A stretch of DNA of 64,000 nt from an uncultured Candidatus Binatia bacterium (GTDB lineage: Bacteria; Desulfobacterota; Binatia; UBA9968; JAJDTQ01). The stretch spans positions 3,947,665-4,011,664 of the forward strand of contig OZ253480.1 of the NCBI GenBank assembly GCA_965261895.1. Reading direction: 5' to 3'. Positions 1 to 64,000 of this stretch are shown here, piece by piece. The notes under the pieces are model-generated. The model had not been told where the DNA came from, ran no database searches, and saw only the letters and a program-made list of their open reading frames with translations. A program made the position numbers and the translations under genes. Positions within the stretch are counted from its first letter, which is position 1. Each line of letters starts with the position of its first letter.

Positions 1-1429
1 CAGCCAGCTCTATCTTACCGCGGAGGGCGTCTACGGACTTCCGATGCGGATCTCCGCCACCCTGGTCTTCAACTTCGTTCTCTTGGGCGCGTTCTTGAAG
101 GAGACGGGCGCGGGCCAGTTCTTCATTGACCTGGCGCTTTCGCTTTTCGGCCGCGTTCGTGGAGGGCCTGCCAAGGTCGCCGTCGTGGCGAGCAGCTTCT
201 TCGGGAGCATCTCGGGCAGTGCCGTGGCCAACGTGGTCGGTACCGGCTCCTTCACAATCCCATTGATGAAGAGCATCGGCTACCGACCCATCTTCGCTGG
301 AGCCGTCGAGGCCGTGGCCTCGTCGGGTGGGCAGATCATGCCGCCCATCATGGGAGCTGCTGCTTTCCTGATGGCCGAGCTTCTCGAAATCTCTTATTTC
401 ACCGTGGTCGTCGCGGCCCTGATTCCCGCGATTCTGTACTACGTGGCGGTCTTCTGCGCGGTGGATTTCGAGGCGGGCCGCGACCACCTGCAAGGCCTGG
501 CTCCAGAGCGCATCCCCTCATTCGGCACCCTGATGCGGACCCGCTGGTATTATCTCATCCCTCCCCTCACCTTGGTCTACCTGATGGGTGTGCAGAAGTA
601 CTCACCAAGCATGTCTGCGTTCTGGACTCTCTGGACCGCGGTCGCGGTCGGAATGATTCGTCCGGAGACCCGGATGGGCCCGAAAAAATTCTGGGAGACG
701 CTTCGAGGCGGAGCCCTCGCATCGCTCCCGATCGTGGCGGCCTGCGCCACCTCGGGGATCATTCTGGGGGTCATCAACCTGACCGGAATCGGCCTGCGGC
801 TCTCTTCCATCATGGTGAAGCTCGCCGGGGGGGAGATCCTCATCCTGCTGATCCTGACGATGATCACCTGCTTGATACTGGGGATGGGCCTGCCGGTGAC
901 CGCGGCGTATTTGATCCCGGCCATCATCGTGGGTCCCGCCCTGAACGAGATGGGCGTCCTCCCAATCGCGGGTCACCTGTTCATCCTCTATTTCGGCGTC
1001 ATCTCGAACATCACCCCGCCTTTCGCGCTGGCGGCCTACGCCGGTGCCGGAATCGCGAGATCCGATCCCTTCCGTACGGGGTTCCTCGCCTTTCGGCTCG
1101 GGGTGCCCGGCTTTATCCTTCCCTTCATGTTCGTATATTCCCCGTCCCTCATCATGCAGGGTCCCTGGCCGGAGATCCTGTTTGCGGTCGCGCCGGCCGT
1201 CGTCGGGGTCGTCTTCCTTTCCGCGTCGTTGACGGGCTATTTTTTGACCCATTGCACCACGCTGGAGCGCCTCCTCCTCTTGGCGGGGGCTTTGGTGCTC
1301 ATCCAACCCGGATGGGTGACCGATCTCGCCGGACTGGCGGTCGCCGCGCCCGTCCTCCGCTCGCAGTGGACGCGGCGAAATTCGGCGTCGTCGATCGCCG
1401 GGGAGAAACAGAGTCCGTCTCTCCGATGA
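1..1429 (+). CDS. TRAP-type transporter permease (DctM-like/fused permease), 5'-partial (reading frame open to window start)
   Basis: ORF 44..1429 is open upstream to position 2 in the same frame. It is highly hydrophobic and polytopic, with motifs typical of TRAP large-permease/fused permeases (GAFLKETGAGQFFIDLA, SSFFGSISGSAVANV). Confidence 0.55.
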   Translation, partial: SQLYLTAEGVYGLPMRISATLVFNFVLLGAFLKETGAGQFFIDLALSLFGRVRGGPAKVAVVASSFFGSISGSAVANVVGTGSFTIPLMKSIGYRPIFAGAVEAVASSGGQIMPPIMGAAAFLMAELLEISYFTVVVAALIPAILYYVAVFCAVDFEAGRDHLQGLAPERIPSFGTLMRTRWYYLIPPLTLVYLMGVQKYSPSMSAFWTLWTAVAVGMIRPETRMGPKKFWETLRGGALASLPIVAACATSGIILGVINLTGIGLRLSSIMVKLAGGEILILLILTMITCLILGMGLPVTAAYLIPAIIVGPALNEMGVLPIAGHLFILYFGVISNITPPFALAAYAGAGIARSDPFRTGFLAFRLGVPGFILPFMFVYSPSLIMQGPWPEILFAVAPAVVGVVFLSASLTGYFLTHCTTLERLLLLAGALVLIQPGWVTDLAGLAVAAPVLRSQWTRRNSASSIAGEKQSPSLR

Positions 1430-1576
1430 CCCGTTGCCGCCGGCCGCTACCGACCCTTTCGCGGGAAACGCCGGTTGGGTGAAACGATGTCTCTCGAGGA
1501 GTGAAAGGCCGTGCCCGCGGCGAGAAGAGGACGATCGAGACGCCGCTCGGCTTCCAGGGAGCGCGACGGGTTGGTC

Positions 1577-1969
1577 TTACAGCAGCGTCACGCCTTCAAG
1601 CCGAGCCGCTTTCTCATCGAAGGTATAGAGGAAGTCGGCTCCGGCTCGTTCGGTTGCCGCCAGGATCATCAGGTCGGCAAAGCCCGCGCGGCCCGCGCGG
1701 TAGTGGGAGGCCGCGCGAGCCACATCATCCGCCGCTTCGATGGTTAGCCCCTCGGTCACTACCAGCTCTTCCAATACCGTCGCAATCTGGCCACGGGAAA
1801 AGCGGTAAGCACGTTCCAACACCCAGACAAGCTCAACCGCAACCTCGCGACAGATGTAGCCGGGAGCGTCCGCGGCGAGGGACTCCAGCAACGCCCGGGC
1901 GGCCTCTGCCCGCTCGACATCGTCGCGTACCAGATACCGGACGAGGACATTCGTATCGAGTGCGATCAT
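1577..1969 (-). CDS. vapC: PIN-domain toxin VapC
   Basis: 130 aa beginning MIALDTNVLVRYL, with PIN acidic residues. It overlaps the upstream antitoxin gene by 4 bp. Confidence 0.75.
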   Translation of the reverse strand: MIALDTNVLVRYLVRDDVERAEAARALLESLAADAPGYICREVAVELVWVLERAYRFSRGQIATVLEELVVTEGLTIEAADDVARAASHYRAGRAGFADLMILAATERAGADFLYTFDEKAARLEGVTLL

Positions 1970-2199
1970 CGCTCACAAGCCGCGTCGGCCACGGCCTGCT
2001 CCATTTCCTCGATGGTGACCGCAGGGCCGTCATGTCGCAGCGTTCCGAATAGTCGATTGATGGGACGCACGGGCATGATTCGCACCTCCCCCCCGGAGAT
2101 GACGTAACGTACCCGGTCCCCCGGCTGCAGACCGAGCACCTCGCGTACGGGCTTGGGCAGCGTGGTTTGGCCCTTTTTCGTGATGGAGGACTCTGTCAT
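1966..2199 (-). CDS. vapB: AbrB/SpoVT-type antitoxin VapB
   Basis: 77 aa with a SpoVT/AbrB swapped-hairpin motif (KKGQTTLPKPVREVLGL..GDRV) and a 4-bp overlap with vapC. Confidence 0.7.
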   Translation of the reverse strand: MTESSITKKGQTTLPKPVREVLGLQPGDRVRYVISGGEVRIMPVRPINRLFGTLRHDGPAVTIEEMEQAVADAACER

Positions 2200-2303
2200 G
2201 GCATAGTGTCCAATAGCCTTACTATCTACGCTTACTCCTTACATAATACAATAGGTAAGGATGTTTAGACCCTCCAGGACATTATCGTACGTCCTTGACA
2301 ATA

Positions 2304-2339
2304 CTCTATCATATGATAGAGTAAGACATATCATATAAG
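2304..2339. promoter_or_regulatory. AT-rich operator region: 18-bp perfect palindrome CTCTATCATATGATAGAG plus an ATCATAT half-site, immediately upstream of the RES/Xre operon
   Basis: The perfect inverted repeat is read directly at 2304-2321 in an AT-rich patch of a GC-rich genome. The same ATCATATGAT core recurs twice upstream of the second RES/Xre copy at 16448-16480. Confidence 0.5.
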
Positions 2340-2357
2340 ATATCGTGGTGATTATAG

Positions 2358-2774
2358 ATGGCAGATGTATTTCCATATCTTCGCGGGGCGAGCAACCCGA
2401 GGCCGCTTGGGGAACGCGGAAGGATTGCCGTTGTCGTAAAGGCCGTGGTGCGTGCAGCAGATGCCTGGGGGCTGACCAACGTCGAGGGCGCGTCGCTGTT
2501 CGACGTGCCGACAGCTACCTGGGGCCGCATGAAGGCCGGGAGCTACAGAGGAACCCTCGACCAGGACAAGGTGACACGCGCAAGTCTGATCATCGGTCTG
2601 TTCAACGGACTCGCGCTACTCTTCAACGGACCGCTGGCCTATGGCTGGCCGAAGGCTCCCAACACCGGACTAGGTTTTGACGGCAGGACACCGGTCCAGG
2701 TCATGTGCGATGGCGGCATCCCCGCCATGATGAAGGTTCGCCAGCACATCGATGCGCTGAGAGGCGGGGCATGA
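2358..2774 (+). CDS. Xre/MbcA/ParS-like antitoxin (DUF2384 toxin-binding domain) of a RES-Xre TA pair
   Basis: 138 aa. Its C-terminal region (DQDKVTRASLIIGLFNGL...GRTPVQVM..GGIPAMM) is typical of antitoxins paired with RES toxins. Its stop overlaps the toxin start (ATGA). Confidence 0.7.
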   Translation: MADVFPYLRGASNPRPLGERGRIAVVVKAVVRAADAWGLTNVEGASLFDVPTATWGRMKAGSYRGTLDQDKVTRASLIIGLFNGLALLFNGPLAYGWPKAPNTGLGFDGRTPVQVMCDGGIPAMMKVRQHIDALRGGA

Positions 2775-3484
2775 TCCGTGCGGCGGACCTTCCGGTCCGC
2801 GACGTCGTCGAGCCAGCGACCGTTCGGCTGGTCACCGCGGCCTACACGGAGAAGTCGGCAATGGCTCTACTGGCCGACGACCCGTCCGAGCTTGCCTTCC
2901 TGGAAGAGATCGAAGGCTTTACATCGGCCCTGACGCCTTCTGCGTCGGCGATCCCGGCCGGTATCCAACCCGGAGAATTGCTGACCGAGGCAGACGGCTA
3001 CGGTTGGCGCTACGTGAATGCTGCATTCTGCCACACGCGCCCCACGGGCAATCGTTTCAACGGCCCGGAACGCGGAGCCTGGTATGCGTCGTACGGGAAC
3101 CAGGCGACCGACACGGCGAAGGCCGAGGTCGCGTGGCATCTCACGCGCGAGCTTCGCGCCACCGGCATCTACGAAAACATCACGACATACAGGGAACTCC
3201 TGGCCGGCTTCATGAGCCACTTTCATGATTTCGGCGAGAGGACGGACGACGTGGTCTACAGCGGAGACCCTGAGGTGGTCTATCCCGCCGGACAGGCGCT
3301 GGCGCGGGACATCCTGGCAAGCGGCGGAAACGGGGTGCTTTACCCGTCCGCTCGGTATGAAGGTGGAAAATATCTGGCGGCGTTGCGGCCCAATCTCGTG
3401 CAGAACATCCGGGAAGGGGAGACCTGGGGGTTCAGATGGGCGGGGTCGGCGGAGGTGGAGATATTGAGGGTGGAGTCAACTTGA
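2771..3484 (+). CDS. RES-domain toxin (MbcT/ParT-like NAD+-targeting family)
   Basis: 237 aa from the internal start MIRAADLPVRD. RES-domain signature (R...E...S spacing; NRFNGPERGAWYASY...TGIYENITTYRELLAGF). It is translationally coupled to the upstream antitoxin. Confidence 0.75.
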   Translation: MIRAADLPVRDVVEPATVRLVTAAYTEKSAMALLADDPSELAFLEEIEGFTSALTPSASAIPAGIQPGELLTEADGYGWRYVNAAFCHTRPTGNRFNGPERGAWYASYGNQATDTAKAEVAWHLTRELRATGIYENITTYRELLAGFMSHFHDFGERTDDVVYSGDPEVVYPAGQALARDILASGGNGVLYPSARYEGGKYLAALRPNLVQNIREGETWGFRWAGSAEVEILRVEST

Positions 3485-3686
3485 TCCAGACTTGGAATGC
3501 GTGAGTGCCTGAGGGATTGAATCGGGCTGAATGCGGACAGCCGACCCACTTCTGCCACACAGAGGGTCAGTCGTCCTGGATTCACGGCACCGTTTTGATG
3601 TCAACAAGCGGTTGAGTCAAAGAAGGTGCACCGGTATCGTTACAATGAGTCTCACGCGCAGGCTGAGGGCCGGAGGGAGGTAGTCG

Positions 3687-4079
3687 ATGAGCGTTGAGGG
3701 GGCCAAGAAGCACATAGCACGAGCGAAAAAGCAGTTGGAAAGGGTTCAAACGGCGTGGTTCGACTCACAGGAGGCTGAGCAGGCGGTGACGTGGGGCTTC
3801 TATGCGTATGAGAACTGTGTGACCGCGCTTGCAGAGCGATACGGTTACCAGTGGACACCCAATCACCGCAAGAAGGCGGACCTCGCCCGAAGGCTCTACG
3901 ACGACGGACTGATTTCACGGGATGTCGGCGATGACCTTGAGGAATTTAACAGGCTCAGGAAGGACGTTGCGTACGGGGAGCCTGGCTACGATCTATTGGC
4001 GGTAGACCTTGAAGAACTCGTGAGTGAACTCGAAGAGTTCGTCGAAGAGGTGGAATCTCGTATTGGCTCTTCAAAATGA
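3687..4079 (+). CDS. HEPN-domain protein
   Basis: 130 aa, all-helical. Its stop overlaps the start of the following nucleotidyltransferase gene (4076/4079). HEPN plus NTase gene pairs are a recognised TA architecture. Confidence 0.55.
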   Translation: MSVEGAKKHIARAKKQLERVQTAWFDSQEAEQAVTWGFYAYENCVTALAERYGYQWTPNHRKKADLARRLYDDGLISRDVGDDLEEFNRLRKDVAYGEPGYDLLAVDLEELVSELEEFVEEVESRIGSSK

Positions 4080-4738
4080 GCGCCACGGTGGAAGACAGAA
4101 GCAGGCTGGTGCTGGCTGCCTTGGGCCACGCCGGGCTTGGGGACCGAGAGACGGTGGTTCTCGTCGGCTCCTGCGCCCGTGGCGTCACGAATTCGCGTAG
4201 TGACATAGACATCCTTGTTCTCTGTGATGATCGAAATCGTATTCGGCTGAAACGTCCGGGCGATATTCACCTGCAACAGAACAGCCGTTCACGTTTCCTC
4301 AAGCGACTAAAGGAGGGCGACGACTATCCGGCGTGGGCGTTGCGCTTTGGCATACCCATACACGATCCGGGTGGTTGGTGGGCCGAACAGGCAGCTTCGG
4401 AGGCTGCGACCCCTCATTGGCCGGATTGGCGCGCCAAGTTAGAGCACGCCAGAAAGCGTACGAGGATGGCGTCCGAGTTGCTTGAGGTTGAAGACTCGTA
4501 CGCGGCATCGGAGGAGTTATTGTTTGCAGCTAGCCACATAGCCAGAGCAACCCTCCTTAGAGCCGGCGTGTTTCCCCTCTCGCGACCAGAGTTGCCCTCG
4601 CAGTTGAAAGCTGTCGACCCGAACCTTGCCCGGTTGCTTGAATTGCTTATGACCGGCGACACGGATGCGGTTAATCTGCAGGAGGGTGAGTCGCTTGTCA
4701 TGCACCGGATCAAGGAGCTTTCCGATGAGCCTCGATAG
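4076..4738 (+). CDS. Nucleotidyltransferase (MNT-like) domain protein
   Basis: Pol-beta-type NTase motif GSCARGVTNSRSDIDILVLCDD (GS...D.D). A C-terminal helical extension follows. Confidence 0.65.
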   Translation: MSATVEDRSRLVLAALGHAGLGDRETVVLVGSCARGVTNSRSDIDILVLCDDRNRIRLKRPGDIHLQQNSRSRFLKRLKEGDDYPAWALRFGIPIHDPGGWWAEQAASEAATPHWPDWRAKLEHARKRTRMASELLEVEDSYAASEELLFAASHIARATLLRAGVFPLSRPELPSQLKAVDPNLARLLELLMTGDTDAVNLQEGESLVMHRIKELSDEPR

Positions 4739-4856
4739 CCGGACCTTCCAGCGTCTTGGCAGGTCACGCACCCCGATGCCATGACTAGGTCTCGGATGCA
4801 GACACCAGTTCTGCGTATCGGATAGGAGACTCCAGCAACGGGTTGGTTGTAGTGTC

Positions 4857-5510
4857 GTGACGAAGTCGAACGACAAATTGCGCGTTGAAATTGATCACCA
4901 ACAGTGGTCAAGCTTCTTCGATGAGTTGAAGTCGGAATCGGATCGGGGAGCGACGATTCTGGCCGGCGTGTGGATCGAGCAGTTGCTTGAACGCAAGCTC
5001 GCTACCTTGTTTACGGAAGGCAACTCGGATGCACGCAGGAGACTTTTCGACTTCAACGGGCCTTTCTCCGACTTCTCGTCCAAGATTCTTGCCGCATATT
5101 GTCTCGGCTGGATTGACTCGGACATCCACCACGATATTGATCTGGTTCGCAAGATCAGGAATCGCTTCGCCCATAGCCTCCATGGGTTGGATCTCGAAAG
5201 TCCACCGGTTCGACAGCTTATCGATGAATTTAAGGTTGCGGATCGTCACTACTACGATTGGACGGAGCTTCGAGCTGTCGCGACCGTGGATGGAAAAGGA
5301 TTCGTACTTTATACAGGCGAGCCACCGGAGGAAGCCGGAGACCCTTTGAAGATTCAGGCGTTTCGGTACAAATGGATCGTCAGCGTATTGGTCGCCGCGG
5401 TCGCGGCTAGTCTCGGCCTCGCTGTTCGGGATCAAGACCCCCAAACCGAAACCAATCCAGACCTAGGATCGGAACCGGACAGACCCGCACCGAAGACGAC
5501 GGGCGAGTGA
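4857..5510 (+). CDS. DUF4145-like (HEPN-family) protein with a C-terminal transmembrane helix, translationally coupled to hsdR
   Basis: An Rx4-6H HEPN-type motif (VRKIRNRFAHSLHG) and a hydrophobic C-terminal segment WIVSVLVAAVAASLGLAV. The stop overlaps the hsdR start (ATGA at 5507-5510). In many genomes DUF4145 is fused to the HsdR C-terminus. Confidence 0.4.
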   Translation: MTKSNDKLRVEIDHQQWSSFFDELKSESDRGATILAGVWIEQLLERKLATLFTEGNSDARRRLFDFNGPFSDFSSKILAAYCLGWIDSDIHHDIDLVRKIRNRFAHSLHGLDLESPPVRQLIDEFKVADRHYYDWTELRAVATVDGKGFVLYTGEPPEEAGDPLKIQAFRYKWIVSVLVAAVAASLGLAVRDQDPQTETNPDLGSEPDRPAPKTTGE

Positions 5511-8281
5511 GCGGAATGCTGAGCCCCAACCAGACCCCCGAACAGGCTGCCCGGGAAAGGATCGACGCGATGTTGTCCCACGCGGGCTGGGTCGTTCAGG
5601 ACAAGAAGAAGATCGACTTCAGCGTCAGCCTCGGGGTCGCCGTTCGCGAGTACCAGACTGATGTCGGTCCGGCGGACTACGTTCTCTTCGTCGACAAGAA
5701 GCCGGTTGGGGTCGTCGAGGCCAAGCCGAAGGTTTTGGGCCAGAAGATCACCACGGTCGAGGAACAATCCTCGGCCTACGCCGCCGCCAAGCTCAAGTGG
5801 GTGAACAATCGGGAGCCGCTGCCGTTCGTCTACGAGTCGACCGGCGTGTTGACCCGCTTCACCGATGGTCGCGATCCGAAGCCGCGGTCGCGTGAGGTGT
5901 TCTGCTTCCCTAGGCCGGAAATGGTTCAGGACTGGCGCGCCCAGCCGGCCTCGCTCCGTGAACGGCTCCAGGGGCTTCCGGTATTGGACCCGGCTGGCCT
6001 CCGGGCGTGCCAAATCAACGCCATCGAGAAGCTGGAGGCTTCCTTCAAGGATGATCGCCCGCGTGCCCTCATTCAGATGGCTACCGGCTCGGGCAAGACC
6101 TACACCGCCATTGGCTCCATCTACCGGCTGCTCAAGCACGCTGACGCCAAGAGGGTCCTGTTTCTCGTCGACACCAAGAATCTGGGCGAACAGGCCGAGC
6201 AGGAATTCATGGCCTATGTGCCCGGCGACGACAACCGCAAGTTCACCGAGCTTTATAACGTCCAACGCCTCAGGTCGTCCTTCGTCGCCAGGGACAGCCA
6301 TGTCTGTATCAGCACCATCCAGCGGGTGTACTCGCTCCTGAAGGGCCAGGAGTTGGACGAGTCCGCGGAGGAAACCAATCCGGAGGAGCTGGTTCAGCCC
6401 AAACAACCCATGCCGGTGGTCTACAATGAGAAGATTCCACCGGAGTTCTTCGACTTCATCATCATCGATGAGTGTCATCGGTCGATCTACAACCTCTGGC
6501 GTCAGGTCCTGGAGTATTTCGACGCCTATCTCATCGGCCTGACCGCTACACCGGACAGCCGCACCTACGGGTTCTTCAAGACCAACGTCGTCAGCGAATA
6601 CGACCACGAGCAGGCCGTCGCCGACGGCGTCAACGTGGGCAACGAGGTCTATGTCATCGATACGGAGAGGACCCGTCACGGCGGCCAGCTCAAGGCCAAC
6701 CAGCAGATTGAGAAGCGCGAGCGCCTGACTCGTCTGAGGCGCTGGCAAATACAGGAGGAGGACGCGACCTATGCCGGCAATCAGCTCGACCGCTCCGTAG
6801 TCAACCCGGATCAGATCCGCACCGTCGTCCGCACGTTCCGCGCCAAGCTGCCGGAGATATTCCCCGGCCGCAACGAAGTCCCGAAGACACTAGTCTTTGC
6901 CAAGACGGACAGCCACGCCGACGACATCATCCAGACCGTGCGCGAGGAGTTCGCCGAGGGCAACGAGTTCTGTAAGAAGATCACCTACAAGGTAGAAGAA
7001 GACCCGAAATCCGTCCTCGCGCAGTTCCGCAACGACTACTACCCGCGCATCGCCGTGACCGTGGACATGATTGCCACGGGCACGGACGTGAAGCCATTGG
7101 AATGCCTGCTCTTCATGCGCGACGTGCGGAGCCGCAACTACTTCGAACAGATGAAGGGCCGCGGCACCCGCACACTCGGCCACGATGATCTCAGGAAAGT
7201 CACCCCCTCGGCCCTCACCGCCAAGACCCACTACGTGATCGTGGACGCCGTGGGGGTCACCAAGTCGCTCAAGACCGTCAGCCAGTCGCTCATCACCAAG
7301 CCGTCCGTGCCGCTCAAGGATCTGGCCATGGGCGTGATGATGGGCGCTCGCGACGAAGACACAGTGAGCTCCCTGGCCGGCCGCCTCGCCCGGCTCAATC
7401 AACAACTCGATCCCGCGGAGCAGGAACGGATCAAGGCGAAGGCTGGGGGCACCGAGTTGACCGCTATCGTCGGCGATCTCCTGTCAGCCCTCGATCCTGA
7501 CCGCATCGACGAGAAGGCGCGCGAGATCGAGCCGGTGTTCGAAGGCGCCAGGCCCTCGCCAGTGGCTTACGACAAGGCGCGGGAACAGTTGGTCGGTGAC
7601 GCCGCGGCCGTGCTCAACGGGGAGTTGATCGAGTTGATCGACTCGATCCGCCGCGACAAGGAACAGACCATCGACCACGAGAGCCTGGACACCGTCCTGC
7701 GCGCCGAATGGGAGGGCGACGCCCAGGAGAACGCGAAGGCCATGGCCCAGGACTTCCAGACCTATCTGGAAGACCACCGCGACCGGATCGAAGCCCTGAC
7801 CATTTTCTACAGCCAGCCGCACCGCCGCCGCGACTTGACCTTCGTCATGATCCGAGAGGTCTTCGACAGGCTCAAGAGCGACCGCCCTCGATTGGCCCCA
7901 TTGCGAGTCTGGCAGGCCTACGCCCTGCTCGACGAATACAAAGGCGGTCAACCGGCCAGTGATTTGACGGCGCTGGTTGCCTTGATCCGCCGGGTCTGCG
8001 GCATTGACGCGACCTTATCGCCCTACGCGGAAACCGTGCGCCGCAATTTCCAGAACTGGATCATGACCCACCACAGCGGCGGCGGCGAGAAGTTCAACGA
8101 GGAGCAGATGGAGTGGCTCCGCATGATGCGGGACCACATCAGCCATTCCTTTCATCTGGAACGCAACGATCTCGACATGGCCCCGTTCGATGGCAAGGGC
8201 GGCATGGGCCGGATGTACAATCTGTTCGGCGACCGGATGGATGGCGTTATTGCTGAGTTGAATGAGGCGTTGGCGGGGTAA
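5507..8281 (+). CDS. hsdR: Type I restriction enzyme R subunit (HsdR)
   Basis: 924 aa. It has an N-terminal HSDR_N nuclease region (DYVLFVDKKPVGVVEAKP), helicase motif I ATGSGKTYTA, and motif II DECHRS. The hsdS start codon abuts its stop. Confidence 0.85.
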   Translation: MSGMLSPNQTPEQAARERIDAMLSHAGWVVQDKKKIDFSVSLGVAVREYQTDVGPADYVLFVDKKPVGVVEAKPKVLGQKITTVEEQSSAYAAAKLKWVNNREPLPFVYESTGVLTRFTDGRDPKPRSREVFCFPRPEMVQDWRAQPASLRERLQGLPVLDPAGLRACQINAIEKLEASFKDDRPRALIQMATGSGKTYTAIGSIYRLLKHADAKRVLFLVDTKNLGEQAEQEFMAYVPGDDNRKFTELYNVQRLRSSFVARDSHVCISTIQRVYSLLKGQELDESAEETNPEELVQPKQPMPVVYNEKIPPEFFDFIIIDECHRSIYNLWRQVLEYFDAYLIGLTATPDSRTYGFFKTNVVSEYDHEQAVADGVNVGNEVYVIDTERTRHGGQLKANQQIEKRERLTRLRRWQIQEEDATYAGNQLDRSVVNPDQIRTVVRTFRAKLPEIFPGRNEVPKTLVFAKTDSHADDIIQTVREEFAEGNEFCKKITYKVEEDPKSVLAQFRNDYYPRIAVTVDMIATGTDVKPLECLLFMRDVRSRNYFEQMKGRGTRTLGHDDLRKVTPSALTAKTHYVIVDAVGVTKSLKTVSQSLITKPSVPLKDLAMGVMMGARDEDTVSSLAGRLARLNQQLDPAEQERIKAKAGGTELTAIVGDLLSALDPDRIDEKAREIEPVFEGARPSPVAYDKAREQLVGDAAAVLNGELIELIDSIRRDKEQTIDHESLDTVLRAEWEGDAQENAKAMAQDFQTYLEDHRDRIEALTIFYSQPHRRRDLTFVMIREVFDRLKSDRPRLAPLRVWQAYALLDEYKGGQPASDLTALVALIRRVCGIDATLSPYAETVRRNFQNWIMTHHSGGGEKFNEEQMEWLRMMRDHISHSFHLERNDLDMAPFDGKGGMGRMYNLFGDRMDGVIAELNEALAG

Positions 8282-9871
8282 ATGTCACTAGGGGTTTCAC
8301 CGTTAGAAATCGTGGCGAAGGGCATTTATCATCTCCTCGCCAAAGCGGATCACTGGAAGCGTGTTTTCGTGTCCGAAGTCGCTCACGTGCAGAACGGCTT
8401 CGCGTTCAAATCCTTGTACTTTGATCCCGACCACGGGGTTCCACTCGTTCGCATCCGCGACATCTCCAAAGAAGAAACAGAACACCGGTATTTTGGGGAA
8501 TTCGATGACCAGTACTTGATAGAGAAGGGCGACATTCTTGTCGGAATGGACGGCGATTTCGCCGTGTCCCGATGGAGGGGTGGCAAGGCACTTCTAAATC
8601 AACGTGTATGCAAGGTCACAGTAACAAGTGATCGCTTTGATGAACGCTTTTTGTTCCTTTGCCTACAGCCTTTTCTGGACGCAATTAACGCCGAGACGTC
8701 GTCAGTAACCGTAAAGCATCTTTCTTCAAAGACTGTCGACGAAATTCCATTGCCCCTGCCGCCACTCGCGGAACAGCACCGCATCGTCGCCAAGATCGAA
8801 GAACTCTTCTCGGAACTCGACAAGGGCATCGAGACCCTGAAGACGGCACGCAGGCAGCTTGAAGTCTATCGACAGTCTGTCCTGAAGCACGCCTTCGAAG
8901 GGAAGCTCACGGCGCAATGGCGCGAAGAGAACAAGGACAAGCTTGAGACGCCTGAGCAATTGTTGGCTCGCATCAAGAAGGAGCGGGCGGCGCACTATGA
9001 GCGGCAACTCCAGGAGTGGAAGGCTAATGCCAACAGAGGGGAAAGGACTATCAGACGCAGTTTGGCTTCCAGGCCTGCCAAGCTGAAAGATGTTGCGCGA
9101 TTATCGCTCGAGGAGACGGAGACGCTTTCACCTCTCCCGGGTGGTTGGTCATATGTGCGGTTGGGTTTGGTGATCGACGAGCCCAAATACGGCACTTCCA
9201 AGAAATGTGACTACAATTTCGAGGGAACGGGGGTTCTAAGGATCCCTAACGTCGTCCGCGGCCTCATTGATGACGCTGATTTAAAGGGTGCTTGCTTTGA
9301 AGACGATGAGAAATGGGCCTACTCTTTGAGAAGCGGCGATATTCTGATGATCCGGTCCAACGGCAGCATTTCGATAGTTGGGAAGTGTGCGCTGGTCTCC
9401 AGTGCAGAGCAACGGTATCTGTATGCAGGATACCTAATTCGCATTCGCCCCAACCCCGCCGTGGTGCTTCCGGAATACCTTGCCGTGCTCATATCTAGTC
9501 ATCCGGTACGAGTTCAGATCGAAGGCTTTGCGAAATCGACGAGCGGCGTGAACAACATAAACTCTGGTGAAATCCAGTCATTGATCGTGCCATTGTGCCG
9601 TGTACAAGAACAACAGGAGATGGTTGCGCAGTTGTCCGCGATGATCTCGGGGATGGACGCGACTACCACCGAGATCGACGAACAGTTGCGTACAACCGAT
9701 ACGCTCCGTCAAGCGGTCCTGAAGAAAGCCTTCGCCGGTCAACTAGTCCCCCAAGACCCCGGCGATGAGCCTGCTTCTGTTCTTCTGGAGAAGATCAGGA
9801 CGGAGCGGGCGAAGGCCGGCAAGGGCGGCCCAACCGCCAGAAGAAACAAAAAGGCGAAGACTGCGGCATGA
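8282..9871 (+). CDS. hsdS: Type I RM specificity subunit (HsdS), two target-recognition domains
   Basis: 529 aa. It has a duplicated TRD architecture and conserved central and C-terminal coiled-coil repeats (LPPLAEQHRIVAKIEELF; LRQAVLKKAF). GC content is lower than the surrounding genes. Confidence 0.8.
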   Translation: MSLGVSPLEIVAKGIYHLLAKADHWKRVFVSEVAHVQNGFAFKSLYFDPDHGVPLVRIRDISKEETEHRYFGEFDDQYLIEKGDILVGMDGDFAVSRWRGGKALLNQRVCKVTVTSDRFDERFLFLCLQPFLDAINAETSSVTVKHLSSKTVDEIPLPLPPLAEQHRIVAKIEELFSELDKGIETLKTARRQLEVYRQSVLKHAFEGKLTAQWREENKDKLETPEQLLARIKKERAAHYERQLQEWKANANRGERTIRRSLASRPAKLKDVARLSLEETETLSPLPGGWSYVRLGLVIDEPKYGTSKKCDYNFEGTGVLRIPNVVRGLIDDADLKGACFEDDEKWAYSLRSGDILMIRSNGSISIVGKCALVSSAEQRYLYAGYLIRIRPNPAVVLPEYLAVLISSHPVRVQIEGFAKSTSGVNNINSGEIQSLIVPLCRVQEQQEMVAQLSAMISGMDATTTEIDEQLRTTDTLRQAVLKKAFAGQLVPQDPGDEPASVLLEKIRTERAKAGKGGPTARRNKKAKTAA

Positions 9872-9941
9872 ACACTGCCCTCATCGTGCTCCCCGCCTAT
9901 TATGCCACCCGGCCCCACGTGCACGACGCCAAGGTAACGGT

Positions 9942-11528
9942 ATGACTGGCAAGCTTCCCATCAACCTTCACGATCTGCTGCGCCAGCGGACCATCGAGGG
10001 CGAGCGCGTCGAGTACAAAGCCGGTTGGAATCCGAAGGCCGTGCTGCACGCCATCTGCGCCTTCGCCAACGACTTCCACAATCTGGGCGGCGGTTACGTG
10101 GTACTGGGAGTCGAGGAACAAAACGGCCGTCCAGTCTTGCCGCCCATGGGCATCAATCCCGATTCGGTTGACGCGATACAGAGAGAACTGCTGAATCTTG
10201 GACACTCGGCCATACAACCTCACTACCACCCGCTTACAGCCACTTATGAAGTCAATGGCCGGACAATCCTCGTATTGTGGGCGCCCGGCGGCGAAACCCG
10301 ACCCTACAAGGCCAGACTCAGCCTGACGCCGAAACGGCAAGAGTGGGGCTATTTCAACCGCAAGCACAGCAGCACCGTCCGCGCCAAGGGCCAAGACGAG
10401 CGCGAGCTGCTAAGCCTGACCGCCACCGTGCCCTTTGATGATCGATATCGCCAAACGGCTTCACTGGATGACCTGTCCCATCGGCTCATCCGGGAGTTTC
10501 TGCGGGATATTGGCAGCGACCTCGCTTCTGAAGCAGCCGATCTATCGGTGGCGGCCCTTGGTCAGCGTATGAATATCGTCGGCGGACCGCCCGAGGCAGT
10601 GTTTCCCAAGAACGTCGGCTTGCTGTTCTTCAACGACCGCCCGCACGACTTCTTCCCCGCAACCCAGATCGACGTAGTGTGGTTCCCGGACGGCCCGGGT
10701 GGGGACCAATTCGAGGAAAAGGAATTCCGCGGTCCTCTGTCGGTCATCCTCAGCGAGGCGATCAGCTACATTGAGCGGAACTACCTGAAGGAAACAATCG
10801 TCAAGCATCCTCACAAGCCGGAAGCTGAGCGATTCTGGAACTTTCCCATCGGCGCAATCGAGGAGGCGCTGGTCAATGCCGTCTACCATCGCTCTTACGA
10901 GGAGCGGGAGCCAGTGGAGGTGCGCATCACGCCTGACGAGTTGGTGGTCTTGAGCTTCCCCGGCGCCGACCGATCCATCCGCATGGAAGACTTCAAGAAA
11001 GGGTAAGCCGTCAGCCGCCGCTACCGCAATCGCCGAATTGGAGAGTTTCTCAAGGAGCTAGAACTGGCCGAAGGCAGGTCAACTGGGGTACCCAAGATTC
11101 TGCGGGCCATGCGGCAAAACGGCTCCCCGGCCCCGATCTTCGAGAGCGACGAAGATCGCACCTGGTTTCTGGTCCGTCTGCCGGTGCATGAACGGGCGCG
11201 CCCGGAGCCATCCGGGCAAGATACCCAGCAAGACACCGAACATGACACCGGGCAAGTCACCGGGCAAGATACCGGGCAAGTCACCGATCATGTCGAGCAA
11301 CTGGTGGCGGCCCTCACCGGAGAGATGAGCCGCGCTGAATTGCAGGCGGCGTTGAGCTTGACTCACCGGGACTACTTCACCGCGACGTATCTGCGACCCG
11401 CCCTCGAAGCCGGCCTGATTGAAATGACGCTCCCCGACAAACCAACCAGCCGAAACCAGCGTTATCGGCGCACCGCGGCCGGCGAAGCCCTGGCGCGACA
11501 AGCCAAGACGAAGGACTCCTCCGCATGA
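9942..11528 (+). pseudogene. AlbA_2 (Schlafen-like) + HATPase_c_4 'RecG-like' putative regulator commonly found in type I RM operons, interrupted by an in-frame TAA at 11004-11006
   Basis: The N-terminal part (9942-11006) starts MTGKLPINLHDLLRQRTIEGERVEYK. After TAA the same frame continues (AVSRRYRNRRIGEFLKELELAEGRSTGVPKILRAMRQNGSPAPIFESD...) to 11528, which is the canonical C-terminal portion of this family. A QDT/GQVT low-complexity repeat lies at ~11217-11290. Confidence 0.6.
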
Positions 11529-13018
11529 ACACCGCCCCCATCGTCTCCAAAGTCTGGAGCTTCTGTACCACCCTGCGCGACGACGGGGTGGGCTACGGCG
11601 ACTACCTGGAACAGCTTACCTATCTGATCTTCCTCAAGATGGCTGACGAGTACGGGAAGCCGCCGCGCAATCGTGATGTGGGCATCCCAGCCGAGTACAA
11701 CTGGCCGAGCCTGAGGTCGAAGCGGGGCGCGGAACTGGAAAACCACTACGTCACGCTGCTTCGTGAGCTTGGCGCCAAGAACGGCATGCTGGGCCAGATC
11801 TTCACCAAGGCCCAGAACAAGATCCAGGATCCGGCGAAGCTGTATCGCCTGATCGATATGGTGGACAATACCGAGTGGGTCACCATGGACGCCGACATCA
11901 AGGGCGACATCTATGAGGGCCTGCTGGAGAGGAATGCCGAGGACACGAAGTCGGGCGCGGGGCAGTATTTCACGCCGCGCGCCCTGATCCGCGCCATGGT
12001 GGAATGCGTTCGGCCCGAGCCAAGCAGGCTGATCGCCGACCCCGCCTGCGGCACGGGCGGGTTCTTCCTGGCGGCCTACGACTTCCTCACCAACCAGGAC
12101 AACTTCAACCTCGACCAGCGGCAGAAGGCATTTCTGAAGCACGAGGCCTTTCACGGTAACGAGATCGTGGCCAACACCCGTCGCCTCTGTCTGATGAACA
12201 TGTTCCTTCACAACATCGGCGAGATCGACGGTGGCGCGCCAATATCGCCCAATGACTCGCTCGTGGCCGATGCCGGACAGCGCTTCGACTACGTGTTCGC
12301 GAACCCTCCTTTCGGCAAGAAGAGCTCCATGAGTTTCACCAATGAGGAGGGCGGGCAGGAGACGGACGATCTGACCTACAACCGGCAGGATTTCTGGGCC
12401 ACTACCTCAAACAAGCAGCTCAATTTCGTGCAGCACATTCGGACCATGCTCAAGAGCGACGGCCGCGCCGCGGTCGTGGTGCCGGACAACGTGCTGTTCG
12501 AGGGCGGCGCCGGCGAGACCATCCGGAAGAAGCTGCTGGACAACACCGACCTCCACACCATCCTGCGCCTTCCCACCGGCGTGTTCTACGCCCAAGGGGT
12601 CAAAGCCAACGTGATCTTCTTCGACAATCGCGAAGCCAGCCCCGACCCGTGGACGAAACAGGTCTGGTACTACGACTACCGCACCAACATTCACCACACG
12701 CTCAAGAAGAAGCCCATGCGCTACGAGGACCTGCTGGATTTCGTCAAGTGCTACAACCCGCGGAACCGGCATCAGCGCAAGGCCGCCTGGGATGAGAACG
12801 ACGCCCCCGAGGGCCGTTGGCGCAGCTACAGCTATGAGGAGCTCAGGGCCCGCGACAAGACCAGCCTCGACGTCTTCTGGCTCAAAGACAAGAGTCTGAC
12901 CGACCTGGACAACCTGCCGGAACCCGACGATCTCGCCGAAGAGATCATCGAGAACCTCGAAGCGGGCCTTAACAGTTTCCGCGAGGTGCTCGCCGGCTTG
13001 CGGCAGGCAGGTAGTTGA
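11525..13018 (+). CDS. hsdM: Type I RM N6-adenine DNA methyltransferase subunit (HsdM)
   Basis: 497 aa with the SAM motif DPACGTGGF and the catalytic motif IV FANPPFG. Its start overlaps the stop of the preceding gene fragment. Confidence 0.85.
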   Translation: MNTAPIVSKVWSFCTTLRDDGVGYGDYLEQLTYLIFLKMADEYGKPPRNRDVGIPAEYNWPSLRSKRGAELENHYVTLLRELGAKNGMLGQIFTKAQNKIQDPAKLYRLIDMVDNTEWVTMDADIKGDIYEGLLERNAEDTKSGAGQYFTPRALIRAMVECVRPEPSRLIADPACGTGGFFLAAYDFLTNQDNFNLDQRQKAFLKHEAFHGNEIVANTRRLCLMNMFLHNIGEIDGGAPISPNDSLVADAGQRFDYVFANPPFGKKSSMSFTNEEGGQETDDLTYNRQDFWATTSNKQLNFVQHIRTMLKSDGRAAVVVPDNVLFEGGAGETIRKKLLDNTDLHTILRLPTGVFYAQGVKANVIFFDNREASPDPWTKQVWYYDYRTNIHHTLKKKPMRYEDLLDFVKCYNPRNRHQRKAAWDENDAPEGRWRSYSYEELRARDKTSLDVFWLKDKSLTDLDNLPEPDDLAEEIIENLEAGLNSFREVLAGLRQAGS

Positions 13019-13070
13019 GTGTGCGAACCGCCTGGTCGTGTAGACTCGGCGTCCAAAGAAAGGACTAACG

Positions 13071-14231
13071 ATGACGTGGTTCGATTGGCGAAGGCGGGCG
13101 CGGCATCCTGTGGGGCAAAAGTGGCGCATTGATGAGCAGGAGTTTGGGGTTATCGACTTGGGTCGCGATATGAGCCGTGATCTGAGGAGCCATATCGACA
13201 AGGTAGTAGGCATACGCGGCAAGCCCTTCGAGACCGGAGGTGTCTTGAGTCCGGCATTCTTCCCGATCGCAGGTGCTGGTGCGGGGATGGCATCCTCCCT
13301 TTTTGCCGGCAACGTGTTTTTGGCAACCGCCAACAATCCCGCCACCCTGATGCAAATCGGCGCGGGTGTTGGGTCTGCGGTTATGGGACCGACCGGGGTG
13401 ATTGCGCACGCCCCGTTTATTGCAGCGGGTGGCGCCATAATCCCAGTGGTTGCACCGGTTCTGCTCTTCACTGCGGTAGCGGCGATGGCGATATGTGCCC
13501 GTTTGGATCGGCTTCAAGTCTCCCTGGAGCGAATTGAAAGCTTGGTCAAGCAGTTGTTGGCACAAGAACTCGCCGAAGACAGCGCCCTCCTCGTCAGTGC
13601 GATGCAACGCCTTGAAGACATCTCCGCAGAGTTCGAAGGATGCGGACGGTTTACCGAAGAAATGAAGATTCGGTTGGCGTTGGCCGAACGGGATCTCAAC
13701 GTACTGCACCACAAATACGAAATCCTTTCGGGATTGGAAGTTGACGATCAAACTGGCGCCGAGCTTGGGGTGCTCCGCACCAAACTCTTTGCCATGTCGA
13801 GCATTGCAGATATCAGGGTGGACCGCCTCCGGTTCAAACTGGCTCTCCAGGACAATCCGGAGTATTTCGATAGACGGTTTTCCATGATGATTTCGAAGAT
13901 CGCCCTGTATGAAGCCTCATTCGGATATCTCGCGGAGACCACCCCGTTGAAACAACGCCAGGATGAGTTGCAGACAGCCGTCGACGACATGGGTTTCTTG
14001 ATGAAGAACGTCTTCGCAAGGCAAAAATTCAAGAAGACGATAGCCGAGATTGAGGCGACTGCTGAAAAGGTGAAACAAATCCAAGAGATCCTGAGTTCAC
14101 CTGTTGACCCTAAGTCAGACGACAGTTCGGAACAGCAGCATTTCGTTTACTACCGTGAGCAGAACGGCAAGGGAGACTTGAAGGCGTACTATACCGCTGA
14201 CTTGAAGCTCGTGGCGCAGGAGGCAGCCTGA
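13071..14231 (+). CDS. Uncharacterised protein: Gly/Ala-rich predicted 2-TM N-terminal region plus a long C-terminal coiled coil, encoded directly downstream of hsdM
   Basis: 386 aa. The hydrophobic glycine-zipper-like segments are AGAGAGMASSLFAGNVFLATANN and GAIIPVVAPVLLFTAVAAMAICARL, followed by heptad-rich helices. No family was recognised by eye. GC is lower than in neighbouring genes. Confidence 0.5.
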   Translation: MTWFDWRRRARHPVGQKWRIDEQEFGVIDLGRDMSRDLRSHIDKVVGIRGKPFETGGVLSPAFFPIAGAGAGMASSLFAGNVFLATANNPATLMQIGAGVGSAVMGPTGVIAHAPFIAAGGAIIPVVAPVLLFTAVAAMAICARLDRLQVSLERIESLVKQLLAQELAEDSALLVSAMQRLEDISAEFEGCGRFTEEMKIRLALAERDLNVLHHKYEILSGLEVDDQTGAELGVLRTKLFAMSSIADIRVDRLRFKLALQDNPEYFDRRFSMMISKIALYEASFGYLAETTPLKQRQDELQTAVDDMGFLMKNVFARQKFKKTIAEIEATAEKVKQIQEILSSPVDPKSDDSSEQQHFVYYREQNGKGDLKAYYTADLKLVAQEAA

Positions 14232-14266
14232 AGGGTTCGCTTAAGGCACAAGAGGAGGCAATCACC

Positions 14267-14543
14267 GTGGAGAAAACAACTGAACGCCGAAGAACGGGAG
14301 ATTCTGGAGCATTTCGAGCGGGGCGAGTTGACGGCTGCATCCCAAGCTCAGCGTGAGATGGAGACGGCACAGCATGCGGCCTGCAACACGTTCAACAAGA
14401 CCCGGAGAGTCAACCTGCGGGTCACCGAGCGCGACTTCAACCTCGCGCACGCGCGTGCGCGCTAGGAGGGTATCCCGTACCAGACGCTGTTATCGAGCGT
14501 CATTCACAAGTACCTTTCCGGACGGCTGACCGAGAACAGGTAA
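14267..14543 (+). pseudogene. BrnA/CopG-family antitoxin remnant (COG3514-like), carrying a frameshift and an in-frame amber codon
   Basis: The family signature ...NKTRRVNLRVTERDFNLAHARAR*EGIPYQTLLSSVIHKYLSGRLTE is present. A TAG at 14463-14465 replaces the usual Glu codon (GAG). The N-terminal KQLNAEEREILEHFERGEL is in frame only if one A is removed from the A4 run just after the GTG at 14267. No BrnT-like toxin gene lies upstream. Confidence 0.5.
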
Positions 14544-14644
14544 CAAGCCTCCCATCGTGCAGGATTGGCAGCAGGAAGTCGGCAGCGCGTCATCGCCGAC
14601 GCTATAACCAGCCTTTCCTCCAGAATGAACCCCCCGGCAACCAT

Positions 14645-14770
14645 TCTCGTCACCGGGCCACCGGCTACATCGGCGGCAGACTGGCTCCCCGTCCGCTCGA
14701 AGAAGGCTATCGCGTACGTGTTCTGGCCCCGCAGCGCGGCACGGGTGCGCTCACGTTCTTTTCCGGTTAA
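14645..14770 (+). repeat. Truncated, frameshifted copy A of the promoter-proximal 5' end of the SDR/epimerase gene found intact at 30650
   Basis: ctcgtcaccgg-gccaccggctacatcggcggc...gttctggccccgcagcgcggcacgggtgcgctcacgttcttttccggttaa aligns with 30701-30808 and with copy B. It would encode ILVTG(A)TGYIGG...VRVLARSAARVRSRS. Confidence 0.7.
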
Positions 14771-15035
14771 TCTAACCCTACTCCTAAACCCGTTGCAGCA
14801 CCTGTGTTATTGCCCCTCACCTTCACGCTTTGCGACCCGCGTAACTTACAAGTTTTTGGGCTCTTATGCAGGGGTATGGTAAAGATAGGCTAAGATTGCC
14901 GGCGTCTTCTCGGGCAGCGATGAATCTGGAACTCCAGCGCCTGCGGATCGGTCGCGGTGCAGCACGCGTAAGATTGTTGACCGAAAGACCTGTAAAGAAG
15001 CACACTGGATCCGGCTGAACGGAAGGAGATAGAGC

Positions 15036-15266
15036 ATGAAAAGGTTTCCTCGTATCACTCTCGATCCTGATGTCATGGCCGGCAAGGCATGCATTCGGGG
15101 ACTACGGGTAACGGTTGGAACTGTCGTGGGGCTTCTGGCAGCCGGTCGGTCAGCCGAGGAAATCCTGAGCGCCTACCCTTACCTTGAACGAGAAGATATC
15201 GACCAATCCCTGGCCTACGCCGCCTGGCGGCTGGAAGAACGCGAGGTTCCTCTTTCCGTCTCATGA
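15036..15266 (+). CDS. DUF433-family protein (antitoxin-like partner)
   Basis: 76 aa with the DUF433 signature (ITLDPDVMAGKACIRGLRVTVGTVVGLLAAGRSAEEILSAYPYLEREDI). It overlaps the downstream gene by 4 bp. Confidence 0.65.
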   Translation: MKRFPRITLDPDVMAGKACIRGLRVTVGTVVGLLAAGRSAEEILSAYPYLEREDIDQSLAYAAWRLEEREVPLSVS

Positions 15267-15631
15267 CCGTGAAGCTCCTGGTCGACATGAATCTGTCGCC
15301 TGACTGGGTGCCAGTGCTGAAGAGCCACGGATGGTCAGTAGTCCATTGGTCAACGGTAGGCGACCCACGGGCCAGTGACCGGACCATCATGGAGTGGGCT
15401 GCGAAGCACGAGTACGTTGTGTTGACCCACGATCTGGATTTCAGCGCAATGCTGGCACTGTCCCACGCGGCCGGCCCAAGTGTCCTTCAGGTCAGGGCCG
15501 GAGATATATTACCAGATCATCTCGAAGGTTCGGTCATCGCTGCCCTCCGGCAGAACGATGCCGACTTATCGTCGGGAGCGCTGGTCGTAGTGGACATAAA
15601 CAGAAGTCGGGTTCGCATACTACCGCTATGA
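15263..15631 (+). CDS. DUF5615-family (PIN-like) protein, partner of DUF433
   Basis: 122 aa beginning MTVKLLVDMNLSPDWV...VLTHDLDF. The DUF433-DUF5615 pair is a recurring predicted TA module. Confidence 0.65.
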   Translation: MTVKLLVDMNLSPDWVPVLKSHGWSVVHWSTVGDPRASDRTIMEWAAKHEYVVLTHDLDFSAMLALSHAAGPSVLQVRAGDILPDHLEGSVIAALRQNDADLSSGALVVVDINRSRVRILPL

Positions 15632-15671
15632 GCAAATCGAGGAAGAAAGAGGCCATAGGTACTGGTGTGGA

Positions 15672-15796
15672 CTCGTCACCGGCGCCACCGGCTACATCGG
15701 CGGCGGACTGGTTCCCCGCCTGCGGGAAGAAGGCCGTCGCGTGCGTGTTCTGGCCCGCAGCGCGGCGCGGGTTCGCTCACGTTCTATTCCGGTTAA
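15672..15796 (+). repeat. Truncated copy B of the SDR/epimerase 5' end (including ~25 bp of its upstream region)
   Basis: ctcgtcaccggcgccaccggctacatcggcggcggactggttccccgcctgcgggaagaaggccgtcgcgtgcgtgttctggcccgcagcgcggcgcgggttcgctcacgttctattccggttaa. Upstream similarity (aggaagaaagaggccataggta vs gaaagaaggaaaggcgataggta at ~30633) extends the homology. Confidence 0.7.
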
Positions 15797-15800
15797 AGCA

Positions 15801-15840
15801 AGACCCCGAGGGAAATCCCCCGGGGTCTTGTCGTTTCTGC
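15801..15840 (+). terminator. Intrinsic-terminator-like hairpin followed by a T-rich tract
   Basis: The sequence agaccccgagggaaatcccccggggtct forms an inverted repeat and is followed by tgtcgtttctg. Confidence 0.4.
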
Positions 15841-15861
15841 GTTGTGGAACGGGTTCCTCTT

Positions 15862-16293
15862 TTAGGATGCGTCAGGCCAAACGAAGTCGGGGCGAAGCCC
15901 TTCACAGACCGGGCGGCCGTCGTTCGGTGCCGGGGCACCGCCGGCCGGATCGTAGAAGGCATGATAGGTCGCCGGCATGCTGTCCGGGTCATGGCCCATC
16001 AGGTTCGGCACGATCGCGCGAATGCGGTGTTGTTTGTCATCGAGCATGATGGGTGTGCCACAGGTCGCGCAGGTGCAGAGTTCCAGGGGACCATCCGGGT
16101 TTTGATCGTTGAATGGCTGGCGTTTCAAGCCATCGGGGTTATCGACGGCGAGATCACCGTGAGCGAAAAACGCGACATGGGTCGTGTCTTGTCCCGTAAC
16201 GCGCTTGCAGACGGAGCAGTGACAGGTGTGGTTGTCGATCGGATCGTTGTCCGAGTGAGTGTGTATGTGGTCGCACCCTCCAGAATAAGACAT
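15862..16293 (-). CDS. GFA-family (glutathione-dependent formaldehyde-activating/CENP-V-like) Cys-rich zinc protein
   Basis: The start MSYSGGCDH is preceded by AGGAGG. Cys ligand pattern: CHCSVCKR...CTCATCGTP. Confidence 0.6.
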   Translation of the reverse strand: MSYSGGCDHIHTHSDNDPIDNHTCHCSVCKRVTGQDTTHVAFFAHGDLAVDNPDGLKRQPFNDQNPDGPLELCTCATCGTPIMLDDKQHRIRAIVPNLMGHDPDSMPATYHAFYDPAGGAPAPNDGRPVCEGLRPDFVWPDAS

Positions 16294-16447
16294 GTTTTCC
16301 TCCTTGGTTGTGCCCAACAGCCTCGCCCACGATGAGCCCCCTTGCCGTGGGCATGCTATCCGTCAAAATCGCATTCTATCCCAGGCAGTGCTTTTGATGC
16401 AATCAACCAGATGTTTGTGGCGGTCTTGCGGTCTTGAAAGCGAGAAA

Positions 16448-16480
16448 ATCATATGATAAGATTAAATAGAATCATATGAT
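16448..16480. promoter_or_regulatory. Two ATCATATGAT palindromic operator repeats upstream of and overlapping the start of the second Xre-like antitoxin
   Basis: aaATCATATGATaag at 16448-16457 and gaATCATATGATatg at 16471-16480. This is the same core as the 2304-2321 palindrome upstream of copy 1. Confidence 0.5.
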
Positions 16481-16916
16481 ATGGCGTGAGACCTGGAGAA
16501 TGGCGCGTCCATTTCGAGACAGTCGCGGCGAAAGACTTCTCAGGCCCCTCGGGGACCGCGACAGGATCGCGGTTGTCGTAAAGGCCGTGGTGCGCGCGGC
16601 TGATGCATGGGGTTTGACCAATATCGAGGGCGCGGCCCTGTTCGACGTGCCCACGGCCACCTGGAGCCGCATGAAGGCCGGCAGCTACAGGGGCACACTC
16701 GATCAGGACAAGGTGACACGGGCAAGTCTGATAATCGGGTTGTTCAACGGGCTCGCGTCACTCTTCAACGGCCCGCTGGCCCATGGCTGGCCCAACGTTC
16801 CCAACACCGGCCCCGTTTTCGACGGCAGGACGCCGGTCCAGGTCATGTGCGAAGGCGGCATCCCCGCCATGATGACGGTACGACAGCACATCGATGCGCT
16901 GAGAGGCGGGGCATGA
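16476..16916 (+). CDS. Xre/MbcA/ParS-like antitoxin (DUF2384), second diverged copy
   Basis: 146 aa, highly similar to 2358-2774 at ~85-90% nucleotide identity by eye. The ATGA overlaps the toxin start. Confidence 0.7.
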   Translation: MIWRETWRMARPFRDSRGERLLRPLGDRDRIAVVVKAVVRAADAWGLTNIEGAALFDVPTATWSRMKAGSYRGTLDQDKVTRASLIIGLFNGLASLFNGPLAHGWPNVPNTGPVFDGRTPVQVMCEGGIPAMMTVRQHIDALRGGA

Positions 16917-17626
16917 TCCGCGTCGCGGACCTCCCGGTCCGTGAAGTCGTCGAGCCGGCGGCGGTCAGGTTGGTCACAGCCGGCTACCTGGACAAGCCGG
17001 CAATGGCGCTGCTCGCGGATGACCCGTCTGAATTCGCAATTCTGGAAGAGATCGAAGGGCTCACATCGGCCCGGGCGCCTTCATCGCCCACGGTCCCGTC
17101 CGGTATCCAACCGGGGGAATTGCTGACGGAAGCGGACGGGTACGGCTGGGCCTCCGTGAACGCCGCGTTCTGCCACACGCGCCCCACGGGCAACCGGTTC
17201 AACGGCCCGGAACGCGGAGCCTGGTATGCGTCCTATGGGAACAGGGTGACCGACACGGCGAAGGCCGAGGTCGCGTGGCATCTCACGCGGGAGCTTCGCG
17301 CCACCGGAATCTACGAGAACATCACGACATACAGGGAACTCCTGGCCGGCTTCATGACCCGCTTTCATGATCTCGGCGAGAGGACGGATGACGTGGTCTA
17401 CAGCGGAGATCCTGAGGTGGCCCATCCCGCCGGACAGGCGCTGGCCCGGGACATCCTGGCAGGCGGCGGAAACGGGGTGCTTTACCCGTCCGCGCGGCAT
17501 GAAGGCGGGAGGTGTCTGGCGGCGTTACGGCCCAATCTTGTGCAGAACATCCGCGAGGGTGAGATGTGGGTGTTCAGATGGGCGGGGTCGGCGGAGGTGG
17601 AGATCTCTAGAGGAGCGGCATCGTGA
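16913..17626 (+). CDS. RES-domain toxin, second diverged copy
   Basis: 237 aa from MIRVADLPVRE, near-identical in motifs to 2771-3484. Confidence 0.75.
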   Translation: MIRVADLPVREVVEPAAVRLVTAGYLDKPAMALLADDPSEFAILEEIEGLTSARAPSSPTVPSGIQPGELLTEADGYGWASVNAAFCHTRPTGNRFNGPERGAWYASYGNRVTDTAKAEVAWHLTRELRATGIYENITTYRELLAGFMTRFHDLGERTDDVVYSGDPEVAHPAGQALARDILAGGGNGVLYPSARHEGGRCLAALRPNLVQNIREGEMWVFRWAGSAEVEISRGAAS

Positions 17627-17759
17627 CCTCGTGAGAATGGGAGTTTCAAGGAAGGCGTTCATGCGCAGTAGCAGCATTCAATCTTTTGCCCACACACAAA
17701 CAAGGGTTGTTTCTCGATGCAAGAAAACTTGTGCCACAACAAGAAGTCTTGTAACGTAG

Positions 17760-19271
17760 TTGGCGATGGCTGGCATTCTGATCAGTTGGATCGGTCAAAC
17801 TGACCTTCGGGCACCGGGGGAAGGGCCGCTCGTAGGGAAGGGTCCGATAGCCCAGGCGCTCGACACAAACTCCTATGACGCTGCCGTGCTGATTAGCGAT
17901 TACTCGAAAAGAGAGGTGACGCCGTTCCTACACTGGCTCCGACCGCAGATCGGAGCGCAAGTATCTGTCCACTACAAGCCGTTGTCCGGTCCCACAAACT
18001 TTGGCGAGATATACGAAGCTGCGGCTCAGGTTGTGACAGAGTCGCTCGCGCGACACGGCAGGGATTCTGAGCTGACCTTTCACCTGAGCCCAGGGACCCC
18101 AGCCATGGCGGCGGTCTGGATTGTTCTCGCCAAGACGCGGTTCCCCGCTGATCTGATCGAGTCTTCGCCCAAGCACGGTGTACGGACGGCCTCAGTACCC
18201 TTCGATATATCGGCAGAGTTTGTTCCCGACCTCCTCCGAGGTCCGGATGAACGCCTCGCGAAGCTCACCGCCGGGCTTCCTCCCGAGGCCCCGGAGTTCG
18301 CCGATATCATTCACCGTAGCCGCGTCATGGCTCGCGTAATCGCCAAGGCGCGTCGCGTTGCAGCCCGGTCAGTGTCTATACTTATAGAGGGTGAGACGGG
18401 TACCGGAAAGGAATTGCTGGCCCGGGCCATCCACCGTGCTAGCCTTCGGCGGGATAAGCCCTTCAAGGCCGTGAACTGCGGCGCAATACCGGCTGAACTC
18501 GCAGAATCCGAGCTCTTTGGCCATGAGAAAGGTGCCTTTACGGGTGCGGACAAAAAGAGGGTTGGCCACTTTGAGGCCGCGAGTGGCGGGACGCTCTTCC
18601 TTGACGAGGTCGGCGAGCTTTCGCTTGCCGTACAAGTAAAGCTGCTTCGTATTCTCCAGGAGGGGGAGGTGCTGCGTGTCGGTTCGACGACGCCGATCAA
18701 GGTGGACGTTCGAATCATCGCGGCAACAAACCGGGCCCTCGCCGATGAAGTCGCCGCAGGTCGCTTCAGGGAGGATCTATTCTATCGCCTTGCGGTGGCG
18801 GGTCTGAAACTGCCCCCCCTGAGAGAGAGAAGAGGCGACCTGAACCTTCTCCTGGATCAGTTGCTCGCCCAAGTCAACGAGGAACGCGCACAGCAGCCGG
18901 GCTATGAGCACAAGAAATTTTCTGTGAGCGCAAGAAATATTCTTCTCACTCATCCGTGGCCGGGTAACGTTCGAGAGTTGCTGAATACGCTTCATCGGGC
19001 GACGCTCTGGACGCCAGGACCGACAATCCAGGGTGAAGATGTGCGGGAGGCATTGCTGCCGGCGATAGACCGAAAGGCCTCGGGCATCCTCGACCGTCCG
19101 CTCGGCGATGGTCTCAACCTCCTGGATTTATTGGCTTCGGTGGCGCGGCACTATCTTGTGCGCGCCCTTGACGAGGCCCAGGGTAACAAGACACAGGCGG
19201 CCCGCTTGGTAGGGCTTTCGAGCTATCAGACGTTCACGAACTGGTTGGGTAAGTACGACGTGAAGCCGTGA
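17760..19271 (+). CDS. Sigma54-dependent transcriptional activator (bEBP) with a non-receiver, RtcR/CARF-like N-terminal sensor domain
   Basis: AAA+ sigma54-interaction domain with Walker A GETGTGKELLARAIH, the GAFTGA loop (FGHEKGAFTGADKK), Walker B LFLDEVGEL, and a C-terminal Fis-type HTH. The ~170-aa N-terminal domain lacks receiver Asp residues and recalls the RtcR CARF-like domain (..HLSPGTPAMAAVWIVLAKTRFPADLIESSP..). Confidence 0.75.
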   Translation: MAMAGILISWIGQTDLRAPGEGPLVGKGPIAQALDTNSYDAAVLISDYSKREVTPFLHWLRPQIGAQVSVHYKPLSGPTNFGEIYEAAAQVVTESLARHGRDSELTFHLSPGTPAMAAVWIVLAKTRFPADLIESSPKHGVRTASVPFDISAEFVPDLLRGPDERLAKLTAGLPPEAPEFADIIHRSRVMARVIAKARRVAARSVSILIEGETGTGKELLARAIHRASLRRDKPFKAVNCGAIPAELAESELFGHEKGAFTGADKKRVGHFEAASGGTLFLDEVGELSLAVQVKLLRILQEGEVLRVGSTTPIKVDVRIIAATNRALADEVAAGRFREDLFYRLAVAGLKLPPLRERRGDLNLLLDQLLAQVNEERAQQPGYEHKKFSVSARNILLTHPWPGNVRELLNTLHRATLWTPGPTIQGEDVREALLPAIDRKASGILDRPLGDGLNLLDLLASVARHYLVRALDEAQGNKTQAARLVGLSSYQTFTNWLGKYDVKP

Positions 19272-19287
19272 TGGCACGGACCTTGCC
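19272..19287 (+). promoter_or_regulatory. Sigma54 (RpoN) -24/-12 promoter TGGCAC-GGACC-TTGC immediately after the bEBP stop and ~50 bp upstream of the hsdR-like start
   Basis: Exact match to the TGGCAC-N5-TTGC consensus at 19272-19287: TGGCAC 19272-19277, 5-nt spacer, TTGC 19283-19286. Confidence 0.6.
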
Positions 19288-19334
19288 TGAGAGAGTACCT
19301 GTTGGAAGAAAGCCGGCCACGTACGGATGAGGCA

Positions 19335-21623
19335 ATGAGTCGAAACGAAGACAGAACATGCCGGGAACTGATCGAGCCCGCCCTGGAAGAGGCCGGGTGG
19401 GAGTGGGACCGGCAGGTCGTGATCGGCCCTGGCCGCGTCAACCTCACCGGCGAGTCTATGTACGACTCGTCTCAGCAGATCATCGCTGACTACGTGCTGC
19501 GTCTCTGGCGTATGCCGCTCGCCATTCTTGAGGCCAAGGCAGAGGTGGAATCAGCGACCGATGGGATGCAGCAGGGCTCCCGGTATGCTGACCGTCTTCG
19601 GCTTCGATTCTCGATCGCGTCGAACGGGTGCGACTACATCCTCACTGACAACGAAACCGGCGAATACGAGTCGTTCGACACCCCACCCACACCTGGGGAC
19701 ATTCTCTCCCGTCTCGGGCGCAACATCGTTTGGGAAGAGTGGCGTCCGGTTTTTGAGGCTCCGTGGCACGAGGACCAAATTACTCGCAAGAAGGTCCGCC
19801 CCTACCAGGAGATGGCCATCTTCGAGACCCTTTATCGCTTCAGTCAAGGCGAAAAGCGGGTACTCCTGCTAATGGCCACGGGTACGGGCAAAACCTTCAC
19901 GGTCTTTCAGCTCGCATGGAAGCTCATGCGCGGGGACGTTCTCCGGAACAACCGCCTCCTCTTCCTCACCGATCGCAACAGCCTCAAGGACCAAGCCTAT
20001 CGGGCCTTCGCCGGTTTCACCTTGGACGAGCGCGTTGTTATCGACAAGGATCTGGTCAGCCGAGGGGAGCATCTCGTCGGAAAGATCTTCTTCGCCAACT
20101 ACCAGAATCTTAACGAGGAACTGAGTGGGAAAAAGCTCTACGAGCACTTCGATCCGGATTTCTTCGACTTGGTCGTCGTGGACGAGTGTCACCGTTCCGG
20201 CTTCGGCGACTGGTTTGGAGTCCTCGATCGCTTCAAGTCAGCATATCAGTTAGGCTTGACCGCCACCCCGCGGGAAATCGATCAGAGCCGTCATACCCTT
20301 ACCGAACTGGAACTCCGGCGTGACACTTACGAGTACTTCGGGGAGCCGAAGTACGTTTACTCACTGAAGCAGGCCATAGAAGACGGCTACCTCGTCCCTT
20401 ATCTCCTAGAGGAGCGCATCTCGAACCTGGATGAGGATGGCTACACCGGACCGGACGGCAAGCAATACACAACAAAGAACTTCGAACGCGACATTCGTCT
20501 GCCCGAGCGGACTCGCGTTATCGCGGAGGACCTTTGGTCCATTCTCGGGAAGTACGGGCTCCGGGACGAGAAGACCATCGTCTTCTGCGTCGACGACACG
20601 CATGCAGCATTCGTGGCGGCGGAGTTGCGTCGCCTTTCAGGTGATGGCAACTACGCCGCGCGGATTACCAGATCCGAGCGTAACTCACATCAGCTTGAGC
20701 GCAACTTCGCAGAAGTCGGTCGCGCCAAGCCACGGGTGGCGGTCACGGTCGATCTGTTGACCACCGGCTTTGACGCACCCGACGTCAAAAACATCGTCTT
20801 CGCTCGGCCCGTTAAGAGCGCCATCCTCTATAAACAGATGAAAGGCAGGGGAACCCGCCTTTGCGACGACATCGACAAGCGCTACTTCACCATTTTCGAC
20901 TATGCCGGCGCGAATCTGCTGGAGGATGCTGAGTTCGATGGTCATCCTGCAAACCTGCAAACAAGCCGCAAGCCGCAACCGCAGAAAAAGGCGCCCGAGG
21001 CTGTCAAGGAGAAACCCGTCGGAGAGGGTGTTTCGGTCTACATTTCTTCCACGGAGCGTTACGTCTGCTTGGCCGATGGCCGAAAGATCCCTTTTGATGA
21101 GTACCGGGAGCAGTCACGCAACGCCATTCGGAGCATTGCGCCAACCAACGTCGACGAACTCTTGGATATTTGGATCGACAAGAACACACGCCGGGACTTA
21201 CGAGGTGAGCTTGCAGACCGGGATATTCATGTCGCGGCGTTCCGGCACTACCTTGAACTTGATGGATCGGATGATGTCGACATTCTTGCCAAGGTAGGGT
21301 TTGAACTGGTGCGGGTTCCATCGCGTCACGATCGCGTTGTTCGTTTCTGGGATGCCGAGGAGAACTGGTTGCTCGTTCAACTCGGCGAGCATGCCGTCCC
21401 CGATGACAATCGCTTCAAGACGTACTTCTGGCAGACCGGCCTCGACCACTATTCGCTCTACGGCATCGACGATCTTGAGAAGGGCGGCACCTACAGCGCA
21501 CCTCAGTTCGTGGAACAGTTCGGAAGCTTCAGCCGGTTGCTGAGTCTCTATGGAGGAGCCGACAAGCTGAGGACGGATTTGGAGGAAGTGAAGCAACACC
21601 TTTACGTGCCGATGTTGGCGTAG
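19335..21623 (+). CDS. Restriction enzyme R subunit (HsdR-like: HSDR_N nuclease + SF2 helicase)
   Basis: Start MSRNEDRTCRELIEPALEEAGWEW preceded by GAGG. Helicase motif I MATGTGKTFT and motif II DECHRS. A longer ORF beginning at 19302 is possible. Confidence 0.75.
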   Translation: MSRNEDRTCRELIEPALEEAGWEWDRQVVIGPGRVNLTGESMYDSSQQIIADYVLRLWRMPLAILEAKAEVESATDGMQQGSRYADRLRLRFSIASNGCDYILTDNETGEYESFDTPPTPGDILSRLGRNIVWEEWRPVFEAPWHEDQITRKKVRPYQEMAIFETLYRFSQGEKRVLLLMATGTGKTFTVFQLAWKLMRGDVLRNNRLLFLTDRNSLKDQAYRAFAGFTLDERVVIDKDLVSRGEHLVGKIFFANYQNLNEELSGKKLYEHFDPDFFDLVVVDECHRSGFGDWFGVLDRFKSAYQLGLTATPREIDQSRHTLTELELRRDTYEYFGEPKYVYSLKQAIEDGYLVPYLLEERISNLDEDGYTGPDGKQYTTKNFERDIRLPERTRVIAEDLWSILGKYGLRDEKTIVFCVDDTHAAFVAAELRRLSGDGNYAARITRSERNSHQLERNFAEVGRAKPRVAVTVDLLTTGFDAPDVKNIVFARPVKSAILYKQMKGRGTRLCDDIDKRYFTIFDYAGANLLEDAEFDGHPANLQTSRKPQPQKKAPEAVKEKPVGEGVSVYISSTERYVCLADGRKIPFDEYREQSRNAIRSIAPTNVDELLDIWIDKNTRRDLRGELADRDIHVAAFRHYLELDGSDDVDILAKVGFELVRVPSRHDRVVRFWDAEENWLLVQLGEHAVPDDNRFKTYFWQTGLDHYSLYGIDDLEKGGTYSAPQFVEQFGSFSRLLSLYGGADKLRTDLEEVKQHLYVPMLA

Positions 21624-21633
21624 GAGAACACCC

Positions 21634-23163
21634 ATGGCGCAAAGTGAGGCAAGGAACGAAGGCAAGCAGTTGTCCAACGGCACGACTGAGCACCGCCGCC
21701 AGGAGGTACAACAGGCCATCAAGAGTGCCTGTGACCAACTCCGAGACGACGGTGTGGAACCGCGTAACTACGTGGAGCAGCTCGCTTGGTTGTTCTTCCT
21801 CAAGGCATTTGACGAAATGGAGAGCCGCCGCGAAGAAGAGGCAGCCTTTGACGGCTCGTCGTACCGGCGAAGACTCGACGGCGAGTATAGTTGGTCGAGT
21901 TGGTCATCGATGTCCAACCGACCCGACCAGATGCTGGAATTTGTTGACGGGAAGCTCTGGTCACACCTCAAGAGCTTCGGAGAAACCGAGCATACCCGGC
22001 AATTCGCAAACGACCCGGTGGCCGAGCGATTCCGCCGCATCTTCTCGACGGTTCGCAACCATTCCCGTCGCGGCGCGAGCTTCGCGCGGGTCACTCAACA
22101 AGCCAATCGTCTCCAATTTGGTGACGAGACGGACGTTATAGTCCTTTCGGAACTCTATGAGGGGCTTCTGAAGGATGTAGCTGCCGACTCTGCCGGCTAT
22201 GCTGGCGAATTCTACACGCAGCGTCACGTCATCCGAGCCATGGTGGATGTGGTCCATCCCAAAATCGGAGACCGCATCTACGACCCGTGCTTCGGAACGG
22301 CTGGTTTTCTTGTCGAGTCGGCGGAGTACATCCGGAAGACGGCGGGCACCCTTAGTGGCTCGAATCTCGACCGCCTCCAGGAAAAGACCTTCTACGGGAT
22401 TGAACAAAAGCCGTTGACCTATCTCTTGGGCACGATGAATATGCTGCTGCATCGTATCGAGGGTGCGAACCTCGAACTCGGGAACACGCTAGAGCTGCAT
22501 GCGACCAACGTCTCGGAGAAAGACCGCTACGATGTTATCCTCTCGAATCCACCCTACGGCGGAAAGATGGCCCGCGAGCTTCAGACCAATTTCACAATCC
22601 AATCGGGCTCCACCGAGATACTCTTCCTGCAGCACATCATGACGCACTTGGCCAAGGGTGGCCGTGCCGCAGCGATCATCCCCGAGGGAGTCCTGTTTCG
22701 TGGCGGTCCCGACGCCAGGGTCCGTGAACGACTCCTCCGCGAATTCGACGTTCACACGATCCTCTCGCTGCCGGCAGGATGTTTCCTGCCGTACACGGGC
22801 GTGAAAACGAATGTGCTCTTCTTCACCCGCCGCAAGGATGACCGAGGCACTGGGGACGTTTGGTACTATGAGCTCACCAACGACGGGTTTGACCTTAAGT
22901 CGACGCGGCGGCCGATCCAGGGAAACCAAATTCCAGACTTCCTCACTAAGTGGGAGAAGCGAGCGAAAGGAGAGAACTCCTGGTCGGTCTCCGCGAAGGA
23001 GATCGCCGAGCAGAACTGGGACCTATCTGCCCGTAATCCTCAACAAGGAGGAAATATCGGACACAAGCCCGCGCTGGAGTTGGTTCAGTCCATCAAGGCG
23101 AAGGAAGAGAGAGTGGTCGAGCTTCTTGACGAACTGCAGGAGTTGCTGGAGGGTACCCGATGA
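21634..23163 (+). CDS. N6-adenine DNA methyltransferase subunit (HsdM-like)
   Basis: 509 aa with the SAM motif DPCFGTAGFL and the catalytic motif LSNPPYGG. Confidence 0.8.
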   Translation: MAQSEARNEGKQLSNGTTEHRRQEVQQAIKSACDQLRDDGVEPRNYVEQLAWLFFLKAFDEMESRREEEAAFDGSSYRRRLDGEYSWSSWSSMSNRPDQMLEFVDGKLWSHLKSFGETEHTRQFANDPVAERFRRIFSTVRNHSRRGASFARVTQQANRLQFGDETDVIVLSELYEGLLKDVAADSAGYAGEFYTQRHVIRAMVDVVHPKIGDRIYDPCFGTAGFLVESAEYIRKTAGTLSGSNLDRLQEKTFYGIEQKPLTYLLGTMNMLLHRIEGANLELGNTLELHATNVSEKDRYDVILSNPPYGGKMARELQTNFTIQSGSTEILFLQHIMTHLAKGGRAAAIIPEGVLFRGGPDARVRERLLREFDVHTILSLPAGCFLPYTGVKTNVLFFTRRKDDRGTGDVWYYELTNDGFDLKSTRRPIQGNQIPDFLTKWEKRAKGENSWSVSAKEIAEQNWDLSARNPQQGGNIGHKPALELVQSIKAKEERVVELLDELQELLEGTR

Positions 23164-24371
23164 GTTGGCCCGTGGCCCGCTTGGGGGATGTAGCCCAAGT
23201 GAATCCAAGACGTCACAGCGGTCTACGGTCGCTAGCTGGAAATGTGGAGGTGACGTTTGTTCCGATGGCTGCTGTGGACGAGGAAACCGGCACGATCTCT
23301 TGTCGAGAGGTGAAGCCACTTGGCGACGTTCGGAGGGGGTTGACCGCCTTTGCAGAAGGCGATGTGATTTTCGCCAAAATTACACCTTGCATGCAAAACG
23401 GGAAGTCGGCCATTGCTCATGGGCTTGTCAATGGCCTTGGCTTCGGCTCCACGGAGTTTCATGTACTCCGCCCGGGTCCAGATGTTCTTCCGGAGTGGCT
23501 GTGGTACGTCGTTCGACAACGCTCCTTCCGCGAGGAGGCCCGACGACACTTCCGCGGCTCTGCTGGTCAGCAGCGCGTCCCAGCGAGCTTTATCGAGCAA
23601 CACATGATTCCCCTGCCTTCCATTGGGTTGCAGAGACGAATCGTTGGGCAGGTTCGGTGGGCATTGGTACGAGTGAGTGAGATCCAAGATCTCCGTCGGA
23701 AGTCGCTGGCAGAGGCAACTGCACTAGAGGAAGCTGTTTTCTCGGATTTTATTGTGGATTTCATGAAGAACGCCTACGTCTCTATCGTTTCCCTTGGCGG
23801 CATCCTGGTCCGTGCACAGTATGGGTCATCCTCGAAGGCCAATACTGATGGAGAGGGTATACCTATTCTGCGGATGGGAAACATCCAGAATGGACACTTG
23901 GATGTGAGCGACCTCAAGCACATCAGTCTTTCCGCGAAGGAACTGACCAAGTACCGACTCAGCGAAGGAGACATACTTTTCAATCGGACCAACTCACTCG
24001 AGCTAGTCGGAAAGTCAGCAACCTTCACCGCATTGAAGGGAGACTGGGTGTTCGCGTCGTACCTGATCCGCCTTGATGTCGACCGTCGCAAGGCCCTCCC
24101 GGAGTACGTGACGGCGGTCATCAACAATCGGATAGGGCGAGACTACGTCTATCGCACAGCGCGGCGTGCCATTGGAATGGTGAACATCAACGCCAAGCAG
24201 ATTCAACGGCTGGAATTGCCGCTTCCCCCGTTGGCGGATCAGGAGTGGCTGGTCGGGCAAATGCGACGGGCTAAGACCGCAAGTGACAACATCCGAAGGG
24301 ATCTTGGCATGGAGGCTATAGAGGCCCTTCCTGATGCTATTCTCCACAAGGCCTTTGCGGGGGAGCTCTAA
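23160..24371 (+). CDS. Specificity subunit (HsdS-like), two TRDs
   Basis: 403 aa with ATGA overlap to hsdM. Conserved S-subunit repeats are present (LPLPSIGLQRRIV; LPLPPLADQEWLVGQM). Confidence 0.75.
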   Translation: MSWPVARLGDVAQVNPRRHSGLRSLAGNVEVTFVPMAAVDEETGTISCREVKPLGDVRRGLTAFAEGDVIFAKITPCMQNGKSAIAHGLVNGLGFGSTEFHVLRPGPDVLPEWLWYVVRQRSFREEARRHFRGSAGQQRVPASFIEQHMIPLPSIGLQRRIVGQVRWALVRVSEIQDLRRKSLAEATALEEAVFSDFIVDFMKNAYVSIVSLGGILVRAQYGSSSKANTDGEGIPILRMGNIQNGHLDVSDLKHISLSAKELTKYRLSEGDILFNRTNSLELVGKSATFTALKGDWVFASYLIRLDVDRRKALPEYVTAVINNRIGRDYVYRTARRAIGMVNINAKQIQRLELPLPPLADQEWLVGQMRRAKTASDNIRRDLGMEAIEALPDAILHKAFAGEL

Positions 24372-24403
24372 ACGGTGCGGCTTGCAATAGAAGTCGTCTA
24401 CAC

Positions 24404-27400
24404 ATGAGCCAGCTTGAACTTACGTCTCAAGTGTCCGAGCTATGGGACCGTCTCAGTGAGATGCGCGGCCAAGGGATTCGCAACCGCCCGTTCGAGTCTG
24501 TCATCGCTCCCCTTGCGGCCCTACTCTTGCTTTGTTGGGCTGAGCACCTGGACACCGAACAGGAAGCCGAGGCTGCCTTCGACGGTCGCGACCACCTGTC
24601 TGCTCTGCCTCGGGATCAGCACTGGTCCGCGTGGTGCGAGCTTCGCGGTGAGAGGCTTGTTGGCGCCCTTCAGAGAGGGGTTTTCCCCGCCCTGCGTCAT
24701 GCATCCAGTGGCACCCTCGGCCAGTCCTTGCAGCGGCTTGCGACCGTCTTTGAGGGCCTCACCCGCGAACCTCCCGAGGTGGTCGAGATGCTCGTGCAAT
24801 GGGGCCAGTTATTCGATCTAGAGACTGCCTGTGGCAAGCAGGCAGCGGCAGACGCCCTGGCGGCTCTTTTGGACCAGGCTACCGAGAAGTCCGCGAAATT
24901 CGGAGGGGAGTTTACAACGCCCCGATCTGTGGTCCAGATGATGGTTGACCTTCTCGCTCCCAATCCAGGTGAACGCATCTACGATCCATGTTTCGGTACC
25001 GGAGGTTTGCTCGCCACCGCGGCAAAGAGACTCCGTGAGAAGGCGTTGAAGATGCCCCCGAAGGTATGGACAGATGTCCGGGAGCGAAGCGTGTTCGGGG
25101 TAGAACTCAACCCGTTCGCCTACAGCATCGGGCTTGCACGAGTGGTTTTGGAAGGTATAGAGCAACCCGGACTCGAACTTGGGGACGTTTTGGAACGCCC
25201 TTTGGTCAAAGACCGGTACTCCGAGGGATTCGATTGCATTTTGGCCGTACCTCCTTGGGGCCGCCGCGTGCGCCAGAAGGTGGCAGCCCAGTTTCAAGTA
25301 TCGTCAACTTACGTTGAGACGCTCTTTCTCCAACACGTGATGGCTTCTCTTCGGCCGGGTGGCCGCGCCGTCATTGCCCTTCCGGAAGGTGTCCTCTTCC
25401 GGGCCGGCGCCGACCGGATGGTTCGCAAGGAGTTGCTCTCGGACTTCTGCGTCGAGGGGGTAGTGTCGCTGCCGGCTGGGGCTTTCCATCCGTACACAGG
25501 GATCAAGACGAGTTTGGTCCTCTTCCGACGTGAACAAGTCAAGGATGCTGTTCGGTTCATGCAGGTTGAGGAGTGGCCCTCTGTCCGACCGGGAGATGGG
25601 CTCAGCCGTGAGAAGGCGATTTCAGTGGCGCGCAGCATCGCTGAGGAATTCAAGAACGGCACACCAAACGGTAGCCTCTGGGAAAGCCCGATCAAGGAGC
25701 TTGCGACCAGGGACTGGGAGTTGGTCGCCAAACGGACAGGTGAGGAAACCCTATCGCGCTCGCTGCAGGTTCTGAAGGAGGCGGATGCCGAGGTCCCGGT
25801 ATGGCGGCTCAACGAGGTGGCGGAGATATTCCCCGGTGTTTCGTACGGGAAGTCGGTGACCACACAGTGCGCGGACGACCCAGCGGTGTTCGCCGGGCTC
25901 GTCCGTGTTGCAGATGTGAAAGGCACCGGTCCACAAGACCCCTCCCTCTTCCTGATCGCAGAGGGTAGCGAACGAGTGCAGTCGAAGCACTGGTTACGCG
26001 GGGGAGACATCCTCCTCACTGTCTCCGGAACCATCGGAAAGTTAGGGGTTGTGTCCGAGTCGGCGGGTACGGTCGGCTCGGTGGCCGCCAAGAGTATGGC
26101 TGTAATACGTCCCAGGAAACAGGTCTCTCCACAGTTTTTGGCGAGCCTCCTAGCCTCCCCTGTATACCAGGAGTGGATCCGCGGTCATGCGCACGGGGCG
26201 ACCATTCAGCATCTCTCCGTTCGAACGCTAGCGCATCTTCGCATTCCGGTGCCCGAAGTTCCGATCCAAGAACGCGTCGTCCAACAGGTGGGCGTCGAGC
26301 GAGACGGGCCCCTCGCTGTCCTCGCGCGGATCCTGACAGGTGAAAGCGAGGATCCAGTTGTCAATTGGCTCGAAACCTCTTCCGATGTGCGCAAGCTGCG
26401 GCAATCGGGTCACACAGTCGATCCTATTGTGGTTCTGGAGCGAATCGCCCATTCGGTTGGGAACCTACGAGATCAGGTGGCGCAAGCTCAGGTCCACGGT
26501 GTGCCCGACCTTGCTTACTGGTTGTTGGAGTTCGCAGAGGCGGTGAACCCGCTAAAGGGTTTGAAGCACGTGCCTTGGGGTGCCGGGCGCATGGCGATAC
26601 TGGACAGTGCACAACTTCGCCTAGGACGGTGGTTGTCGATTCTCGAAAAGTCATCGCTGCCCGTGCTTGACGCTGCGAGGGATCTGACGGGAGGGATTTC
26701 CCGGATCGTCCGGGCCGAATTGGATTCGATCATGGAAGATGTGAAGCTGGTGCCCGGCGTTGAACCGAGCGCGGTAGTAGCGGGGACGGAAAACGAGGTC
26801 CAAGTACGTGTGACGAATCAGTCGCCTCTTGCGCTCCGCAATGTCTCGGTCTCAACTGTACCCGACATCGGTGGGCGCCGCTTCGATTACCTCGCTGAGG
26901 GTGAGACGCTCAGTTTCACGGCGAAGATTCCCGCACTCGGAAAGACAAGCCCTTTTCCTTTCGAGCTTCGATGGCGAGCGGACCGCCTTGACGGACGGCC
27001 AGTATCCGGTGAATTGCCGCTGGCCGTAGATGTTCGCTCGACGCGCGAAGCCGTCCACCTCTCGGAGCTCGGGGCCAGCCCGTACATCGTCGGAAACCCG
27101 ATCGATCGAGAGGAGATGTTCTTTGGCCGTCGAGATCTCATCGACAAGATTAGGCGACAGCTCTCCACAAGTCACAGTGCCAACGTCATTCTTCTGGAAG
27201 GCAATCGTAGAACGGGCAAGACCTCCATTCTCAAGCGCCTACAGGCTCCCCACGTGCTCCCAGGTTGGATTGTCGTAAACTGCTCTTTCCAAGGTGGCGA
27301 GGGCCACGAAAGCAAGGCTGGTTTGCCCACCAACGAGGTTTTCAGACTCATGGCGCGCGACATCGGCCAGGCGGTGGATGACGCCGGGCACCAAGTATCG

Positions 27401-28330
27401 CTTCCGGACATGGTTCTCCCAGATTTGAAGAGGCGGTTCAAGGTAGCGTTTGTGAAGGCTCTAGCGACGGCATTCTCCGGTCCGCAACCCTTCCAGGTGT
27501 TCGAGCTTTACATACAGGCTGTCTTGGAGGCTGCCAGTCCGCGACGCCTCCTGCTCATGCTTGACGAATTTGACAAGCTCCAGGAGGGCATCGACACCGG
27601 CGTCACGAGCCCGCAAGTTCCGGAAAACCTCCGCTACCTGCTTCACAACTACCAAGGGCTGTCAGCCATACTCACTGGCTCTCGCCGTCTCAAGCGACTT
27701 CGGGAGGAGTACTGGTCGGCGCTCTTCGGGTTTGGGCACAGAGTCTCCGTGAGTGAACTCCCGTTGGGGGATGCGCGACTCCTTGTGAAGCAGCCGGTCG
27801 AGGGGCGGCTTACGTACGTGCCCGAGGCGACAGACCGCGTGGTCGAACTGTGTTCGCGACAACCCTTCCTGATCCAGTCATTGTGCAACCAGATCTTCGA
27901 GCGAACTGCCCTCTCGGACGAGCGAACGGTGACGGTGGGCGCGGTAGACGCCGCTGCCACGGAGATGGTTCAGGACAACGAGCACTTCCGTACGCTTTGG
28001 GGTTACGCCGGGACCGAACGCAAACGTTTCGTTCTGTCGTTGTGTCAGCGGCTAAAGGAGGGACCAGATCCCATCACACTAAGTTTGTTGGAGGCGAAGC
28101 TTGAGGAGTGTGGCATTGCCCTCCCTTATGGCGAACGTTTGGGAGATGATCTGGAGTATCTCCGTGAACTCGAACTTATCGAACTTGAGGAGACTACGCG
28201 GGGCCCGGCATATACGCTCGCTGTTCCGTTGATGGCCGACTGGATACGGCGGAACATCGACTTCGAGGATCAGCGCCAGCAGGTCGTTCGGGAAATTGAA
28301 GAAAAGGTGACCACGGAGGAAGAACAGTGA
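24404..28330 (+). CDS. Multidomain fusion protein: HsdM-like MTase (non-canonical motif IV AVPPW) + single S-type TRD + ORC/Arch-type AAA+ ATPase with a winged-helix C-terminus
   Basis: 1308 aa. Residues 1-390 have the MTase motif I IYDPCFGTGGL, but the motif IV position reads ILAVPPWGRR (gta = Val) where N/D/S is expected. Residues ~400-640 are TRD-like (LRGGDILLTVSGTIGKLG...IQHLSVRTLAHLRIPVPEVPIQERV). Residues ~870-1308 carry FFGRRDLIDKIRRQL, Walker A GNRRTGKTS and Walker B LLLMLDEFD. Confidence 0.65.
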   Translation: MSQLELTSQVSELWDRLSEMRGQGIRNRPFESVIAPLAALLLLCWAEHLDTEQEAEAAFDGRDHLSALPRDQHWSAWCELRGERLVGALQRGVFPALRHASSGTLGQSLQRLATVFEGLTREPPEVVEMLVQWGQLFDLETACGKQAAADALAALLDQATEKSAKFGGEFTTPRSVVQMMVDLLAPNPGERIYDPCFGTGGLLATAAKRLREKALKMPPKVWTDVRERSVFGVELNPFAYSIGLARVVLEGIEQPGLELGDVLERPLVKDRYSEGFDCILAVPPWGRRVRQKVAAQFQVSSTYVETLFLQHVMASLRPGGRAVIALPEGVLFRAGADRMVRKELLSDFCVEGVVSLPAGAFHPYTGIKTSLVLFRREQVKDAVRFMQVEEWPSVRPGDGLSREKAISVARSIAEEFKNGTPNGSLWESPIKELATRDWELVAKRTGEETLSRSLQVLKEADAEVPVWRLNEVAEIFPGVSYGKSVTTQCADDPAVFAGLVRVADVKGTGPQDPSLFLIAEGSERVQSKHWLRGGDILLTVSGTIGKLGVVSESAGTVGSVAAKSMAVIRPRKQVSPQFLASLLASPVYQEWIRGHAHGATIQHLSVRTLAHLRIPVPEVPIQERVVQQVGVERDGPLAVLARILTGESEDPVVNWLETSSDVRKLRQSGHTVDPIVVLERIAHSVGNLRDQVAQAQVHGVPDLAYWLLEFAEAVNPLKGLKHVPWGAGRMAILDSAQLRLGRWLSILEKSSLPVLDAARDLTGGISRIVRAELDSIMEDVKLVPGVEPSAVVAGTENEVQVRVTNQSPLALRNVSVSTVPDIGGRRFDYLAEGETLSFTAKIPALGKTSPFPFELRWRADRLDGRPVSGELPLAVDVRSTREAVHLSELGASPYIVGNPIDREEMFFGRRDLIDKIRRQLSTSHSANVILLEGNRRTGKTSILKRLQAPHVLPGWIVVNCSFQGGEGHESKAGLPTNEVFRLMARDIGQAVDDAGHQVSLPDMVLPDLKRRFKVAFVKALATAFSGPQPFQVFELYIQAVLEAASPRRLLLMLDEFDKLQEGIDTGVTSPQVPENLRYLLHNYQGLSAILTGSRRLKRLREEYWSALFGFGHRVSVSELPLGDARLLVKQPVEGRLTYVPEATDRVVELCSRQPFLIQSLCNQIFERTALSDERTVTVGAVDAAATEMVQDNEHFRTLWGYAGTERKRFVLSLCQRLKEGPDPITLSLLEAKLEECGIALPYGERLGDDLEYLRELELIELEETTRGPAYTLAVPLMADWIRRNIDFEDQRQQVVREIEEKVTTEEEQ

Positions 28331-29916
28331 GCGAAAGTCCCTACCAAGTCCTTGGCCTAGGAGTCCCGGCAATGCTCGGGCGCGAGCGGCTTCTCGAACG
28401 GCTACTTCGCCACCTGACCAAGCCAACGCCAGACCACATGTGCGTCGTAGGCCCTCCGCTGTTCGGGAAATCGGTCTTCCTCAATCACGCTGCTGCCTAC
28501 TTCAAGGAGGCAGGTGATCACTACGTCACCTCCCTCTACTGGGACCTCCGGCATAGCACTCCAGGAACCGACGACCAGTTCCGCCGGCGTTTCGCGGAGC
28601 GAGTCAGGGATGCCCTCCAACCGGTAGAACCTGGCCTTGCCAAGGACCTTGACCCGGAGGACGAAGCGCTTGCCGATCTTCTTCCTCTCGTCTTCGATGA
28701 GTTGGATCGAAAGGGAATCCGCTTCCTCGCCGTGCTCGACGGGTTCGATCACGTTCTTGAAGGGAGTGGCATTACGAGAAATCTGTGGGATTACATGAGG
28801 ACGCTTTGCGAGAAAACCAGCCTTCGACTCGCAACTGGAAGCCGGAGCAGACTCCGTGAGCTTTGTAAGAGCGAGGACTCCCGGACATCAGATTTCTGGG
28901 AGATCTTCTACCACACCCCGTTGGAGGTCGGGTGTTTTGAAGAGCACGACTGGAACGGTTTCCTCGATCCCTTCAAATCGCGGGGGATCACGTTCGACGG
29001 ATCCGCTCTCAAAGAGATTGCCAACTGGACTGGCGGTGTCCCGGTTCTGGCAGCGGCTTTGGCCGAGCGGCTACTGGACGGGGTTCTCGACGGCGCATCG
29101 CTCTCCAAATCCCACGTGGACAGGATCGCACGGGACGTGGCTGAGGAACGACGAGATCTACTCGCGGCGCTTTGGGATCATTGTCAAATCGACCTGCAGT
29201 CTGATCTGGTCGCCCTCGCCCACAGCGATCTCCGATCGTCCGAGGTGTCCGATGAACGGAAGCGCCGGCTCGAACTGCGGGGGTTCGCCCGCTCGTCCGG
29301 AACTCGGCTCCGAGGTTCGTGTCGTTTGATGGTCCAATATGCCCAGCAGCGAGGGGGCGAGGTGGAGAATCTGCGGCGGCTATTCGGCGACGCGGAGCTT
29401 TTCGAGAGCAATATTCGAAGTCTCCTTGAGATCCGTTTGGCGCAGATACCCATCGTCGATTCGGAGCTGGTGGGATATGTCCAATACGCGATCCGGGATC
29501 TGCAGCCGAACCCCACCAACACCGTGGTTTGGGCCCGAAGCATCGCTGAAAGAGGTCTGGATCTGATCTGGAAGGCCGAGCTTCCGGTGAGCAGGTCTCT
29601 GCCGGACGCCTGGAAATTTGTCGGAGTGAAGTTTGACGAACGGGGCCAGTTTCCTACGAGACGTGGTCCGCAGTGTGGAATCCTCCGTCTCATCACGGGT
29701 ACGGAAGACCACGACCCGGTCGCGAAGTTCGTAACTAGGCCGACGTACTTGCTTGTAAACCACATTCACTCTGTCGGTGACTTCGGACAGCACAAGGGAG
29801 ACACCGCCGTGTCAGTGTCGTTCGCCGCTGCGTTTTGTCTGTCAGCAATTGGCCTCTGCGAAAGCCTTGCCAGGGAACTGACTACGTCAGCGAGCACGCT
29901 GATCCCGGATGGCTGA
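28327..29916 (+). CDS. Second ORC/Arch-type AAA+ ATPase with an uncharacterised C-terminal domain
   Basis: The GTG start overlaps the upstream TGA. N-terminal LGRERLLERLLRHL, Walker A GPPLFGKS, Walker B FLAVLDGFD. The ~200-aa C-terminal region was not recognised. Confidence 0.55.
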   Translation: MSESPYQVLGLGVPAMLGRERLLERLLRHLTKPTPDHMCVVGPPLFGKSVFLNHAAAYFKEAGDHYVTSLYWDLRHSTPGTDDQFRRRFAERVRDALQPVEPGLAKDLDPEDEALADLLPLVFDELDRKGIRFLAVLDGFDHVLEGSGITRNLWDYMRTLCEKTSLRLATGSRSRLRELCKSEDSRTSDFWEIFYHTPLEVGCFEEHDWNGFLDPFKSRGITFDGSALKEIANWTGGVPVLAAALAERLLDGVLDGASLSKSHVDRIARDVAEERRDLLAALWDHCQIDLQSDLVALAHSDLRSSEVSDERKRRLELRGFARSSGTRLRGSCRLMVQYAQQRGGEVENLRRLFGDAELFESNIRSLLEIRLAQIPIVDSELVGYVQYAIRDLQPNPTNTVVWARSIAERGLDLIWKAELPVSRSLPDAWKFVGVKFDERGQFPTRRGPQCGILRLITGTEDHDPVAKFVTRPTYLLVNHIHSVGDFGQHKGDTAVSVSFAAAFCLSAIGLCESLARELTTSASTLIPDG

Positions 29917-30008
29917 TAGCCGCACCGACGATGACGCGCACCATTGTCGAGAGTAACTGATGAGCCTCTACACTAGGTACATCTTTAAGCGGTGCCCAAA
30001 CGGGGCAC

Positions 30009-30647
30009 ATGCTGTATTGGGAGGAAGGTAACTCCGCCGAGGATGACACTTTTTGCTGGAAATGCGGGGAGTCCTATCTGCTGAACTGCCCCTCGTGTAA
30101 CCACCAACTCGGAAATGCGTTTGATACCATGAAGTCGGCGTTTGATGGGAAGCCGCGGAAGGTGCCTAACAAACCGGCATTCTGTGGCAAGTGCGGCAAG
30201 CCCTATCCCTGGACGTTAGCTGAGCATCAGAGAATTGAGGACGCTGGATTTTGGTCGCTGGTGCATCCCATGGTCATCAAGCTGGCAAGGCCTCGGTTTG
30301 AGACAGGTCACTATGCGGATGCGGTGGAAGCCGCGTTCAAGGGACTGAACAGCAACGTAAAAGAACTTTTTCTGACCGCGAAAGGGCGAGAACTCGACGG
30401 CCCGGACCTTATGAGGAAGGCGTTACGGACCGATGACGCCGTGCTCGTCTTAGGTGACCTTACAACAGAGTCTGGCCGCAACATTCAAGATGGTTACTCT
30501 CATATTTTTGCGGGTGCCATGCAGGCAATCCGCAATCCCAGTGCCCATGCAAACACGGAGATTGGTTCGAATCGAGCATGCCACCAATTGATGCTTGCAA
30601 GCCTTCTTTTCCGTCAAATTGATGAAAGAAGGAAAGGCGATAGGTAG
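30009..30647 (+). CDS. Double zinc-ribbon + TIGR02391 (Hypoth_Ymh) HEPN-family Abi-like protein
   Basis: N-terminal Cys pairs CWKCG...CPSCNH...CGKCGKPYPW. The C-terminal Ymh domain carries the HEPN Rx4-6H motif (IRNPSAHANTEI). A GTGCCCaaacGGGCAC hairpin sits just upstream of the ATG. Confidence 0.55.
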   Translation: MLYWEEGNSAEDDTFCWKCGESYLLNCPSCNHQLGNAFDTMKSAFDGKPRKVPNKPAFCGKCGKPYPWTLAEHQRIEDAGFWSLVHPMVIKLARPRFETGHYADAVEAAFKGLNSNVKELFLTAKGRELDGPDLMRKALRTDDAVLVLGDLTTESGRNIQDGYSHIFAGAMQAIRNPSAHANTEIGSNRACHQLMLASLLFRQIDERRKGDR

Positions 30648-30649
30648 AT

Positions 30650-32047
30650 ATGCTCCCGGCCTCGTCGAGACCGGCAGGGTTCGTTCATCTGATCAAAGTC
30701 CTCGTCACCGGCGCCACCGGCTACATCGGCGGCAGGTTGGCTCCGCGCCTCCTTGCCGACGGCCATCGCATACGCGTGCTGGCACGTAGCGCGGCGCGGG
30801 TGCGCTCGCGGTCCTGGGCGGAGCGGGTGGATGTCGTCGAGGGCGACGCGCTGGAACGCGAAACGTTGGCGCAAGCCCTGGCCGGGGTGGACTGCGCCTA
30901 CTACCTGATCCACAGCATGGGCAGCGGCGCGAGGTTCCACGAGCTGGACTTGGAGGCGGCGCGGCTTTTCGGGCGGGTGGCCAGGGAAGCCGGCGTCCGC
31001 CGGATCGTTTATCTGGGAGGGCTGGGAGACCCGAAGGCCGACCTGTCGCAGCACTTGCGCTCCAGGCAGGAGACGGGGCGGGCGCTTCGCGACGGCGGGG
31101 TGCCGGTAACGGAGTTCAGGGCGGCGGTGATCGTGGGGTCCGGCAGCATCTCTTTCGAGATGATCCGCTATCTGGTGGAGCGGCTCCCGGTGATGGTCTG
31201 TCCCCGGTGGGTGTATTCGCGGGTCCAGCCCATCGCGGTGAACGACGTGCTGGACTATCTGGCGGCGGTCCTGACCAACGCCGCCTGCGGCGACAAGGTC
31301 ATCGAGATCGGCGGGCAGGGGGTCACCACCTACAGGGGGATGATGCTGGACTATGCCAGGGCCAGGGGGTTGAAGCGCTGGCTGGTGCCGGTGCCGGTGC
31401 TCACGCCGCGCCTGTCGTCGTATTGGGTGCACTGGATTACGCCGATCCCTTCCAGGGTGAGCGGACCGCTGATCGACGGGCTTCGGAACGAAGTGGTGGT
31501 GACCGACAATCTGGCCCTGGAGCTGTTCCCGGGGATCGAGTCCCGGGCCTACACCGCGGCCATCGCAGAGGTGATCGAGGACCTGGAGCAGGGCCGTGTC
31601 GAGACCGCCTGGAGCGACGCCCACGGCGGGTCCGACACGCCGGACTCCCTCTCCCGCGTGGAGTCCCACGAAGGGATGATCTTCGAGCGTCGCACACGAC
31701 AGGTGGCCGCGCCTGCCCGGGAGGTGTACCGGGTGTTCACCGGCATCGGCGGCGAGCGGGGATGGTTTTATGGCGACTGGATGTGGCGGGTCCGGGGCAT
31801 GGTCGACCGCCTGCTGGGGGGCGCGGGGCTGCGCCGGGGACGCCGGCATCCCGACGAGTTGCGCGTCGGCGACGCGCTGGATTTCTGGCGGGTGGAGGCC
31901 CTGGAGCCGGACCGGCTGGTCCGGCTCAGGGCGGAGATGAAGCTGCCGGGCCGCGCCTGGCTCCAGTTCCGGGTATGTCAACGGACTCTTTCGCCTTCGG
32001 CGGCTGTAAGAGCAACTTCGCCAGTTCTTCTGGCGCGATGTTCATAG
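30650..32047 (+). CDS. SDR-family NAD(P)-binding epimerase/dehydratase-like oxidoreductase with a DUF2867-like C-terminal domain
   Basis: Rossmann motif VLVTGATGYIGGRL; 465 aa. Its 5' end is the sequence duplicated at 14645-14770 and 15672-15796. Confidence 0.75.
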   Translation: MLPASSRPAGFVHLIKVLVTGATGYIGGRLAPRLLADGHRIRVLARSAARVRSRSWAERVDVVEGDALERETLAQALAGVDCAYYLIHSMGSGARFHELDLEAARLFGRVAREAGVRRIVYLGGLGDPKADLSQHLRSRQETGRALRDGGVPVTEFRAAVIVGSGSISFEMIRYLVERLPVMVCPRWVYSRVQPIAVNDVLDYLAAVLTNAACGDKVIEIGGQGVTTYRGMMLDYARARGLKRWLVPVPVLTPRLSSYWVHWITPIPSRVSGPLIDGLRNEVVVTDNLALELFPGIESRAYTAAIAEVIEDLEQGRVETAWSDAHGGSDTPDSLSRVESHEGMIFERRTRQVAAPAREVYRVFTGIGGERGWFYGDWMWRVRGMVDRLLGGAGLRRGRRHPDELRVGDALDFWRVEALEPDRLVRLRAEMKLPGRAWLQFRVCQRTLSPSAAVRATSPVLLARCS

Positions 32048-32083
32048 GCGGGATGATGGGATCTTGTGCCATGGCGGACAACC

Positions 32084-32338
32084 TCACTTGATGAGCTTCA
32101 AACTCTTTAGGTCATCTAACGTCCAGCCTATTTCTTCAATCAGCGCCTTCAGAAGCCTAGCTCCGTACGTTTTTCCCGGATGGTAGTGGATCACAACACG
32201 GCGGCCGGGGCCTTTTCGAAACGCCCGCTTAGCCCCGATCTTGACATCTTCTTCCCACCCGTCCGCCTTGAGAGCCTTGATTAGGTCGCCGGCTGTAAGG
32301 TTCTTGATTTGATTCCAGATGGACTTAGGGAGCGCCAT
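32084..32338 (-). CDS. hicA: HicA-like (YcfA family) mRNA-interferase toxin
   Basis: 84 aa: GDLIKALKADGW...VVIHYHPGKTYGARLLKALIEEIGW. Confidence 0.55.
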   Translation of the reverse strand: MALPKSIWNQIKNLTAGDLIKALKADGWEEDVKIGAKRAFRKGPGRRVVIHYHPGKTYGARLLKALIEEIGWTLDDLKSLKLIK

Positions 32339-32607
32339 GGCATCGTGATGTGTTGCAGTGATACGGTGTTTTTGGGCGTGTCCCTGTGGACAATTAAGCC
32401 AGGCCCCTCGGGCAATGGCTCATTGTGTTTTCTGAGTGATTTGAGATAGACGTCAACCGCCTCCTGTGCACTCTGAAAGGCCTCCTGCTCTGTCGCGCCA
32501 TCAACGTGTAGTCCTTTCAGTGCTGGAGCATAAGCATGGAACCCATCCCCGTCCTCCTCCACCACTACGGTAACGGAAATGAGGACCTTCTGTTGGCTCA
32601 TCGGCAT
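32281..32607 (-). CDS. hicB: HicB-like (UPF0150) antitoxin
   Basis: The start MPMSQQKVLISVTVVVEEDGDGFHAYAPALKGLHVDGATEQEAFQSAQEAV is typical of a HicB RNase-H-like fold. Its 3' end overlaps hicA by ~58 nt. Confidence 0.5.
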   Translation of the reverse strand: MPMSQQKVLISVTVVVEEDGDGFHAYAPALKGLHVDGATEQEAFQSAQEAVDVYLKSLRKHNEPLPEGPGLIVHRDTPKNTVSLQHITMPWRSLSPSGIKSRTLQPAT

Positions 32608-32720
32608 GTCTCCCTTCAACGTGAATTCCGGTTGGAAAGACCTCCCTTTATGGTAGTTTTGCATTCAAAGTTACCACAAAAAGAGTGCAAGTACCAGAAA
32701 ACAGCTATCGGAGATGCGAT

Positions 32721-33485
32721 ATGGCGGAAACAACACTATTCGAACCCGGCGGGTATCGGTACGTGCGGGGGCGGTTCCAGTACTCGGGGGGCGTCTCGGC
32801 GGAGCCGGGATTTGTCATCGAACGCGCCCGGTTCGCACGACCCGTGCCGCTTGACGAGGGGTTCCGCCGGATCGAGACGTATCTTGACGCTCTCGGACGG
32901 CCGCCCACCGCGTTCTGCGCTTGTGAGCTGCGCTCGCCAGGGCAGTTCACGGAAGAAGGCTTCGTTGCCTTCAATCGGGTCTATGTGGGCACGCTCGAAC
33001 GGTGGGGCATCTTCAAGGACGAGGACAATCCCGTCGCGCGGTCAAACGTATGTCCCGAGGTGCATCCTCCGATCGAACCCTGCTTCCATGCATTTTCGTA
33101 CACGGTACCGGCCGAGGCGAGCGATGCGGCGGGGCTGAAGAGCTTCGTAATCGCGGGCTCCGGCGAAGCGCCCGAAGGACCGGGAGGGTACGGGGACCGG
33201 ATCATCCGTCTCGGGGACACCTCGCCCGATGCAATGCGCGAAAAGGCGCAGTATGTCCTCGGAGCAATGGAGCTTCGGATGGCGGCGTTGGGCATGACGT
33301 GGGCGAACGCCACCACGAGCCAAGTCTACACGGTCCACGAAATCCATGGGTTTCTCGCCGACGAGGTCGTCCGCCGGGGTGCGGCACCGGACGGTGTCAC
33401 ATGGACCTACGCCCGACCGCCGGTCCAAGGATTGGCTTTTGAAATGGACGTCCGGCGTGTGCCGGTGGAGCGGGTAATCGGCTGA
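32721..33485 (+). CDS. Hypothetical protein, possibly RidA/YjgF-fold (FkbO/Hyg5 chorismatase-like)
   Basis: The segment NPVARSNVCPEVHPP resembles the RidA-family core. The assignment is weak. Confidence 0.3.
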   Translation: MAETTLFEPGGYRYVRGRFQYSGGVSAEPGFVIERARFARPVPLDEGFRRIETYLDALGRPPTAFCACELRSPGQFTEEGFVAFNRVYVGTLERWGIFKDEDNPVARSNVCPEVHPPIEPCFHAFSYTVPAEASDAAGLKSFVIAGSGEAPEGPGGYGDRIIRLGDTSPDAMREKAQYVLGAMELRMAALGMTWANATTSQVYTVHEIHGFLADEVVRRGAAPDGVTWTYARPPVQGLAFEMDVRRVPVERVIG

Positions 33486-33580
33486 ATCCGAGGTCCAAAC
33501 GCCCCGGTCCTATGCCTGTAGCGGCGGATCGCCCAACCGGCCGTCCGGGAAGAGCGGCAGGCCGGCTGATGGGTGGGCGC

Positions 33581-33985
33581 TTATCCTTCGCCTACGCGAT
33601 CCCTTATAGTTTTCGGGGTGAGGATCGGAACGGGAAACGCCGGTGCCAGGACAAGCAGGTCGTGGTCGCCGGTGACCAGCGCGTCGGCTTTGCCCACCAG
33701 CGCCAGTTCGAGGAAAGGCCGGTCGAAGGGATCGCGGCAGTCGGGAACGACCGGAGGCCTGGAGACGTCCACCGTCTCGCACCAAGGCAGGTAATCCGCC
33801 AGGAGATCTTCTCGCTCATCCCGGGTCAGGCGAAACTTCGGATAGGACAGCACCCGGATCAATTCCTCGGTCGTAGCAAGGCTTGCCAGTGGGCGGACGG
33901 TTTCCGACTGCCACGCATGGCGTAGCCAGGATAGCGATCCGGCAGGAAAGAGCAGGGCTGACAGCAGTACGTTGGTGTCAAGCAT
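33581..33985 (-). CDS. PIN-domain protein (putative TA toxin)
   Basis: 134 aa beginning MLDTNVLLSALLFP, ending ...DALVTGDHDLL. Confidence 0.65.
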   Translation of the reverse strand: MLDTNVLLSALLFPAGSLSWLRHAWQSETVRPLASLATTEELIRVLSYPKFRLTRDEREDLLADYLPWCETVDVSRPPVVPDCRDPFDRPFLELALVGKADALVTGDHDLLVLAPAFPVPILTPKTIRDRVGEG

Positions 33986-34241
33986 GGCCTACAACGGCCC
34001 AAGGCCGCCGGAGGCGCGCAGGTCACGCAGAGGTGCGATGAATAACGTTATCTCAATAGGGTGCATTTGAATCTGTTGCCTTCTCAGGTCTTTGCATTGT
34101 CGCCTTCCGTGCGCTTGAAGGTCCTCTGGTTTTCAGTTCACTCGCTTTCGATACGTTTACGGTCCGCTCTCAGTCTCCGGCCGTTAGTCTTCCGGACCAG
34201 GGAGGGTTTCCACCGGGCCGCACTGCCGCTCTCGTCCGCGT

Positions 34242-34559
34242 TCATACGATCCCCGGAGCGGCGCCCTTCCCCAATACACCCGGCCTAGTCGGCAGATGGC
34301 GGATCTGGGCGCCCGTTTCCCTGTCGGCCTGAACGAGGTCGTACTGTGCCTGAAGGTTAAGCCAGAATTGAGGATCGACACCGAACCAGTGGCCCAAGCG
34401 TAGCGCGGTGTCGCCGGTAACCGAACGCTTGCCGGAGATGATCTGGCTCACCCGGTTAGCGGGCACCTCGATCTGTCGCGCCAACTCCGTCGGGGTGATA
34501 CCCAGTTCTTCCAGCTCGCCCTTCAGGATCTCACCGGGATGGACAGCTCTCATGAACAT
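34242..34559 (-). CDS. higA: HigA antitoxin (Xre-family HTH)
   Basis: The start MFMRAVHPGEILKGELEELGITPTELARQIEVPANRVSQIISGKRSVTGDTALRLGHWFGVDPQFWLNLQ is the classic HigA signature. Confidence 0.7.
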   Translation of the reverse strand: MFMRAVHPGEILKGELEELGITPTELARQIEVPANRVSQIISGKRSVTGDTALRLGHWFGVDPQFWLNLQAQYDLVQADRETGAQIRHLPTRPGVLGKGAAPGIV

Positions 34560-34572
34560 GCCGACCTCCTTC

Positions 34573-34860
34573 TCATCCGTGGTAGTCGACGATCTCAACG
34601 TTGTCCGGTCCTGCCTGCCCGTCCGGCCACTCGAAACACAGTCTCCACTGCCGATTGATGCGAATGGAGTACTGGTCCTTCCTGTCACTCCTGAGGGCTT
34701 CGAGGTGGTTTCCCGGCAAGGACCGCAGGGTATCGAGCGAAGGCGCGGCGTTCAGGATGGCCAGCCGTCTTGTTGCTTGGTTTTCAAAGCTCCGGAACGC
34801 CCTGACTGACCGCCCTTCGGCAAACACCCGCGTGTTTCTGTCTCGATAGCCGAGGATCAT
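34573..34860 (-). CDS. higB: HigB toxin (RelE/ParE superfamily)
   Basis: ..LSGNRKDQYSIRINRQWRLCFEWPDGQAGPDNVEIVDYH. It lies upstream of and adjacent to higA. Confidence 0.7.
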   Translation of the reverse strand: MILGYRDRNTRVFAEGRSVRAFRSFENQATRRLAILNAAPSLDTLRSLPGNHLEALRSDRKDQYSIRINRQWRLCFEWPDGQAGPDNVEIVDYHG

Positions 34861-35307
34861 CTCCTGCCAAGATGACAAACTAGACGAGGTACGTCAAGGG
34901 TACACGATTCGACGCCGGAGTGCAGGTTGGTTTCTCCGGCGAGTCAGGTTCTACACAGTGCGGGCGGGCGATGCTGCTCGGTTCCGCCCACACGAAGTCT
35001 CGACGCGACATTGCCCAACTGAGGTGGTCCTGGTTTGTAGGACAGGATGGCGGTAGAAAAGGTGTATTCCGCGGTAATCGATCATGCCGCCAAGGTCGTG
35101 TTTAACCCGTCTCGCTGTTTCGGTTGAGCCGGCAGACGAGCAGGCAAGGGCGGCGCTTGGTCTGCATCTCCCGAAGCATTCCCTCTTACACGGCCCCGAC
35201 AATGGAAGAAGGCCAGCCGTGCGGCGAGCTGGATGGTCGCTGACCGGGAGAACGTTGCGCTCTTTACCCGCGCGGCGTAACGGCGCCCCGTCCCGCTGTC
35301 GGCGAGC

Positions 35308-35649
35308 CTATTCCGCCATACGCTTCAGCCCGCTCAGCGGTCGAACCTTGACGGCCCGCGAAGCGGGCTTCGCGGCCACCGTGATTTCCTGGCCGGTGAA
35401 GGGTGAGATCATCTTGCGCGACTTTGTTGCCGGCTTGCGCACCGCCTTGATTTCCAGCAGGCCCGGAAGCGTGAACGTTCCCACTGCACGTCTCTTGATG
35501 TGACGCTCGATGAGCACTCCGAGTTCGTCGAGTACCAGGGCCACATCCTTCTTCTGAAGCCCCGTCGATTCGGATAGTGCGTTCAAGAGCTGGGTCTTGG
35601 TCATCGCCTCCTTGAGCGCCTTGTTGCTGCGGTTCCCGGTTGTCGCCAT
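35308..35649 (-). CDS. HU/IHF-family nucleoid DNA-binding protein
   Basis: TKTQLLNALSE..KKDV..VLDEL...GTFTLPGLLEIKAVRKPA..RKM..PFTGQEI...AKP...VKVRPLSGLK. Confidence 0.75.
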   Translation of the reverse strand: MATTGNRSNKALKEAMTKTQLLNALSESTGLQKKDVALVLDELGVLIERHIKRRAVGTFTLPGLLEIKAVRKPATKSRKMISPFTGQEITVAAKPASRAVKVRPLSGLKRMAE

Positions 35650-35970
35650 CTCATATCTCCTTGCGTGGCTTGCGGCCGCTGTGGAAAGCGGTGTCTGGGG
35701 GTAGTCGAAGGACCGTCAAAAAGCGAATCGTGTCGATCCGCATCCAAGCCCCCGTTCCGGTAGCCGCGATTACAGGTGTGCAAAGGGGTTCAGGGCGCCG
35801 ACAGAGCGGGAAGCGGTGTGCGGACACACGGATGGGAGACCACGATGTTGTGGAAGCACGATTTGGACCAGGGCGTCTAGAAGACGGAGCTGTCGACGCG
35901 GTTCGGTATCTAGCACGTGCGCGACCTCGACGCGTGGATCGAGGCGCGCAGGAAAATGTGGCGGGGGCCG

Positions 35971-36065
35971 CAAAAGATCGCCAAATCTCCCCAATATTGG
36001 GGTGGCTAGCCAGCTCGCGACGCGTTTAAACTACCATGGCGCGTGAGCGCCGCCGGGAGGAGACC
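35971..36065 (+). promoter_or_regulatory. Conserved ~100-bp upstream element, copy a (palindrome TCCCCAATATTGGGG + box GCGCGTGAGCGCCGCCGGGAG), upstream of giant adhesin 1
   Basis: It shares GTCAAA..CGCCAAATCTCCCCAATATTGGGGA...(35-37 nt)...TCAGCGCCGCCGGGAG with the copies at 45586, 46595, 52741 and 54131. Confidence 0.6.
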
Positions 36066-36449
36066 CGGCGAGAACCGTTGCGCGGTCTGTTCGACCCCAC
36101 GGGGCATCGGCTTTCATTCGGATTATTGCAGCTACGGGAGGCTAGGGATGACCCTTTTTCGCTTACCTCGGACAACACGTTTTCTGCGCCGGATACCTGT
36201 GTCAAAGGCAACGGATCCAAGCTGGCGGGAGACCGGATCTCATTCGTGAAGCCAAGGCGACCCCAAGATCCTACAGCGTCAGGCGACGGGCGTTGTCGAC
36301 CGCTTGCCAACGTGTCTGTGGGCTCGTCGGATCGCGTTCCAATTTCCTTCCTCCCCAGGCGCCATCCCGTTTTCAGACCAGCGATGCCCTGCCGACGCAT
36401 GTGCATCGTTCTCATCTCTCTTACGCGAATTCACCGGGACCCTTCGACC

Positions 36450-39400
36450 ATGCATCATCTCGTTGTGCCTTGCACCGTACGCTGTCTCGCAATCATGCTG
36501 TTCTCCGCGTTCGTCGCGTTGCTTGCCACGCCCGCCTACGCGCAGACCGAGGTTCCGAGCAACTGGCCCCTGAAACCTCCGGGACTGAATGTGGGCGACG
36601 AATTTCGCCTGGTGTTCATGGGGAAAGTTTCGCGGAATGCAGATTCGACGGACGTCGCGGTCTATGACGCGCATGTGCAAGGCCGTATCGCCGGCATCGG
36701 CCACGCGGAAATCAAGGCGTATTCGAGCCATTTCAAGGTTCTGGGTTCCACCTCCACGGTGAATGCGCGAATGCACACCGGAACGACCGGAACCGGCGGC
36801 GTGCCGATCTATTGGCTGAACGGCCCGAAAGTCGCGGACAACTACGCCGACTTCTACGACGGCACTTGGGACGACAAGGACGGTGCGACACTGGAGGATG
36901 GCACGTCGCTTAGCTCCGGTCGCAAGGACCAATTCATTTGCACCGGCACCAACGATGACGGGACGACGGCGTCACAGCCTCTCGGCGCAGCCACATGTGC
37001 CGGAACGAAGATCAATATCTCGGGGAACACCCTGAGCGGGGCGACGGGTGCGAGCAGCGCAGCATCGCGCTACCTGGTGCTCTCCGGCGTCTTCCGGGTC
37101 GGCAACTTCACCGCCACCATCCCGACGGTCGAGAGCGTGCGCGTCACCTCGGATCCCGGCAGCGACGGCGAATATGTCAAGGACGACGCGATCAAGGTCA
37201 CGGTGACGTTTTCGGAAGCGGTCGCCGTTACTGGAACGCCCAAAATCAAACTGAGACTCTCCGAAGAGGCGACGCCGAAGAGACCCGGTTACGTCGCTGC
37301 CGAAAGCACGGCGACGGCGCTGGTGTTCTCCTACACGGTGAAGGCGACCGACTATTCCCATGACGGGGTCATCATCCCCAGGAACGGGATCGTCCTCAGC
37401 GGCGGCGCGACGATCAAGAACCAGGCCGGCACCGTGGACGCGGACCTGGATCACGCCAAGAAAGATTCGCTGAGCGCCCACAAGGTGCACGTCCGGCCAT
37501 TGGTCACCGGCGTAACCGTGGCTTCGACGCCGGCGGCCAACGGCATCTACCGGACCGGCGAGACCATCCAGATCGACCTGACCTTCGACAAGGCGGTGGC
37601 TGTCTTCACCGACTTCGGCACGCCCGAAGTCTGGTTCGTCATGGATGGCTCGAATCCGGCGCGCCGCGAGGCTGCCTACACGACGACCGTCGGAGACCAT
37701 GTCGTGCGCTTCGATTATGCGGTCCAGGCCGCGGACCTGGACGACGACGGCATATTGTTCATGAACAACGCGATTGTCTGGAACGACGGGGCGATTATCA
37801 GAAAGGCGCATGGTGACGTTGACGACCTCGATGAATTGAAGACCCTGAGGGTGGACGAAAACGGTGGGAGTACCTCCACGTACCCCCAGACCGGCCACAG
37901 GGTGAATGCGGCGGTGTCGACGGACGCGACGCTGAGCGACCTGGATCTGGAGGACAGCAACGGCGCCGCGATCGAGCTGACCCCGTCGACGTTCGCGTCG
38001 ACGACGACGTCCTACACGGCGTCGGTGGCCTACGCGGTGGACGAGATCACCATCGTCCCGACGGTGATCGAGATCTATGCGACGGTGGCGTATTTGGACG
38101 CGAGCGACACGGCGCTCACGGACGCGGACGCGAACAAGAACGGCTTCCAGACGCCGCTCGCGGCGGGCGCGAACACGATCAAGGTGAAGGTGACGGCGGA
38201 CGACGACTTCACCACCCTGACCTACACGATCACGGTAACGCGGGGCGCCGCCTCCACCGACGCGACGCTGAGTTCCCTGGCGTTCACGGACGCGGCCAAC
38301 GGCAACACCATTTCTCTGACTCCGGGCGGGAACCGCACCTACACGACGTCTGTGATCAGCAGCGTGGACGAAATCACCGTCCTCCCGACGGTGAACGAGA
38401 GCAACGCGACGGTCGCGTACCTGAACGCGTCGGACACGGCGCTCACGGACGCGGACGTGGCGAAGGACGATTTCCAGGTGGTGCTCGCGGTCGGCGCGAA
38501 CACGATCAAGGTGAAGGTGACGGCCGAGGACGGGGATACCATCGAGACCTACACGGTGGTGGTGACCCGGGCTGCTTTGGTGCCGGGCCAGGTGACGGGG
38601 GTCGAGGTAACGCCGGGCACTGGCCGGTTGAAGGTCGACTGGAACGCCGTGACCAACGCCGACGGCTACAAAGTGCAGTGGAAATCGGGTACCGAGACGT
38701 TCACCAACGCGGCTGCGAACAGCCGGGAGGCGACGGTCACGTCGGGTTCGACGACGAGCCATACGATCACGGGCCTGACCAACGGCACCGCCTACGACGT
38801 ACAGGTGATCGCGACGCGGACCAACGCCGCCGACGAGACGCCCTCGGCGCCGGCATCGGGCACGCCGGGCGCGGCGCCGGGCCAGGTGACGGGGGTCGAG
38901 GTAACGCCGGGCACCGGCCGGTTGAAGGTCGACTGGGACGCCGTGACCAACGCCGATGGTTACAAGGTGCAGTGGAAATCGGGCGCGGAGACCTTCGCCG
39001 ATGCGGCTGCGAACAGCCGGGAGGCGACGGTCACGTCGGGCTCGACGACGCGCCACACGATCACGGGCCTGACCAACGGTACCGCCTATGACGTGCAGGT
39101 CATCGCCACCCGGACCAACGCGGACGACGGGACGCCCTCGGCGCCGGCGACGGACACGCCGTCGCAGACGGTGCGAATCACGGGCGTGGCGTTCACGAAC
39201 GTCCCTTCGAACAACGTCTATAACCTCGGCGACACGATCGAGGTGAGCATCACGTTCAATGCGGCGGTTGAGGTAACCGGAACCCCGAAGGTGCAAATGT
39301 ATTTCGTCGACAAGCATAAATTCTACGAATACGCCAACTACGACGCTGCCTTCAGCACGGATACGGTGCTCGTCTTCAAGCGCCTCGTGACCGGCGACGA

Positions 39401-42400
39401 CGACAACGAGTCGACCGTTCGAGTCATTCCTGACGGTCTCAAATTGAACGGCGGGACAATTCGGATCAAGGGGACCACGGTAAATGCCGACATCGCCCAC
39501 GCCGGCACGCAGACGGACCCGGACATCAACACGCGGTGGCTCGAGGGCATCGCGGTGACCTCGGCACCCGCCGTGCCAGAGACCGTGACCGGGAACCCTG
39601 TCTACGGCCCGGGCGAGAAGATTCAATTCAAGGTGACTTTCAAGAATGCAGTCGATGTCGATCAGACGGACGGCGCACTGAAGCTGAAATTTCGCTCGGG
39701 CAGCGCCACGGCAACCTACGCGGCGGACTATGAAAGCGGCACCGGCACGAAAGATCTGGTGTTCGCCTGGACCGTGCCGGCCAACATGCCGGATGACGGC
39801 GCCGGCCTCGTTGTTCCGACGAACGTTCACGGGCACGGGCACGGGTTCGATACCAGTCATGGACTGGTGCTGAACGGCGGGACGATCAAGAGCAGCGGCG
39901 GGATCGCGGTGAATATCCGCCACGGGCAGCACGATACGGATTCGCGGGTGGATACGACCGCGCCGGTTCTTGCGGCCGGCGCCGACGGTGCGACGGTGGA
40001 CGGCACGGCGCTTGTGCTCACATTCCAGAACCCGGATGACGGCAATTCGGCGGACCACCTCGACGAGGCCTCGGCGCCGGCGGACTTTGCCGTCACGGTC
40101 GCGGGATCGGCGCGGACCGTGTCGAGCGTGAATGTGAACGGCGCCACCGTCACCCTCACCCTCGCTTCGCCCGCGGGCCATGCCCAGGCGGTCACGCTGG
40201 GCTACACGCCGGGAACGAGCAGGATTCGGGACCGGTGGGGCAACGAGGCGGTCCAGATCGCCGGCCGGTCGGTGCGCAACGACAGCCCCGAGCCGTCGCT
40301 GTCGATCGAACCGGTGACGGTGCACGAAAGCGACGGCACGGCCACCTTCACGGTGACGCTGAGCGTCCCGAGCGCAGAGCAGGTTACGGTCGACTACGCG
40401 ACCGGGGACGGCACTGCGACGGCGGGGGCGGATTACACAGCGGCGAACGGCACCCTCACCTTTGCGCCGGGAGAAACGACCAAGCCCATCAGCGTCACGA
40501 TCGCCGATGACACTGTCGACGAGGATGGCGAGACCTTTTCGGTAACGCTCAGCAACGCGGTGAACGCGTCCATCGGTCAAGCGGCGGCGGCGGGAACCAT
40601 CACGGACGATGACCAGACGGCGTTATTTCTGTCGGGCCAAGTGACGGAGTTGATGGCCACGGCGACGGTGAACAAGGTCACGCTGACCTGGACGGCACCG
40701 TCCGGCACGATCCTCGGCTACCGGATCGAGGCGTCCTACGACGGCGGCACGGTCTGGGCCGAGGTAGAAGACAATACGAACGGGACCAGCACCGCCTACG
40801 CGCACGGTTCGGGGCTGATGGCCGGCGAGACCCGCGACTACCGGGTATCGGCAATCACCGGTGATGGCGCCGGCCCGCCGTCCGTCGCGGCCGCAGCCAA
40901 CGCTTCGGACACCGTCAACGGGCTGACGGCCACCGGTGTGTCTATCCAGGACACGCCGGACGGGATGGCAACGATCGATCTCTGTTGGAAACCGTCCGGT
41001 GTAGCGGTGAGCGAATTGAAGGATTTCGCGATCAGGGAGAGAAACGTCCATCCCTCATATCCCGCGGAGTGGAGCGATCAACACTGGTCTCCGTCGGGCA
41101 AGTCGAGGGCTGCCGATTGCGAGGCGGGAAGCATCGGCTTCCGGGTCTCCGGGAGGATTGCCCCGAATATCCGCTACGCCTTTCAGATCCGGGCCAGATA
41201 CGGGATGCGCTGGGCGCTCTCGAACGACGCCGACGCGGTATCGGTCGATGCGGCCCTGGATCTTCGCGCCGACGTGTTGACGGGCAATTCCAGCCTGTCG
41301 GGGGATACCGACGTGCCCGCCACCGTTTGCCCCGCCTATGACGACCCGGCGACGCCTGAGGCCGACGCCGGTTCATTCATCGTCAATATCGGGTTTTCCA
41401 CGCGGCCCGCGGTCATGCTCAATTACGAAGCGGTGACCGGATTCGTTCTGGACAATGACGTGACGCTCGAGAACGCCACCGCGGAGCTCATCGACCGGCC
41501 GTATGGCGCGCAGCTGGGCTATCGGGTCCGGATCACCCCTACTACCTGGGGGCAACCCGTGGCGGTGAGCGTGCCGGCGGGCGTCGTGACCCACCCTGCT
41601 TCGTCGGTCAGGAACCAGGCTTCCAACGTGTTCCGCCGCAACACCTCCGCCTCGACCGATTGCGACACGGGCAGCGATATAACGGTCTACCCGCCGGCCG
41701 TTAGGCGCACCGCAATTCTCGACGATGACGACCGCAGCGGCATGTGGTCGACAGGCGAGCGTGTCCGCGCGACGCTGGAATTCACCGAATCGGTGACGGT
41801 GACGACGGACAACGGTATCCCGACCGTTTCCCTGAGCATCGACGGCAAGACGGTGCAAGCCTCCTACGCAGAGGGGACAGGTGGCGACACGCTTGCGTTC
41901 GAACATGTCGTGACGGCCGAGCAGAGCCCGTTCAACAGTGCCAGTCTTGTGGCAAACAGCCTGTCGTTGAACGGCGGCGCGATCGCGAGCCTCGACGGAC
42001 CGGCGGCCACGCTGGCGCATCCGGGGGCTGTGAAACAGAAGAAACTGGGCACCGGGCCGAAGAAACCGGCTACCGAGCCCAAATTGACGGCCAATTGGGT
42101 GAAATTTCCGCCCGGCCATTCTGGAGACGGCAGGAAGTTCACGGTCCGCGTGAAATTCAGCGATCCCGTGACTATCAACGTGAGGTACTTCCGCGACTAC
42201 GCTCTTTCGGTGACCGGCGGTGTTGTCGACAAACTGTGGCGTGTCAAGGGAAGCGACGGCGAACCACGCAAGGACCTGTGGGCGATCAGGGTGATGCCGG
42301 CATCGCAGCAGCCGCTGTCATTGTCACTGGCGGCCATACAGGACTGCAGCCAGCATGGTGCGATCTGCACGGCGGATGGCACGCCGCTCTCCAACGCGGC

Positions 42401-44240
42401 ATCCATTACCGTGCCGGGGCCGAATCACGACCTCACGGTGGCGGACGCCGAGGTCGAGGAAGCCCCGGGCGCCGAGTTGGCGTTTGTCGTGACGCTGAGC
42501 GGGACAGCGCCCTACCGGGTCAAGGTGGATTACAGGACGGCGGACGGCACGGCGACGGCCGGCGAGGACTATACGGCGGTGGAAGGTACGCTCATCTTCG
42601 AGCGCGGCGAGACGTCGAAGACCGTTTCGGTGCTGGTGCTCGACGACGCTCATGACGACGACGGCGAAACCCTGACGCTCTCCTTGAGCAATCCGCTGCG
42701 CGCGATGATCGTCGACGGCGAGGCCGTGGGAACGATCCGCAACAACGATCCGATGCCTCGGGCCTGGCTGGCGCGCTTCGGGCGCACGGTCGCCGACCAG
42801 GTTCTGGCGGCGGTGGAGGGCCGGCTGAAGGCCGCGCGGGTGCCCGGCGTCGAGGCACAGCTTGCCGGGCAGCGGATCGCCGGCCCCGCGGCGCCGGACA
42901 CCGAGAAGGCCCATGAGGCGGAAGCCGAGGCCCGTCTCCTGGCGCTGTCGGACTGGCTGCGTGGCGCTGCCTGCCCCGACGAGTCTGAGCGCCAGGGTGA
43001 ATGCGCATTGGGCGGACAAGCGCGTTTCGACTCGCGGAAGCTGACGGGGCGGGACTTCCTGACGGGCTCTTCCTTCACACTGACGGGCGGAACGCGAGAG
43101 GGCGGTGTCGGTGCGTTGTGGGCCCAGGGAACGGTCGGACGATTCGAAGGGCGCGAGGGCGCCCTCTCTCTGGACGGCGAGGTGTTGAGCGGCATGCTGG
43201 GCGCGGACTGGACGCGCGGGCGTGGGACCGCGGGGTTCGTGCTTGCTCATTCCCGCGGCGACGGCGACTACCGCTCTGAATCGGGCGGGGGCGAGGTTTC
43301 CTCGACGCTGACCGGGATCTATCCTTACGGGCGCTACGCGGTGAACGAGCGCCTGTCCATGTGGGGCATCGTCGGCTACGGCGCTGGCGAGCTTGGGCTC
43401 ACGCCGGAGGGGAGCTCGCGGCTCGAGGCCGATATCGATCTCGCGATGGCGGCCGCGGGCGCCAGGAGTACCGTTCTCGATGGCGGCGACAACGGTCCGA
43501 CGGCGGCGTTGACGGCGGACGCGCTGATCGTGCGCACGAAGGCCGACGGGGCTCCGGGTCCGGCGGCCTCGAAGGCCGAGGTGACGCGTCTGCGTTTGGG
43601 GCTTGAAGGATCGTGGCCGTTTCCGCTGGAGGGCGGGGCACTGGTGACGCCAAGCGTCGAGATCGGGCTGCGCCAGGACGGCGGCGATGCCGAAGCCGGC
43701 TTCGGTGCCGACATCGGCGCCGACATCGGCGCCGGACTCGCTTGGGAGGACCCGCAGCGTGGCCTCAAGGCGGAGGTCCGGGGTCGTGGCTTGCTGACCC
43801 ATGAGGACGCGAATTTCCGGGAGCGCGGCTTCGCGGCCTCGTTCGCCTGGAACCCGACACCGGGCTCCAAGCTAGGCCCGTCCCTCACCCTGCGCCAGAG
43901 CGTGGGCGCTTCAGCGACCGGCGGTATGGACGCACTGCTCTCCCGCGGGACGATGGCGGGCGTCGCTACGAATGACAATCGCGAGAATGTTGCTCGCCGT
44001 CTCGAGGTGAAGCTGGGCTACGGGCTGCCAGTGGCCGGAGACCGGTTCATCGGCACGCCGGAGATCGGGGTCGGGTTCTCCGACACGGGCCGCGAATACA
44101 GCCTGGGCTGGGGCCTCGGACTTGCGCGGCGCGACCGGGGTTCCCTCGATCTCTCGCTTGAAGGGACGCGGCACGAGAGCGCGAACGGTGATCGCGGGCC
44201 GGAACACGGAATCGGTCTCAGGCTAAGGGCGCGCTGGTAA
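36450..44240 (+). CDS. Giant secreted/surface adhesin (~2600 aa): signal peptide, cadherin-like beta-sandwich repeats, FN3, Calx-beta domains, C-terminal autotransporter-like beta-barrel
   Basis: Signal peptide MHHLVVPCTVRCLAIMLFSAFVALLATPAYAQ. Repeats of TDATLS.L...TYTITVTR type (cadherin-like). Two near-identical FN3 units. Calx-beta (VTVDYATGDGTATAGADYTAANGTLTFAPGETTK). A ~480-aa C-terminal domain is shared with the 54588-59642 paralogue and ends ...LRLRARW. Confidence 0.7.
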   Translation: MHHLVVPCTVRCLAIMLFSAFVALLATPAYAQTEVPSNWPLKPPGLNVGDEFRLVFMGKVSRNADSTDVAVYDAHVQGRIAGIGHAEIKAYSSHFKVLGSTSTVNARMHTGTTGTGGVPIYWLNGPKVADNYADFYDGTWDDKDGATLEDGTSLSSGRKDQFICTGTNDDGTTASQPLGAATCAGTKINISGNTLSGATGASSAASRYLVLSGVFRVGNFTATIPTVESVRVTSDPGSDGEYVKDDAIKVTVTFSEAVAVTGTPKIKLRLSEEATPKRPGYVAAESTATALVFSYTVKATDYSHDGVIIPRNGIVLSGGATIKNQAGTVDADLDHAKKDSLSAHKVHVRPLVTGVTVASTPAANGIYRTGETIQIDLTFDKAVAVFTDFGTPEVWFVMDGSNPARREAAYTTTVGDHVVRFDYAVQAADLDDDGILFMNNAIVWNDGAIIRKAHGDVDDLDELKTLRVDENGGSTSTYPQTGHRVNAAVSTDATLSDLDLEDSNGAAIELTPSTFASTTTSYTASVAYAVDEITIVPTVIEIYATVAYLDASDTALTDADANKNGFQTPLAAGANTIKVKVTADDDFTTLTYTITVTRGAASTDATLSSLAFTDAANGNTISLTPGGNRTYTTSVISSVDEITVLPTVNESNATVAYLNASDTALTDADVAKDDFQVVLAVGANTIKVKVTAEDGDTIETYTVVVTRAALVPGQVTGVEVTPGTGRLKVDWNAVTNADGYKVQWKSGTETFTNAAANSREATVTSGSTTSHTITGLTNGTAYDVQVIATRTNAADETPSAPASGTPGAAPGQVTGVEVTPGTGRLKVDWDAVTNADGYKVQWKSGAETFADAAANSREATVTSGSTTRHTITGLTNGTAYDVQVIATRTNADDGTPSAPATDTPSQTVRITGVAFTNVPSNNVYNLGDTIEVSITFNAAVEVTGTPKVQMYFVDKHKFYEYANYDAAFSTDTVLVFKRLVTGDDDNESTVRVIPDGLKLNGGTIRIKGTTVNADIAHAGTQTDPDINTRWLEGIAVTSAPAVPETVTGNPVYGPGEKIQFKVTFKNAVDVDQTDGALKLKFRSGSATATYAADYESGTGTKDLVFAWTVPANMPDDGAGLVVPTNVHGHGHGFDTSHGLVLNGGTIKSSGGIAVNIRHGQHDTDSRVDTTAPVLAAGADGATVDGTALVLTFQNPDDGNSADHLDEASAPADFAVTVAGSARTVSSVNVNGATVTLTLASPAGHAQAVTLGYTPGTSRIRDRWGNEAVQIAGRSVRNDSPEPSLSIEPVTVHESDGTATFTVTLSVPSAEQVTVDYATGDGTATAGADYTAANGTLTFAPGETTKPISVTIADDTVDEDGETFSVTLSNAVNASIGQAAAAGTITDDDQTALFLSGQVTELMATATVNKVTLTWTAPSGTILGYRIEASYDGGTVWAEVEDNTNGTSTAYAHGSGLMAGETRDYRVSAITGDGAGPPSVAAAANASDTVNGLTATGVSIQDTPDGMATIDLCWKPSGVAVSELKDFAIRERNVHPSYPAEWSDQHWSPSGKSRAADCEAGSIGFRVSGRIAPNIRYAFQIRARYGMRWALSNDADAVSVDAALDLRADVLTGNSSLSGDTDVPATVCPAYDDPATPEADAGSFIVNIGFSTRPAVMLNYEAVTGFVLDNDVTLENATAELIDRPYGAQLGYRVRITPTTWGQPVAVSVPAGVVTHPASSVRNQASNVFRRNTSASTDCDTGSDITVYPPAVRRTAILDDDDRSGMWSTGERVRATLEFTESVTVTTDNGIPTVSLSIDGKTVQASYAEGTGGDTLAFEHVVTAEQSPFNSASLVANSLSLNGGAIASLDGPAATLAHPGAVKQKKLGTGPKKPATEPKLTANWVKFPPGHSGDGRKFTVRVKFSDPVTINVRYFRDYALSVTGGVVDKLWRVKGSDGEPRKDLWAIRVMPASQQPLSLSLAAIQDCSQHGAICTADGTPLSNAASITVPGPNHDLTVADAEVEEAPGAELAFVVTLSGTAPYRVKVDYRTADGTATAGEDYTAVEGTLIFERGETSKTVSVLVLDDAHDDDGETLTLSLSNPLRAMIVDGEAVGTIRNNDPMPRAWLARFGRTVADQVLAAVEGRLKAARVPGVEAQLAGQRIAGPAAPDTEKAHEAEAEARLLALSDWLRGAACPDESERQGECALGGQARFDSRKLTGRDFLTGSSFTLTGGTREGGVGALWAQGTVGRFEGREGALSLDGEVLSGMLGADWTRGRGTAGFVLAHSRGDGDYRSESGGGEVSSTLTGIYPYGRYAVNERLSMWGIVGYGAGELGLTPEGSSRLEADIDLAMAAAGARSTVLDGGDNGPTAALTADALIVRTKADGAPGPAASKAEVTRLRLGLEGSWPFPLEGGALVTPSVEIGLRQDGGDAEAGFGADIGADIGAGLAWEDPQRGLKAEVRGRGLLTHEDANFRERGFAASFAWNPTPGSKLGPSLTLRQSVGASATGGMDALLSRGTMAGVATNDNRENVARRLEVKLGYGLPVAGDRFIGTPEIGVGFSDTGREYSLGWGLGLARRDRGSLDLSLEGTRHESANGDRGPEHGIGLRLRARW
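38585..39177 (+). repeat. Two near-identical tandem ~297-bp units (FN3 domains) inside adhesin 1
   Basis: GQVTGVEVTPGTGRLKVDW(N/D)AVTNADGYKVQWKSG(T/A)ETF...GLTNGTAYDVQVIATRTNA is repeated in direct succession. Confidence 0.7.
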
Positions 44241-44296
44241 CCGCATGTCGCCGGCCGTCTTTTGCTGACCAGGAGGGGTTCGGAAACCATTCGAGT

Positions 44297-45580
44297 GTGT
44301 TCAAGGTATTGGGGATGATGTCGTTTGGCGAGGCGATGCGGTTTGCGGGCGCGGGCGCGCTCCTGCTGCGCGAGCGGTTGCAGAGCGGAGTGAGCTACAA
44401 CCCGCTGTCGTCCCGCACGGCCCAGGATCCCTATCCCGTCTATGCGGCCCTGCGTAACCGGGATCCGGTTCATCGCAGCCGCTTACTTGGGGCTTGGCTG
44501 TTCACCCGCCACGCCGATGTCGATGCCATCCTGCGCGACCACCGGCACTTCAGCAACGATCCGCGCACGGGCACGCTGTCGTCCCGGCAGCACGCCATGC
44601 TGTCCCCGCCGGACGAGTTCACCATGCTGTTTCTCGACCCGCCGGACCACACGCGGCTCAGATCGCTGGTGACCAAGGCGTTTACCCAGAAGGCGGTCAA
44701 CGACCTGGAACCGCGCATCCGCAGCATTCTCGGATCGTTGCTGGACGACATCGAGGACCCGGCCGAATTCGATCTGATGCAGGCGGTGGCCCGGCCCTTG
44801 CCGGTCATCGTGATCGCCGAAATGCTGGGCGTGCCGCCGGAGGACAGGGACGTGTTCAGGATCTGGTCGGCCCAGCGCGCGCGTATGCTGGAGCCGACCA
44901 TCGGCCCGGACGAGCGCGAGGCTGGCGAGGCGGCCTCCAGGGCGTTCGACGCCTATTTCCGGCCAATCATTGCGGTGCGGCGGGCGGAGCCGAGGGACGA
45001 TATCGTCAGCGCGCTGGCGCGGGTGGAGGACGACGGCGGCCACCTGACCGAACGTGAGACACTGAACATGCTGCGCCTGCTCCTGATCGCCGGCAACGAG
45101 ACCACCGTCAACCTCATCGGCAACGGCATGCTGGCTTTGCTTCGGCATCCCGAACAGCTTCAGCGGCTGAGGAACGACCCGAGCCTGATCCCGGCGGCGG
45201 TGGAGGAACTGCTGCGTTTCGACTCTCCGATACAGGCGGATTTCCGGCGCGTGCTCGCGGATTGCGAGGTGAACGGGCTTGCACTGCGCAAACGCGACAA
45301 CGTCGTCCTGTTTCTCGGGGCGGCCAACCGGGATCCGGACGTCTTCGAGGATCCCGACCGCCTCGATGTGGAACGCAGCCAGGGCTCCCACCTGTCGTTC
45401 GGACGCGGCATCCACTATTGTCTCGGCGCTCCGCTTGCGCGCCTGGAAGGCCGGATCGTTCTCGATATGTTGCTTGAGCGGTTCTCGCAGATAGACTTGC
45501 TCGCGGAGCGTCCGAGGTTCCGCAAGGGTATCGTGCTCCGGGGCCTTGAATCGCTGACGGTGCGGTGCGTCAGGGCCTGA
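44297..45580 (+). CDS. Cytochrome P450
   Basis: Heme-binding loop FGRGIHYCLGAPLARLE. The ExxR motif is ELLRFDS. Confidence 0.8.
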   Translation: MFKVLGMMSFGEAMRFAGAGALLLRERLQSGVSYNPLSSRTAQDPYPVYAALRNRDPVHRSRLLGAWLFTRHADVDAILRDHRHFSNDPRTGTLSSRQHAMLSPPDEFTMLFLDPPDHTRLRSLVTKAFTQKAVNDLEPRIRSILGSLLDDIEDPAEFDLMQAVARPLPVIVIAEMLGVPPEDRDVFRIWSAQRARMLEPTIGPDEREAGEAASRAFDAYFRPIIAVRRAEPRDDIVSALARVEDDGGHLTERETLNMLRLLLIAGNETTVNLIGNGMLALLRHPEQLQRLRNDPSLIPAAVEELLRFDSPIQADFRRVLADCEVNGLALRKRDNVVLFLGAANRDPDVFEDPDRLDVERSQGSHLSFGRGIHYCLGAPLARLEGRIVLDMLLERFSQIDLLAERPRFRKGIVLRGLESLTVRCVRA

Positions 45581-45585
45581 GATAC

Positions 45586-45700
45586 TGTCAAAAAACCGCC
45601 AGATTTCCCCAATGTTGGGGACGCGCTCTACGCGTAACTCGCATAAACTTCCATTCATCGCGCATCAGCGCCGCCGGGAGCAGGCTTTGACGTCTGTTCC
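45586..45700 (+). promoter_or_regulatory. Conserved upstream element, copy b
   Basis: GTCAAAAAACCGCCAGATTTCCCCAATGTTGGGGACGCGC...CGCGCATCAGCGCCGCCGGGAGCAGGC. Confidence 0.6.
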
Positions 45701-45774
45701 GTAACGAAGTGAGCAACGAGATGCGAGAAACATCGGCCGGCCTGCGGGCCTTTTGAAAAAGGGAGGGTCGAACA

Positions 45775-46302
45775 ATGAGGAGCGCCTTAACGAGATGGGC
45801 TTTCGCTGCAGCCTTCGGTCTCATCGTGAGCGCCGTTGGAATTTCGATCACGACCGAACAAGCCTGGGCCGACTCGTGCTCGGGGACGACTATCGGTCAC
45901 GGGAGCGCCGACTGCCTGACTGTGGTCTTCCAAAGGGGCAGGCAGGGTGTGGCGCTGACCAATGAGTGTTCGGGCCTGGGTGTCGTCACGGCGGAACTCA
46001 AGGTCATCAACTATGGCTCCGAGGGTACAGTCACCAGCCTTCAGGCACTGAGCAGTTCCGAAACTCTAGTAGAAATAATCGCGAATGACGAGGACGCGCG
46101 CTATACGAACGCACGCTGCTGCACGACCTCCGGTATTTGCGACAACACCGACTGCGACACGACCAACGGCGTGATTGACGATGATAGCCACAAGACGCAT
46201 TGCCGCCATATCGATGACACGACCGGCGCGGTAATCAGGGCGGGCACCGAGATAACGGACGGGGTGGTGACCTACACACCGCCATCTAACACCGGGTTCT
46301 AA
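45775..46302 (+). CDS. Small Cys-rich secreted protein (signal peptide), paralogue 1
   Basis: 175 aa. Signal peptide MRSALTRWAFAAAFGLIVSAVGISITTEQAWA. Ten Cys. RBS GGGAGGG. Confidence 0.6.
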   Translation: MRSALTRWAFAAAFGLIVSAVGISITTEQAWADSCSGTTIGHGSADCLTVVFQRGRQGVALTNECSGLGVVTAELKVINYGSEGTVTSLQALSSSETLVEIIANDEDARYTNARCCTTSGICDNTDCDTTNGVIDDDSHKTHCRHIDDTTGAVIRAGTEITDGVVTYTPPSNTGF

Positions 46303-46594
46303 TCCGCAGGCGAATGGAAGCCATCGGCAAAGCATTGCGGCTGTTCAGCGTGTGAACGGCGGCGCAGAGGAGCCGCGGCAATTGACGTCATGGAGCGCCT
46401 CCTCTCGGGCGTGACCCAGGGCGGGATTTGTATGGTCCGGTTCCGTACGGCGATACGTTGGGCGTCGGCCAGTTCTTGGTCATCACGCCTGACGCCTCGC
46501 TCTCAAGGTCACCCGCGCCGAGCAACTGATCGAGCGGATGGAATCTCAACCGGCGCGGCCCTCGTCTGCCCTGCATGCAGTCCCTGAGACACGG

Positions 46595-46700
46595 TCAAAG
46601 AAAAACGCCAGATCTCCCCAATGTTGGGGACGCGCTCTACGCGCGACTCGCCTAATCTATCAACCATCGCGCATCAGCGTCGCCGGGAGCAGGCTTTGAC
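46595..46700 (+). promoter_or_regulatory. Conserved upstream element, copy c
   Basis: GTCAAAGAAAAACGCCAGATCTCCCCAATGTTGGGGACGCGC...CGCGCATCAGCGTCGCCGGGAGCAGGC. Confidence 0.6.
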
Positions 46701-46784
46701 GTCTGTTCCGTAACGAAGCGCGCAACGGGTATGCGAGGAACATCGGCCGGCCTGCGGGCCTTTGGAAAAACGGAGGGTCGAACA

Positions 46785-47318
46785 ATGAAGAGCGCGTTAA
46801 CGAGATGGGCTTTCGGTGCAGCCTTCGGTTTCATCGTGAGCGCCGTTGGAATTTCGATTACGACCGAACAAGCCTGGGCCGACTCGTGCACGGGGACGAC
46901 TATCCGTCATGGGAGCGCCGACTGCCTGACCGCGGCCTTCTCAAACAACAGGCAGACTTTGTCGCTGACGAGTGAATGTTCGGGCCTGGGTGTCGTCACA
47001 GCCGAAGTCAAAGTAATCGACCTTGGCACCGAGGGACCAGTCATCTATCTTTGGACGCTGAACAACTCCACGCCTTTCGTAACCCATATCTCGAATAATA
47101 GCGACGCGACCTATACGAACGCACGCTGCTGCCCGACCTCCGGCATCTGTGACATCACGGACTGCGACACGACCAACGGCGTGATTAACGATTCGAGCCA
47201 CAAGACGCATTGCAGCTATATCGACAATACGACCGGTGTAATCACGTCAGGTAACGAGATAACGAACGGACAGGTGATCCATACACCGCCCACACCGCCA
47301 TCTGACACCGGGTCCTAA
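46785..47318 (+). CDS. Small Cys-rich secreted protein, paralogue 2 (tandem duplicate)
   Basis: 177 aa, ~65% identical to paralogue 1 with the same signal peptide and Cys spacing. The 3' flank is also duplicated (46303-46420 vs 47319-47430). Confidence 0.6.
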   Translation: MKSALTRWAFGAAFGFIVSAVGISITTEQAWADSCTGTTIRHGSADCLTAAFSNNRQTLSLTSECSGLGVVTAEVKVIDLGTEGPVIYLWTLNNSTPFVTHISNNSDATYTNARCCPTSGICDITDCDTTNGVINDSSHKTHCSYIDNTTGVITSGNEITNGQVIHTPPTPPSDTGS

Positions 47319-47433
47319 TCCGCAGGCGAATGGAAGCCATCGATAAAGCATTGCGGCTGTTTGGCGTGCGAGAGGGACGCCGGCAATTGACGCCACGGAG
47401 CGCTCCCTCTCGGGTGTGACCTAGAGGCGGAAT

Positions 47434-48930
47434 ATGCATGATCCGGAGTGCCGTGCGGAGATCCGGTCGGCGTCGGCCGGTGCATGTCCAAGTGGCCGCG
47501 AGGCGGTGCGGCGGGGGTTGTGGCGCGTCGTCCTCATCCCCTTGCTGCTTGCGATGCCGCTGCTCCTGGCGCCTTGCCCGTCGACGTTCGGGCAGGCAAG
47601 GGACGCCACCGGGGACCAGCACCTGGTGTTGACGGTGGATGCTGCGATCCGGCTGGCGCTACGGAACAACCGAGGCCTGATCGACGCCCGGCTCGCCCGA
47701 ACGTTGCAGGAGTTCGCGCTCGACGTGGCCGGGGACCGCTACCGGCCCACGGTGACGATCGGACCGTCCACGCAGGCGCAAAAGGCGCAGGACTGGAAGG
47801 CGGACGTCGACGCCGAGACCGGGCTCAGGATTCGCACCGGCGGCCGGATCACGTTGCGATGGTCGAAACCCATCGCAGGGCAGGACGACACTTCGGGCAC
47901 CGTCACCCTGGGCTTTTCACAGCCGTTGCTGAAGGGCTTCGGGGCTTCGGTGGATACGGCGCCGGTCCGGTCGGCTCGGCTGACCGACGAGGTCAACATG
48001 CTCGCGTTCCGCGAGGCGATCGCCGGTGTGGTGACCTCGACGATCCGCGCTTGGCGGGACCTCGTCCGGGCTCGGCGGCAGCTCGATATAGGCGAGTCCT
48101 CGCTGGAGCGGGCGCGTAAGCAACTCGAGATCAACCGGACGCTGATCGAGGCGGGCCAGATGGCGGCGCGGGAGATTCTGCAGAGCGAGGCCAACGTCGC
48201 CGACCGGGAGCTTACCCTGGTTCAGTCGCGCAACCGCGTGACCGTAGCCAATTTCCAATTGATCGACATTCTGGACGTCGACAGCGCCACGGAGGTCCGT
48301 CCGCTGGCGATGCCGGTCGCCCGGCAGCCGGATCTTTCGCTGGAAGAGGCCATCGCCGTGGCTCTGCGCCACGCGCCCGCCCATGCGCTGGCTCTGCTCG
48401 ACGTGGAGATCGCCGCGATCGATCTGGAGGTGGCGGAGAACAAGACGCTCTGGGACCTCACCCTGGATGCCGAGGCGTCGCGCGGCACCGGCGGGGGCGG
48501 TGAGGCGACCGACTATGCGGCGGGCCTGCGGCTGACCATTCCGCTGTGGGACCGCTTGCCCGAGCTCGGGCTCATGAGCGCCAGAGCCGGTGTCCAGCGG
48601 GCGGAGCGCGGCCTTGCCGAGGTCCGTCAGGCGACGGACATCGCGGTGCGCCGGGCGGTCCACGACGTGGAGGTGGGTTTGCGACGGATCGCGCTCGCCC
48701 GTGACGCGCGCGCGCTTGCCGAAGAGAAGCTCGAGATCGAGCGGAGCAAGCTGCAGCAGGGTCTGTCGTCCACCTTCCAGCTCAGCCGCTTCGAAGAGGA
48801 TCTGGTGCGCGCACAGAACGCCGAGGTGGATGCGCTCATCGACCATGAGAACGCGTTGACGACACTCGACCGGACGCTCGGCACGACGCTGGAGACCTGG
48901 GATATCGGTGTCGAAGAGGTCGGGCGATGA
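47434..48930 (+). CDS. TolC-family outer membrane efflux/secretion protein
   Basis: 498 aa with an N-terminal hydrophobic signal. OMF repeat helices LALRNNRGLIDARLARTLQEF and LE(I/V)NR. The true start may be internal. Confidence 0.7.
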   Translation: MHDPECRAEIRSASAGACPSGREAVRRGLWRVVLIPLLLAMPLLLAPCPSTFGQARDATGDQHLVLTVDAAIRLALRNNRGLIDARLARTLQEFALDVAGDRYRPTVTIGPSTQAQKAQDWKADVDAETGLRIRTGGRITLRWSKPIAGQDDTSGTVTLGFSQPLLKGFGASVDTAPVRSARLTDEVNMLAFREAIAGVVTSTIRAWRDLVRARRQLDIGESSLERARKQLEINRTLIEAGQMAAREILQSEANVADRELTLVQSRNRVTVANFQLIDILDVDSATEVRPLAMPVARQPDLSLEEAIAVALRHAPAHALALLDVEIAAIDLEVAENKTLWDLTLDAEASRGTGGGGEATDYAAGLRLTIPLWDRLPELGLMSARAGVQRAERGLAEVRQATDIAVRRAVHDVEVGLRRIALARDARALAEEKLEIERSKLQQGLSSTFQLSRFEEDLVRAQNAEVDALIDHENALTTLDRTLGTTLETWDIGVEEVGR

Positions 48931-50696
48931 CGGAAGAGCGCGCGGACATCCACGGGCGCGTACTCGACCATCTGCTGGACGGGGTGATGGTGGTCGAGCG
49001 GGGCGGCACGATCACGGTGTTCAACCCGGCGGCGGCGCGCATCCTCGGTGTCTCGCCCGAGGAGGTGGCAGGCAGGACCTTCACCGAGCTCTTCATCGCG
49101 CGAGAGGGGTTCGAGGAGTTCTCGGACCTCCTCCTGGACGCCGTCCAGGGCGAGGGCGAGGGCGGCCGGCAGGTGGTGACGCTGCATACCGGCGATGCGG
49201 CGCGGACGCTTTCGGTGGCGATCTCCTACATCGGATCGAGCGGGGACGACGCCGGCGAGAGGGTGGCGCTGATCGCCGTGTTCAGCGACATCACCGAGTT
49301 GCGCGAGCTGCGCGAGACCGAGCTTCGCATGGCGAAGGCGGTGGAGGCGCAGCATGCAGAGCTTCAAACCGCGTACCGGCAGATCGAGCAGCGGAACGAT
49401 TCGCTGGCCGCGATGCTGAAGAAGGTCCAGGTGGCGCGGGTGCTGGCGACGGTGGTGGTGATCGGGGTTTTCCTGGGGGCAGGCGTCTATGTCTGGCGGC
49501 CCCTCGACCTGTTTGGCCCCGTCTTTGGGCCCTCGGTGGTGTCTCACGCCGATGCCGCGAAGGGGTTGCGGACGATCGTGGTGGAGCCGCGGCAGACGCG
49601 GGAGACGATTGCGCTGGTGGGCAAGATCACGCCGTGGCGGACGGTGACGGTGACCAGCCCCATCGAGAGCCGCGTCTCGGCAGTGCACTTCCAGTATGGC
49701 CAGAAGGTGGGAAAGGGCGATCTTCTGGTGGAATTGGATACCTCCGAGTTGGTGCGGAAGCACCGTCGGGCGCAGGTGGCGTATATCAATGCGTTGGAGG
49801 CTTTCGAGACCGTCAGGGACTGGAAGAACGGCCCCGAAATGATAGTCGCGCGGCGGGCGTTCGCGCGGGCTCGGATTGCACTTGAGAGCCAGGAGACCCG
49901 GCTGAAGCGGACCACTTTCCTGCTGGAGCAGGGCCTCGTTCCCGCATCCCAGCATGAGGAAGCGGAGCGTCAGCACCGGCGCCAGCTTCTGGATTTCGAG
50001 GCCGCCCGCCAGGACCTTGAAGCAGCCCGGGCCAGGGGTGGCGAGGAGGCGGTGGACAAGGCGGCGCTGGAGTTGAGCAGTGCCAAGGAAGAGATGCAGG
50101 AGCTTGCGAAGAGCGCGGGCCAGGGCCGTGTTCTCGCGCCGGTGTCGGGGGTGGTGCTGGCGTCCTCCGGGGCCGGCGCAAAGGTTCTCGCGCCGGGACG
50201 GTCAGTGGAAAAGGGCGAGGCGATACTGAAGATTGGGGACTTCAGCCGCATTGCCGCCACCGCGATGGTCGACGAGGTCGACGTGGTGCGGCTCGCGGTC
50301 GGCCAGACGGTGTCGGTGACCGGCAACGCGTTCCGCGATCTGCGGATGCGGGGGACCGTGACCCACGTTTCGTCGCAGCCCCTCCCGAGGGCGCGGGGCG
50401 CGGCCCGGTTCGAGGTCAAAGTGACGCTGGACCCGCTGGACGCGCATCAGAAAAGGCGGTTGCGGACGGGAATGTCGTGCGTGCTGGAGATCGTCATCTA
50501 CAACAAGGACGCGGCGCTGATGGTCCCCATCGAAGCGGTGGAGCGAAGCGGCCGGTCTCACCGTTTGCGTGTGATCCATGGCGAGACCCGCATCGTTCAG
50601 CACCGCGAGGTGGAGGTCGGCCCCACCACCCTGGATTCGGTCGAGATCACGTCCGGGCTGAAGCCGGGTGACGAGATCGTCGTCCCGACGGAATGA
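48927..50696 (+). CDS. Membrane fusion protein (HlyD/MacA-like periplasmic adaptor) with an N-terminal cytoplasmic PAS domain
   Basis: Residues 1-120 are PAS-like (LLDGVMVVERGGTITVFNPAAARILGVSPEEVAGRTFTELF). A TM helix follows (VARVLATVVVIGVFLGAGVYVW), then biotinyl-lipoyl, beta-barrel and MP domains of an MFP. Confidence 0.7.
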   Translation: MTEERADIHGRVLDHLLDGVMVVERGGTITVFNPAAARILGVSPEEVAGRTFTELFIAREGFEEFSDLLLDAVQGEGEGGRQVVTLHTGDAARTLSVAISYIGSSGDDAGERVALIAVFSDITELRELRETELRMAKAVEAQHAELQTAYRQIEQRNDSLAAMLKKVQVARVLATVVVIGVFLGAGVYVWRPLDLFGPVFGPSVVSHADAAKGLRTIVVEPRQTRETIALVGKITPWRTVTVTSPIESRVSAVHFQYGQKVGKGDLLVELDTSELVRKHRRAQVAYINALEAFETVRDWKNGPEMIVARRAFARARIALESQETRLKRTTFLLEQGLVPASQHEEAERQHRRQLLDFEAARQDLEAARARGGEEAVDKAALELSSAKEEMQELAKSAGQGRVLAPVSGVVLASSGAGAKVLAPGRSVEKGEAILKIGDFSRIAATAMVDEVDVVRLAVGQTVSVTGNAFRDLRMRGTVTHVSSQPLPRARGAARFEVKVTLDPLDAHQKRRLRTGMSCVLEIVIYNKDAALMVPIEAVERSGRSHRLRVIHGETRIVQHREVEVGPTTLDSVEITSGLKPGDEIVVPTE

Positions 50697-50708
50697 GCGG
50701 CCGGGGTC

Positions 50709-51389
<681 letters not shown>

Positions 51390-51403
51390 CGCGGGCAGGT
51401 GCG

Positions 51404-52618
51404 ATGAGGGGCCTACGCCCGATTCTGGCAGCCAACCTTCGCGAGGCTGTACGCAGTCTCCACGGGGCTCGGTTGCGGACAGTGCTGGGGCTGATCGGCG
51501 TCATGCTGGGCATCTCGTCGGTGATCGCCATGATCTCGTTGGGGGAGATCGCGAAGGCCGAGTCGCGAAAACGGTTCGAGGCCCTCGGCACCGACATTCT
51601 TGCCATCACCAAGTCCGACACCTCGGCCGCCGCCCGTAGGCGGGGAGCGGTCATTGGCCTCGAGGATGCGCTTGCGCTGGCAGACGCGGTCCCGACCGTG
51701 TCGGAAACCGGGCCCCAGACCGAGGCGCAGGGTTCTTTTGCGTATGGCGGGAAATCCATGGGTCGGGGATTGACGCAGGGCGTATCGGCCGCGTTCGCGC
51801 GCGTGAACAGGTTACAGGTCGCCGAAGGGCGGTTCCTGTCCGACATGGACGCGGAACGCTATTTTGCGGTGGTGGGCGCCGACCTGGCCTCGGCCATGCG
51901 CCGCGGCGGGGCGCGAGAAGTCGTAGGCGAGGTCCTGGAGATCGACGAGCGGCTGTTCACCGTCGTGGGCGTGCTGGCGGATACGCCCGAGACCTACGCG
52001 TTGCCCTTCCAGTTGCAAGCGAACCATTCGGTGTTCGTGCCGATTACCACCGTGCGGCGCATCGACCCGAGCACCGAGATTGGACTGATCGTCGCACGCG
52101 CGACAGCCGGTGTTCACCACGCGGATGCGGCACGCGATGTCCAAGCCTATTTCAGCGGTCGCACAAGGGGCCTCGCTCTCAGGGTCACCAGCGCCGAGCA
52201 ACTGATCGAGCGGATGGAGTCTCAACTGGGACTGATGACGCTTCTTCTGGGTGCCGTCGGCAGTATCAGCCTTATCGTCGGCGGCATCGGAGTGATGAAC
52301 ATCATGCTGATTTCGGTGGCCGAGCGGCGGCGCGAGATCGGCATCCGCCGGGCGCTCGGCGCGACGCGCGGGGACATCCAAGGTCAGTTCTTGATCGAGG
52401 CTGTGATCCTGACGCTCTGTGGGGGGCTGGCGGGCATCGTGGTCGGCTGCGGGGCCACCTACGGTGTCTGCCGGTTCACCGGGTGGGAGTTCTTTCTATT
52501 GCCGAGTTCTATCGCAATAGGTGTCGCCGTCTCGTCCGTGGTCGGGGTCTTCTTTGGCTTCCAGCCCGCCTATCAAGCGTCCCGTCTAGACCCCATCGTC
52601 GCCCTGCAAGGGCAATAG
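51404..52618 (+). CDS. ABC transporter permease (MacB/FtsX-type, with periplasmic domain)
   Basis: 404 aa. An N-terminal TM is followed by a ~200-aa periplasmic domain, then three C-terminal TMs characteristic of FtsX-like permeases. Confidence 0.8.
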   Translation: MRGLRPILAANLREAVRSLHGARLRTVLGLIGVMLGISSVIAMISLGEIAKAESRKRFEALGTDILAITKSDTSAAARRRGAVIGLEDALALADAVPTVSETGPQTEAQGSFAYGGKSMGRGLTQGVSAAFARVNRLQVAEGRFLSDMDAERYFAVVGADLASAMRRGGAREVVGEVLEIDERLFTVVGVLADTPETYALPFQLQANHSVFVPITTVRRIDPSTEIGLIVARATAGVHHADAARDVQAYFSGRTRGLALRVTSAEQLIERMESQLGLMTLLLGAVGSISLIVGGIGVMNIMLISVAERRREIGIRRALGATRGDIQGQFLIEAVILTLCGGLAGIVVGCGATYGVCRFTGWEFFLLPSSIAIGVAVSSVVGVFFGFQPAYQASRLDPIVALQGQ

Positions 52619-52740
52619 CGTGGATGCGGCGGACGATCCGGAGCAAAGTCTCCATCGTTCAGTGTCGATCATGCGATTCGCGATGGACCCTCACACCCAG
52701 TTCACGCATCGTCGATGGTACATGATATCGTTTGAGACCT

Positions 52741-52830
52741 GTCAAACCGTCAAATCTCCCCAATATTGGGGAGGCATGGAAGCGCCTGAGCGTTTACACT
52801 TCAAACATGCGTCAGCGCCGCCGGGAGTGG
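52741..52830 (+). promoter_or_regulatory. Conserved upstream element, copy d (perfect 18-bp palindrome CTCCCCAATATTGGGGAG at 52756-52773) upstream of the LuxR-family regulator
   Basis: GTCAAACCGTCAAATCTCCCCAATATTGGGGAGGC...GCGTCAGCGCCGCCGGGAG. Confidence 0.6.
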
Positions 52831-52948
52831 GTGCCGGCGACATCGGTGTGTAAGGTTGCAGCGGAGAATATGCGGAACAAAGAAGGGTTCTTGCCACCCA
52901 GCGGCTGGGAATTGCGCCGGCCGAGCGTCCGCAAACGAAGGCGCGGTC

Positions 52949-54100
52949 ATGAGTGAACGGGAGGCGTTCGACCGCATTCTGGCTTCGTTGCACGAGGTGG
53001 CGCTCGACCCTGGCCACTGGTCGACCGCCACCGCGCTGATCGACCAAGCCCTCCGCACGCACGGCAGCAGCATGGTGTTCGGCGACGGGCACTCCGAAGA
53101 GGACATCCGAATCTACTTTACGTGGGCCTTTTTCCGTGGGCAACGGCACCGGGAATTGGAGCGCGAGTACTACGAGGTCTACTACCCCCTGGACGAACGG
53201 GCCCCCCGCATACGGTATGCCCCCGACAGCCGGTTGTACCACGTTACCGACCTCTACACCGAGAAGGAGCTGAAGACCTCCACGACATACAACGAGCTGT
53301 TGGCCCGCGCCCACGCCCAGAACGGCATCCATGTGCGCCTGGACGGGCCCAATGGCTCGCGCATCGTCTGGGTCGTCAACGACCCGGTCGACGGGGACGG
53401 CTGGTCGTCCGCCCAGCTCGGCTCGATCCGGCGTCTCCTGCCCCATATCCGTCAGACCGTGCGCGTCCAGCAGGCGCTGGCCGGGACCGGTGCTCTGCGC
53501 GCGTCCCTCGCGAAGCTGCTTGACGCCACCGGGTTGGGCATCGTCCATCTCGACGGGCGTGGGCGGATCGTGGCGGCGAACGACCGCGCCCGGGATTTGC
53601 TGCGGACCGGCGACGGTCTGTTCGACGAGGACGGTTTCCTCTACGCCCGCACGCGGGAGGACAATGCCGAACTCCAAGAACTGTTGACGCGAGCGCTGCC
53701 GCCGTTCGGGGCACAGGGCGCGGGCGGCTCGACGATGGTGAGGCGCTCGTCCGGCCGGTCGCCGCTGGTGCTGCACGTCAACCCGGTGGGCCGGCAGGAG
53801 ACGGTCTGGCCGGTCTGGCCGGTCGCGGCGCTCGTGCTGGTCGTCGACCCGGCAAACCAAACCCGCATCGATCCGGCCGTGGCTGCGGCGGCTCTCGGCC
53901 TCACGGGGATGGAGAGCCGGGTGGCGGTGCTGTTGGCCGACGGCATGAACGTCCGCGAGGTCGCCGCGGCAACGGGCCGCGGGGAAAGCACGATCCGCTC
54001 GCATGTGAAGCACATGTTCGACAAGCACGGTCTGTCGCGGCAGGCGGAGCTGGTGCGGCTTGTGCAGTCGTTGGCCGGCGCTCCGGAGTCCCGACGCTAA
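52949..54100 (+). CDS. LuxR/GerE-family transcriptional regulator (C-terminal HTH; ~300-aa N-terminal domain uncharacterised)
   Basis: C-terminal GerE HTH (LTGMESRVAVLLADGMNVREVAAATGRGESTIRSHVKHMFDKHGLSRQAELV). The N-terminal start is MSEREAFDRIL. Confidence 0.7.
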   Translation: MSEREAFDRILASLHEVALDPGHWSTATALIDQALRTHGSSMVFGDGHSEEDIRIYFTWAFFRGQRHRELEREYYEVYYPLDERAPRIRYAPDSRLYHVTDLYTEKELKTSTTYNELLARAHAQNGIHVRLDGPNGSRIVWVVNDPVDGDGWSSAQLGSIRRLLPHIRQTVRVQQALAGTGALRASLAKLLDATGLGIVHLDGRGRIVAANDRARDLLRTGDGLFDEDGFLYARTREDNAELQELLTRALPPFGAQGAGGSTMVRRSSGRSPLVLHVNPVGRQETVWPVWPVAALVLVVDPANQTRIDPAVAAAALGLTGMESRVAVLLADGMNVREVAAATGRGESTIRSHVKHMFDKHGLSRQAELVRLVQSLAGAPESRR

Positions 54101-54130
54101 AGCCGGAAGCAGCCGCTGGCCGGCGCTGAC

Positions 54131-54262
54131 CTCGTCTGCCTTGCCTTCATTCCTGAGACACAGTCAAAAACCGCCAAATCTCCCCAATCTCGGGGACGCG
54201 CGCCACGCGCGACTCGCGTAATCTTTCATCCATCGCGCATCAGCGCCGCCCGGAGCAGACCC
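54131..54262 (+). promoter_or_regulatory. Conserved upstream element, copy e (imperfect palindrome TCCCCAATCTCGGGGA) upstream of giant adhesin 2
   Basis: CAGTCAAAAACCGCCAAATCTCCCCAATCTCGGGGACGCGC...CGCGCATCAGCGCCGCCCGGAGCAGACCCGGCGAG. This is also similar to copy a. Confidence 0.6.
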
Positions 54263-54362
54263 GGCGAGGTCTGTGAGGGAGGGTGTGTGGCGATGGGATC
54301 GGGTCGTGACTGAAGAAGGTTTTCTGCACCGGATAGCGGGTCCACCGAATTGGAAAACATCG

Positions 54363-57300
54363 ATGAGCACCTTGAGCACCTTCGACGCCTGGCACCGCTG
54401 GCTGACCGGCCTCCTTCTCGTGGCGGGTCTCGCCGTCCTCGCCGCGACGCCCTCCCATGCCGATCCCGCGGATGGCGACCTGCGCCTCAGAGGAGGTGCC
54501 ACGCACAACGAAGGACGGTTGGAGATCTTCTAAGACAACGAGTGGGGGACCGTCTGCGACGACTTCTTCGGGAGAAGGGACGCGAAGGTGGCCTGCAAGC
54601 AGATGGGCTATACGGGAGCGGAAGCGTACCTCACGGACGTCGCGGTAGCACCGGGCAGGCGGTTTTGGCTCGACGACGTCAATTGCGTGGGGAACGAAGC
54701 CAAACTGACCGAGTGCTTCTACAACAGCAACGTCAGAAACATCAGCAGCAGAACCAGCCCCCAATGGGGAATCGCCAACTGCATACCGTCGGAACAGGTG
54801 GGCGTGCGCTGCACGGCCTCGACCTCGGACGAGAGCGTGGAGCTCAACGAGAGCCACCTCACGGTGCAGGAGCAGGGCGGCGGGTCGAGATACACGGTCC
54901 GTCTGGGCAAGGCGCCGACCGGGAACGTGACGGTGGCAATCTCCGGGCAGAGCTCGACGGTGACGGTCGACTCCACGCCCCTGACCTTCACGACGGGAAA
55001 CTGGAGCACGCCGCAGAGGGTGACCCTGACCGCCTTCGACGACTCGAACCGGACCGACGACTCGTTCACCCTCACCCACACCGCGTCCGGGGGCGGGTAC
55101 GGCAGTGTGACCGAGAGCCTCAGCGTGACGGTTGAGGACGACGACGGTCCGGTGCAGGCCCATATCGATTACGGTGGCATTGTCAGTCTGACCGAGGGCG
55201 GTAGCCGCACCTACAGCATCTGGCTGGATAGCGCTCCGACCGAACAGGTGACGGTGGCGGTGACCGCGCCGTCGAAGGTGAGCGCGACCCCGGCGAGCCT
55301 GACCTTCACGACGGGGAACTGGAGCACGCCGCAGACGGTCACGCTCGAAGCGCAGGACGACAACGACACCTCCGACGAGACGCAGTATGTGACGCACAGG
55401 GCCACCAAAGGCGACTACACCACGACCTTGAGCAGAGTTCAGGTGGAGATTACGGACGACGACGACGGTGAGGACCAGATCGGCTCGCGGCCGTCCGGGG
55501 CGTTGTGGTGGGCGGCGCTGACGGCGCGGCGGGAGACCGGCGGGGCGACCGGGCACATCGACTACACGAGCCCGCATGCGGACACCGGCAAGCTCTCGAA
55601 CGACAGCTTCACCTACGGCGGGGTGACGCGCGCGATCGACGGGCTGTTCGTCGACCGCAACGGGCACTTCCAGATCTGGGTGGATTCGGGGAACGGCTCG
55701 GTGCTGCCGAACGGTTCCGTGCTGCATGTAGGGAGCGAGTCGCTGACGCTCGGCAGCGCGACGCGGCAGTCGTTCAGGACCATGTACAACGACGGCAGGA
55801 CGCCGATCATGCGCGAGCACGCCTACTGGTGGCAGTCGGGCTCGCACGGTGTGAGCCTGTCGGACCGGCAGGTGGTGGCGGTGTGGCTGGAGGTGCCCGC
55901 CGGGAGTGAGCTGCCCGGGGTGCCGAGGAGTGTCAACGCGCAGGCGCGGGACGGCAAGGCGAGCCTGGAGTGGGGTGCGCCGCCGGAGGTCCCGTCGAAA
56001 CCTGTCACGTCCTACGAGTACCAGCAGGAAGGCACGGAGACGTGGAACTCCACGGGCGGGACGGCGACGACGAAGGAGGTGACGGGCCTCGCCAACGGCG
56101 CGAGCTACACCTTCCGGGTGCGTGCCGTGAACGCGGCGGGCAAGGGCGCGGCGTCGGCGCCGACGCCGGCGGTGACGCCGGCGGCACCAGGGCTGACGGC
56201 GTCGTTCGTGTCGGTTCCGGAGGCGCACGACGGGAGCAGTGCGTTCACGCTGCGGCTTGAGTTCAGCGAGGATGTGGCCGGGCGTTTTCGGCGGATGCGG
56301 AGCGACGTGTTCGAGGTGACGGGGGGCGCGGTGACGGACCTGCGGCGTGTGGACCGGCGCCGGGACTTGTGGACGGTCACGGTGACGCCGTCGTCGGAGG
56401 ACGAGGTGACGGTGGCGGTGCCGGCGGGCCGGGCGTGCGATGTTTCGGGGGCGGTGTGTACGGCCGACGGCGAGCAGTTGTCGAGCCGTGTGGAGGCGAC
56501 GGTTCCCGGCCCTCTGCCGACGGTGTCGGTGAGCGCGGGAACGAGCCCGGTGACGGAGGGCACGGCGGCAGCCTACACGCTCACGCGCACGGGCGACACG
56601 GCGGCAGCGCTGACGGTGACGGTGAGCGTGAGCGAGGACGGCGCGGTACTCTTGGGGACGGCGCCGACGGAGGCGATCTTTGCCGCGGGCTCGGCGACGG
56701 TCGAACTCACGGTCGCAACGGAGGACGACGCGGTTGCCGGGGACGGGAGCGTGGTGACGGTCGCGCTTGTGGCCGGCACGGGCTACGCGCTCGATGCGGA
56801 CGCCTCCGCGGCAACGGTGACGGTGGCGGACGACGACGCGGTGACGGAGAACACGGCGCCGACGGGCCTGCCGACGATTGCGGGTACGGTGCGGGCCGGT
56901 GAGACGCTGACGGCGTCGGCCACGGGCATTGCGGATGCGGACGGGGTCGCCGATGCGGTTTTCGCCTGGCAATGGATCGCGAACGACGGGACGGCGGACG
57001 CCGATATCGCGGATGCGACGGGGACGAGCTACACGCTGACGGCGGCCGAGGTTGGCAAGACGGTCAAGGTGCGCGTCACCTTCACCGACGACGGCGGGAC
57101 GGCGGAGACGTTGGTCGGCGCGGCGACGGCGGCCGTGGCGGCGCTTCCGGCGATCTCGGTGGCGGCGGTTGCGTCGCCGGTGACGGAGGGGGCCGCGGCG
57201 GCGTTCACGCTCACCCGCACGGGCGACACGGCGGCGGCGCTGACGGTGTCGGTGTCGGTCACGCAGGCGGGCGCGGTGCTGTCGGGCACGCCGGGCTCGA

Positions 57301-59642
57301 CGGTGACGTTCGGGGCGGGGAGCGCCGAGGCGACTTTCAGCGTGGCAACGGAGGACGACAGTGTGGCCGAGGCGGACGGGCGGGTGACGGTGACGGTCTC
57401 CGCGGGGTCGGGCTACACCGTGGATGCCGATGCGGCCTCGGCCGGGGTCGACGTGTATGACAACGACGGGGCGGCAACGACGCCGACAACGGCGGCGGAG
57501 ACGCTGTGGACCTCGACCCTGACGCCGGAGAGCATCGGCGGCGCCCTTTTCGGCTATTTGGGCTCCGGCAACGCTCTGTCTCCCAACGGATGGTCGGAGG
57601 ACGGGACGTCGTTCCAGGTCGATCAGTTGTACTACTTCCCGGAGTACGCGGAACTGGTGTTCAAGGTCTCGGCTGCGCCTCCCGAGTTGGGACAGTTGAC
57701 GCTTCATCTGGACAATGTGCAGGTGCAACTGAGGGGCGTGTCGAGCCAGCGATACTTCTACTGGACGGTGGCGGACCTCGGCTGGCAGGCGGGGCAGGCC
57801 GTGGCGGTGAAGCTGACGCGGACGGACCCGGACGCGGTGGCGGTCGCCGGGCCCGGCCTCTCGGTGGCGGATGCGCAGGTCCGTGAAGCCGATGGGGCGG
57901 TGCTCGCCTTCCGGGTGAGTCTGGATGGAGCGCAGAGCTCTGCGGTCTCGGTGCGTTATGCGACATCGGACGGCACGGCGGCGGCGGGTTCGGATTACCT
58001 CGCCCGTTCCGGGACGCTGCGGTTCGCACCGGGCGAGACCGCGAAGACGGTCTCGGTGGCGGTGCTGAACGACGCGCATGACGAGGGCTCGGAGACGATG
58101 ACGGTCACCCTCTCGCAGCCGTTCGGGGCCGAGCTTTCAGATGGCGCGGCGACGGGGACGATTGCGAACACCGACCCGATCCCGCAGGCGTGGAGTGCCA
58201 GGTTCGGGCGCACGGTGGCGGAACAGGTTCTGGAAGCGGTCGAGAGCCGGATGAGGGCGTCGCGGACGCCGGGGGTCGAGGTCCGTCTTGCCGGCCAGCG
58301 GGTCGGCGGCGGGGCGGCCCAGCACGGGGCCGACTCGGAGGACGATGCCGCGCTGGCGGCGGCCGAGCGAGGCCAGGCTCACTGGCTTTGGCAAGAGAAC
58401 GATCCGGAACGGCAGCGCGGCTTCGGCGCGCGGTCGGTGACGGAGTTCGACCTGCTGACCGGTTCGTCCTTTTCGCTCACGGGCGGGACGCAGGGGAGCG
58501 GTTTCTACGCGCTGTGGGGCCGCGGGGCGGTAACGCGGTTCGACGGGCGGGAGGAAGAGCTTGCCCTCGACGACGAGGTGGCCAGCGGTATGCTGGGCGC
58601 GGACTGGGCGCGGGGCGCCATCACGGCGGGTCTGGTGGTCGCGCATAGCCGTGGCAAGGGCAGCTACCGCGGAGAGGGCGACGGCGGGGTGACCTCGTCG
58701 CTGACCGGGCTCTATCCCTGGGGCCGCTATGTGCTGAGCGAGCGGCTCTCGGTCTGGGGTGTCGCGGGGTACGGCGCGGGCACGTTCACGCTGACGCAGA
58801 AAGGCCCGCAGGGTGAGGCCGGGGCGCCGATCCAAACCGACCTCGACCTGATGATGGCGGCGGCCGGCCTGCGCGGGGTTGTGGTGCAGGCGCCGGCGAC
58901 GGGCGGGTTCGAGCTTGCGGTGAAGACCGACGCGTTGGGCGTGCGTACGAGCACGGCGAAGGCGCGTGGGCTGGAATCCTCGGATGCGGACGTGACGCGC
59001 CTGCGTGTGGGGCTGGAAGGCTCCCGGCCTTCGCCGTTGTCGGGAGGCGGGAAGCTTGTGCCGAGCGTCGAGATCGGGGTTCGGCATGACGGCGGCGATG
59101 CCGAGACGGGCTTCGGCGTCGACATCGGCGGCGGTCTCGCCTGGTCCGACCCGAAACGCGGCCTCTCCGCCGAGTTGCGGGGGCGCGGCCTGCTGAGCCA
59201 CGAGGCGAGGGGATTCGAGGAGCACGGCTTCTCCGGCGCGCTCGGCTTCGATCCGACGCCGGACACCGAGCGTGGTCTCAATCTCACCATGAGCCAGACC
59301 GTAGGCGTGCAGGCGGCGGGCGGCATGGACGCGCTGATGTCGCGCGACACGCTCGCGGGGCTGGCGGCCGACGACCCCGGCGGCGAGCCGGCGCGGCGCC
59401 GCTTAGAGATGCGGCTGGGCTACGGTCTGGCGGCCTTCGGCGACCGTTTCACCGGGACGCCGGAGATCGGCTTCGGCTTCTCGGGCACCCAGCGCGACTA
59501 CAGCCTGGGCTGGCGGCTGACGCCTGCAGACCGTTACCGGGAATCGTTCGAGCTGTCGCTGGAGGCGCGGCGGCACGAGATCGCGAACGACGATGTCGCG
59601 CCAGAGCACACGATCGGGTTCAATCTGACCGCGCGCTTCTAG
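54363..59642 (+). pseudogene. Giant adhesin 2 (~1760 aa), paralogue of adhesin 1: signal peptide + SRCR-like domain interrupted by in-frame TAA (54531-54533), then Ig/cadherin-like and Calx-beta repeats and the shared C-terminal beta-barrel-like domain
   Basis: MSTLSTFDAWHRWLTGLLLVAGLAVLAATPSHA...[47 protein letters not shown] matches the SRCR pattern (RLVGG..CEGRVEVY.NGQWGTVCDD.W...A.VVCRQLGC). The same frame (mod 3 = 0) runs from 54363 to 59642 except for the single TAA. The downstream ORF 54588-59642 encodes Calx-beta (VRYATSDGTAAAGSDYLARSGTLRFAPGETAKT) and a C-terminus ending NLTARF. Confidence 0.55.
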
Positions 59643-59866
59643 AGATGAAGGCTATCGACGTGGGCCAGACCGCGCGCTTACAGTATGCTTACGGTAAGAC
59701 GAAGCGCTTTCACGAGTACCGAGTCCTTTGTCCTATAAAAAGCGTAGATATCAGGTAGTTATGAGTGATCCCCAAGGTCCATACATGGTGGGTGTGGACG
59801 TCGGCGGCACTTTCGTGACGTCGACCTCCAAACGCCCGAAGGAGAAGACAACCGCAGGAGGCAACG

Positions 59867-60811
59867 ATGTGGACGGGAAGAAACCGGCTCGCACTTCTTG
59901 CGGTTTTCGTGTCATTCGCGGTGACGTTGTCCGGTTGCGGCGGTAGCGGTCGGGGCATGTGGGCCACGACCGGTCCGGCGCCCATGCGGCCGACGGACAA
60001 CGGCGCCGCCATGGCGCTGGCCGGGGTGCTGAAGGATTCCAACTCCCCCGCGATAGCTCGATATGGCGCCAGGCTTCCTCCTCGTGGTGCAGTAACGTGC
60101 AAGGCATTGACGATCGGATGCGAGGGAGGGCTCGGGCCGATTCACTACGGATCGGTTCGCAAGTATGATTTTTTCGACTTCGATTACCGCGAACGTCGTC
60201 GCGGAGTATCCTTGGCGGAGAGGACAGGGATCTCAAGTGAGGGAGACGAGATGACCGACCACCGCGCCTTGGCTGGTTGGATCAACCATAGTCTGTTCGT
60301 CATCGAGACGCAGCCGTCTGGAGAAGGTCAACATGGCAAGTTCTACGGCGCTTTTTCGATGGGAAACACGATAGATTCGAATCCCGATGTTTTGGTCGAC
60401 AGCAGCGCAACATGGTCTGGGGTCATGTTCGGTTTGCGGATTTCTGACCCGGATGTGTTCGTCCATGGCGATGCCCTCGTAACGGTTTCCAATCCGGATG
60501 GTGATGCGGATCTCGTGGTCGACGTCGAGTTCACGAATATCAAGGATGAAGACACGGGTGCTGGACTCGACAACGTGTCTTGGAACGGGCTTGAATTGAA
60601 AGACGGATCTTTCGGAGTTGTTCCTGTCGCGGACGATGAGTCGCATCTCAGCCGGCATCCTGCGAGGAGAGGAATCTCCGGCCGGTTCTACGGCTCGAAC
60701 CACGAGGAAGTGGGCGGACTTTTCGGTTTCACGAAGTCCGTGGCGGGAGGCGGCCGGGTGGGTGGAGACGGGTACGGTGTTTCAGGCGTATTTGGAGCTA
60801 GGCGTGACTAG
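59867..60811 (+). CDS. Lipoprotein with a TbpB/fHbp-like C-terminal beta-barrel (surface lipoprotein family)
   Basis: Lipobox VTLSGC. The C-terminal GRFYGSNHEEVGGLFGF motif is characteristic of TbpB/HpuA/fHbp handle-barrel lipoproteins. RBS AGGAGG. Confidence 0.5.
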   Translation: MWTGRNRLALLAVFVSFAVTLSGCGGSGRGMWATTGPAPMRPTDNGAAMALAGVLKDSNSPAIARYGARLPPRGAVTCKALTIGCEGGLGPIHYGSVRKYDFFDFDYRERRRGVSLAERTGISSEGDEMTDHRALAGWINHSLFVIETQPSGEGQHGKFYGAFSMGNTIDSNPDVLVDSSATWSGVMFGLRISDPDVFVHGDALVTVSNPDGDADLVVDVEFTNIKDEDTGAGLDNVSWNGLELKDGSFGVVPVADDESHLSRHPARRGISGRFYGSNHEEVGGLFGFTKSVAGGGRVGGDGYGVSGVFGARRD

Positions 60812-61217
60812 TGAGGTGGTCCCGAGAAATCGGACAGGATGCTAAGGTGTATTCCGTCTAGAAGGGGAGGGATGCGCGATGACGACGAGACGGCGATTCA
60901 GCGTGGAATTCAGTATGGGGACGAGGCGAGTTTCTCAAACTGCAATGCAGATTAAGTCGGCAGTATGGTGATCCATCCCGGGAATCCCGACGAAGTGTAC
61001 CCGCTGGTTGGGCAAGGCGACCGAGGCACGTCTGAGGACTGAGAAACGGACGAGCACGCGCTGATCGACGCAGTTGTTGTGCTCAAACCGCTTACGATTT
61101 GCTTACGGAGCTAGACGGTTACTGAAAGACTGCAAGAAAAAATTTAGAGAAGTCACAAGGTTGAGTGTATCGTGATAGACGAGATCCCATTTGTGTCAAG
61201 CACCAGGCGCGGCCCGG

Positions 61218-61442
61218 TCATTTACGCTGGCGAGCCCATGCCACGGCATCGGCCACATCGGTTTCGGACATGCCGAGCTCGGCCAGCTTGGCCCGCACCG
61301 CATCGGCGCGGTTAACGCGCACGGGCGTCAGCACGATGCGCCCGTTCTCCTTGGTCACATCGAAATACTCCAAGCCTTGGAAGTCGGCGATTACGGCCTT
61401 TGGCAGCGTAAGCTGATTCTTGGACGTCAATTTGGCGAGCAT
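61218..61442 (-). CDS. AbrB/MazE/SpoVT-family DNA-binding protein (orphan antitoxin-like)
   Basis: MLAKLTSKNQLTLPKAVIADFQGLEYFDVTKENGRIVLTPVRVNRADAVRAKL. Divergent from the oxidoreductase gene. Confidence 0.5.
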   Translation of the reverse strand: MLAKLTSKNQLTLPKAVIADFQGLEYFDVTKENGRIVLTPVRVNRADAVRAKLAELGMSETDVADAVAWARQRK

Positions 61443-61631
61443 GCTTATTCCTTGAAACAAGGAAACAAGGAATACATACCGCTTCAATGGCTCAATGACA
61501 ACCCCGTCCCGTGCCCCGGACCCTGTCGCTGTCGCTGCTGGCGTAACAGTTTCTGGATACCGCTCGATGCTCTTGAGCTGGCGTTGCGGGGTCAAGTCGG
61601 GTATCCCCCAACACCATCGGAGGTTCTCTCA

Positions 61632-62645
61632 ATGCGTTTTGGTATCGCGTTCGGCAGCTATGCGTCGACCCAGAATCCGGCGGACGTCTGCCGCGACTAC
61701 ACGGAACGGGCGCGGATCGCCCAGGCCAGCAACTACGAGGCCCTCTTTGTCGCTCATCACTACTCCGCGGGACCCGACGCGGCGATGCTGCAGTCCCTGC
61801 CGCTGCTGTCCTATTTCGCCGGCGTGGCACCGGGCATGTACCTCGGCACCGCGATATTCCTGTTGCCCATGCACGAACCCCTGATGGTGGCGGAGTACAC
61901 CGCCACCATCGACAACCTGTGCGGCGGCAAGTTCCTTTTCGGCATCGGTCAGGGTTATCGCGACATCGAGTTCAACTCCATGAGCGTGCCCAAGCGCGAG
62001 AAGCGGCCGCGGCTGGAGGAGGGCATCGAGGTGGTGAAGCGGCTGTGGACGGAGAACGAGGTGCACCACGAAGGCCGCTTCTACCGCATCGACGGCGTCA
62101 CCATCGAGCCGAAGCCGGTGCAGAAGCCCCGGCCGCCGGTCCTGCTCGGCGCCGATACGGTGGCGACGGTGGCCCGGGTGCCCGAGATCGCCGACCATTG
62201 GATCGCCAGCCGGCGGCATACCAAGACGTTCCTGCGGGAAGCCATGCCGGTGTACAAGCGCGCGCTGGAGGAGCACGACCGGCCCTTCAAGGGCCTCTAC
62301 ATCTTCCGCGACCTCTGCATCGCCGACAGCCGCCAGGAAGCGGAGAGCCGCATCCGCGAGGGCTACGAGCGGCGCTACGAACGCTACAAGCGCTGGGGCC
62401 AGCCGGGCGAGCGTTACGACCTGCCGTTCGAGCAGTTGCAGCAGGACCGTCTCGTCCTCGGCAGCCCGGCGGAGGTGACCGAGCAGGTCCTGTCCTACCA
62501 CGAGGAGTTCGGCGCCGAGATGATGTGGTTCATGGTCGACTGGCCGGGCATGGATCCCCGCTTCACCCTCGAAAGCGTCCAGCGCTTCGGCGAAGAGGTG
62601 ATCCCCGAGTTGAAGCGGCTGACGCCGGAGTGTCCGCTGCCGTAG
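61632..62645 (+). CDS. LLM-class (luciferase-like) flavin-dependent oxidoreductase
   Basis: MRFGIAFGSY...LLPMHEPLMVAEYTATIDNLCGGKFLFGIGQGY, a typical bacterial luciferase-like TIM barrel. Confidence 0.8.
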   Translation: MRFGIAFGSYASTQNPADVCRDYTERARIAQASNYEALFVAHHYSAGPDAAMLQSLPLLSYFAGVAPGMYLGTAIFLLPMHEPLMVAEYTATIDNLCGGKFLFGIGQGYRDIEFNSMSVPKREKRPRLEEGIEVVKRLWTENEVHHEGRFYRIDGVTIEPKPVQKPRPPVLLGADTVATVARVPEIADHWIASRRHTKTFLREAMPVYKRALEEHDRPFKGLYIFRDLCIADSRQEAESRIREGYERRYERYKRWGQPGERYDLPFEQLQQDRLVLGSPAEVTEQVLSYHEEFGAEMMWFMVDWPGMDPRFTLESVQRFGEEVIPELKRLTPECPLP

Positions 62646-63172
62646 GAGCTTGGCCTCTGGCGCTACGACACCGTTCGTCCTGAAGCGGCTGACGCCGGAG
62701 TGTCCGCTGCCGTAGGAGCCTGGCCTCTGGCGCTACGACACCGTTCGTCCTGAAGCGGCTGACGCCGGAGTGTCCGCTGCCGTAGGAGCCTGGCCTCTGG
62801 CGCTACGACACCGTTCGTCCTGAAGCGGCTGACGCCGGAGTGTCCGCTGCCGTAGGAGCTTGGCCTCTGGCGCTACGACACTGTTCGTCCTGAAGCGGCT
62901 GACGCCGGAGTGTCCGTTGCCGTAGGAGCTTGGCCTCTGGCGCTACGACACCGTTCGTCCTGAAGCGGCTGACGCCGGAGTGTCCGCTGCCGTAGGAGCT
63001 TGGCCTCTGGCGCTACGACACTGTTCGTCCTGAAGCGGCTGACGCCGGAGTGTCCGTTGCCGTAGGAGCTTGGCCTCTGGCGCTACGACACTGTTCGTCC
63101 TGAAGCGGCTGACACCGGAGTGTCCGTTGCCGTAGGAGCTTGGCCTCTGGCGCTACGACACCGTTCGTCCTG
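62611..63172 (+). repeat. Tandem array of 8 x 70-bp direct repeats beginning inside the 3' end of the LLM oxidoreductase gene (each unit carries the last ~35 nt of the gene including the TAG stop)
   Basis: The unit tgaagcggctgacgccggagtgtccg(c/t)tgccgtaggagc(t/c)tggcctctggcgctacgacac(c/t)gttcgtcc recurs with start positions 62611, 62681, 62751, 62821, 62891, 62961, 63031 and 63101. A few polymorphic positions distinguish units. Confidence 0.9.
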
Positions 63173-63225
63173 AGCGTAGCGAAGCGAAGTCGAAGGACGC
63201 CATCCACGGCTCCAAGCTTCCCCGG

Positions 63226-63948
63226 CTACAGTTCCGCCACGACATCGGCATATTCCTCCAGCGCGGCGCGGCCCTTCGGGGTCAGGCCGTAGACCCCGCG
63301 GGGCGTGCCGGCGGGCCGTTCGAACCAACCGTAGTGGTCGGTGCGCATGATGACGCCGGCCCTCACCACCCCGACCGCATGGGCGACCATCGCGGCTTTG
63401 GTCGGGCCGTTTCGGTCAAGGTGCGACGCGCAGCGAAGCGCGTCCTGCCGGTAGGCCGTCACAATCTTGCGCCGACTCGAGCCGCCCTGGTTCGGATCCC
63501 CGACCCGGTGCTGGAACTCCCGCAGCAACCGCACGAGCCTTTGCGGGCGCTTGCGCGGCCGGTACGGGGCCGGGTCGAGCAGCGCCTCCACGAACGGCGC
63601 CGGCTTGAGCCGGACAGCCAGGAGCCCCAACCCGAGACGCCGGCAAAGCGTCAGCGCGTCCCGCCGGCGAGTCGTACGGCCGGAGAACGGCGGCACCGCA
63701 AGATACACGTTGTCGGTGAGGCCCTGCCGCGCAATCCCCTGGAACACCAGCGGCAGCGAGAAGCCGGCCTTCAACTCGACGATGACCGGCGGCTCGTCGC
63801 CGCGAACGGCCACCAGGTCGCAGCCGTCCATCTCGCCCTTCACGGCATAGCCCTGCGCTTCCAGGAAAGCCTTGACCGGAGGGTAGAGATCGGTTTCACG
63901 CATGGGATGGAATCTGCCACGGGCGAGCCGGGCGTGAAAGGGAGGCAT
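63226..63948 (-). CDS. Hypothetical protein with a possible PD-(D/E)xK-like motif
   Basis: 240-aa ORF. An internal Met gives MRETDLYPPVKAFLEAQGYAVKGEMDGCDLVAVRGDEPPVIVELKAGF (D...ExK pattern). No confident family assignment. Confidence 0.35.
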   Translation of the reverse strand: MPPFHARLARGRFHPMRETDLYPPVKAFLEAQGYAVKGEMDGCDLVAVRGDEPPVIVELKAGFSLPLVFQGIARQGLTDNVYLAVPPFSGRTTRRRDALTLCRRLGLGLLAVRLKPAPFVEALLDPAPYRPRKRPQRLVRLLREFQHRVGDPNQGGSSRRKIVTAYRQDALRCASHLDRNGPTKAAMVAHAVGVVRAGVIMRTDHYGWFERPAGTPRGVYGLTPKGRAALEEYADVVAEL

Positions 63949-64000
63949 TCAACACCCCATCCAGTTTGCCGGTCAACTCACTTGCAGAGGCAGCCTGGTT

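Follow-up and report, generated by a model that had tools for sequence, protein, structure and literature searches.

A predicted sigma-54 promoter abutting the stop codon of a CARF-domain activator gene and preceding a Type I restriction-modification operon

The 15-mer TGGCACGGACCTTGC, which directly follows the stop codon of an enhancer-binding protein (bEBP) gene in a 64-kb stretch of DNA (here called the window, the whole stretch that was analyzed), is in our judgment very likely a true sigma-54 (RpoN) promoter, through which a compact regulatory cassette delivers its output. This cassette would consist of the bEBP gene with a sigma-70-type promoter, two pairs of palindromes, and the −24/−12 element at the stop codon; behind it lies a Type I restriction-modification (R-M) operon. 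The usual view of R-M systems is of constitutively expressed barriers, with small local controllers for fine adjustment, and sigma-54 systems have very tight off-states and large induction. Control of R-M genes through sigma-54 by regulators of this kind is already predicted, and what is added here is its cis-regulatory anatomy.

Results

The element (Table 1) is composed of TGGCAC (19272 to 19277), the N5 spacer GGACC (19278 to 19282), and TTGC (19283 to 19286), and it carries the GG at −24 and the GC at −12 of a sigma-54 promoter. Across the junction, GTGAAGCCG is followed by the bEBP stop codon TGA (19269 to 19271), then at the very next nucleotide by TGGCACGGACCTTGC, and then by C (19287), where A or T would suit the extended consensus TTGCW better. 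The original prediction had placed an exact TGGCAC-N5-TTGC directly after the TGA and about 50 nt ahead of the hsdR-like ATG at 19335; the sequence bears out both points (the ATG is 49 nt past the end of the motif), and of the interval given, 19272 to 19287, the start stands but the 15-mer stops at 19286. The ATG that was assigned to position 19302, for a longer open reading frame (ORF), proved to be a TTG codon. The longer hsdR ORF could formally begin at this TTG; homologues start with MSRNE at the position matching 19335, which is therefore likely the true hsdR start.

With both strands scanned, TGGCAC-N5-TTGC has a single exact occurrence in the 64 kb, where 0.14 are expected by chance (at least one match in 13 of 100 shuffles), so the single match alone is weak evidence. 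The sigma-54 reading is strong because of the position of the element and its conservation across loci. Standard sigma-54 geometry, with the GC at −12, would put the transcription start site (TSS) near 19298. Neither an ORF with an RpoN box nor a second bEBP was found within the 64-kb window.

TABLE 1 Features of the cassette and the downstream operon (window coordinates)
Feature	Position	Strand	Basis and description
Palindrome pair A and bEBP promoter	17719–17757	+	Predicted operator/upstream activating site (UAS); motif conservation
bEBP gene	17766–19271	+	501 aa; CARF, sigma-54 AAA+, Fis-type HTH; Pfam and PADLOC
Palindrome pair B, intragenic in bEBP gene	18910–18943	+	Candidate UAS; PWM, codon resampling
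Predicted sigma-54 −24/−12 promoter element	19272–19286	+	TGGCAC-GGACC-TTGC; conservation and geometry
hsdR, Type I restriction subunit, EcoAI/type IB-like	19335–21623	+	Pfam ResIII, SWI2_SNF2, EcoEI_R_C, HSDR_N
hsdM, Type I methyltransferase	21634–23163	+	Pfam N6_Mtase (1e-65), HsdM_N; PADLOC MTase_I (1e-139)
hsdS, specificity subunit	23160–24371	+	Pfam Methylase_S; PADLOC Specificity_I (2.5e-92)
MTase-S-AAA_16 fusion gene	24404–28330	+	1,308 aa; Pfam N6_Mtase (9e-43), Methylase_S, AAA_16
AAA_16 NTPase gene, partner of the fusion	28327–29916	+	529 aa; Pfam AAA_16, 26.9 bits, under the cut-off of 32.6
Zinc-ribbon (DUF2321) and Hypoth_Ymh (HEPN-like) protein gene	30009–30647	+	Pfam Hypoth_Ymh (9e-29)

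The bEBP belongs to a large, well-conserved family (its best 120 matches are 64 to 95% identical), and 80 genomic loci were retrieved with an alignment of the CARF domain only, chosen to keep unrelated bEBPs out. The loci span Latescibacterota, Gemmatimonadota, Planctomycetota, Myxococcota, Desulfobacterota, Acidobacteriota, Magnetococcales, Gammaproteobacteria, and others. Promoters were compared in the 74 loci whose orthologous bEBP ORF is complete (the window included), and the background motif rate was taken from both strands of the same 2.69 Mb of locus DNA. Within −25 to +20 of the bEBP stop codon, 57 of the 74 loci matched TGGCAC-N5-TTGC at 9 or more of its 10 defined positions (0.1 expected), and 29 of the 74 matched exactly (0.006 expected). 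When matches at 8 or more positions were admitted (61 loci), the motif had an offset of 0 from the stop codon in 37 loci and of +1 to +4 in 17, placing it 0 to 4 nt past the stop in 54 of 61.

The element is kept at the orthologous position while its spacer varies (47 distinct N5 spacers among the 57 sites), and positions that were unused in site selection also fit the sigma-54 consensus, with G after TGGCAC at 41 of 57 sites and A or T after TTGC at 47. Since the stop codon itself varies (TGA at 38 of these sites, TAA at 16, and TAG at 3), the conservation of the motif is not a coding artefact. TTGA replaces TTGC at −12 at 17 of the 57 sites, a departure from the canonical GC; by inspection of the alignment, sites of this type are mostly from Myxococcota. 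Overall, the pattern is that expected of a selected sigma-54 promoter, and a coding or chance feature would not give it.

A good promoter match at the bEBP stop codon is missing in 17 of the 74 loci. A Pseudomonas luteola plasmid has a like layout (TAA-acc-TGGCACGATCCTGGC, then HsdR-M-S), and a more distant Rhodoferax plasmid homologue (57% identity, with a vWA-PP2C-kinase cargo) has no obvious promoter at the stop, so the promoter-at-stop rule fails for some relatives. Very probably, the motif is a real sigma-54 promoter at a fixed spot after the regulator stop codon in dozens of unrelated bacteria.

The gene adjoining the element encodes a complete enhancer-binding protein of the AAA+/GAFTGA type that a sigma-54 promoter needs, with Pfam matches to Sigma54_activat (3e-71), AAA_lid_14, and HTH_8 and with intact GAFTGA loop and Walker motifs. 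PADLOC profile PDLC01995 (RtcR_PspF2--CARF_AAA_HTH) matched the protein over its full length (E = 3.1e-199; residues 4 to 499 against positions 3 to 480 of 481), with weaker matches to other CARF profiles; Pfam found nothing on the first ~180 residues, and the CARF sensor domain had gone unrecognized in the original prediction. The AlphaFold model of residues 1 to 185 is of moderate confidence (pLDDT of 69; 80 to 94 for the first 110 residues). A PDB sequence search returned solved relatives for the AAA+ and HTH parts only, none of them covering the N-terminal domain.

The protein has the CARF, sigma-54 AAA+, and HTH architecture of RtcR, which is also its best NCBIfam match (NF038308, 6e-104). 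Judged from its sequence, it is nonetheless RtcR-like and not RtcR, because its score (348.7 bits) is far under the equivalog cut-off of 650 bits and because the scanned large ORFs of the window gave no RtcA or RtcB family match.

Comparison of the DNA ahead of the bEBP start brought out palindromes in 55 aligned loci, within a conserved motif of fixed spacing, a.AAga..tCTTGTgt....acAAGa..tCTTGTA...T, whose core is two 14-bp palindromes (ACAAGAnnTCTTGT) 20 bp apart. The window copy, pair A, consists of A1 (GCAAGAAAACTTGT, 17719 to 17732) and A2 (ACAAGAAGTCTTGT, 17739 to 17752), likewise 20 bp apart, and overlaps a sigma-70-like promoter (−35 TTGTGC, 17729 to 17734; 17-nt spacer; −10 TAACGT, 17752 to 17757). 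Across the loci, the consensus of this promoter is −35 TTGTgn, a 17-nt spacer, and −10 TAnnnT, the last T being kept in 47 of 55. A nearly leaderless bEBP mRNA is predicted, because the start codon lies 6 to 8 nt past the −10 hexamer in about half of the aligned loci (8 nt in the window).

The palindrome PWM gave 174 hits in 1.25 Mb, 100 of them in the 100 nt that precede the bEBP start, 48 in a single bin inside the bEBP gene (+1100 to 1199), and almost none elsewhere. In the window, the intragenic pair B consists of B1 (ACAAGAAATTTTCT, 18910 to 18923) and B2 (GCAAGAAATATTCT, 18930 to 18943), again 20 bp apart, whose first bases are 362 and 342 nt ahead of TGGCAC; together they cover 329 to 362 nt upstream of it. 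Palindromic UAS sites had been proposed 80 to 200 bp upstream of the promoter, and no PWM match was found there; the candidates lie at 329 to 362 bp and at ~1.53 to 1.55 kb upstream of TGGCAC. Enhancers of bEBPs usually lie at a distance of 80 to 150 bp, and pair B is farther than that. The interval from pair B to the promoter contains an IHF-like site (WATCAANNNNTTR) in 1 of 74 loci and none in the window, leaving an IHF-assisted loop unsupported.

Pair B encodes HKKFS..ARNIL with codons that are rare in genomes of 60 to 70% GC (AGA, AAT, CTT, TCT, and GCA). When synonymous codons were resampled from each locus's own codon usage and PWM scores were compared, the real pair B outscored the resampled sequences at p ≤ 0.01 in 53 of 73 loci. 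Its presence co-occurs with that of the sigma-54 promoter (table 54/3/9/7; Fisher p = 6e-4), and promoter-less loci (L032, L042, L044, L051, L063, and L071) have ordinary GC-rich codons at the pair-B position, the palindromes being missing. In 17 of 72 loci, the bEBP start is preceded at 96 to 176 nt (96 to 122 nt in 13) by a second, divergent sigma-54 promoter; it sits just beyond pair A and drives a conserved protein of ~560 aa without family assignment. Pair A would, by estimate, be within roughly 100 nt of the divergent promoter, a typical enhancer distance. Given the clustering of PWM hits, the codon constraint, the co-occurrence with the promoter, and the divergent-promoter layout, the ACAAGAnnTCTTGT palindromes are likely binding sites of the conserved Fis-type HTH.

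Downstream of the element, hsdR, hsdM, and hsdS together constitute a Type I R-M system; HsdR just missed the NCBIfam restrict_EcoAI cut-off (1e-150; 503 bits against 550). The fusion gene that follows is uncharacterized and joins an HsdM-like methyltransferase to a half-HsdS target-recognition domain and an AAA_16 NTPase, and the partner AAA_16 protein matched nothing in PADLOC or NCBIfam. All of these genes are co-directional, with gaps of 10 nt (hsdR-hsdM), −4 nt (hsdM-hsdS), 32 nt (hsdS-fusion), and −4 nt (fusion-AAA_16). After a gap of 92 nt, the HEPN-like gene (PADLOC PD-Lambda-3_B, 6e-16; Aga_HEPN, 6e-9) may be the last of the unit, a membership judged from orientation only. Terminators and sigma-70 consensus promoters were scanned from 16.0 to 33.5 kb, and the counts were not above those of shuffles, so that the scan does not fix the operon end or internal promoters; nothing resembling a terminator showed up from the bEBP gene to the sigma-54 promoter, nor any sigma-70-like consensus ahead of hsdM.

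The region is a defence island, to which a second Type I R-M system, accompanied by a Schlafen/AlbA_2 gene, and two proteins with RES domains also belong. Past ~30.6 kb, genes for NmrA/DUF2867, giant adhesin-like, P450, and efflux proteins make up an ordinary-looking chromosome. The host genome is G+C-rich.

What lies behind the promoter is not the same in every locus, and R-M of an EcoAI-like or a long HsdR type is among the cargoes. In most, the first gene encodes an HsdR-type protein of ~770 or ~1,140 aa, and in others the first cargo is an AAA_15/21 ATPase, a TPR protein, or something else. The fusion gene recurs in 12 related loci and is followed by the AAA_16 gene in 7; in Gemmatimonadota loci L007 to L010 and L012, it comes directly behind the promoter as the first called gene, HsdRMS being absent. 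That the cargo varies while bEBP and promoter stay together argues for a cognate bEBP-promoter pair, and the arrangement fits a portable cassette of regulator, enhancer, and promoter.

Discussion

The original prediction of a −24/−12 promoter serving an hsdR-led operon is thus supported by a position kept across phyla, an adjoining GAFTGA activator, co-occurring candidate enhancers, and co-directional, tightly spaced genes. The mechanism that we propose is drawn by analogy with RtcR and other bEBPs, as regards protein binding, ligand, TSS, operon extent, and basal expression alike. E-sigma54 would wait as a closed complex on the element, and bEBP dimers would occupy intragenic pair B as well as pair A at their own promoter, which would bring autoregulation too. 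The CARF domain would block assembly of the AAA+ ring until an infection- or damage-derived nucleotide ligand bound; the assembled ATPase would then loop over, its GAFTGA would touch sigma-54, and the promoter would open. The transcript would run from ~19298 through hsdR-hsdM-hsdS, the fusion gene, the AAA_16 gene, and perhaps the HEPN-like gene. The sensing step is suggested by RtcR, in which the CARF domain inhibits, its deletion gives constitutive activity, and ligand binding drives oligomerization, triggered by tRNA fragments ending in a 2′,3′-cyclic phosphate (PMC7790460).

If hsdM were fully silent, host DNA would be unmethylated upon induction, and some basal expression is therefore assumed. 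Since no terminator-like site was seen ahead of the promoter, read-through may supply basal methylase for self-protection; a bound closed complex could instead block read-through from the bEBP gene.

Type I systems need the methylase M2S1 for self-protection (textbook knowledge), and this need, with the lack of a terminator-like site after the bEBP gene, suits an account in which the promoter is real but a mere booster and the R-M genes are mostly constitutive, through read-through from the bEBP sigma-70 promoter or through internal promoters. Bell et al. expect internal RtcR-independent promoters in such loci (PMC11090510). The window, however, has a gap of only 10 nt between hsdR and hsdM, with no sigma-70-like consensus ahead of hsdM in the scanned region, and the conserved bEBP promoter is overlapped by two predicted operators, which suggests a low, autoregulated output. 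We regard a mere booster as unlikely, although it is the most serious of the alternatives. It is compatible with an inducible sigma-54 promoter as the cassette output and differs from it in emphasis only.

A second account grants that E-sigma54 binds, but makes its main role that of a roadblock or insulator against read-through, or has another bEBP fire it. With no terminator-like site between the stop codon and the promoter that abuts it, a closed complex would lie in the path of read-through, and the nearest candidate enhancer is unusually distant. Against this, promoter, intragenic palindromes, and bEBP family co-occur, promoter-less loci are without the palindromes, the window holds no second bEBP, and bEBP and promoter stay paired as the cargo varies; we consider this account improbable. 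That the motif is a functionless chance match, with the operon run by ordinary promoters or read-through, is effectively refuted: exact matches do turn up in shuffles of the window, and the genome is G+C-rich, but an element 0 to 4 nt past the stop in dozens of multi-phylum loci, with varying spacers between conserved flanks and a sigma-54 activator gene alongside, leaves it the slimmest of chances.

RtcR-like CARF/NtrC-AAA+/HTH proteins beside R-M genes, with predicted sigma-54-dependent activation of downstream genes, are described in Makarova 2014 (PMC4012209). The window regulator resembles these proteins (PMC4012209, PDLC01995) in its full-length profile match, R-M neighbourhood, and predicted sigma-54 activation; as far as the available part of that paper goes, the published portion is the gene association and the prediction, and the promoter, the palindromes, and the intragenic enhancer candidate are added by the present analysis. 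Bell 2024 (PMC11090510) described "superoperons" led by an RtcR homologue, in which Type I R-M genes precede Type II CoCoNuTs, and suggested that activation goes through a UAS to which the HTH binds. The window likewise has an RtcR homologue at the 5′ end, then co-directional Type I R-M and ancillary defence genes, but differs in that no McrB/McrC-like domain was found in it and the island ends near 30.6 kb. A distal CoCoNuT (CnuB/CnuC and CnuH helicase) as in Bell 2024 was looked for and rejected, the downstream genes being adhesin-like, P450, and efflux genes. In view of the 57 loci in which the arrangement recurs and of these earlier predictions (PMC4012209, PMC11090510), it was an overstatement to call such control "highly unusual" for restriction systems.

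With RtcR and its sigma-54-dependent RNA-repair operon rtcBA in E. coli and Salmonella, the window shares the order of CARF, NtrC-type AAA+ with GAFTGA, and Fis-type HTH, and the expected logic of inhibition by CARF. It differs in its cargo, Type I R-M and an MTase-AAA_16 module with no rtcA/rtcB match, and in that the regulator is co-directional with its target, the promoter being fused to the regulator stop codon. In PspF-pspA and NtrC-glnA, tandem dyad-symmetric bEBP sites serve as sigma-54 enhancer and as operator of the regulator's sigma-70 promoter. Where the divergent sigma-54 promoter is present, the locus is laid out like pspF-pspA; unlike in either of these systems, the nearest enhancer candidate of the window is inside the regulator coding sequence, whose stop codon adjoins the promoter. 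The searchable literature, outside which the 2020 CARF classification paper falls, held no description of promoter, palindromes, or experiment for this bEBP family, and where it was searched for experiments on hsdR control by sigma-54, E. coli strain genotypes were all that came up.

The finding is of a nucleotide-sensing CARF domain that would be wired via sigma-54 to a Type I R-M operon and an uncharacterized methyltransferase-NTPase module. To predictions made from gene neighbourhoods it adds concrete DNA parts, namely, a promoter, candidate enhancers, and a promoter of predicted autoregulation. Cultured carriers include Corallococcus sp. CA053C, Myxococcus qinghaiensis QH3KD-4-1, Peristeroidobacter agariperforans KA5-B, and Pseudomonas luteola FDAARGOS_637 with its plasmid NZ_CP044084. 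The prediction of sigma-54 control of R-M is now directly testable, as are the CARF signal and the way in which self-restriction upon induction is avoided. More tentatively, and at somewhat less than even chances, the CARF-bEBP gene may be a self-contained, horizontally mobile inducible cassette, with its own operator-controlled sigma-70 promoter, a rare-codon intragenic enhancer, and a sigma-54 promoter fused to the stop codon, so that any defence cargo downstream would become inducible by infection or damage. If so, Type I restriction here would be an alarm-triggered second line of defence and not a constitutive barrier.

The sigma-54 promoter directly 3' of the stop codon of the enhancer-binding protein gene (bEBP; CARF, sigma-54 AAA+, and Fis-type HTH domains) and the intragenic palindromes (palindrome pair B, a candidate enhancer within that gene) were both lacking in six related loci (L032, L042, L044, L051, L063, and L071). 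Most of the promoter-less loci belong to a divergent bEBP sub-branch, with the motif RLAPGARNLL found in L042, L044, L051, L063, and L071. Because all six have ordinary GC-rich codons at the position of palindrome pair B, they are a natural negative control. On Rhodoferax antarcticus plasmid NZ_CP019242 (L081; bEBP 57% identical), a -24/-12 element at the bEBP stop codon was not obvious, and the genes that follow the bEBP, beyond a 190-nt gap, encode a vWA protein, a PP2C phosphatase, a protein kinase, and large AAA proteins.

Coordinates of features in the window
Feature	Position	Remark
RES-domain protein	2705-3484	One of two
Nucleotidyltransferase	4076-4738	
hsdR	5507-8281	Second Type I R-M system
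hsdS	8282-9871	Second Type I R-M system
Schlafen/AlbA_2 gene	9765-11006	Between S and M genes of second Type I R-M system
hsdM	11525-13018	Second Type I R-M system
RES-domain protein	16607-17626	One of two
Sigma-70-like promoter of bEBP gene (TTGTGC-N17-TAACGT) with two overlapping putative palindromic operators	17719-17765	Conserved
1308-aa fusion (HsdM-like methyltransferase, half-HsdS, AAA_16 NTPase), then 529-aa AAA_16 protein	24404-29916	
Small protein, zinc ribbon (DUF2321) and Hypoth_Ymh/HEPN-like domain	30009-30647	Array end

The fusion and its AAA_16 partner are a candidate uncharacterized defense module. Among the related loci, the fusion is present again in 12 and the partner in 7; in Gemmatimonadota (L007 to L010 and L012), the pair lies immediately 3' of the sigma-54 promoter, without HsdRMS (the Type I hsdR-hsdM-hsdS genes). 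PADLOC matched the fusion only to generic models for Type I methyltransferases and specificity subunits and gave zero matches for the 529-aa partner.

Located 3' of hsdS in 17 loci (L014, L033, L035, L049, L050, L056, L062, and L074, among others) is an AAA_15/AAA_21 ATPase of ~550 aa (top PADLOC matches, NsnB, PDC-M55A, and HEC-03B), followed in 11 loci by a ~320-aa protein without a family match; this pair is frequently found behind HsdRMS predicted to be sigma-54 controlled. Extra exact TGGCAC-N5-TTGC sites were seen on the plus strand of L008 (near locus position 17093, immediately 3' of the AAA_16 gene) and L055 (near 14251), within the same gene arrays but several kilobases downstream. 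These may be further sigma-54 promoters serving later modules. At the distal end of the array in the window, the zinc-ribbon/Hypoth_Ymh protein matched PD-Lambda-3_B and Aga_HEPN (PADLOC); an NmrA/DUF2867 open reading frame begins 2 nt past its stop, and G+C content nonetheless rises there.

A putative divergent sigma-54 promoter (TGGCAC-N5-CTGC, minus strand) was observed in L018, L020, L021, L023, L024, L035, and L049, among others, 96 to 176 nt upstream of the bEBP start (96 to 122 nt in 13 of 17 loci). It would drive a gene for a conserved ~560-aa protein (N terminus, MTNM.RT.QL; no significant Pfam or PADLOC assignment), whose ATG is 13 to 16 nt past the -12 element in the myxobacterial loci inspected (L018, L020, L023, L024, and L035). 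The bEBP probably has this gene as a second target. The window has neither this promoter nor the gene.

The remainder of the window's defense island spans 2705-17626, where the second Type I system has no associated bEBP or sigma-54 motif.

The -10 hexamer of the bEBP gene's own promoter is only 8 nt from the start codon in the window (6 to 8 nt in about half of the related loci). This short distance, together with the overlapping operators, implies a bEBP mRNA that is predicted to be leaderless, or nearly so, and autoregulated in bacteria of many phyla.

Follow-up and report, generated by a model that had tools for sequence, protein, structure and literature searches.

Two adjacent genes on the forward strand of a 64 kb stretch of DNA from an uncultured Candidatus Binatia bacterium (the window) constitute the conserved core of what is probably a conflict module, inducible, most likely directed against phages and derived from Type I restriction. 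The upstream gene (24404-28330) encodes a 1308-aa fusion of a methylase, a target recognition domain (TRD) and a P-loop NTPase, and the downstream gene (28327-29916) a 529-aa partner NTPase. The pair is widespread in bacteria and is probably an inducible anti-phage system, a role that is read from its context; no description of it was found in PADLOC, NCBIfam or the searchable literature. Homologues of the fusion number more than 120 at full length (44-99% identity), and 322 clusters (50% identity) match its NTPase part at E ≤ 1e-30. Nearly all of the loci sampled come from uncultured MAGs.

The fusion starts with ATG. Its HsdM-like methylase, in which motif IV is apparently dead, is followed by one TRD, a helical domain, an Ig-like β-sandwich, a P-loop NTPase and a helical/winged-helix C-terminal end. 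A sequence-only reading of this DNA had already proposed a methylase-TRD-ATPase fusion with a single S-type TRD, and Pfam agrees on both counts: N6_Mtase covers aa 150-389 (E 9e-43), and Methylase_S matches one stretch only, aa 526-626 (E 4e-6). The HsdM-like body includes the N-terminal domain, since the PADLOC model PDLC03021 spans aa 6-447; the solved HsdM 5ybb aligns with aa 10-383 (E 1e-42). The TRD itself (aa 465-630; 25796-26293) is also matched by PADLOC Specificity_I (aa 465-629) and by the half-S subunits 8vsr and 8vsq in the PDB. It is followed by the helical domain (aa 636-778; 26309-26737), which contains a degenerate HEPN-type motif, LRDQVAQ (aa 688-694; R689 to Q694 at 26468-26485), and by the Ig-like or CARDB-like β-sandwich (aa 782-878; 26747-27037). 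The P-loop NTPase region (27119-27883) is the most conserved part of the protein, with Walker A GNRRTGKTS (aa 933-941; 27200-27226) and Walker B LLMLDEFD (aa 1050-1057; 27551-27574). Its Pfam matches are AAA_16 (aa 906-1061; 32.2 bits, slightly below the 32.6 cut-off), AAA_22 (27.7 bits; cut-off 27) and AAA_14. The ORC/archaeal-type label previously given to both ATPases is better replaced by STAND/NACHT-like. Judged from its sequence, the N-terminus combines HsdM with half of an HsdS for DNA recognition; the SAM pocket and the Pro-Pro-aromatic platform for base flipping remain, the catalytic Asn does not, and the helical and Ig-like domains join this unit to the NTPase.

What is the state of the methylase? 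The SAM-binding motif I is intact, as had been stated (DPCFGTGG, aa 194-201; 24983-25006). Motif IV reads VPPW (25247-25258) in the context ILAVPPWG (aa 279-286), with Val282 (codon gta, 25247-25249) replacing the catalytic Asn/Asp. A three-way alignment confirms the register that had been assumed: V282 lies exactly under the Asn of NPPY in the HsdM at 21634-23163 and of NPPF in the HsdM at 11525-13018, the motifs already assigned to those two proteins, and the remaining methylase motifs of the fusion are all in register with both. A sequencing error, raised earlier as a possible refutation, does not explain the motif. The change from AAT or AAC (Asn) to GTA takes three base changes, so VPPW is not a single-base error, and P0001, a 99%-identical protein from another assembly, has VPPW too. 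In gamma-class N6-adenine methylases such as EcoKI and M.TaqI, replacement of the Asn/Asp abolishes or strongly lowers catalysis; from such (N/D)PP(Y/F/W) mutants of other gamma-class enzymes we infer that VPPW is inactive.

Comparison of the relatives indicates that the missing catalytic Asn is a family trait and not a sequencing error. Across 110 distant full-length relatives, representatives at 50% clustering, residue 282 is N in 41, D in 12, S in 3, V in 23, A in 11, C in 6 and H in 5, among others. Together N, D and S account for 56 of the 110, and the others carry V, A, C, H, T, I, M, F or Y. The canonical [NDS]PP[YFW] is complete in only 40 of 108 relatives (∼37%), some members have lost the motif wholly (VVPS, LAPA, HPPV, HMRR), and N and D are both absent from this position in the 45 methylase-bearing fusions of GTDB species genomes. 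Among the same 110 representatives, P283 is retained in 102 and P284 in 106; the counts for motif I are 104 for D194, 107 for P195 and 103 for G198. The SAM-pocket residues D194, P195, G198, E/D234 and D/N261 are retained in at least 94%, and in the NTPase the Lys of Walker A (K939) and the Asp-Glu of Walker B (D1054, E1055) are invariant (110/110). Members with canonical and non-canonical motif IV are intermixed on the tree, which argues for repeated loss, and the family appears to contain both probably active and probably dead methylases. The retained SAM pocket and NTPase motifs fit binding without methylation, coupled to a nucleotide switch. The earlier suggestion that the module binds without methylating thus gains from the constraint on these residues; against it, roughly half of the distant relatives still have N, D or S there.

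The TRD tells a related story. Its conservation in the fusions tracks that of the methylase domain (mean pairwise identity 0.31 vs 0.37, with few gaps), while the canonical HsdS of related loci falls to 26-61% identity or becomes undetectable, next to an HsdM at 70-84%. Such a steady TRD points to one fixed ligand rather than to specificities of the restriction-modification (R-M) kind. Of the proposed sequence-specific recognition, the HsdS-type TRD is there, but it has not diversified. A resemblance to the TRDs of the adjacent HsdS (23160-24371), which had also been raised, was not borne out: the comparison found no common specificity.

As for the partner, its GTG start overlaps the TGA of the fusion by 4 bp (caGTGAgc), so that the two genes would be translationally coupled, as had been noticed. 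Pfam AAA_16, ATPase_2 and AAA_22 match aa 17-240, with Walker A GPPLFGKS at aa 42-49 and Walker B LAVLDGFD at aa 134-141. At E ≤ 0.1, its 54 family members match AAA_16 in 54 cases, NACHT in 39, NPHP3_N in 36 and NB-ARC in 20, and G42, G47, K48, D138 and D141 are invariant in them; the protein is described as a NACHT-like STAND NTPase with a C-terminal helical domain. No PADLOC model matched the NTPase halves of the fusion or the partner. The C-terminal domain had been called unknown, and indeed no family matches ∼aa 330-529; this all-α domain (aa 331-529; 29317-29913) is, however, weakly HEPN-like through a G-[ND]-x3-H pattern, found in the invariant G484-[ND]-F-G487-Q-H489 (29776-29793). A fusion ORF with an ATPase precedes the partner at 49 places in 48 of the 57 partner loci, and the 4-bp overlap recurs in at least 21. 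The partner is obligatorily linked to the fusion.

The genes that precede the pair suggest how it is controlled. At 17760-19271, on the same strand, lies an RtcR-like sigma-54 enhancer-binding protein with a CARF-like N-terminal domain, an AAA+ domain and a Fis-type HTH (PADLOC RtcR_PspF2--CARF_AAA_HTH, aa 6-501, E 3e-199; Pfam Sigma54_activat, E 3e-71, and HTH_8). The NCBIfam RtcR model gives 349 bits, under its equivalog cut-off of 650. True RtcR responds to RNA fragments with a 2',3'-cyclic phosphate end. A homologue of the activator (60-79% identity) was seen upstream of the pair in 31 of 57 related loci, and the RtcR-like protein is the predicted regulator of the cassette. The first base after its stop codon begins a predicted sigma-54 (-24/-12) promoter, TGGCACGGACCTTGC (19272-19286, + strand), the sole zero-mismatch TGGCAC-N5-TTGC in the 64 kb on both strands. 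Among the 32 loci in which the 3' end of the RtcR-like gene is visible, 28 have the same predicted element (≤1 mismatch) 4-49 bp 3' of that gene on the + strand.

In the window, a complete hsdRMS set, also on the + strand, stands between promoter and pair, and all five genes appear to make up one transcription unit. HsdR (19302-21623) has an HSDR_N nuclease, a ResIII/SF2 motor and EcoEI_R_C (PADLOC REase_I, E 5e-95) and is 71-88% identical among loci arranged alike. HsdM (21634-23163; Pfam N6_Mtase, E 1e-65, and HsdM_N) has an intact NPPY, and HsdS (23160-24371) has two TRDs (two Methylase_S stretches; PADLOC Specificity_I). The same arrangement is found in ∼13 other loci. The conserved unit is smaller, a three-gene cassette of RtcR-like activator, sigma-54 promoter and then fusion and partner, and 20 loci have it without any Type I system within 10 kb. 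On Acinetobacter ursingii plasmids the order is hsdR, fusion (motif IV HPPV), partner, with 8-bp overlaps and without HsdM or HsdS; one MAG locus (L034) is arranged likewise, without an active methylase. Relatives with NPPW, NPPF or DPPW occupy the same cassette. In two further cases (L019 and P0268) a DEAD/Helicase_C helicase takes the place of the N-terminal reader, consistent with a swappable nucleic-acid sensor. The sequence-only reading did not mention the activator, the promoter, the recurrent hsdR coupling or the HEPN-like character of the C-terminal domain. The pair lies in a low-GC defence island, which also holds RES toxins, a Ymh HEPN gene and a Type I system besides the one described above.

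These elements can be combined in an inducible defence module in which a non-methylating M·S reader gates two NTPases, a reading to which about an even chance is given. The operon would be switched on when the activator, through its CARF domain, senses a signal of infection or damage, and be silent before. Once expressed, the dead methylase-TRD would read one fixed ligand, in the simplest case DNA bound in Type I fashion, with SAM as cofactor and no methyl transfer. Binding would gate the NTP-dependent assembly of both NTPases, and the output might come from the HEPN-like domain of the partner, from HsdR recruited by the HsdM-like module, or from both, ending in restriction or abortive infection. 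This reading is favored because relaxation hits the catalytic position alone while the SAM pocket and Walker residues are held, because the TRD co-varies with the methylase domain while canonical HsdS diverges, and because fusion and partner are obligately paired. It also draws on the RtcR-like gene and sigma-54 promoter that precede the pair, on the hsdR coupled directly to the fusion on the plasmids and in L034, on the exchange of the reader for a helicase, and on the Type I system, RES toxins and Ymh HEPN gene of the surrounding island. Several observations count against it. The roughly half of distant relatives with N or D may be real methylases, a conserved TRD is unexpected in a sensor of diverse phage DNA, HsdR is missing from most loci, the RNxxxH motif of the window fusion has lost its His, and no unambiguous effector was found in the minimal three-gene cassette.

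Could the ligand be something other than DNA? The dead HsdM-TRD might be an integrated decoy that imitates the M·S complex attacked by DNA-mimic anti-restriction proteins (Ocr, ArdA); a mimic in the DNA groove would then activate the fused STAND NTPase and the partner, guarding the neighboring Type I system. Catalysis would be dispensable with M·S shape and SAM pocket conserved, a TRD with no particular DNA sequence to read would be conserved rather than diversified, the pair is often co-operonic with highly conserved hsdRMS, and there is a precedent in Ronin, whose HsdMS senses Ocr, ArdA and Aop1 without HsdR (bioRxiv 10.1101/2023.04.06.535777). The proposal is nonetheless unlikely. The 20 cassettes lacking a Type I system have nothing of the kind to guard within 10 kb, the helicase-headed variant is simpler as a nucleic-acid sensor than as a second kind of decoy, without dimerisation one M and one TRD would supply only half of the M2S1 groove filled by Ocr, and a guard induced only after a signal would come late. 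Somewhat less probable is a reader of modified bases, in which the Asn/Asp-less pocket flips and recognizes N6-methylated or otherwise modified adenine, as a Type IV-like sensor with no need of self-methylation and with HsdR or the partner as effector. The replacements at 282 are mainly small and hydrophobic (Val, Ala, Cys) with Pro-Pro-Trp kept, and the operons of hsdR, dead fusion and partner without any methylase (A. ursingii plasmids, L034) would suit it; the base preference is, however, purely inferred, NPPW members share the cassette, and the strongly conserved SAM-binding residues are not obviously required with a methylated base in the pocket.

A working, perhaps slow, methyltransferase is more doubtful again. 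The fusion would then serve as M+S subunit in a single-chain R-M system of an unusual kind, Type I-like or BREX-like, with VPPW a tolerated variant and with NTPases that regulate or power restriction. The other methylase motifs and SAM pocket are all intact, the NPPW, NPPF and DPPW relatives sit in the same cassette, and hsdR is coupled directly to the fusion in some operons. The free variation at 282 (V, A, C, H, T, I, M, F, Y) with the rest conserved, the members without the motif (VVPS, LAPA, HPPV, HMRR), a TRD without the diversification typical of R-M specificity and, by analogy, the EcoKI and M.TaqI replacements speak for inactivity instead. Least probable is an accessory controller that senses nothing foreign and competes for or sequesters the HsdR of the adjacent Type I enzyme, for restriction alleviation or timing. 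The shared operon with hsdRMS here and in ∼13 loci and the retained HsdM-like body, N-terminal domain included, would suit such a role, but the commonest architecture lacks an hsdR close by, and two strictly conserved NTPases with a dedicated regulator are much machinery for a passive competitor.

Set beside known systems, the proposed defence module resembles several in part. The rtcBA RNA-repair operon and the RtcR-like/PspF-like neighbors of R-M systems likewise have a CARF-AAA+-HTH activator and an adjacent sigma-54 promoter; here hsdRMS and the pair would be the genes regulated, the activator gene points the same way as they do, and its stop codon is directly followed by the promoter. Such regulators beside R-M systems were noted by Makarova et al. 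2014 (PMC4012209), whose Supplementary File 4 holds the same gene order for Desulfococcus oleovorans Hxd3. One of the genes there, of 4089 bp, carries pfam02384, pfam01420 and pfam13191; fusion and partner are not discussed in the paper. BREX (PglX methylase-TRD, BrxC ORC/Cdc6-like ATPase, BrxB inactive STAND) offers a conceptually similar parts list, a SAM-dependent methylase-TRD DNA reader with ORC/STAND-type NTPases. The present methylase is HsdM-like, not PglX-like, and has apparently lost methylation; PglZ and BrxL are absent, and the BrxC, BrxB, PglZ and BrxL models gave no sequence match.

Ronin (HsdM + HsdS + RonA; Silas et al., bioRxiv 2023) also puts a Type I-derived M·S to a use other than methylation, is linked to R-M or BREX loci, and does not need methylase activity for sensing Ocr, ArdA and Aop1 (bioRxiv 10.1101/2023.04.06.535777). 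Its HsdM and HsdS, catalytically intact, are separate proteins, its toxin is a membrane protein of 61 aa, and it lacks NTPases and a sigma-54/CARF regulator. With the Avs/bNACHT STAND proteins the pair shares a STAND/NACHT-type P-loop NTPase, a putative effector domain and a modular sensor head, here methylase-TRD or SF2 helicase. In contrast to them, it joins two different NTPases, its Pfam STAND matches are all under curated thresholds with no PADLOC match, and its sensor is N-terminal and has a nucleic-acid enzyme fold instead of TPR, WD40 or LRR repeats. With the Type I methyltransferase (HsdM2-HsdS1, e.g., EcoKI; 5ybb) the N-terminal 640 aa share the HsdM N-domain, the gamma-class N6_Mtase fold, in which motifs I-III and V-VIII are in register, and the HsdS-type TRD, and the fusion lies in one operon with canonical hsdRMS. 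The fusion departs from that enzyme in the Val at the catalytic position of motif IV, in uniting M and a single, not hypervariable TRD in one chain, in ∼670 additional residues with an Ig-like domain and a P-loop NTPase, and in its obligatory link to a second NTPase.

The 1308-aa protein encoded on the plus strand at 24404-28330 joins an HsdM-like methylase and a single TRD to a helical domain, an Ig-like domain and a P-loop NTPase. Directly after it lies its partner, a 529-aa NACHT-like NTPase (28327-29916, plus strand), whose GTG start overlaps the TGA of the fusion (caGTGAgc). The two ORFs, their domains and this overlap had already been described in the sequence-only reading, and ORF calls, Pfam and the sequence bear the description out. 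Pfam places N6_Mtase at aa 150-389 of the fusion (E 9e-43), one Methylase_S domain only at aa 526-626, and AAA_16 and AAA_22 at aa 906-1098. The HsdM-type N-terminal domain is recognized by the PADLOC model MTase_I PDLC03021 (E 1e-68, aa 6-447), and the first ~450 aa match end to end both this Type I methylase model and the solved HsdM 5ybb (E 1e-42).

The SAM motif I of the fusion, DPCFGTGG (aa 194-201), and the acidic residue of motif II, E234, are kept across the family. In motif IV, ILAVPPWG, the gta codon at 25247-25249 specifies Val282; sequence, alignment and codon all agree with the earlier claim of an intact motif I beside a VPPW motif IV. The register of the motif is secure: a three-way alignment of the fusion and the window's two other HsdM proteins puts Val282 in the very column of the Asn in NPPY (21634-23163) and in NPPF (11525-13018), and motifs I-III and V-VIII likewise line up with both. 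A sequencing error at 25245-25250, the doubt raised by that reading itself, is excluded, as GTA is three substitutions away from either Asn codon, a 99%-identical protein from another assembly carries the same residue, and the change is common to the whole clade. Judged by membership, the N-terminal module would not count as a functional HsdM: it has VPPW in place of the canonical (N/D)PP(F/Y/W), and a single TRD in cis (aa 465-630) in place of the separate two-TRD HsdS of an M2S1 enzyme.

Is this change a peculiarity of one protein? More than 120 full-length homologues, with identities of 44-99%, come from phyla that include Gemmatimonadota, Planctomycetota, Acidobacteriota, Actinomycetota and cyanobacteria. 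VPPW is the motif IV of the majority; the other states are APPW, CPPW, SPPW, HPPW, VVPS, APPA and LAPA, and just 3 homologues have NPPW. When the full database was searched by HMMER for the NTPase part of the fusion, 322 representatives were obtained (50% clusters, E <= 1e-30), and the methylase-TRD head is present in 110 of the 111 long ones. Among these 110, position 282, the catalytic site of motif IV, is occupied by N in 41, D in 12, S in 3, V in 23, A in 11, C in 6, H in 5, T in 3 and by other residues in the rest, and the fully canonical [NDS]PP[YFW] occurs in 40 of 108. The surrounding positions hold firm: P283 is kept in 102 and P284 in 106 of the 110, the SAM pocket retains D194 (104), P195 (107), G198 (103), E/D234 (107) and D/N261 (103), and the Walker residues K939, D1054 and E1055 of the fusion NTPase are present in all 110. 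A distance tree shows the two states, canonical and non-canonical, mixed with each other, the latter predominating in the clade of the window protein. GTDB species genomes yielded 45 methylase-bearing fusions, and not one carries N or D at position 282. It thus appears that selection on one catalytic position has been lifted repeatedly, whereas it still acts on SAM binding, on the Pro-Pro-aromatic platform and on both NTPases. Such a selective loss is the signature, if not the proof, of a binding module that would have no need to methylate.

The TRD points in a similar direction. A resemblance to the TRDs of the adjacent HsdS (23160-24371) had been put forward for checking, and the similarity to either of them is only generic, 21-31% identity in the common TRD core, which rules out a specificity shared between the two proteins. 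In close relatives, the fusion TRD is 0.55-0.62 identical to the query and free of gaps; in distant ones, the mean pairwise identity is 0.31 for the TRD vs 0.37 for the methylase domain. Compared directly with its own methylase domain, the TRD stands at 64 vs 69% in one related locus (L001) and at 45 vs 44% in another (L011). The same loci offer an internal control: their canonical HsdM is 70-84% identical, whereas its HsdS is at 26-58% or undetectable. Unlike an R-M specificity domain, then, the fusion TRD is about as conserved as the methylase domain that it accompanies, which suggests a single, fixed ligand for the methylase-TRD module.

Additional information came from the genomic context. 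With the partner as anchor, 57 loci were fetched from GTDB species genomes, and 48 of them contain, in 49 places, an ATPase-bearing fusion ORF directly 5' of the partner, commonly with a 4-bp overlap. The third conserved gene is the homologue of the window ORF 17760-19271 (+), which encodes a CARF-AAA+-HTH sigma-54 activator (PADLOC RtcR_PspF2, E 3e-199; Sigma54_activat, E 3e-71). The product scores 349 against NCBIfam RtcR, short of the 650 required of an equivalog, and is thus RtcR-like and not RtcR proper. The order RtcR-like > fusion > partner is found in 20 loci, and the arrangement of the window, (RtcR-like >) hsdR > hsdM > hsdS > fusion > partner, in 12-13. Ten more have fusion > partner with no regulator visible, one has hsdR > fusion > partner, one a helicase-headed fusion > partner, four carry degenerate fusions and seven the partner alone. 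Two of the NPPW relatives (P0114 and P0110) have the same three genes among unrelated housekeeping genes; the three-gene cassette is therefore the unit of inheritance.

A perfect sigma-54 promoter, TGGCACGGACCTTGC, lies at 19272-19286; it begins at the base directly following the stop codon of the activator, 16 nt 5' of the hsdR ORF start, and is the sole zero-mismatch match in the 64 kb. Of 32 loci, 28 have the same element, with at most one mismatch, 4-49 bp 3' of their RtcR-like gene. The search for intrinsic terminators and sigma-70 promoters in the 17-33 kb part of the window returned nothing above chance. The complete hsdRMS (19302-24371) appears to be under the sigma-54 promoter and the RtcR-like CARF activator; if an R-M system is inducible, one may ask how self-methylation is kept up. 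The HsdR and HsdM associated with the cassette are unusually conserved across phyla (70-88%). In three Vicinamibacterales loci (L020, L042, L048), a sigma-54-like element, TGGTACGCACTTTGC, occurs ~65 bp 5' of the fusion with no RtcR-like gene within 6 kb upstream; their activator may be encoded elsewhere. All-against-all ORF clustering of the 57 loci gave no conserved fourth gene 3' of the partner; all that it returned was shadow ORFs and an unrelated convergent ATPase of AAA_14/DUF4143 type, the latter in one clade. Relatives of the partner were not found in viral contigs.

Some variants of the cassette are informative. Three Acinetobacter ursingii plasmids have hsdR > fusion (motif IV HPPV) > partner with 8-bp overlaps, lack hsdM and hsdS, and carry a WYL-domain regulator upstream in place of RtcR. 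One of them is the clinical IMP-4 carbapenemase plasmid pRIVM0002_IMP-4 (L062, NZ_MH220285.1), with the WYL regulator, hsdR, fusion and partner at 1044-11866 of the L062 locus and the hsdR-fusion-partner operon at 194747-202512 of the plasmid; to judge from its genes, this would be a restriction operon without any working methylase, and it provides a cultured, tractable homologue. In a Spirochaetia MAG (L019, 6114-10004) and in the protein P0268, a DEAD/Helicase_C SF2 helicase replaces the methylase-TRD head on the same NTPase body, and here too the partner comes next, overlapping by 4 bp. Another Spirochaetia MAG (L055) has tandem fusion and partner pairs (551-5984 and 6016-11551) behind one RtcR-like gene, and the two differ in motif IV (VPPV and APPW). 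Partner-like proteins of 33-46% identity stand alone in four loci (L028, L041, L049, L056), beside unrelated genes such as AsmA/YhdP and DnaB, so that the partner family also exists outside the cassette.

As for the NTPases, both the fusion and the partner contain a P-loop NTPase with conserved Walker A/B, as expected of STAND proteins, and the Walker residues G42, G47, K48, D138 and D141 of the partner are invariant. For the partner family (n=54, E <= 0.1), the matches are NACHT (39), NPHP3_N (36), NB-ARC (20) and nSTAND2 (19), all under gathering scores; for the NTPase part of the fusion, Pfam matches are limited to AAA_16, AAA_22 and AAA_14. PADLOC and NCBIfam hold no model for either NTPase half, and PDB sequence searches with the partner profile and the fusion NTPase returned spurious or P-loop-level matches only. 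The two domains can be described as STAND-like, yet they have no curated-model match. They are also only distantly related to each other: just the stretch from Walker B to the sensor aligns (E 0.08), which rules out recent paralogy. A family-model scan for the C-terminal repeat sensors TPR, WD40 and LRR found no repeat families in either protein; the sensor-like part of the fusion is its N-terminal methylase-TRD.

What could the output be? In the helical domain of the fusion, an R-[ND]-x3-H motif of HEPN type occurs in 69 of 121 close relatives; it is degenerate in most GTDB loci, and the window protein reads LRDQVAQ (R-D-Q-V-A-Q), with the His lost. The motif is patchy and possibly ancestral. 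The C-terminal domain of the partner (aa 331-529) is predicted to be an all-alpha bundle (pLDDT 77), for which the best Foldseek matches are 2hsb (prob 0.93, E 0.63) and several Csm6 HEPN domains. Its invariant motif G-[ND]-F-G-Q-H corresponds to a HEPN-like N-x3-H with Arg replaced by Gly, and it therefore departs from the catalytic R-x4-6-H of HEPN RNases. Profile comparisons of this domain with the helical domain of the fusion, and of each with the Ymh protein of the window, gave no support for HEPN. The domain can be described as putatively HEPN-like and non-canonical.

The rest of the window provides the setting. From ~2 to 33 kb it is a lower-GC defence island, followed by higher-GC adhesin and secretion genes; GC is 0.55-0.63 over 1-34000, where the defence genes lie, vs 0.62-0.72 over 36000-64000, a contrast that suggests horizontal acquisition. 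Besides the cassette, the island contains a second Type I system, two RES-domain proteins, a nucleotidyltransferase and a Zn-ribbon/Ymh HEPN gene. The second Type I system (5507-13018) consists of hsdR (5507-8281), hsdS (8282-9871) and hsdM (11525-13018, NPPF), with minus-strand ORFs at 9900-10394 and 11079-11501 between hsdS and hsdM. The RES-domain proteins, of an NAD+-targeting toxin family, are at 2705-3484 and 16607-17626, the latter immediately 5' of the RtcR-like gene; together with the nucleotidyltransferase (4076-4738) and an MtlR-like protein (4857-5510), they possibly form toxin-antitoxin modules. The gene at 30009-30647 (+), 92 bp 3' of the partner, encodes a zinc-ribbon (DUF2321/DZR) and Hypoth_Ymh (TIGR02391) HEPN protein with an intact RNPSAH, and resembles PD-Lambda-3_B and Argonaute-associated HEPN of PADLOC. 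It was considered as a conserved effector and rejected, being absent 3' of the partner in all 57 related loci, and because of this lack of conservation it is probably an independent defence gene. The downstream region encodes giant Calx-beta/fn3/cadherin-like proteins (36036-44240, 2734 aa; 54588-59642, 1684 aa), a P450 and a type I secretion OEP/HlyD pair.

Collectively, the evidence shows a reader of the Type I M·S kind that lacks the catalytic Asn, two NTPases that are strictly conserved and co-translated, and a recurrent physical linkage to hsdR. The general model that we propose, and that we hold with a confidence evenly balanced between belief and doubt, is an inducible sigma-54 module in which a non-catalytic M·S reader gates the two NTPases; any specific trigger or effector would be named with far less assurance. 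The operon would be silent by default under its CARF-domain activator, which would sense a signal of infection or damage; a signal of this kind was proposed by Makarova et al. for R-M-linked RtcR-like proteins (PMC4012209). Once induced, the fusion would bind its ligand via the methylase-TRD, with SAM as a cofactor and no methyl transfer, and binding would license an NTP-dependent assembly with the partner. The output may come from the HEPN-like domain of the partner, from HsdR recruited by the HsdM-like body, or from both. Tight transcriptional control would be sensible for a reader unable to mark self DNA. The picture given by the sequence-only reading, a DNA sensor coupled to a nucleotide-dependent switch, is in part supported, as regards the altered methylase and the coupled NTPases, and is substantially extended; the possible kinship with the neighbouring TRDs did not hold.

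Which ligand would such a module read? It may be a protein: the fusion could be an integrated decoy for DNA-mimic anti-restriction proteins, with a precedent in the Ronin HsdMS decoy, shown experimentally and with a dispensable methylase activity. The conserved TRD and the linkage to hsdRMS fit this idea, although the many stand-alone cassettes and the helicase variant fit it less well. In its most explicit form, an NLR-type receptor in which the dead HsdM-TRD baits Ocr/ArdA-class proteins and trips the STAND NTPase and partner, with the CARF/sigma-54 part as a "second alarm" responding to RNA damage from first-line defences, we regard it as unlikely. Alternatively, the ligand may be modified adenine, read with a Type IV-like logic, as the hydrophobic replacements at position 282 and the methylase-less hsdR operons would allow; the conserved SAM pocket, however, has no obvious place there.

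Two other explanations are weakened. A still-active methylase is made less likely by a position 282 that varies freely and a motif IV that is fully decayed in some members, while the stand-alone cassettes argue against a passive controller of the neighbouring Type I enzyme.

Parts of this arrangement have been seen before. That RtcR-like regulators occur together with R-M systems was pointed out in 2014 (PMC4012209), and Supplementary File 4 of that work contains the same gene order in Desulfococcus oleovorans Hxd3, including a pfam02384 + pfam01420 + pfam13191 gene, as well as RtcR-like genes with hsdRMS and no fusion in Desulfobacterium, Geobacter, Hahella and Marinomonas. Its main text treats the general association only, and draws no particular attention to the fusion, to the dead motif IV or to the partner. 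In the literature on inactive-methylase/STAND fusions, on sigma-54/CARF control of R-M systems and on this domain combination, no description was found beyond that supplementary table; PADLOC 2.0 and NCBIfam likewise have no description or name for the fusion with its dead motif IV or for the partner.

If the model is true, there is a large unnamed family, with 322 clusters at 50% identity in at least ten phyla, found mainly in uncultured bacteria of soil and sediment, and in addition in clinical A. ursingii plasmids and D. oleovorans Hxd3. A restriction methylase could then be put to a new use, as a non-catalytic reader connected to STAND-type NTPases, and the family would be a natural experiment in which the catalytic residue is lost repeatedly and the SAM pocket kept. 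Whole restriction operons could come under a CARF-domain sigma-54 activator, and some R-M and R-M-derived defences would be induced by an infection or RNA-damage signal instead of being constitutive. The cassette is large, of wide phylogenetic range and uncharacterised; its evolutionary signature is clear, the alternative mechanisms can be tested, and it offers a tractable test of bacterial decoy/guard logic and of the ligands of RtcR-like CARF domains.

How does this system compare with those already known? It resembles the rtcBA regulon in its CARF-AAA+-HTH sigma-54 activator and sigma-54 promoter, but the genes here are hsdR, hsdM, hsdS, fusion and partner and not rtcB/rtcA. Ronin is composed of hsdM and hsdS without hsdR, together with the small membrane toxin RonA, whereas the window operon has hsdR and another architecture, and does not belong to it. 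BREX, defined by PglX with BrxC, PglZ and BrxL, does not apply, since no Brx/Pgl model of PADLOC matches the C-terminal half of the fusion or the partner at E <= 1. The same holds for MADS, which calls for the MAD2 and MAD5 equivalogs and other mad genes: the NCBIfam scores are 84.5 bits for MADS2 (cut-off 720) and 38 for MADS5 (cut-off 400). We rate the system not as categorically new but as a combination of known kinds, a Type I-derived reader joined to STAND-type NTPase defence.

Follow-up and report, generated by a model that had tools for sequence, protein, structure and literature searches.

The gene at positions 30009-30647 on the forward strand of the window (the whole stretch of DNA that was analysed, 64,000 nucleotides) genuinely belongs to a known family of HEPN proteins that are predicted to be defence RNases, in which a zinc ribbon is joined to a Ymh/TIGR02391 domain. 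The predicted RNPxAHxN catalytic motif in its C-terminal Ymh/TIGR02391 HEPN domain is intact. The explanation that we favour, and consider rather probable, is that genes of this kind encode a stand-alone RNase of the abortive-infection type, an autonomous and mobile two-domain module made of a single gene with no obligate partner, and that the copy in the window is truncated or mis-sequenced.

Domain content of the gene

The reading frame as it stands (30009..30647, forward strand) runs from ATG to TAG and encodes 212 amino acids plus the stop. Residues 85-204 match the Pfam profile PF09509 (Hypoth_Ymh) with 100.2 bits (E 9e-29; cut-off 25), and residues 85-206 match the NCBIfam model TIGR02391 with 70.3 bits (cut-off 39.45). 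A preliminary description of this DNA had placed the C-terminus in this HEPN family and had named a profile search as the check; both curated cut-offs are passed. The domain (30261..30626, forward strand, residues 85-206) is a predicted five-helix bundle. It contains the sequence RNPSAH (30531..30548, forward strand, residues 175-180), the predicted Rx4H catalytic motif with R175 and H180, which had been pointed out earlier as an Rx4-6H motif. R175, N176, P177, H180 and N182 are invariant in our alignments of 21 subfamily members and 41 broader Ymh proteins.

The N-terminal part holds a DUF2321-type zinc-ribbon module (30033..30224, forward strand, residues 9-72) whose first knuckle is missing. 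Against PF10083 (DUF2321) it scores 43.6 bits, with a cut-off of 24, over positions 22-83 of the 157 in the profile; coverage is partial also in the intact homologue P0001, which matches positions 6-85. A match of the same region to DZR (double zinc ribbon) is weak and under the cut-off, and a profile search found no NTPase domain in the 212-aa protein or in its intact 228-aa form. The stop codon (30645-30647) is followed after 2 bp by the ATG of an SDR gene at 30650, as had been described. The gene, its domain assignment, its motif and its spacing to the SDR gene are thus confirmed by the reading frame, the profile scores, the alignments and the distance from stop to ATG.

An AF2 model of the full-length homologue P0001 (pLDDT 90.1, pTM 0.79) shows a beta-rich zinc-ribbon domain and helices, and the HEPN domain of the window protein modelled by itself (pLDDT 92.6) shows five helices. 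A Foldseek search of the PDB gave nothing significant: the HEPN proteins 1wwp, 7ae8 and 1wol had the best TM-scores (0.39-0.47), with E>1, and the assignment of the HEPN fold therefore rests on the published profile analysis together with the motif. AbiA was likewise among the HEPN proteins with the top, non-significant, TM-scores. No solved structure related by sequence was found.

A frameshift separates the first zinc knuckle from the reading frame

The window reading frame begins at a methionine equivalent to an internal methionine of its homologues. The closest of these (91, 83, 80 and 75% identity) have 227-239 aa and start 16 codons earlier, with the N-terminus M-S-x-Y-T-R-Y-x-F-K-R-C-P-N-G-H-M-L-Y-W. 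The same ATG and codons are present in the window: an ancestral 5' end at 29960..30004 (forward strand) consists of the ATG at 29960 and 15 codons (MSLYTRYIFKRCPNG) that are now out of frame, and it encodes the first beta-strand and the cysteine of the first zinc knuckle. This Cys-x3-His knuckle (RCPNGH) is encoded by every homologue within the 16-codon N-terminal extension and, with three CxxC pairs, makes up the four zinc-ligand pairs present in all homologues examined. Its invariant cysteine and histidine fall in the segment lost from the window frame. What had been described as four cysteine pairs is, in the frame as it stands, three CxxC pairs (C16/C19, C27/C30 and C59/C62), the fourth pair, C-x3-H, lying upstream and out of frame.

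The lesion lies at 30002..30005 (forward strand), where alignment to the loci L001, L002, L003 and L005 shows a 1-nt insertion: the window reads GGGG and these relatives read GGG or GGT. The relative L069 is likewise without the extra base. As a result of the GGGG, the upstream frame from the ATG at 29960 meets a stop after 23 codons and the fourth zinc-ligand pair is out of frame with the ORF. In a five-way alignment of the window with L001, L002, L003 and L069, this is the only window-specific indel across 29960-32047. The L001 assembly (5x coverage according to the contig name) contains several such indels.

Three homologues (P0006, P0011 and P0022) are annotated from the internal methionine, and their DNA encodes the extension in frame, so that the short calls are rejected as natural isoforms and the short form in the window is not one either. 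A programmed frameshift is unlikely: CCCAAAC upstream fits the pattern of a -1 slippery site, but restoring the frame needs +1, and a +1 slip on GGGG, although formally possible, would occur without a stimulator and at a sequence specific to the window, where intact relatives have GGG or GGT. Since a 1-nt insertion in the G run has cut off the first 16 codons, and with them the first zinc knuckle, there are two readings of the copy in the window: an intact 228-aa gene with a homopolymer sequencing error, or an allele that was truncated recently and is probably impaired. Counted from the ancestral start at 29960, the true distance to the ATPase gene upstream is 43 bp and not 92. The gene should carry a frameshift flag in any annotation.

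Toxic effectors are often hit by inactivating mutations, and one may ask whether the window holds a decaying pseudogene, with a real frameshift and a product that is non-functional for want of the knuckle. The insertion is found in the window only, and it removes an invariant cysteine and histidine along with the first beta-strand of the ribbon, as would be expected of such a gene. It is, however, the sole lesion: the other 212 codons are intact, all their invariant residues are kept and they are 91% identical to an intact relative, while the 45 nt upstream are still nearly identical to L001. Moreover, a single extra G in a homopolymer is a classic assembly error, of a type that recurs in related assemblies, and a product could still be made from the internal ATG. 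We regard a pseudogene as a real possibility, though a doubtful one; whatever the function, a real and impaired allele is likewise less probable here than a sequencing error.

The frameshift also bears on a hairpin, GTGCCCaaacGGGCAC, that had been placed immediately before the ATG. A palindrome is indeed present (GTGCCCaaacgGGGCAC, 29992..30008, forward strand), with arms GTGCCC and GGGCAC around aaacG, one G more than in the version first given; it is made up of the codons for C-P-N-G-H. All six base pairs of the stem are found only in the two closest relatives. Four others keep five of six through uncompensated wobble changes, and distant homologues keep two to four, with the cysteine and histidine of the knuckle invariant throughout. 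Since the segment is coding in all homologues, and since the amino acids are kept where base pairs are lost uncompensated, we reject a regulatory hairpin, and with it a conserved RNA structure, in favour of coding sequence. The hairpin and the four cysteine pairs are both misreadings that arose from the frameshift, and the former should not be entered as a regulatory element.

Genomic context in the window and in related genomes

Upstream of the gene, all on the forward strand, lie genes for a RES-domain protein (16607-17626), an RtcR-like CARF regulator (17760-19271), an EcoAI-type HsdR (19302-21623), HsdM (21634-23163), HsdS (23160-24371), a 1308-aa fusion of an N6-methyltransferase, one TRD and an AAA_16 ATPase (MTase-S-ATPase, 24404-28330) and a 529-aa AAA_16 ATPase (28327-29916). 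Downstream is the SDR/NmrA-DUF2867 gene (30650-32047, forward strand). The G+C content is 52.8% in the Ymh gene, 68.7% in the SDR gene, 57-59% in the restriction-modification (R-M) and ATPase genes and 62% in the window. The 2-bp junction between the Ymh and SDR genes is kept in L001, L002, L003, L004 and L069; the presence of this spacing in all close relatives is a point against a stand-alone reading.

Among these relatives, L002 (83% identity) has the arrangement of the window, and L001 (91%), whose contig is cut within the ATPase gene, agrees with the window as far as its sequence goes. A sister lineage, L003, L004 and L069 (80%), keeps the Ymh-SDR pair; upstream it has another type I R-M system and EcsC, and no ATPase pair. 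In L003 and L004 nucleotide homology to the window starts at 29961, and the EcsC gene upstream in L004 has no counterpart in the window. Upstream of the gene in L069 is the array hsdR-hsdS-(AlbA_2/Fic-like)-hsdM-EcsC, with HsdM and HsdS only 28-35% identical to those of the window. L005 (75%) has the gene after a type IIG/ISP enzyme and beside a PDC-M31A-type ATPase, a T5orf172 gene and a Gp49/HTH pair, and its nucleotide match to the window is restricted to the gene itself (29972-30674, 79%). In three related lineages the gene thus lies directly 3' of an R-M system, which is a point against its full autonomy from R-M. In this lineage, the gene sits at the boundary between an exchangeable R-M/defence island and the core SDR gene, a hotspot for the exchange of R-M cassettes.

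More distant homologues occur between putAbiC and a zinc-ribbon-DUF4145 gene (L006, 54% identity), downstream of an integrase and close to zeta and HicB genes (L012, 45%), between TIR and HNH genes (L074, 46%) and ahead of an HNH gene (L152, 63%). Another (L075, 44%) adjoins sulphur-transport genes, a housekeeping setting that is a point against a defence role. When the 148 nearest-neighbour ORFs of non-redundant Ymh-domain loci were scanned against Pfam, no family occurred more than 4 times, and there is hence no conserved partner. Defence genes (AlbA_2, DNA methyltransferases, SIR2, HNH, GT4-conflict and Type ISP) were scattered in this census among housekeeping ones. Taken together, the changing neighbourhoods and the low G+C content indicate that the gene is an autonomous cassette of one gene, which spreads horizontally and has a tendency to insert into defence islands. 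A search of 50,697 phage records yielded no homologue, and one of 72,556 plasmids no full-length homologue, which leaves little direct evidence that known mobile elements carry the gene; the 55 plasmid matches cover the HEPN domain only, with 31-36% identity among the 15 matches listed. Enterobacterial plasmid Ymh genes lie between genes annotated as 'restriction endonuclease'.

Relation to the ATPase pair, the restriction systems and the SDR gene

The preliminary description had cast the Ymh protein as the candidate RNase effector of the 1308-aa and 529-aa ATPase pair, an R-M-coupled nuclease in the manner of PrrC and RloC. The local arrangement is compatible with this: the genes share a strand, only 43 bp with no convincing terminator or promoter separate the ATPase stop (29916) from the ancestral ATG (29960), the order recurs in L002, and L001 has the 3' end of the ATPase gene upstream up to the point where its contig is cut. 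Fusions of paraMORC to Ymh have, in addition, been proposed as PrrC/RloC analogues (Anantharaman et al., PMC3710099). We therefore examined 56 genome loci encoding a homologue of the 529-aa ATPase, each with 10-kb flanks, from Planctomycetota, Latescibacterota, Acidobacteriota, Gemmatimonadota, Gammaproteobacteria, Spirochaetia, cyanobacteria and others. Forty-eight of the 56 carry the MTase-S-ATPase fusion immediately 5' of the ATPase, preceded in at least 14 of the 56 loci by an EcoAI-type hsdR-hsdM(-hsdS). A profile of the Ymh subfamily, run against all ORFs, found a Ymh domain within 10 kb of the ATPase in none of them. The gene 3' of the ATPase varies among the loci in size and strand, with no conserved third gene. 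The MTase-S-ATPase and the 529-aa ATPase thus make up a conserved module of two genes, of which the 529-aa gene is the last; Ymh is no part of it.

Adjacency of ATPase and Ymh is confined to the close relatives L001 and L002; L003, L004 and L069 have Ymh but not the ATPase pair; no AAA_16 neighbour other than that in L002 appears in the Ymh census; and the G+C content of the Ymh gene is unlike that of the pair. The effector proposal is thereby largely refuted as a conserved system and we now consider it improbable, as we do a lineage-specific co-option of Ymh by the pair, for which comparison offers no support. The Ymh gene should accordingly not be grouped with the pair in annotation. The C-terminus of the 529-aa ATPase gave no Pfam match and an hhalign probability of 0.1% against the Ymh profile when an HEPN-like effector was sought there, and the protein matches no PADLOC or NCBIfam model. 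This ATPase module, conserved across phyla, is more unusual than the Ymh gene itself.

A broader form of coupling is that of a PrrC-like guard of R-M in general, in which Ymh would be held latent by, or would monitor, the restriction complex encoded upstream and would fire upon phage anti-restriction. A different R-M system is found just 5' of each of three related Ymh genes (75-100% identity), namely an EcoAI-type type I system (window, L002), another type I system (L069, with the divergent HsdM and HsdS noted above) and a type IIG/ISP enzyme (L005). The family has been described as 'in operon with R-M' (PMC3710099), and the flanks of the enterobacterial plasmid genes point in the same direction. 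However, R-M genes are absent among the nearest neighbours at most sampled Ymh loci (2 N6_Mtase, 2 N6_N4_Mtase and 1 Type_ISP_C among the 148 ORFs), it is hard to picture one zinc ribbon recognising three unrelated R-M enzymes, and a defence-island hotspot beside the SDR gene would explain the co-location equally well. We consider such a guard unlikely. Slightly less likely still is a variant in which the double zinc ribbon docks on whichever R-M complex is encoded upstream, the HEPN RNase being unleashed when a phage disables that complex. Docking would account for three different R-M cassettes directly 5' of near-identical Ymh genes, and in this lineage the docked complexes may include the undescribed module of MTase-S-ATPase and STAND-like ATPase. 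A tie to the other neighbour, in which Ymh has a housekeeping role in RNA processing or regulation linked to the SDR/DUF2867 gene, draws on the operon-like 2-bp junction conserved in the five relatives. This linkage is restricted to the close lineage, the SDR gene being absent beside L005 and all more distant homologues, the G+C contents of the two genes are 16 points apart, and elsewhere the contexts of the family are those of defence or mobile elements; such a role is very improbable.

Proposed function

We return, then, to a stand-alone RNase, for which a mechanism can be drawn by analogy with RAZR (PD-T7-4) and with general HEPN biology. The intact protein would carry an N-terminal DUF2321-type double zinc ribbon with the ligand pairs C-x3-H, CxxC, CxxC and CxxC, and its HEPN domains would assemble as a dimer or oligomer in a latent state. 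The part of a sensor or positioning domain that answers an infection cue might fall to the zinc-ribbon module. Activation would lead to cleavage of RNA, be it tRNA, rRNA or mRNA, and this cleavage would in turn bring about translation arrest and abortive infection. The Ymh domain is fused in other proteins to several N-terminal domains, including DnaJ-type CXXCXGXG fingers, and the DUF2321 zinc ribbon has other fusion partners elsewhere, namely the canonical DUF2321 C-terminus and a DpnII-MboI REase-like domain. Judged from these domain arrangements, such modularity supports a putative sensor-plus-effector design. The literature searched holds no characterised DUF2321-Ymh member, nor any characterised Ymh protein apart from PD-lambda-3, and it is for this reason that RNase activity and defence are what we infer for the gene.

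Comparison with known systems

Ymh (PF09509) has been listed as an HEPN family with a conserved Rx4-6H motif and an association with R-M operons, known as solos and as fusions to AbiJ-NTD1 and AbiTii besides those to paraMORC (Anantharaman et al. 2013, PMC3710099). The protein described here resembles that family in a domain that scores far over both cut-offs, in the kept Rx4H motif and in being one of a set of small proteins with variable N-termini, often near R-M genes. It differs in its fusion to a DUF2321 zinc ribbon, which is absent from the 2013 survey (PMC3710099). From the side of DUF2321 (PF10083, about 160 aa), the likeness is in the N-terminal zinc-ribbon module with its C-x3-H and three CxxC pairs, and the difference is that Ymh here takes the place of the canonical C-terminal half (profile positions 86-157).

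PrrC and RloC share with our protein an HEPN-type catalytic domain encoded beside type I R-M genes, and theirs backs up restriction. They differ in that their own ABC-type ATPase is fused to an HEPN domain of another family, whereas the protein here has no NTPase domain; furthermore, linkage to an R-M or ATPase partner is not conserved here, adjacency to R-M recurring only in close relatives.

By sequence, the closest experimentally validated defence protein is PD-lambda-3 B, through the HEPN domain only. PD-lambda-3 was reportedly described by Vassallo et al. in 2022. This system comprises several genes, includes a PD-(D/E)XK nuclease domain (PMC10952713) and acts via abortive infection (PMC13190303). 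The PADLOC profile PD-Lambda-3_B matches residues 83-209, the HEPN domain, with E 6e-16, in contrast to its full length only over the C-terminal positions 140-265 of 270 (about 125 positions), and the profiles of the PD-lambda-3 partners have no match in the neighbouring genes. The PADLOC profile Aga_HEPN (Argonaute-associated HEPN) also matches the Ymh domain (E 6e-9).

RAZR (PD-T7-4), a ring-activated zinc-finger RNase, carries a Cys4 zinc ribbon at its N-terminus and a DUF4145 HEPN domain at its C-terminus (PMC13017515). Specificity is set by the zinc-finger domain, through which RAZR binds phage proteins that form rings; the assembled RAZR cleaves ssRNA and stops translation, resulting in abortive infection (PMC13017515). 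The likeness to our protein lies in the union of a zinc ribbon and a C-terminal HEPN domain in one protein of about 200-230 aa with no partner gene; in addition, RAZR often adjoins an integrase (PMC13017515), as does the homologue in L012. The two differ in that the HEPN domain of RAZR is DUF4145 (PF13643) and the one here is Ymh, and in that RAZR has a single Cys4 ribbon as against the DUF2321 double ribbon here; the window protein has no match to PF13643, nor to the PD-T7-4 profile even at E<=1. By this analogy, the protein may work like RAZR without belonging to the RAZR family. If it is active, the combination of Ymh with a DUF2321 double zinc ribbon would represent an experimentally untouched branch of the HEPN defence RNases. 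It would also offer a parallel to the mechanism recently solved for RAZR, and might reveal whether sensing of phage assemblies by zinc ribbons is a general design.

Discussion

Downstream of the hsdRMS genes lies a two-gene module (24404-29916) whose reading frames overlap by 4 bp. The first gene encodes a 1308-aa fusion of an N6-methyltransferase, a single S/TRD domain and an AAA_16 ATPase; the second encodes a 529-aa AAA_16/STAND-like ATPase, which found no match among the PADLOC and NCBIfam models. Among 56 genome loci, drawn from at least 8 phyla and carrying a homologue of the 529-aa ATPase, the pair is kept in 48, and in at least 14 of these 48 it is preceded by an EcoAI-type hsdRMS. It is possible that the two proteins constitute an undescribed R-M-linked defence module. 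In the 529-aa ATPase, many Cys, His and Trp residues of the C-terminal ~145 aa (29407-29913) are invariant, and H479, G484, F486, G487, H489, C504 and C511 are among the invariant positions. No Pfam match was obtained for this segment, and profile comparison revealed no similarity between it and Ymh.

The defence or stress island is lengthened at its 5' side by two genes directly upstream of hsdR (16607-19271), which encode a 339-aa RES-domain protein and an RtcR-like CARF-AAA-HTH sigma-54 activator that matches the PADLOC model RtcR_PspF2 (E 3e-199). Elsewhere in the window, ~27 kb (~33985-61190) have no counterpart in L002, a syntenic relative in which 33984 is followed directly by 61190, and this segment is probably an insertion or a variable region. 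Within it are a giant ORF of 2734 aa (36036-44240) and two overlapping giant ORFs on opposite strands (54240-58079, minus; 54588-59642, plus). Further downstream, a 70-bp unit is repeated in tandem in 8 copies with 97% matches (62611-63173); in L002 and in a second relative, L003, this unit occurs as a single copy.

In the assemblies of the relatives L001 (1162-2661) and L002 (10723-12016), indels or a 222-bp deletion break up the SDR/DUF2867 gene, whereas the window copy is intact, which indicates indel noise or decay in these two relatives.

In P0250 and P0264, two homologues of the zinc-ribbon module, this DUF2321 N-module is joined to a DpnII-MboI restriction-endonuclease-like domain, suggesting that this ribbon is a swappable unit placed ahead of nuclease effectors. 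In L006, the locus of a more distant Ymh homologue, a putAbiC gene (8196-9266) is followed by the DUF2321-Ymh gene and then by a gene for a 233-aa zinc-ribbon and DUF4145 protein (10784-11482), so that two zinc-ribbon-HEPN genes are direct neighbours. In its architecture, this 233-aa protein resembles RAZR.

Follow-up and report, generated by a model that had tools for sequence, protein, structure and literature searches.

A recurrent promoter-like module with a palindromic candidate operator beside a LuxR-family regulator gene in an adhesin island of an uncultured Candidatus Binatia bacterium

The window analyzed here, a 64-kb stretch of DNA from an uncultured Candidatus Binatia bacterium, carries an island with genes for 2 giant adhesins, a cytochrome P450, 2 small cysteine-rich proteins, a tripartite MacB-type exporter, and a LuxR/GerE-family regulator (Table 1). 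A first-pass annotation of the sequence had already named the adhesins, the Cys-rich proteins, and the regulator as such, and domain matches, signal peptides, and the HTH of the regulator showed these assignments to be right. Cys-rich protein 1 matched no Pfam or NCBIfam family. The start of giant adhesin 1 is uncertain, as its first in-frame ATG falls within a promoter module, and ATG 36384 is a plausible start. Giant adhesin 2 starts at GTG 54306 or ATG 54363, and is interrupted by an in-frame TAA at 54531-54533, where the orthologue in a related locus (L006) has TAC. The P450 gene, found in synteny with the regulator gene at related loci, is probably co-transcribed with giant adhesin 1. Likewise, the exporter genes are probably read through from module 3, and their order after a module is the same in 5 related loci.

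Table 1. Genes, modules, and module parts in the 64-kb window
Feature	Position	Strand	Remarks
Module 1	35971..36065	+	upstream of giant adhesin 1
Module 1 palindrome, TCCCCAATATTGGGGT	35988-36003	+	
Module 1 predicted -10, TAAACT	36027-36032		
Module 1 box 2	36045-36059		
Giant adhesin 1 ORF	36036..44240	+	Calx-beta, fn3, cadherin-like, SWM repeat
Cytochrome P450	44297..45580	+	no own module; 57 nt past adhesin 1
Module 2	45574..45680	+	upstream of Cys-rich gene 1
Module 2 GGCCTGAGA box	45574-45582		P450 stop codon inside box
Module 2 palindrome	45606-45621		
Module 2 predicted -10, TAAACT	45644-45649		
Module 2 box 2	45659-45680		
Cys-rich protein 1	45775..46302	+	175 aa, small, secreted, Sec signal peptide
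Module 3	46559..46689	+	upstream of Cys-rich gene 2
Module 3 upstream box, CCCTCGTCTG	46559-46568		
Module 3 upstream box, TCCCTGAGA	46581-46589		
Module 3 palindrome	46615-46630		
Module 3 predicted -10, TAATCT	46653-46658		
Module 3 box 2	46668-46689		
Cys-rich protein 2	46785..47318	+	177 aa, signal peptide, paralogue of Cys-rich protein 1
Tripartite MacB-type exporter	47434..52618	+	no own module
Exporter OEP/TolC-like	47434-48930		
Exporter PAS-fused membrane-fusion protein	48927-50696		
Exporter ABC ATPase	50709-51389		
Exporter MacB_PCD/FtsX permease	51404-52618		
Module 4	52741..52827	+	predicted own promoter of regulator gene
Module 4 perfect 18-bp palindrome, CTCCCCAATATTGGGGAG	52756-52773		
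Module 4 predicted -10, TACACT	52795-52800		
Module 4 box 2	52813-52827		
Regulator gene	52949..54100	+	383-aa LuxR/GerE-family one-component protein, proposed operator binder
Module 5	54129..54255	+	upstream of giant adhesin 2
Module 5 upstream box, ACCTCGTCTG	54129-54138		
Module 5 upstream box, TTCCTGAGA	54150-54158		
Module 5 palindrome, TCCCCAATCTCGGGGA	54181-54196		
Module 5 predicted -10, TAATCT	54219-54224		
Module 5 box 2	54234-54255		
Giant adhesin 2	54306..59642	+	SRCR, fn3, Calx-beta

Each of the modules is intergenic and aimed at a gene: the regulator, the giant Calx-beta/cadherin adhesins, or the Cys-rich genes followed by the pump. A search with the palindrome pattern TCCCCAATATTGGGGA, allowing up to 3 mismatches, gave exactly 5 matches in the window, all on the plus strand (35988, 45606, 46615, 52757, and 54181), where shuffled windows gave a mean of 0.18 and none of 100 shuffles reached 5; this confirms the 5 copies listed in the first-pass annotation. 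Box 2 (CAGCGCCGCCGGGAG, up to 2 mismatches) was matched at 36045, 45666, 46675, 52813, and 54241, and at 2 unrelated sites, making 7 matches against 0.64 expected. The gap between palindrome and box 2, earlier given as 35–37 nt, was close to that value at 36–38 nt, and the perfect 18-bp palindrome described before the regulator gene is indeed present. In a mutual alignment the 5 modules span approximately 100–130 nt, and an nhmmer profile built from 42 modules recovered the same 5 from the 64 kb and none other (E 1e-28 to 2e-19). Two further conserved boxes, TTCCTGAGA at 31–34 nt and ACCTCGTCTG at 52–58 nt upstream of the palindrome, had been overlooked, as had a TAnnnT -10 box between palindrome and box 2. 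The 2 upstream boxes and the GC-rich spacer could be sites for another factor.

To describe the geometry of the modules, 43 distinct palindromes were taken from the window and from related MAG loci. TAnnnT begins 23–24 nt past the 14-bp palindrome core in 40 of the 43, and 39 of these have it in one orientation only. The background frequency of TAnnnT is 0.0027 per position, or approximately 1% over 4 slots, corresponding to a binomial tail of 2e-75 for sites that are not phylogenetically independent. This fixed offset places the dyad near -42.5 of the predicted transcription start. No TTGACA-like -35 hexamer was found at 16–18 nt spacing in the modules, in which TTGGGG sits 23–24 nt from the -10 box, and a sigma-70 consensus scan of the modules yielded no full promoter, which fits activator dependence. 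At the lux-box promoters of LuxR and TraR, a 16–20-bp dyad near -42.5 replaces the -35 element, the -10 element is retained, and autoregulation is positive. The same geometry was matched here in silico, with an operator near -41.5/-42.5, a -10 box present, and the -35 hexamer absent, the start being predicted from the -10 box; the modules would thus resemble the lux box and similar class II activator sites. Unlike the LuxR/TraR systems, no PF03472 domain was detected and no luxI-type synthase lies nearby. Among other features of the spacer, a terminator-like match in module 5 was rejected as a GC-palindrome artefact at chance frequency, ECF- and sigma-54-type promoters were rejected by eye as their spacings do not fit, and inverted repeats of the form CGCGCG..CGCGCG were uninformative, since CG-rich runs are self-complementary.

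The regulator consists of an N-terminal region without detectable family, a PAS-like region (residues ~195–300), and an HTH (~318–376). Its Pfam match to the GerE-type HTH (PF00196; E 1e-4, 22.3 bits) falls just under the 23.5-bit cut-off, while a precomputed PF00196 assignment is present on many close homologues. A profile of the family matched the HTHs of NarL, EL222, VraR, and RcsB in the PDB (E 5e-4 to 1e-2), and the AlphaFold model has helices at residues 320–376 (pLDDT 71–86); the protein therefore belongs with the LuxR/FixJ/GerE-type factors, which carry a C-terminal four-helix HTH. The autoinducer-binding domain PF03472 was not matched at E <= 0.01 and an NCBIfam search returned no AHL-receptor family, which sets the regulator apart from AHL-type LuxR proteins. 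For the PAS-like region, a PAS_8 match stayed below the cut-off (E 4e-4), and the model shows a beta-strand/helix pattern at residues 195–300 (pLDDT 54–81). Foldseek placed VqmA and EL222, both of them PAS plus LuxR-type HTH proteins, on top, with a probability of 1.0 but a TM of only 0.2–0.35 for a low-confidence model. Built by AlphaFold2 from an 18-sequence alignment, this model has a mean pLDDT of only 49 and stays below 50 over residues 1–194; given this poor overall quality, it is its C-terminal half that carries the fold matches. The regulator family comprises 413 clusters at 50% identity (E <= 1e-30) and is seen almost solely in soil long-read MAGs; a tblastn search against plasmids gave only relatives at about 25% identity.

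Across related loci, homologues of the regulator at 95, 83, 80, 76, 67, and 61% identity have retained the palindrome upstream. The flanks and box 2 diverge across these homologues, and box 2 is not kept down to 61% identity. Autoregulatory copies of the module are the rule among the loci compared, and the genes that follow modules recur as well, being the regulator, giant adhesins, or Cys-rich genes and then the pump. More distant relatives carry dyad-symmetric variants: TCCCCCATCTGGGGGA in L036, TCCCCGTAAAATTACGGGGA with TATACT 19 nt downstream in L021, and, in L029 and L030, CCTCCCCAACATTGGGGAGG adjoining a 135-aa HTH-only protein. These comparisons lend in silico support to the earlier model of an autoregulating LuxR-family regulator with a palindromic operator. 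Counting against it, many further HTH proteins share the ESTIRxHxK helix motif but lack a palindrome of this kind in their vicinity. Homologues of the Cys-rich proteins were used to look for regulon members away from the regulator. None were found; the 3 loci with long flanks again had the regulator gene within the cluster, and 2 others were too short to tell.

A literature search for the palindrome sequence or for combinations of LuxR, Calx-beta, and adhesins found no papers. Among characterized systems, the PAS-LuxR regulators of Streptomyces act at several promoters per cluster, where they bind a 16-bp palindrome-like sequence, CTVGGGAWWTCCCBAG, within the -35 region (PMC9774167). Like PimM, PteF, AmphRIV, NysRIV, and CfaR, the regulator described here is a one-component protein with a C-terminal LuxR-type HTH and a putative PAS-like sensor, and its predicted site is a 16-bp palindrome in the -35 region with G/C-run arms and an A/T center. 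However, an additional N-terminal region makes it approximately 190 aa longer, and similarity is limited to the HTH. The polarity of the arms is CCCC..GGGG rather than GGG..CCC, the targets would be adhesins, secreted proteins, and an exporter instead of polyketide genes, the regulator is apparently autoregulated, and the host is uncultured. VqmA, the DPO quorum-sensing receptor of Vibrio cholerae and phage VP882, binds AGGGGGGATTTCCCCCCT, a palindrome with a G-run and a C-run, and VqmA-Phage acts as an activator of its own gene (PMC8284805). It has the PAS plus LuxR-type HTH architecture that the regulator would share, and was the best fold-search match, at about 15–19% identity and through a low-confidence model, while operator sequence, regulon, and size differ. 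The predicted operator geometry fits PAS-LuxR/VqmA-like binding of a G/C-arm palindrome of roughly 16–18 bp over the -35 region, and in silico the system as a whole looks PAS-LuxR/VqmA-like, with a palindromic operator at -35 and a conventional mechanism.

Modules 1–5 are homologous to each other and stand upstream of 4 unrelated gene types, as is typical of putative mobile promoters, whose propagation was described by Matus-Garcia et al. (2012; PMC3488235). As in that case, closely similar promoter segments precede non-homologous genes in one genome. Here, by contrast, propagation is local to one island, the trans-factor is encoded alongside, and in some related loci a 3' fragment of the regulator gene has been dragged along; such truncated fragments lie upstream of modules in 5 loci. 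As homologous cassettes, the modules have spread by duplication, some of them in related loci together with regulator 3' fragments. Many are related by recent duplication, and their conservation partly reflects ancestry.

Such copying raises the question whether the repeat might lack a regulatory role and instead be a dispersed element of selfish or structural nature (REP, REPIN, or MITE-like) or else a recombination site, the more so since the islands that carry modules also contain integrases and IS elements. The first-pass annotation had named hundreds of dispersed copies as the mark of such an element. Instead, the window holds 5 copies within 18.3 kb, each co-oriented with the gene that follows, and a scan with the strict pattern across 185,579 genomes (596 Gb) found only 11 stretches, a complete chromosome of the clade (5.03 Mb) having a single match. 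Moreover, the -10 box keeps a fixed offset and one orientation, the modules have neither terminal inverted repeats nor target-site duplications, and a blastn search of plasmid records with module 5 gave no match. A REP/MITE-type element is therefore not supported and largely refuted, and we consider a purely selfish or structural role highly improbable. A role in RNA seems somewhat less remote, yet still quite unlikely: the palindrome, box 2, or both might act mainly as hairpins in longer transcripts, as a terminator, processing site, or riboregulator. In each predicted transcript, box 2 occupies roughly positions +8 to +30 and would thus be a shared segment of the 5' leader; several copies can fold into a GC-rich hairpin with box 2 as the 5' arm. 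Box 2 can pair as CGCCGGG/CCCGGCG or alternatively as GCAGACC/GGUCUGU, in 2 related loci it pairs with a different 12-nt partner, and conservation of the regulator gene's 150-nt leader extends to homologues with 76% protein identity. The palindrome, however, would form an RNA stem of only 7 bp with a 2-nt loop and without a U-tract, and it also occurs between divergent genes, in 3 loci as part of divergent promoter pairs, which excludes a terminator. Single-sequence folding of the 5 leaders gave z-scores of -1.5 to -2.0, with one at +0.15, not significantly different from shuffles. RNAalifold found no consensus structure for 16 non-regulator leaders; for 12 regulator leaders it gave only a weak one (-3.7 kcal/mol, little covariation), in which box 2 pairs over a long range with the stretch preceding the start codon, and this was rejected as evidence. 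Conservation extends to stem and loop alike, and 2 copies carry uncompensated stem changes. Rfam 15 gave no match to curated cis-regulatory RNA families in the whole window at gathering thresholds, and E-value searches with leaders 1 and 5 gave chance-level matches only (E 5–9). A small ORF in box 2 was also discarded, as only copy 1 has an ATG. Box 2 may contribute to mRNA stability or translation control, or be a second DNA site.

Alternatively, the modules could be promoters with an operator that is bound by a protein other than the adjacent LuxR-family regulator, or that protein could be a repressor. It is linkage that points to the adjacent regulator as the binder, the boxes TTCCTGAGA and ACCTCGTCTG and the conserved GC-rich spacer hint at additional factors, and one 7.4-Mb genome has 2 regulator paralogues with the same palindrome, so that specificity is not one-to-one. 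Against this, the palindrome tracks the regulator family over 61–95% identity and, where relatives are more distant, varies in a symmetric manner, and the lack of a -35 hexamer at usable spacing favors activation, as at lux-box and PimM sites. We regard this alternative as unlikely. The modules are best explained, and we think probably so, as activator-dependent sigma-70-type promoters whose dyad is bound by the adjacent 383-aa regulator.

As activator-dependent promoters, the modules would work as follows. A 16-bp dyad, TCCCCAAT|ATTGGGGA, centered approximately 42.5 bp before the predicted start, would replace the -35 hexamer, followed by a 22–23-bp GC-rich spacer and the TAnnnT -10 box; the A-rich tract GTCAAAAACCGCCAAATC just upstream of the dyad may serve as an UP element. 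A regulator dimer would bind the dyad and recruit RNA polymerase, and by activating its own gene would create positive feedback. It would also activate both giant adhesin genes, with the P450 gene presumably reached by read-through from adhesin 1, and the 2 genes for small Sec-exported Cys-rich proteins. Putative read-through from module 3 would express the OEP/PAS-MFP/MacB exporter, which would plausibly expel the Cys-rich proteins from the periplasm. Most likely, then, a single LuxR-family regulator would turn on itself, 2 giant adhesins, 2 Cys-rich proteins, and an export pump. A further-reaching proposal, which we find doubtful, is that the island is a self-contained signaling unit, in which a VqmA-like receptor senses a small molecule that the P450 produces or modifies, and a portable promoter-plus-leader cassette drives surface remodeling by adhesins, Cys-rich proteins, and a PAS-gated MacB exporter. 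The leader, with its box 2 hairpins, and TTCCTGAGA would then form a new second layer of control, as a leader RNA element or co-regulator site, rather than hitch-hiking along.

With one cassette copied before unrelated genes beside its own regulator, the island would be a clean natural case of promoter propagation, and regulator and palindrome could be of use to synthetic biology as an orthogonal regulator/operator pair. The predicted regulon is compact and island-borne, and would tie together giant adhesins, an orphan family of secreted Cys-rich proteins, a MacB-type exporter whose adaptor is fused to PAS, and a P450. For the large and so far uncharacterized family of LuxR-type proteins of approximately 380 aa, it offers a testable operator-regulator pair, and the palindrome, the -10 spacing, and the symmetric variants could seed regulon prediction in uncultured relatives.

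The palindrome TCCCCAATATTGGGGA occurs five times in the window when ≤3 mismatches are allowed, always on the plus strand (35988, 45606, 46615, 52757, and 54181), while dinucleotide shuffles contained a mean of 0.18 matches and never reached five. Each palindrome is accompanied by box 2, CAGCGCCGCCGGGAG (36045, 45666, 46675, 52813, and 54241), as the first-pass annotation had stated, and the copies can be aligned over approximately 100–130 nt. An nhmmer profile of 42 related modules, the predicted promoter cassettes around the palindrome, matched these five copies and no further module in the 64 kb; none lies in the 35 kb upstream of the island, where genes for a sigma-54 activator and a type I restriction-modification system are found among other, unrelated genes. 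With these as the sole profile matches, and given the shuffled background, the proposed five-copy element is real. The modules span 18.3 kb, each on the strand of the next gene, and they precede adhesin 1, each of the two Cys-rich genes, the regulator gene, and adhesin 2. Upstream of the regulator gene, the palindrome was confirmed to be perfect over 18 bp.

Genes of the island (window positions) and regulator gene fragments in related loci (locus positions)
Feature	Position	Strand	Remarks
Giant Calx-beta/fn3/cadherin-like/SWM-repeat protein (adhesin 1)	36036-44240	+	start uncertain
Cytochrome P450	44297-45580	+	
Two paralogous 175/177-aa Cys-rich proteins	45775-46302, 46785-47318	+	Sec signal peptides, ~10 Cys
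TolC-like outer-membrane efflux protein (OEP)	47434-48930	+	
Membrane-fusion protein (MFP)	48927-50696	+	cytoplasmic N-terminal PAS, one TM helix, periplasmic adaptor
MacB/LolD-type ABC ATPase	50709-51389	+	
MacB_PCD/FtsX permease	51404-52618	+	
383-aa LuxR/GerE-family regulator	52949-54100	+	
Second giant SRCR/fn3/Calx-beta protein (adhesin 2)	54306/54363-59642	+	
Regulator 3'-end fragments, truncated or frameshifted	L008 2218-2804, 7748-7999; L016 1056-1690; L099 6041-6609; L001 9551-9679; L103 14955-15122		

Related loci (numbered with the prefix L) were gathered through homologs of the regulator, homologs of the Cys-rich proteins, and pattern scans, which yielded 43 distinct palindromic sites. 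At 40 of these, the motif TAnnnT starts 23 or 24 nt past the 14-bp core, and 39 of the 40 show it in a single orientation. TAnnnT has a background frequency of 0.0027 per position, for a chance of approximately 1% per site and a binomial tail of 2e-75 over sites that are related by descent. In a sigma-70 -10 box, conservation is strongest at T1, A2, and T6. With TAnnnT set at -12 to -7, the dyad centers on -42.5 or -43.5, and 23–24 nt separate the right half-site TTGGGG from the -10 box. No TTGACA-like hexamer was found in the modules at a usable spacing from the -10 box, nor did a consensus scanner find a complete promoter in them. The dyad position, the -10 box, and the missing -35 hexamer together give the predicted geometry of class II activator sites, of which the lux box is one. 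The A-rich tract GTCAAAAACCGCCAAATC immediately upstream of the palindrome is conserved in closer relatives and is a candidate UP element.

Among the relatives, the syntenic locus L006, which is 95% identical, carries the same modules, four of them within its 21 kb. Regulator homologs with 83, 80, 76, 67, and 61% identity to that of the window (L001-5, L007, L098-105, L018, L023, and L020) all retain the palindrome upstream of their genes, usually with a second copy downstream, while the flanks and box 2 diverge. In more distant relatives, both half-sites change symmetrically, as predicted for the operator of a dimer: L036 carries the dyad-symmetric variants TCCCCCATCTGGGGGA and TCCCCCATTTGGGGGA (about 1901 and 3381), and L021 (49% identity) carries TCCCCGTAAAATTACGGGGA with TATACT 19 nt beyond it, one copy on each side of the gene (about 205–225 and 1735–1755), with the TCCCC/GGGGA arms 4 bp wider apart. 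In this locus, the whole promoter and a leader of >150 nt are duplicated, flanking the gene on both sides. A further variant, CCTCCCCAACATTGGGGAGG, lies in L029/L030 at 6249–6262, between genes for a 135-aa HTH-only protein and an FG-GAP/RTX secreted protein. The targets that recur across loci are the regulator, the giant adhesins, and 1–3 Cys-rich genes followed by an OEP/PAS-MFP/ABC/MacB operon. Where an integrase or transposase lies downstream of a module (L100 and L106), insertion is the likely cause.

Two other readings of the element were weighed. A dispersed REP/MITE-like repeat, of which hundreds of copies would be expected, is very unlikely given the clustering of the copies within 18.3 kb, their co-orientation with genes, and their rarity: the strict pattern of palindrome plus box 2, scanned over 596 Gb of genomes, was found in 11 stretches. 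Approximately five of these are genuine, and the genuine ones are all in alphaproteobacterial MAGs; the complete 5.03-Mb chromosome OZ253470.1 of the clade has one match. Under less strict scanning, the related loci contained 2–5 modules per island, always near a regulator gene. A terminator reading is excluded by the divergent pairs of palindrome and -10 box in L018, L020, and L102. Promoter geometry, co-occurrence of palindrome and regulator, and the target genes all support in silico the regulon model of the first-pass annotation. On this sequence-based evidence, an autoregulated activator regulon is quite probable, in which a dimer of the regulator would bind the palindrome and activate its own gene plus the targets in the island.

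The regulator belongs to a large, unnamed family of 413 clusters at 50% identity (E <= 1e-30); plasmid records of cultured bacteria contained only relatives of approximately 25% identity. Its Pfam matches are GerE at 22.3 bits, below the cut-off of 23.5, and a weak one to PAS_8, and the Pfam search found no autoinducer-binding domain. A profile of 18 homologs matched solved structures only via residues ~317–372 (the HTH domains of NarL, EL222, VraR, and RcsB). AlphaFold gave a poor model (mean pLDDT 49; <50 for residues 1–194), with residues 195–376 modeled as a PAS-like domain and HTH at pLDDT 54–86. VqmA and EL222, both one-component regulators that combine PAS with a LuxR-type HTH, led the Foldseek matches in the PDB, for which this low-confidence model was the query.

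Additional boxes are found upstream of the palindrome: TTCCTGAGA at 31–34 nt (45574–45582, 46581–46589, and 54150–54158 in the window) and ACCTCGTCTG at 52–58 nt (46559–46568 and 54129–54138). Matches to TTCCTGAGA with 1–2 mismatches lie at equal distance from the palindrome in L018, L020, and L023. In module 2, the stop codon of the P450 gene falls inside the TTCCTGAGA box. These boxes may be functional or may be hitch-hiking. Using tblastn, C-terminal fragments of the regulator were detected directly upstream of modules in five related loci, and none above threshold upstream of the modules of the window. Together with the fixed distances of the upstream boxes, these fragments show that a unit of regulator 3' end and module was copied in front of other genes. 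The spread of modules is a local case of promoter propagation, which has been described previously (PMC3488235). The islands often adjoin integrases, IS elements, or conjugation genes, and one 7.4-Mb genome contains two regulator loci of the island type.

For box 2, a second operator or a 5'-leader RNA had been suggested. The predicted start places it in the leader (~+8 to +30), which agrees with the latter, but the evidence for a structure is weak. Pairing is possible through CGCCGGG/CCCGGCG or GCAGACC/GGUCUGU, and in L008 and L101 with another 12-nt partner. Leader folds gave z-scores of -1.5 to -2.0, and one of +0.15; RNAalifold found no consensus structure over 16 leaders, while the one it gave for 12 leaders of regulator genes was marginal, and Rfam had no match. 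Conservation covers stem as well as loop, two copies have uncompensated stem changes, and box 2 is missing from promoters of relatives at <=76% identity. We conclude that box 2 is a predicted clade-specific, conserved segment of the 5' leader; it could also be a DNA-level site or inherited sequence.

Neither the P450 gene nor the pump genes have a module to themselves; they follow the preceding gene by 57 and 115 nt, respectively, so that expression by read-through would be the simplest inference. In the window, L098, L099, L105, L107, and L108, synteny between a P450 gene and the regulator gene is consistent, and the two are often direct neighbors; the P450 could synthesize or alter the ligand of the regulator. 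In the MFP, the PAS domain is followed by a coiled coil and the TM helix, an unusual sensor-adaptor fusion conserved across islands (window, L006, L098, L103, and L106-L108). No Pfam or NCBIfam model covers the Cys-rich proteins, an orphan family of small size whose 46 clusters at 90% identity come exclusively from ENA assemblies; they are encoded in 1–3 tandem copies always ahead of the pump operon. Adhesin 2 contains an in-frame TAA (54531–54533) that cuts the protein just past its signal peptide, the long ORF restarting only at GTG 54588; at this codon, L006 (98% identical) reads TAC (Tyr). The gene may be a pseudogene, or the TAA a sequencing error or a switch. The first in-frame ATG of adhesin 1 falls within the promoter module (start region 36036–36400). 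Another ATG, at 36148, has a good Shine-Dalgarno sequence and opens a different frame, which stops after 33 codons but has an FL(H/R)RI motif in common with the adhesin 2 N-terminus. A frameshift at the adhesin 1 start is possible.

Elsewhere in the window, eight 70-bp units of 97% identity form a tandem array (62611–63173, with degenerate copies to about 62471–63310), which had no Rfam match at gathering thresholds and is flanked by a luciferase-like monooxygenase ORF (61191–62645) and a minus-strand ORF (63226–63948). The region at 17760–29916 encodes a sigma-54 activator, a type I restriction-modification system (HsdR, HsdM, and HsdS), an AAA_16 protein, and a 1308-aa methylase/specificity/AAA fusion, and looks like a defense island adjoining the adhesin island. 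A 300-bp direct repeat of 81% identity lies at 2358–2657 and 16500–16799, 14 kb apart.

The sequence of the palindrome is absent from the searchable literature. The closest mechanistic analogs are Streptomyces regulators of the PAS-LuxR type, whose binding site at -35 is the 16-bp palindrome CTVGGGAWWTCCCBAG (PMC9774167), VqmA, which binds AGGGGGGATTTCCCCCCT (PMC8284805), and the lux-box promoters of LuxR/TraR. The system in the window differs from these in the polarity and sequence of the dyad arms, in its targets, and in its host, and its regulator has an extra N-terminal region of 190 aa. The island provides a clearly delimited candidate pair of operator and regulator for a family that is unstudied, and its set of modules is a tidy example of the spread of a promoter cassette.
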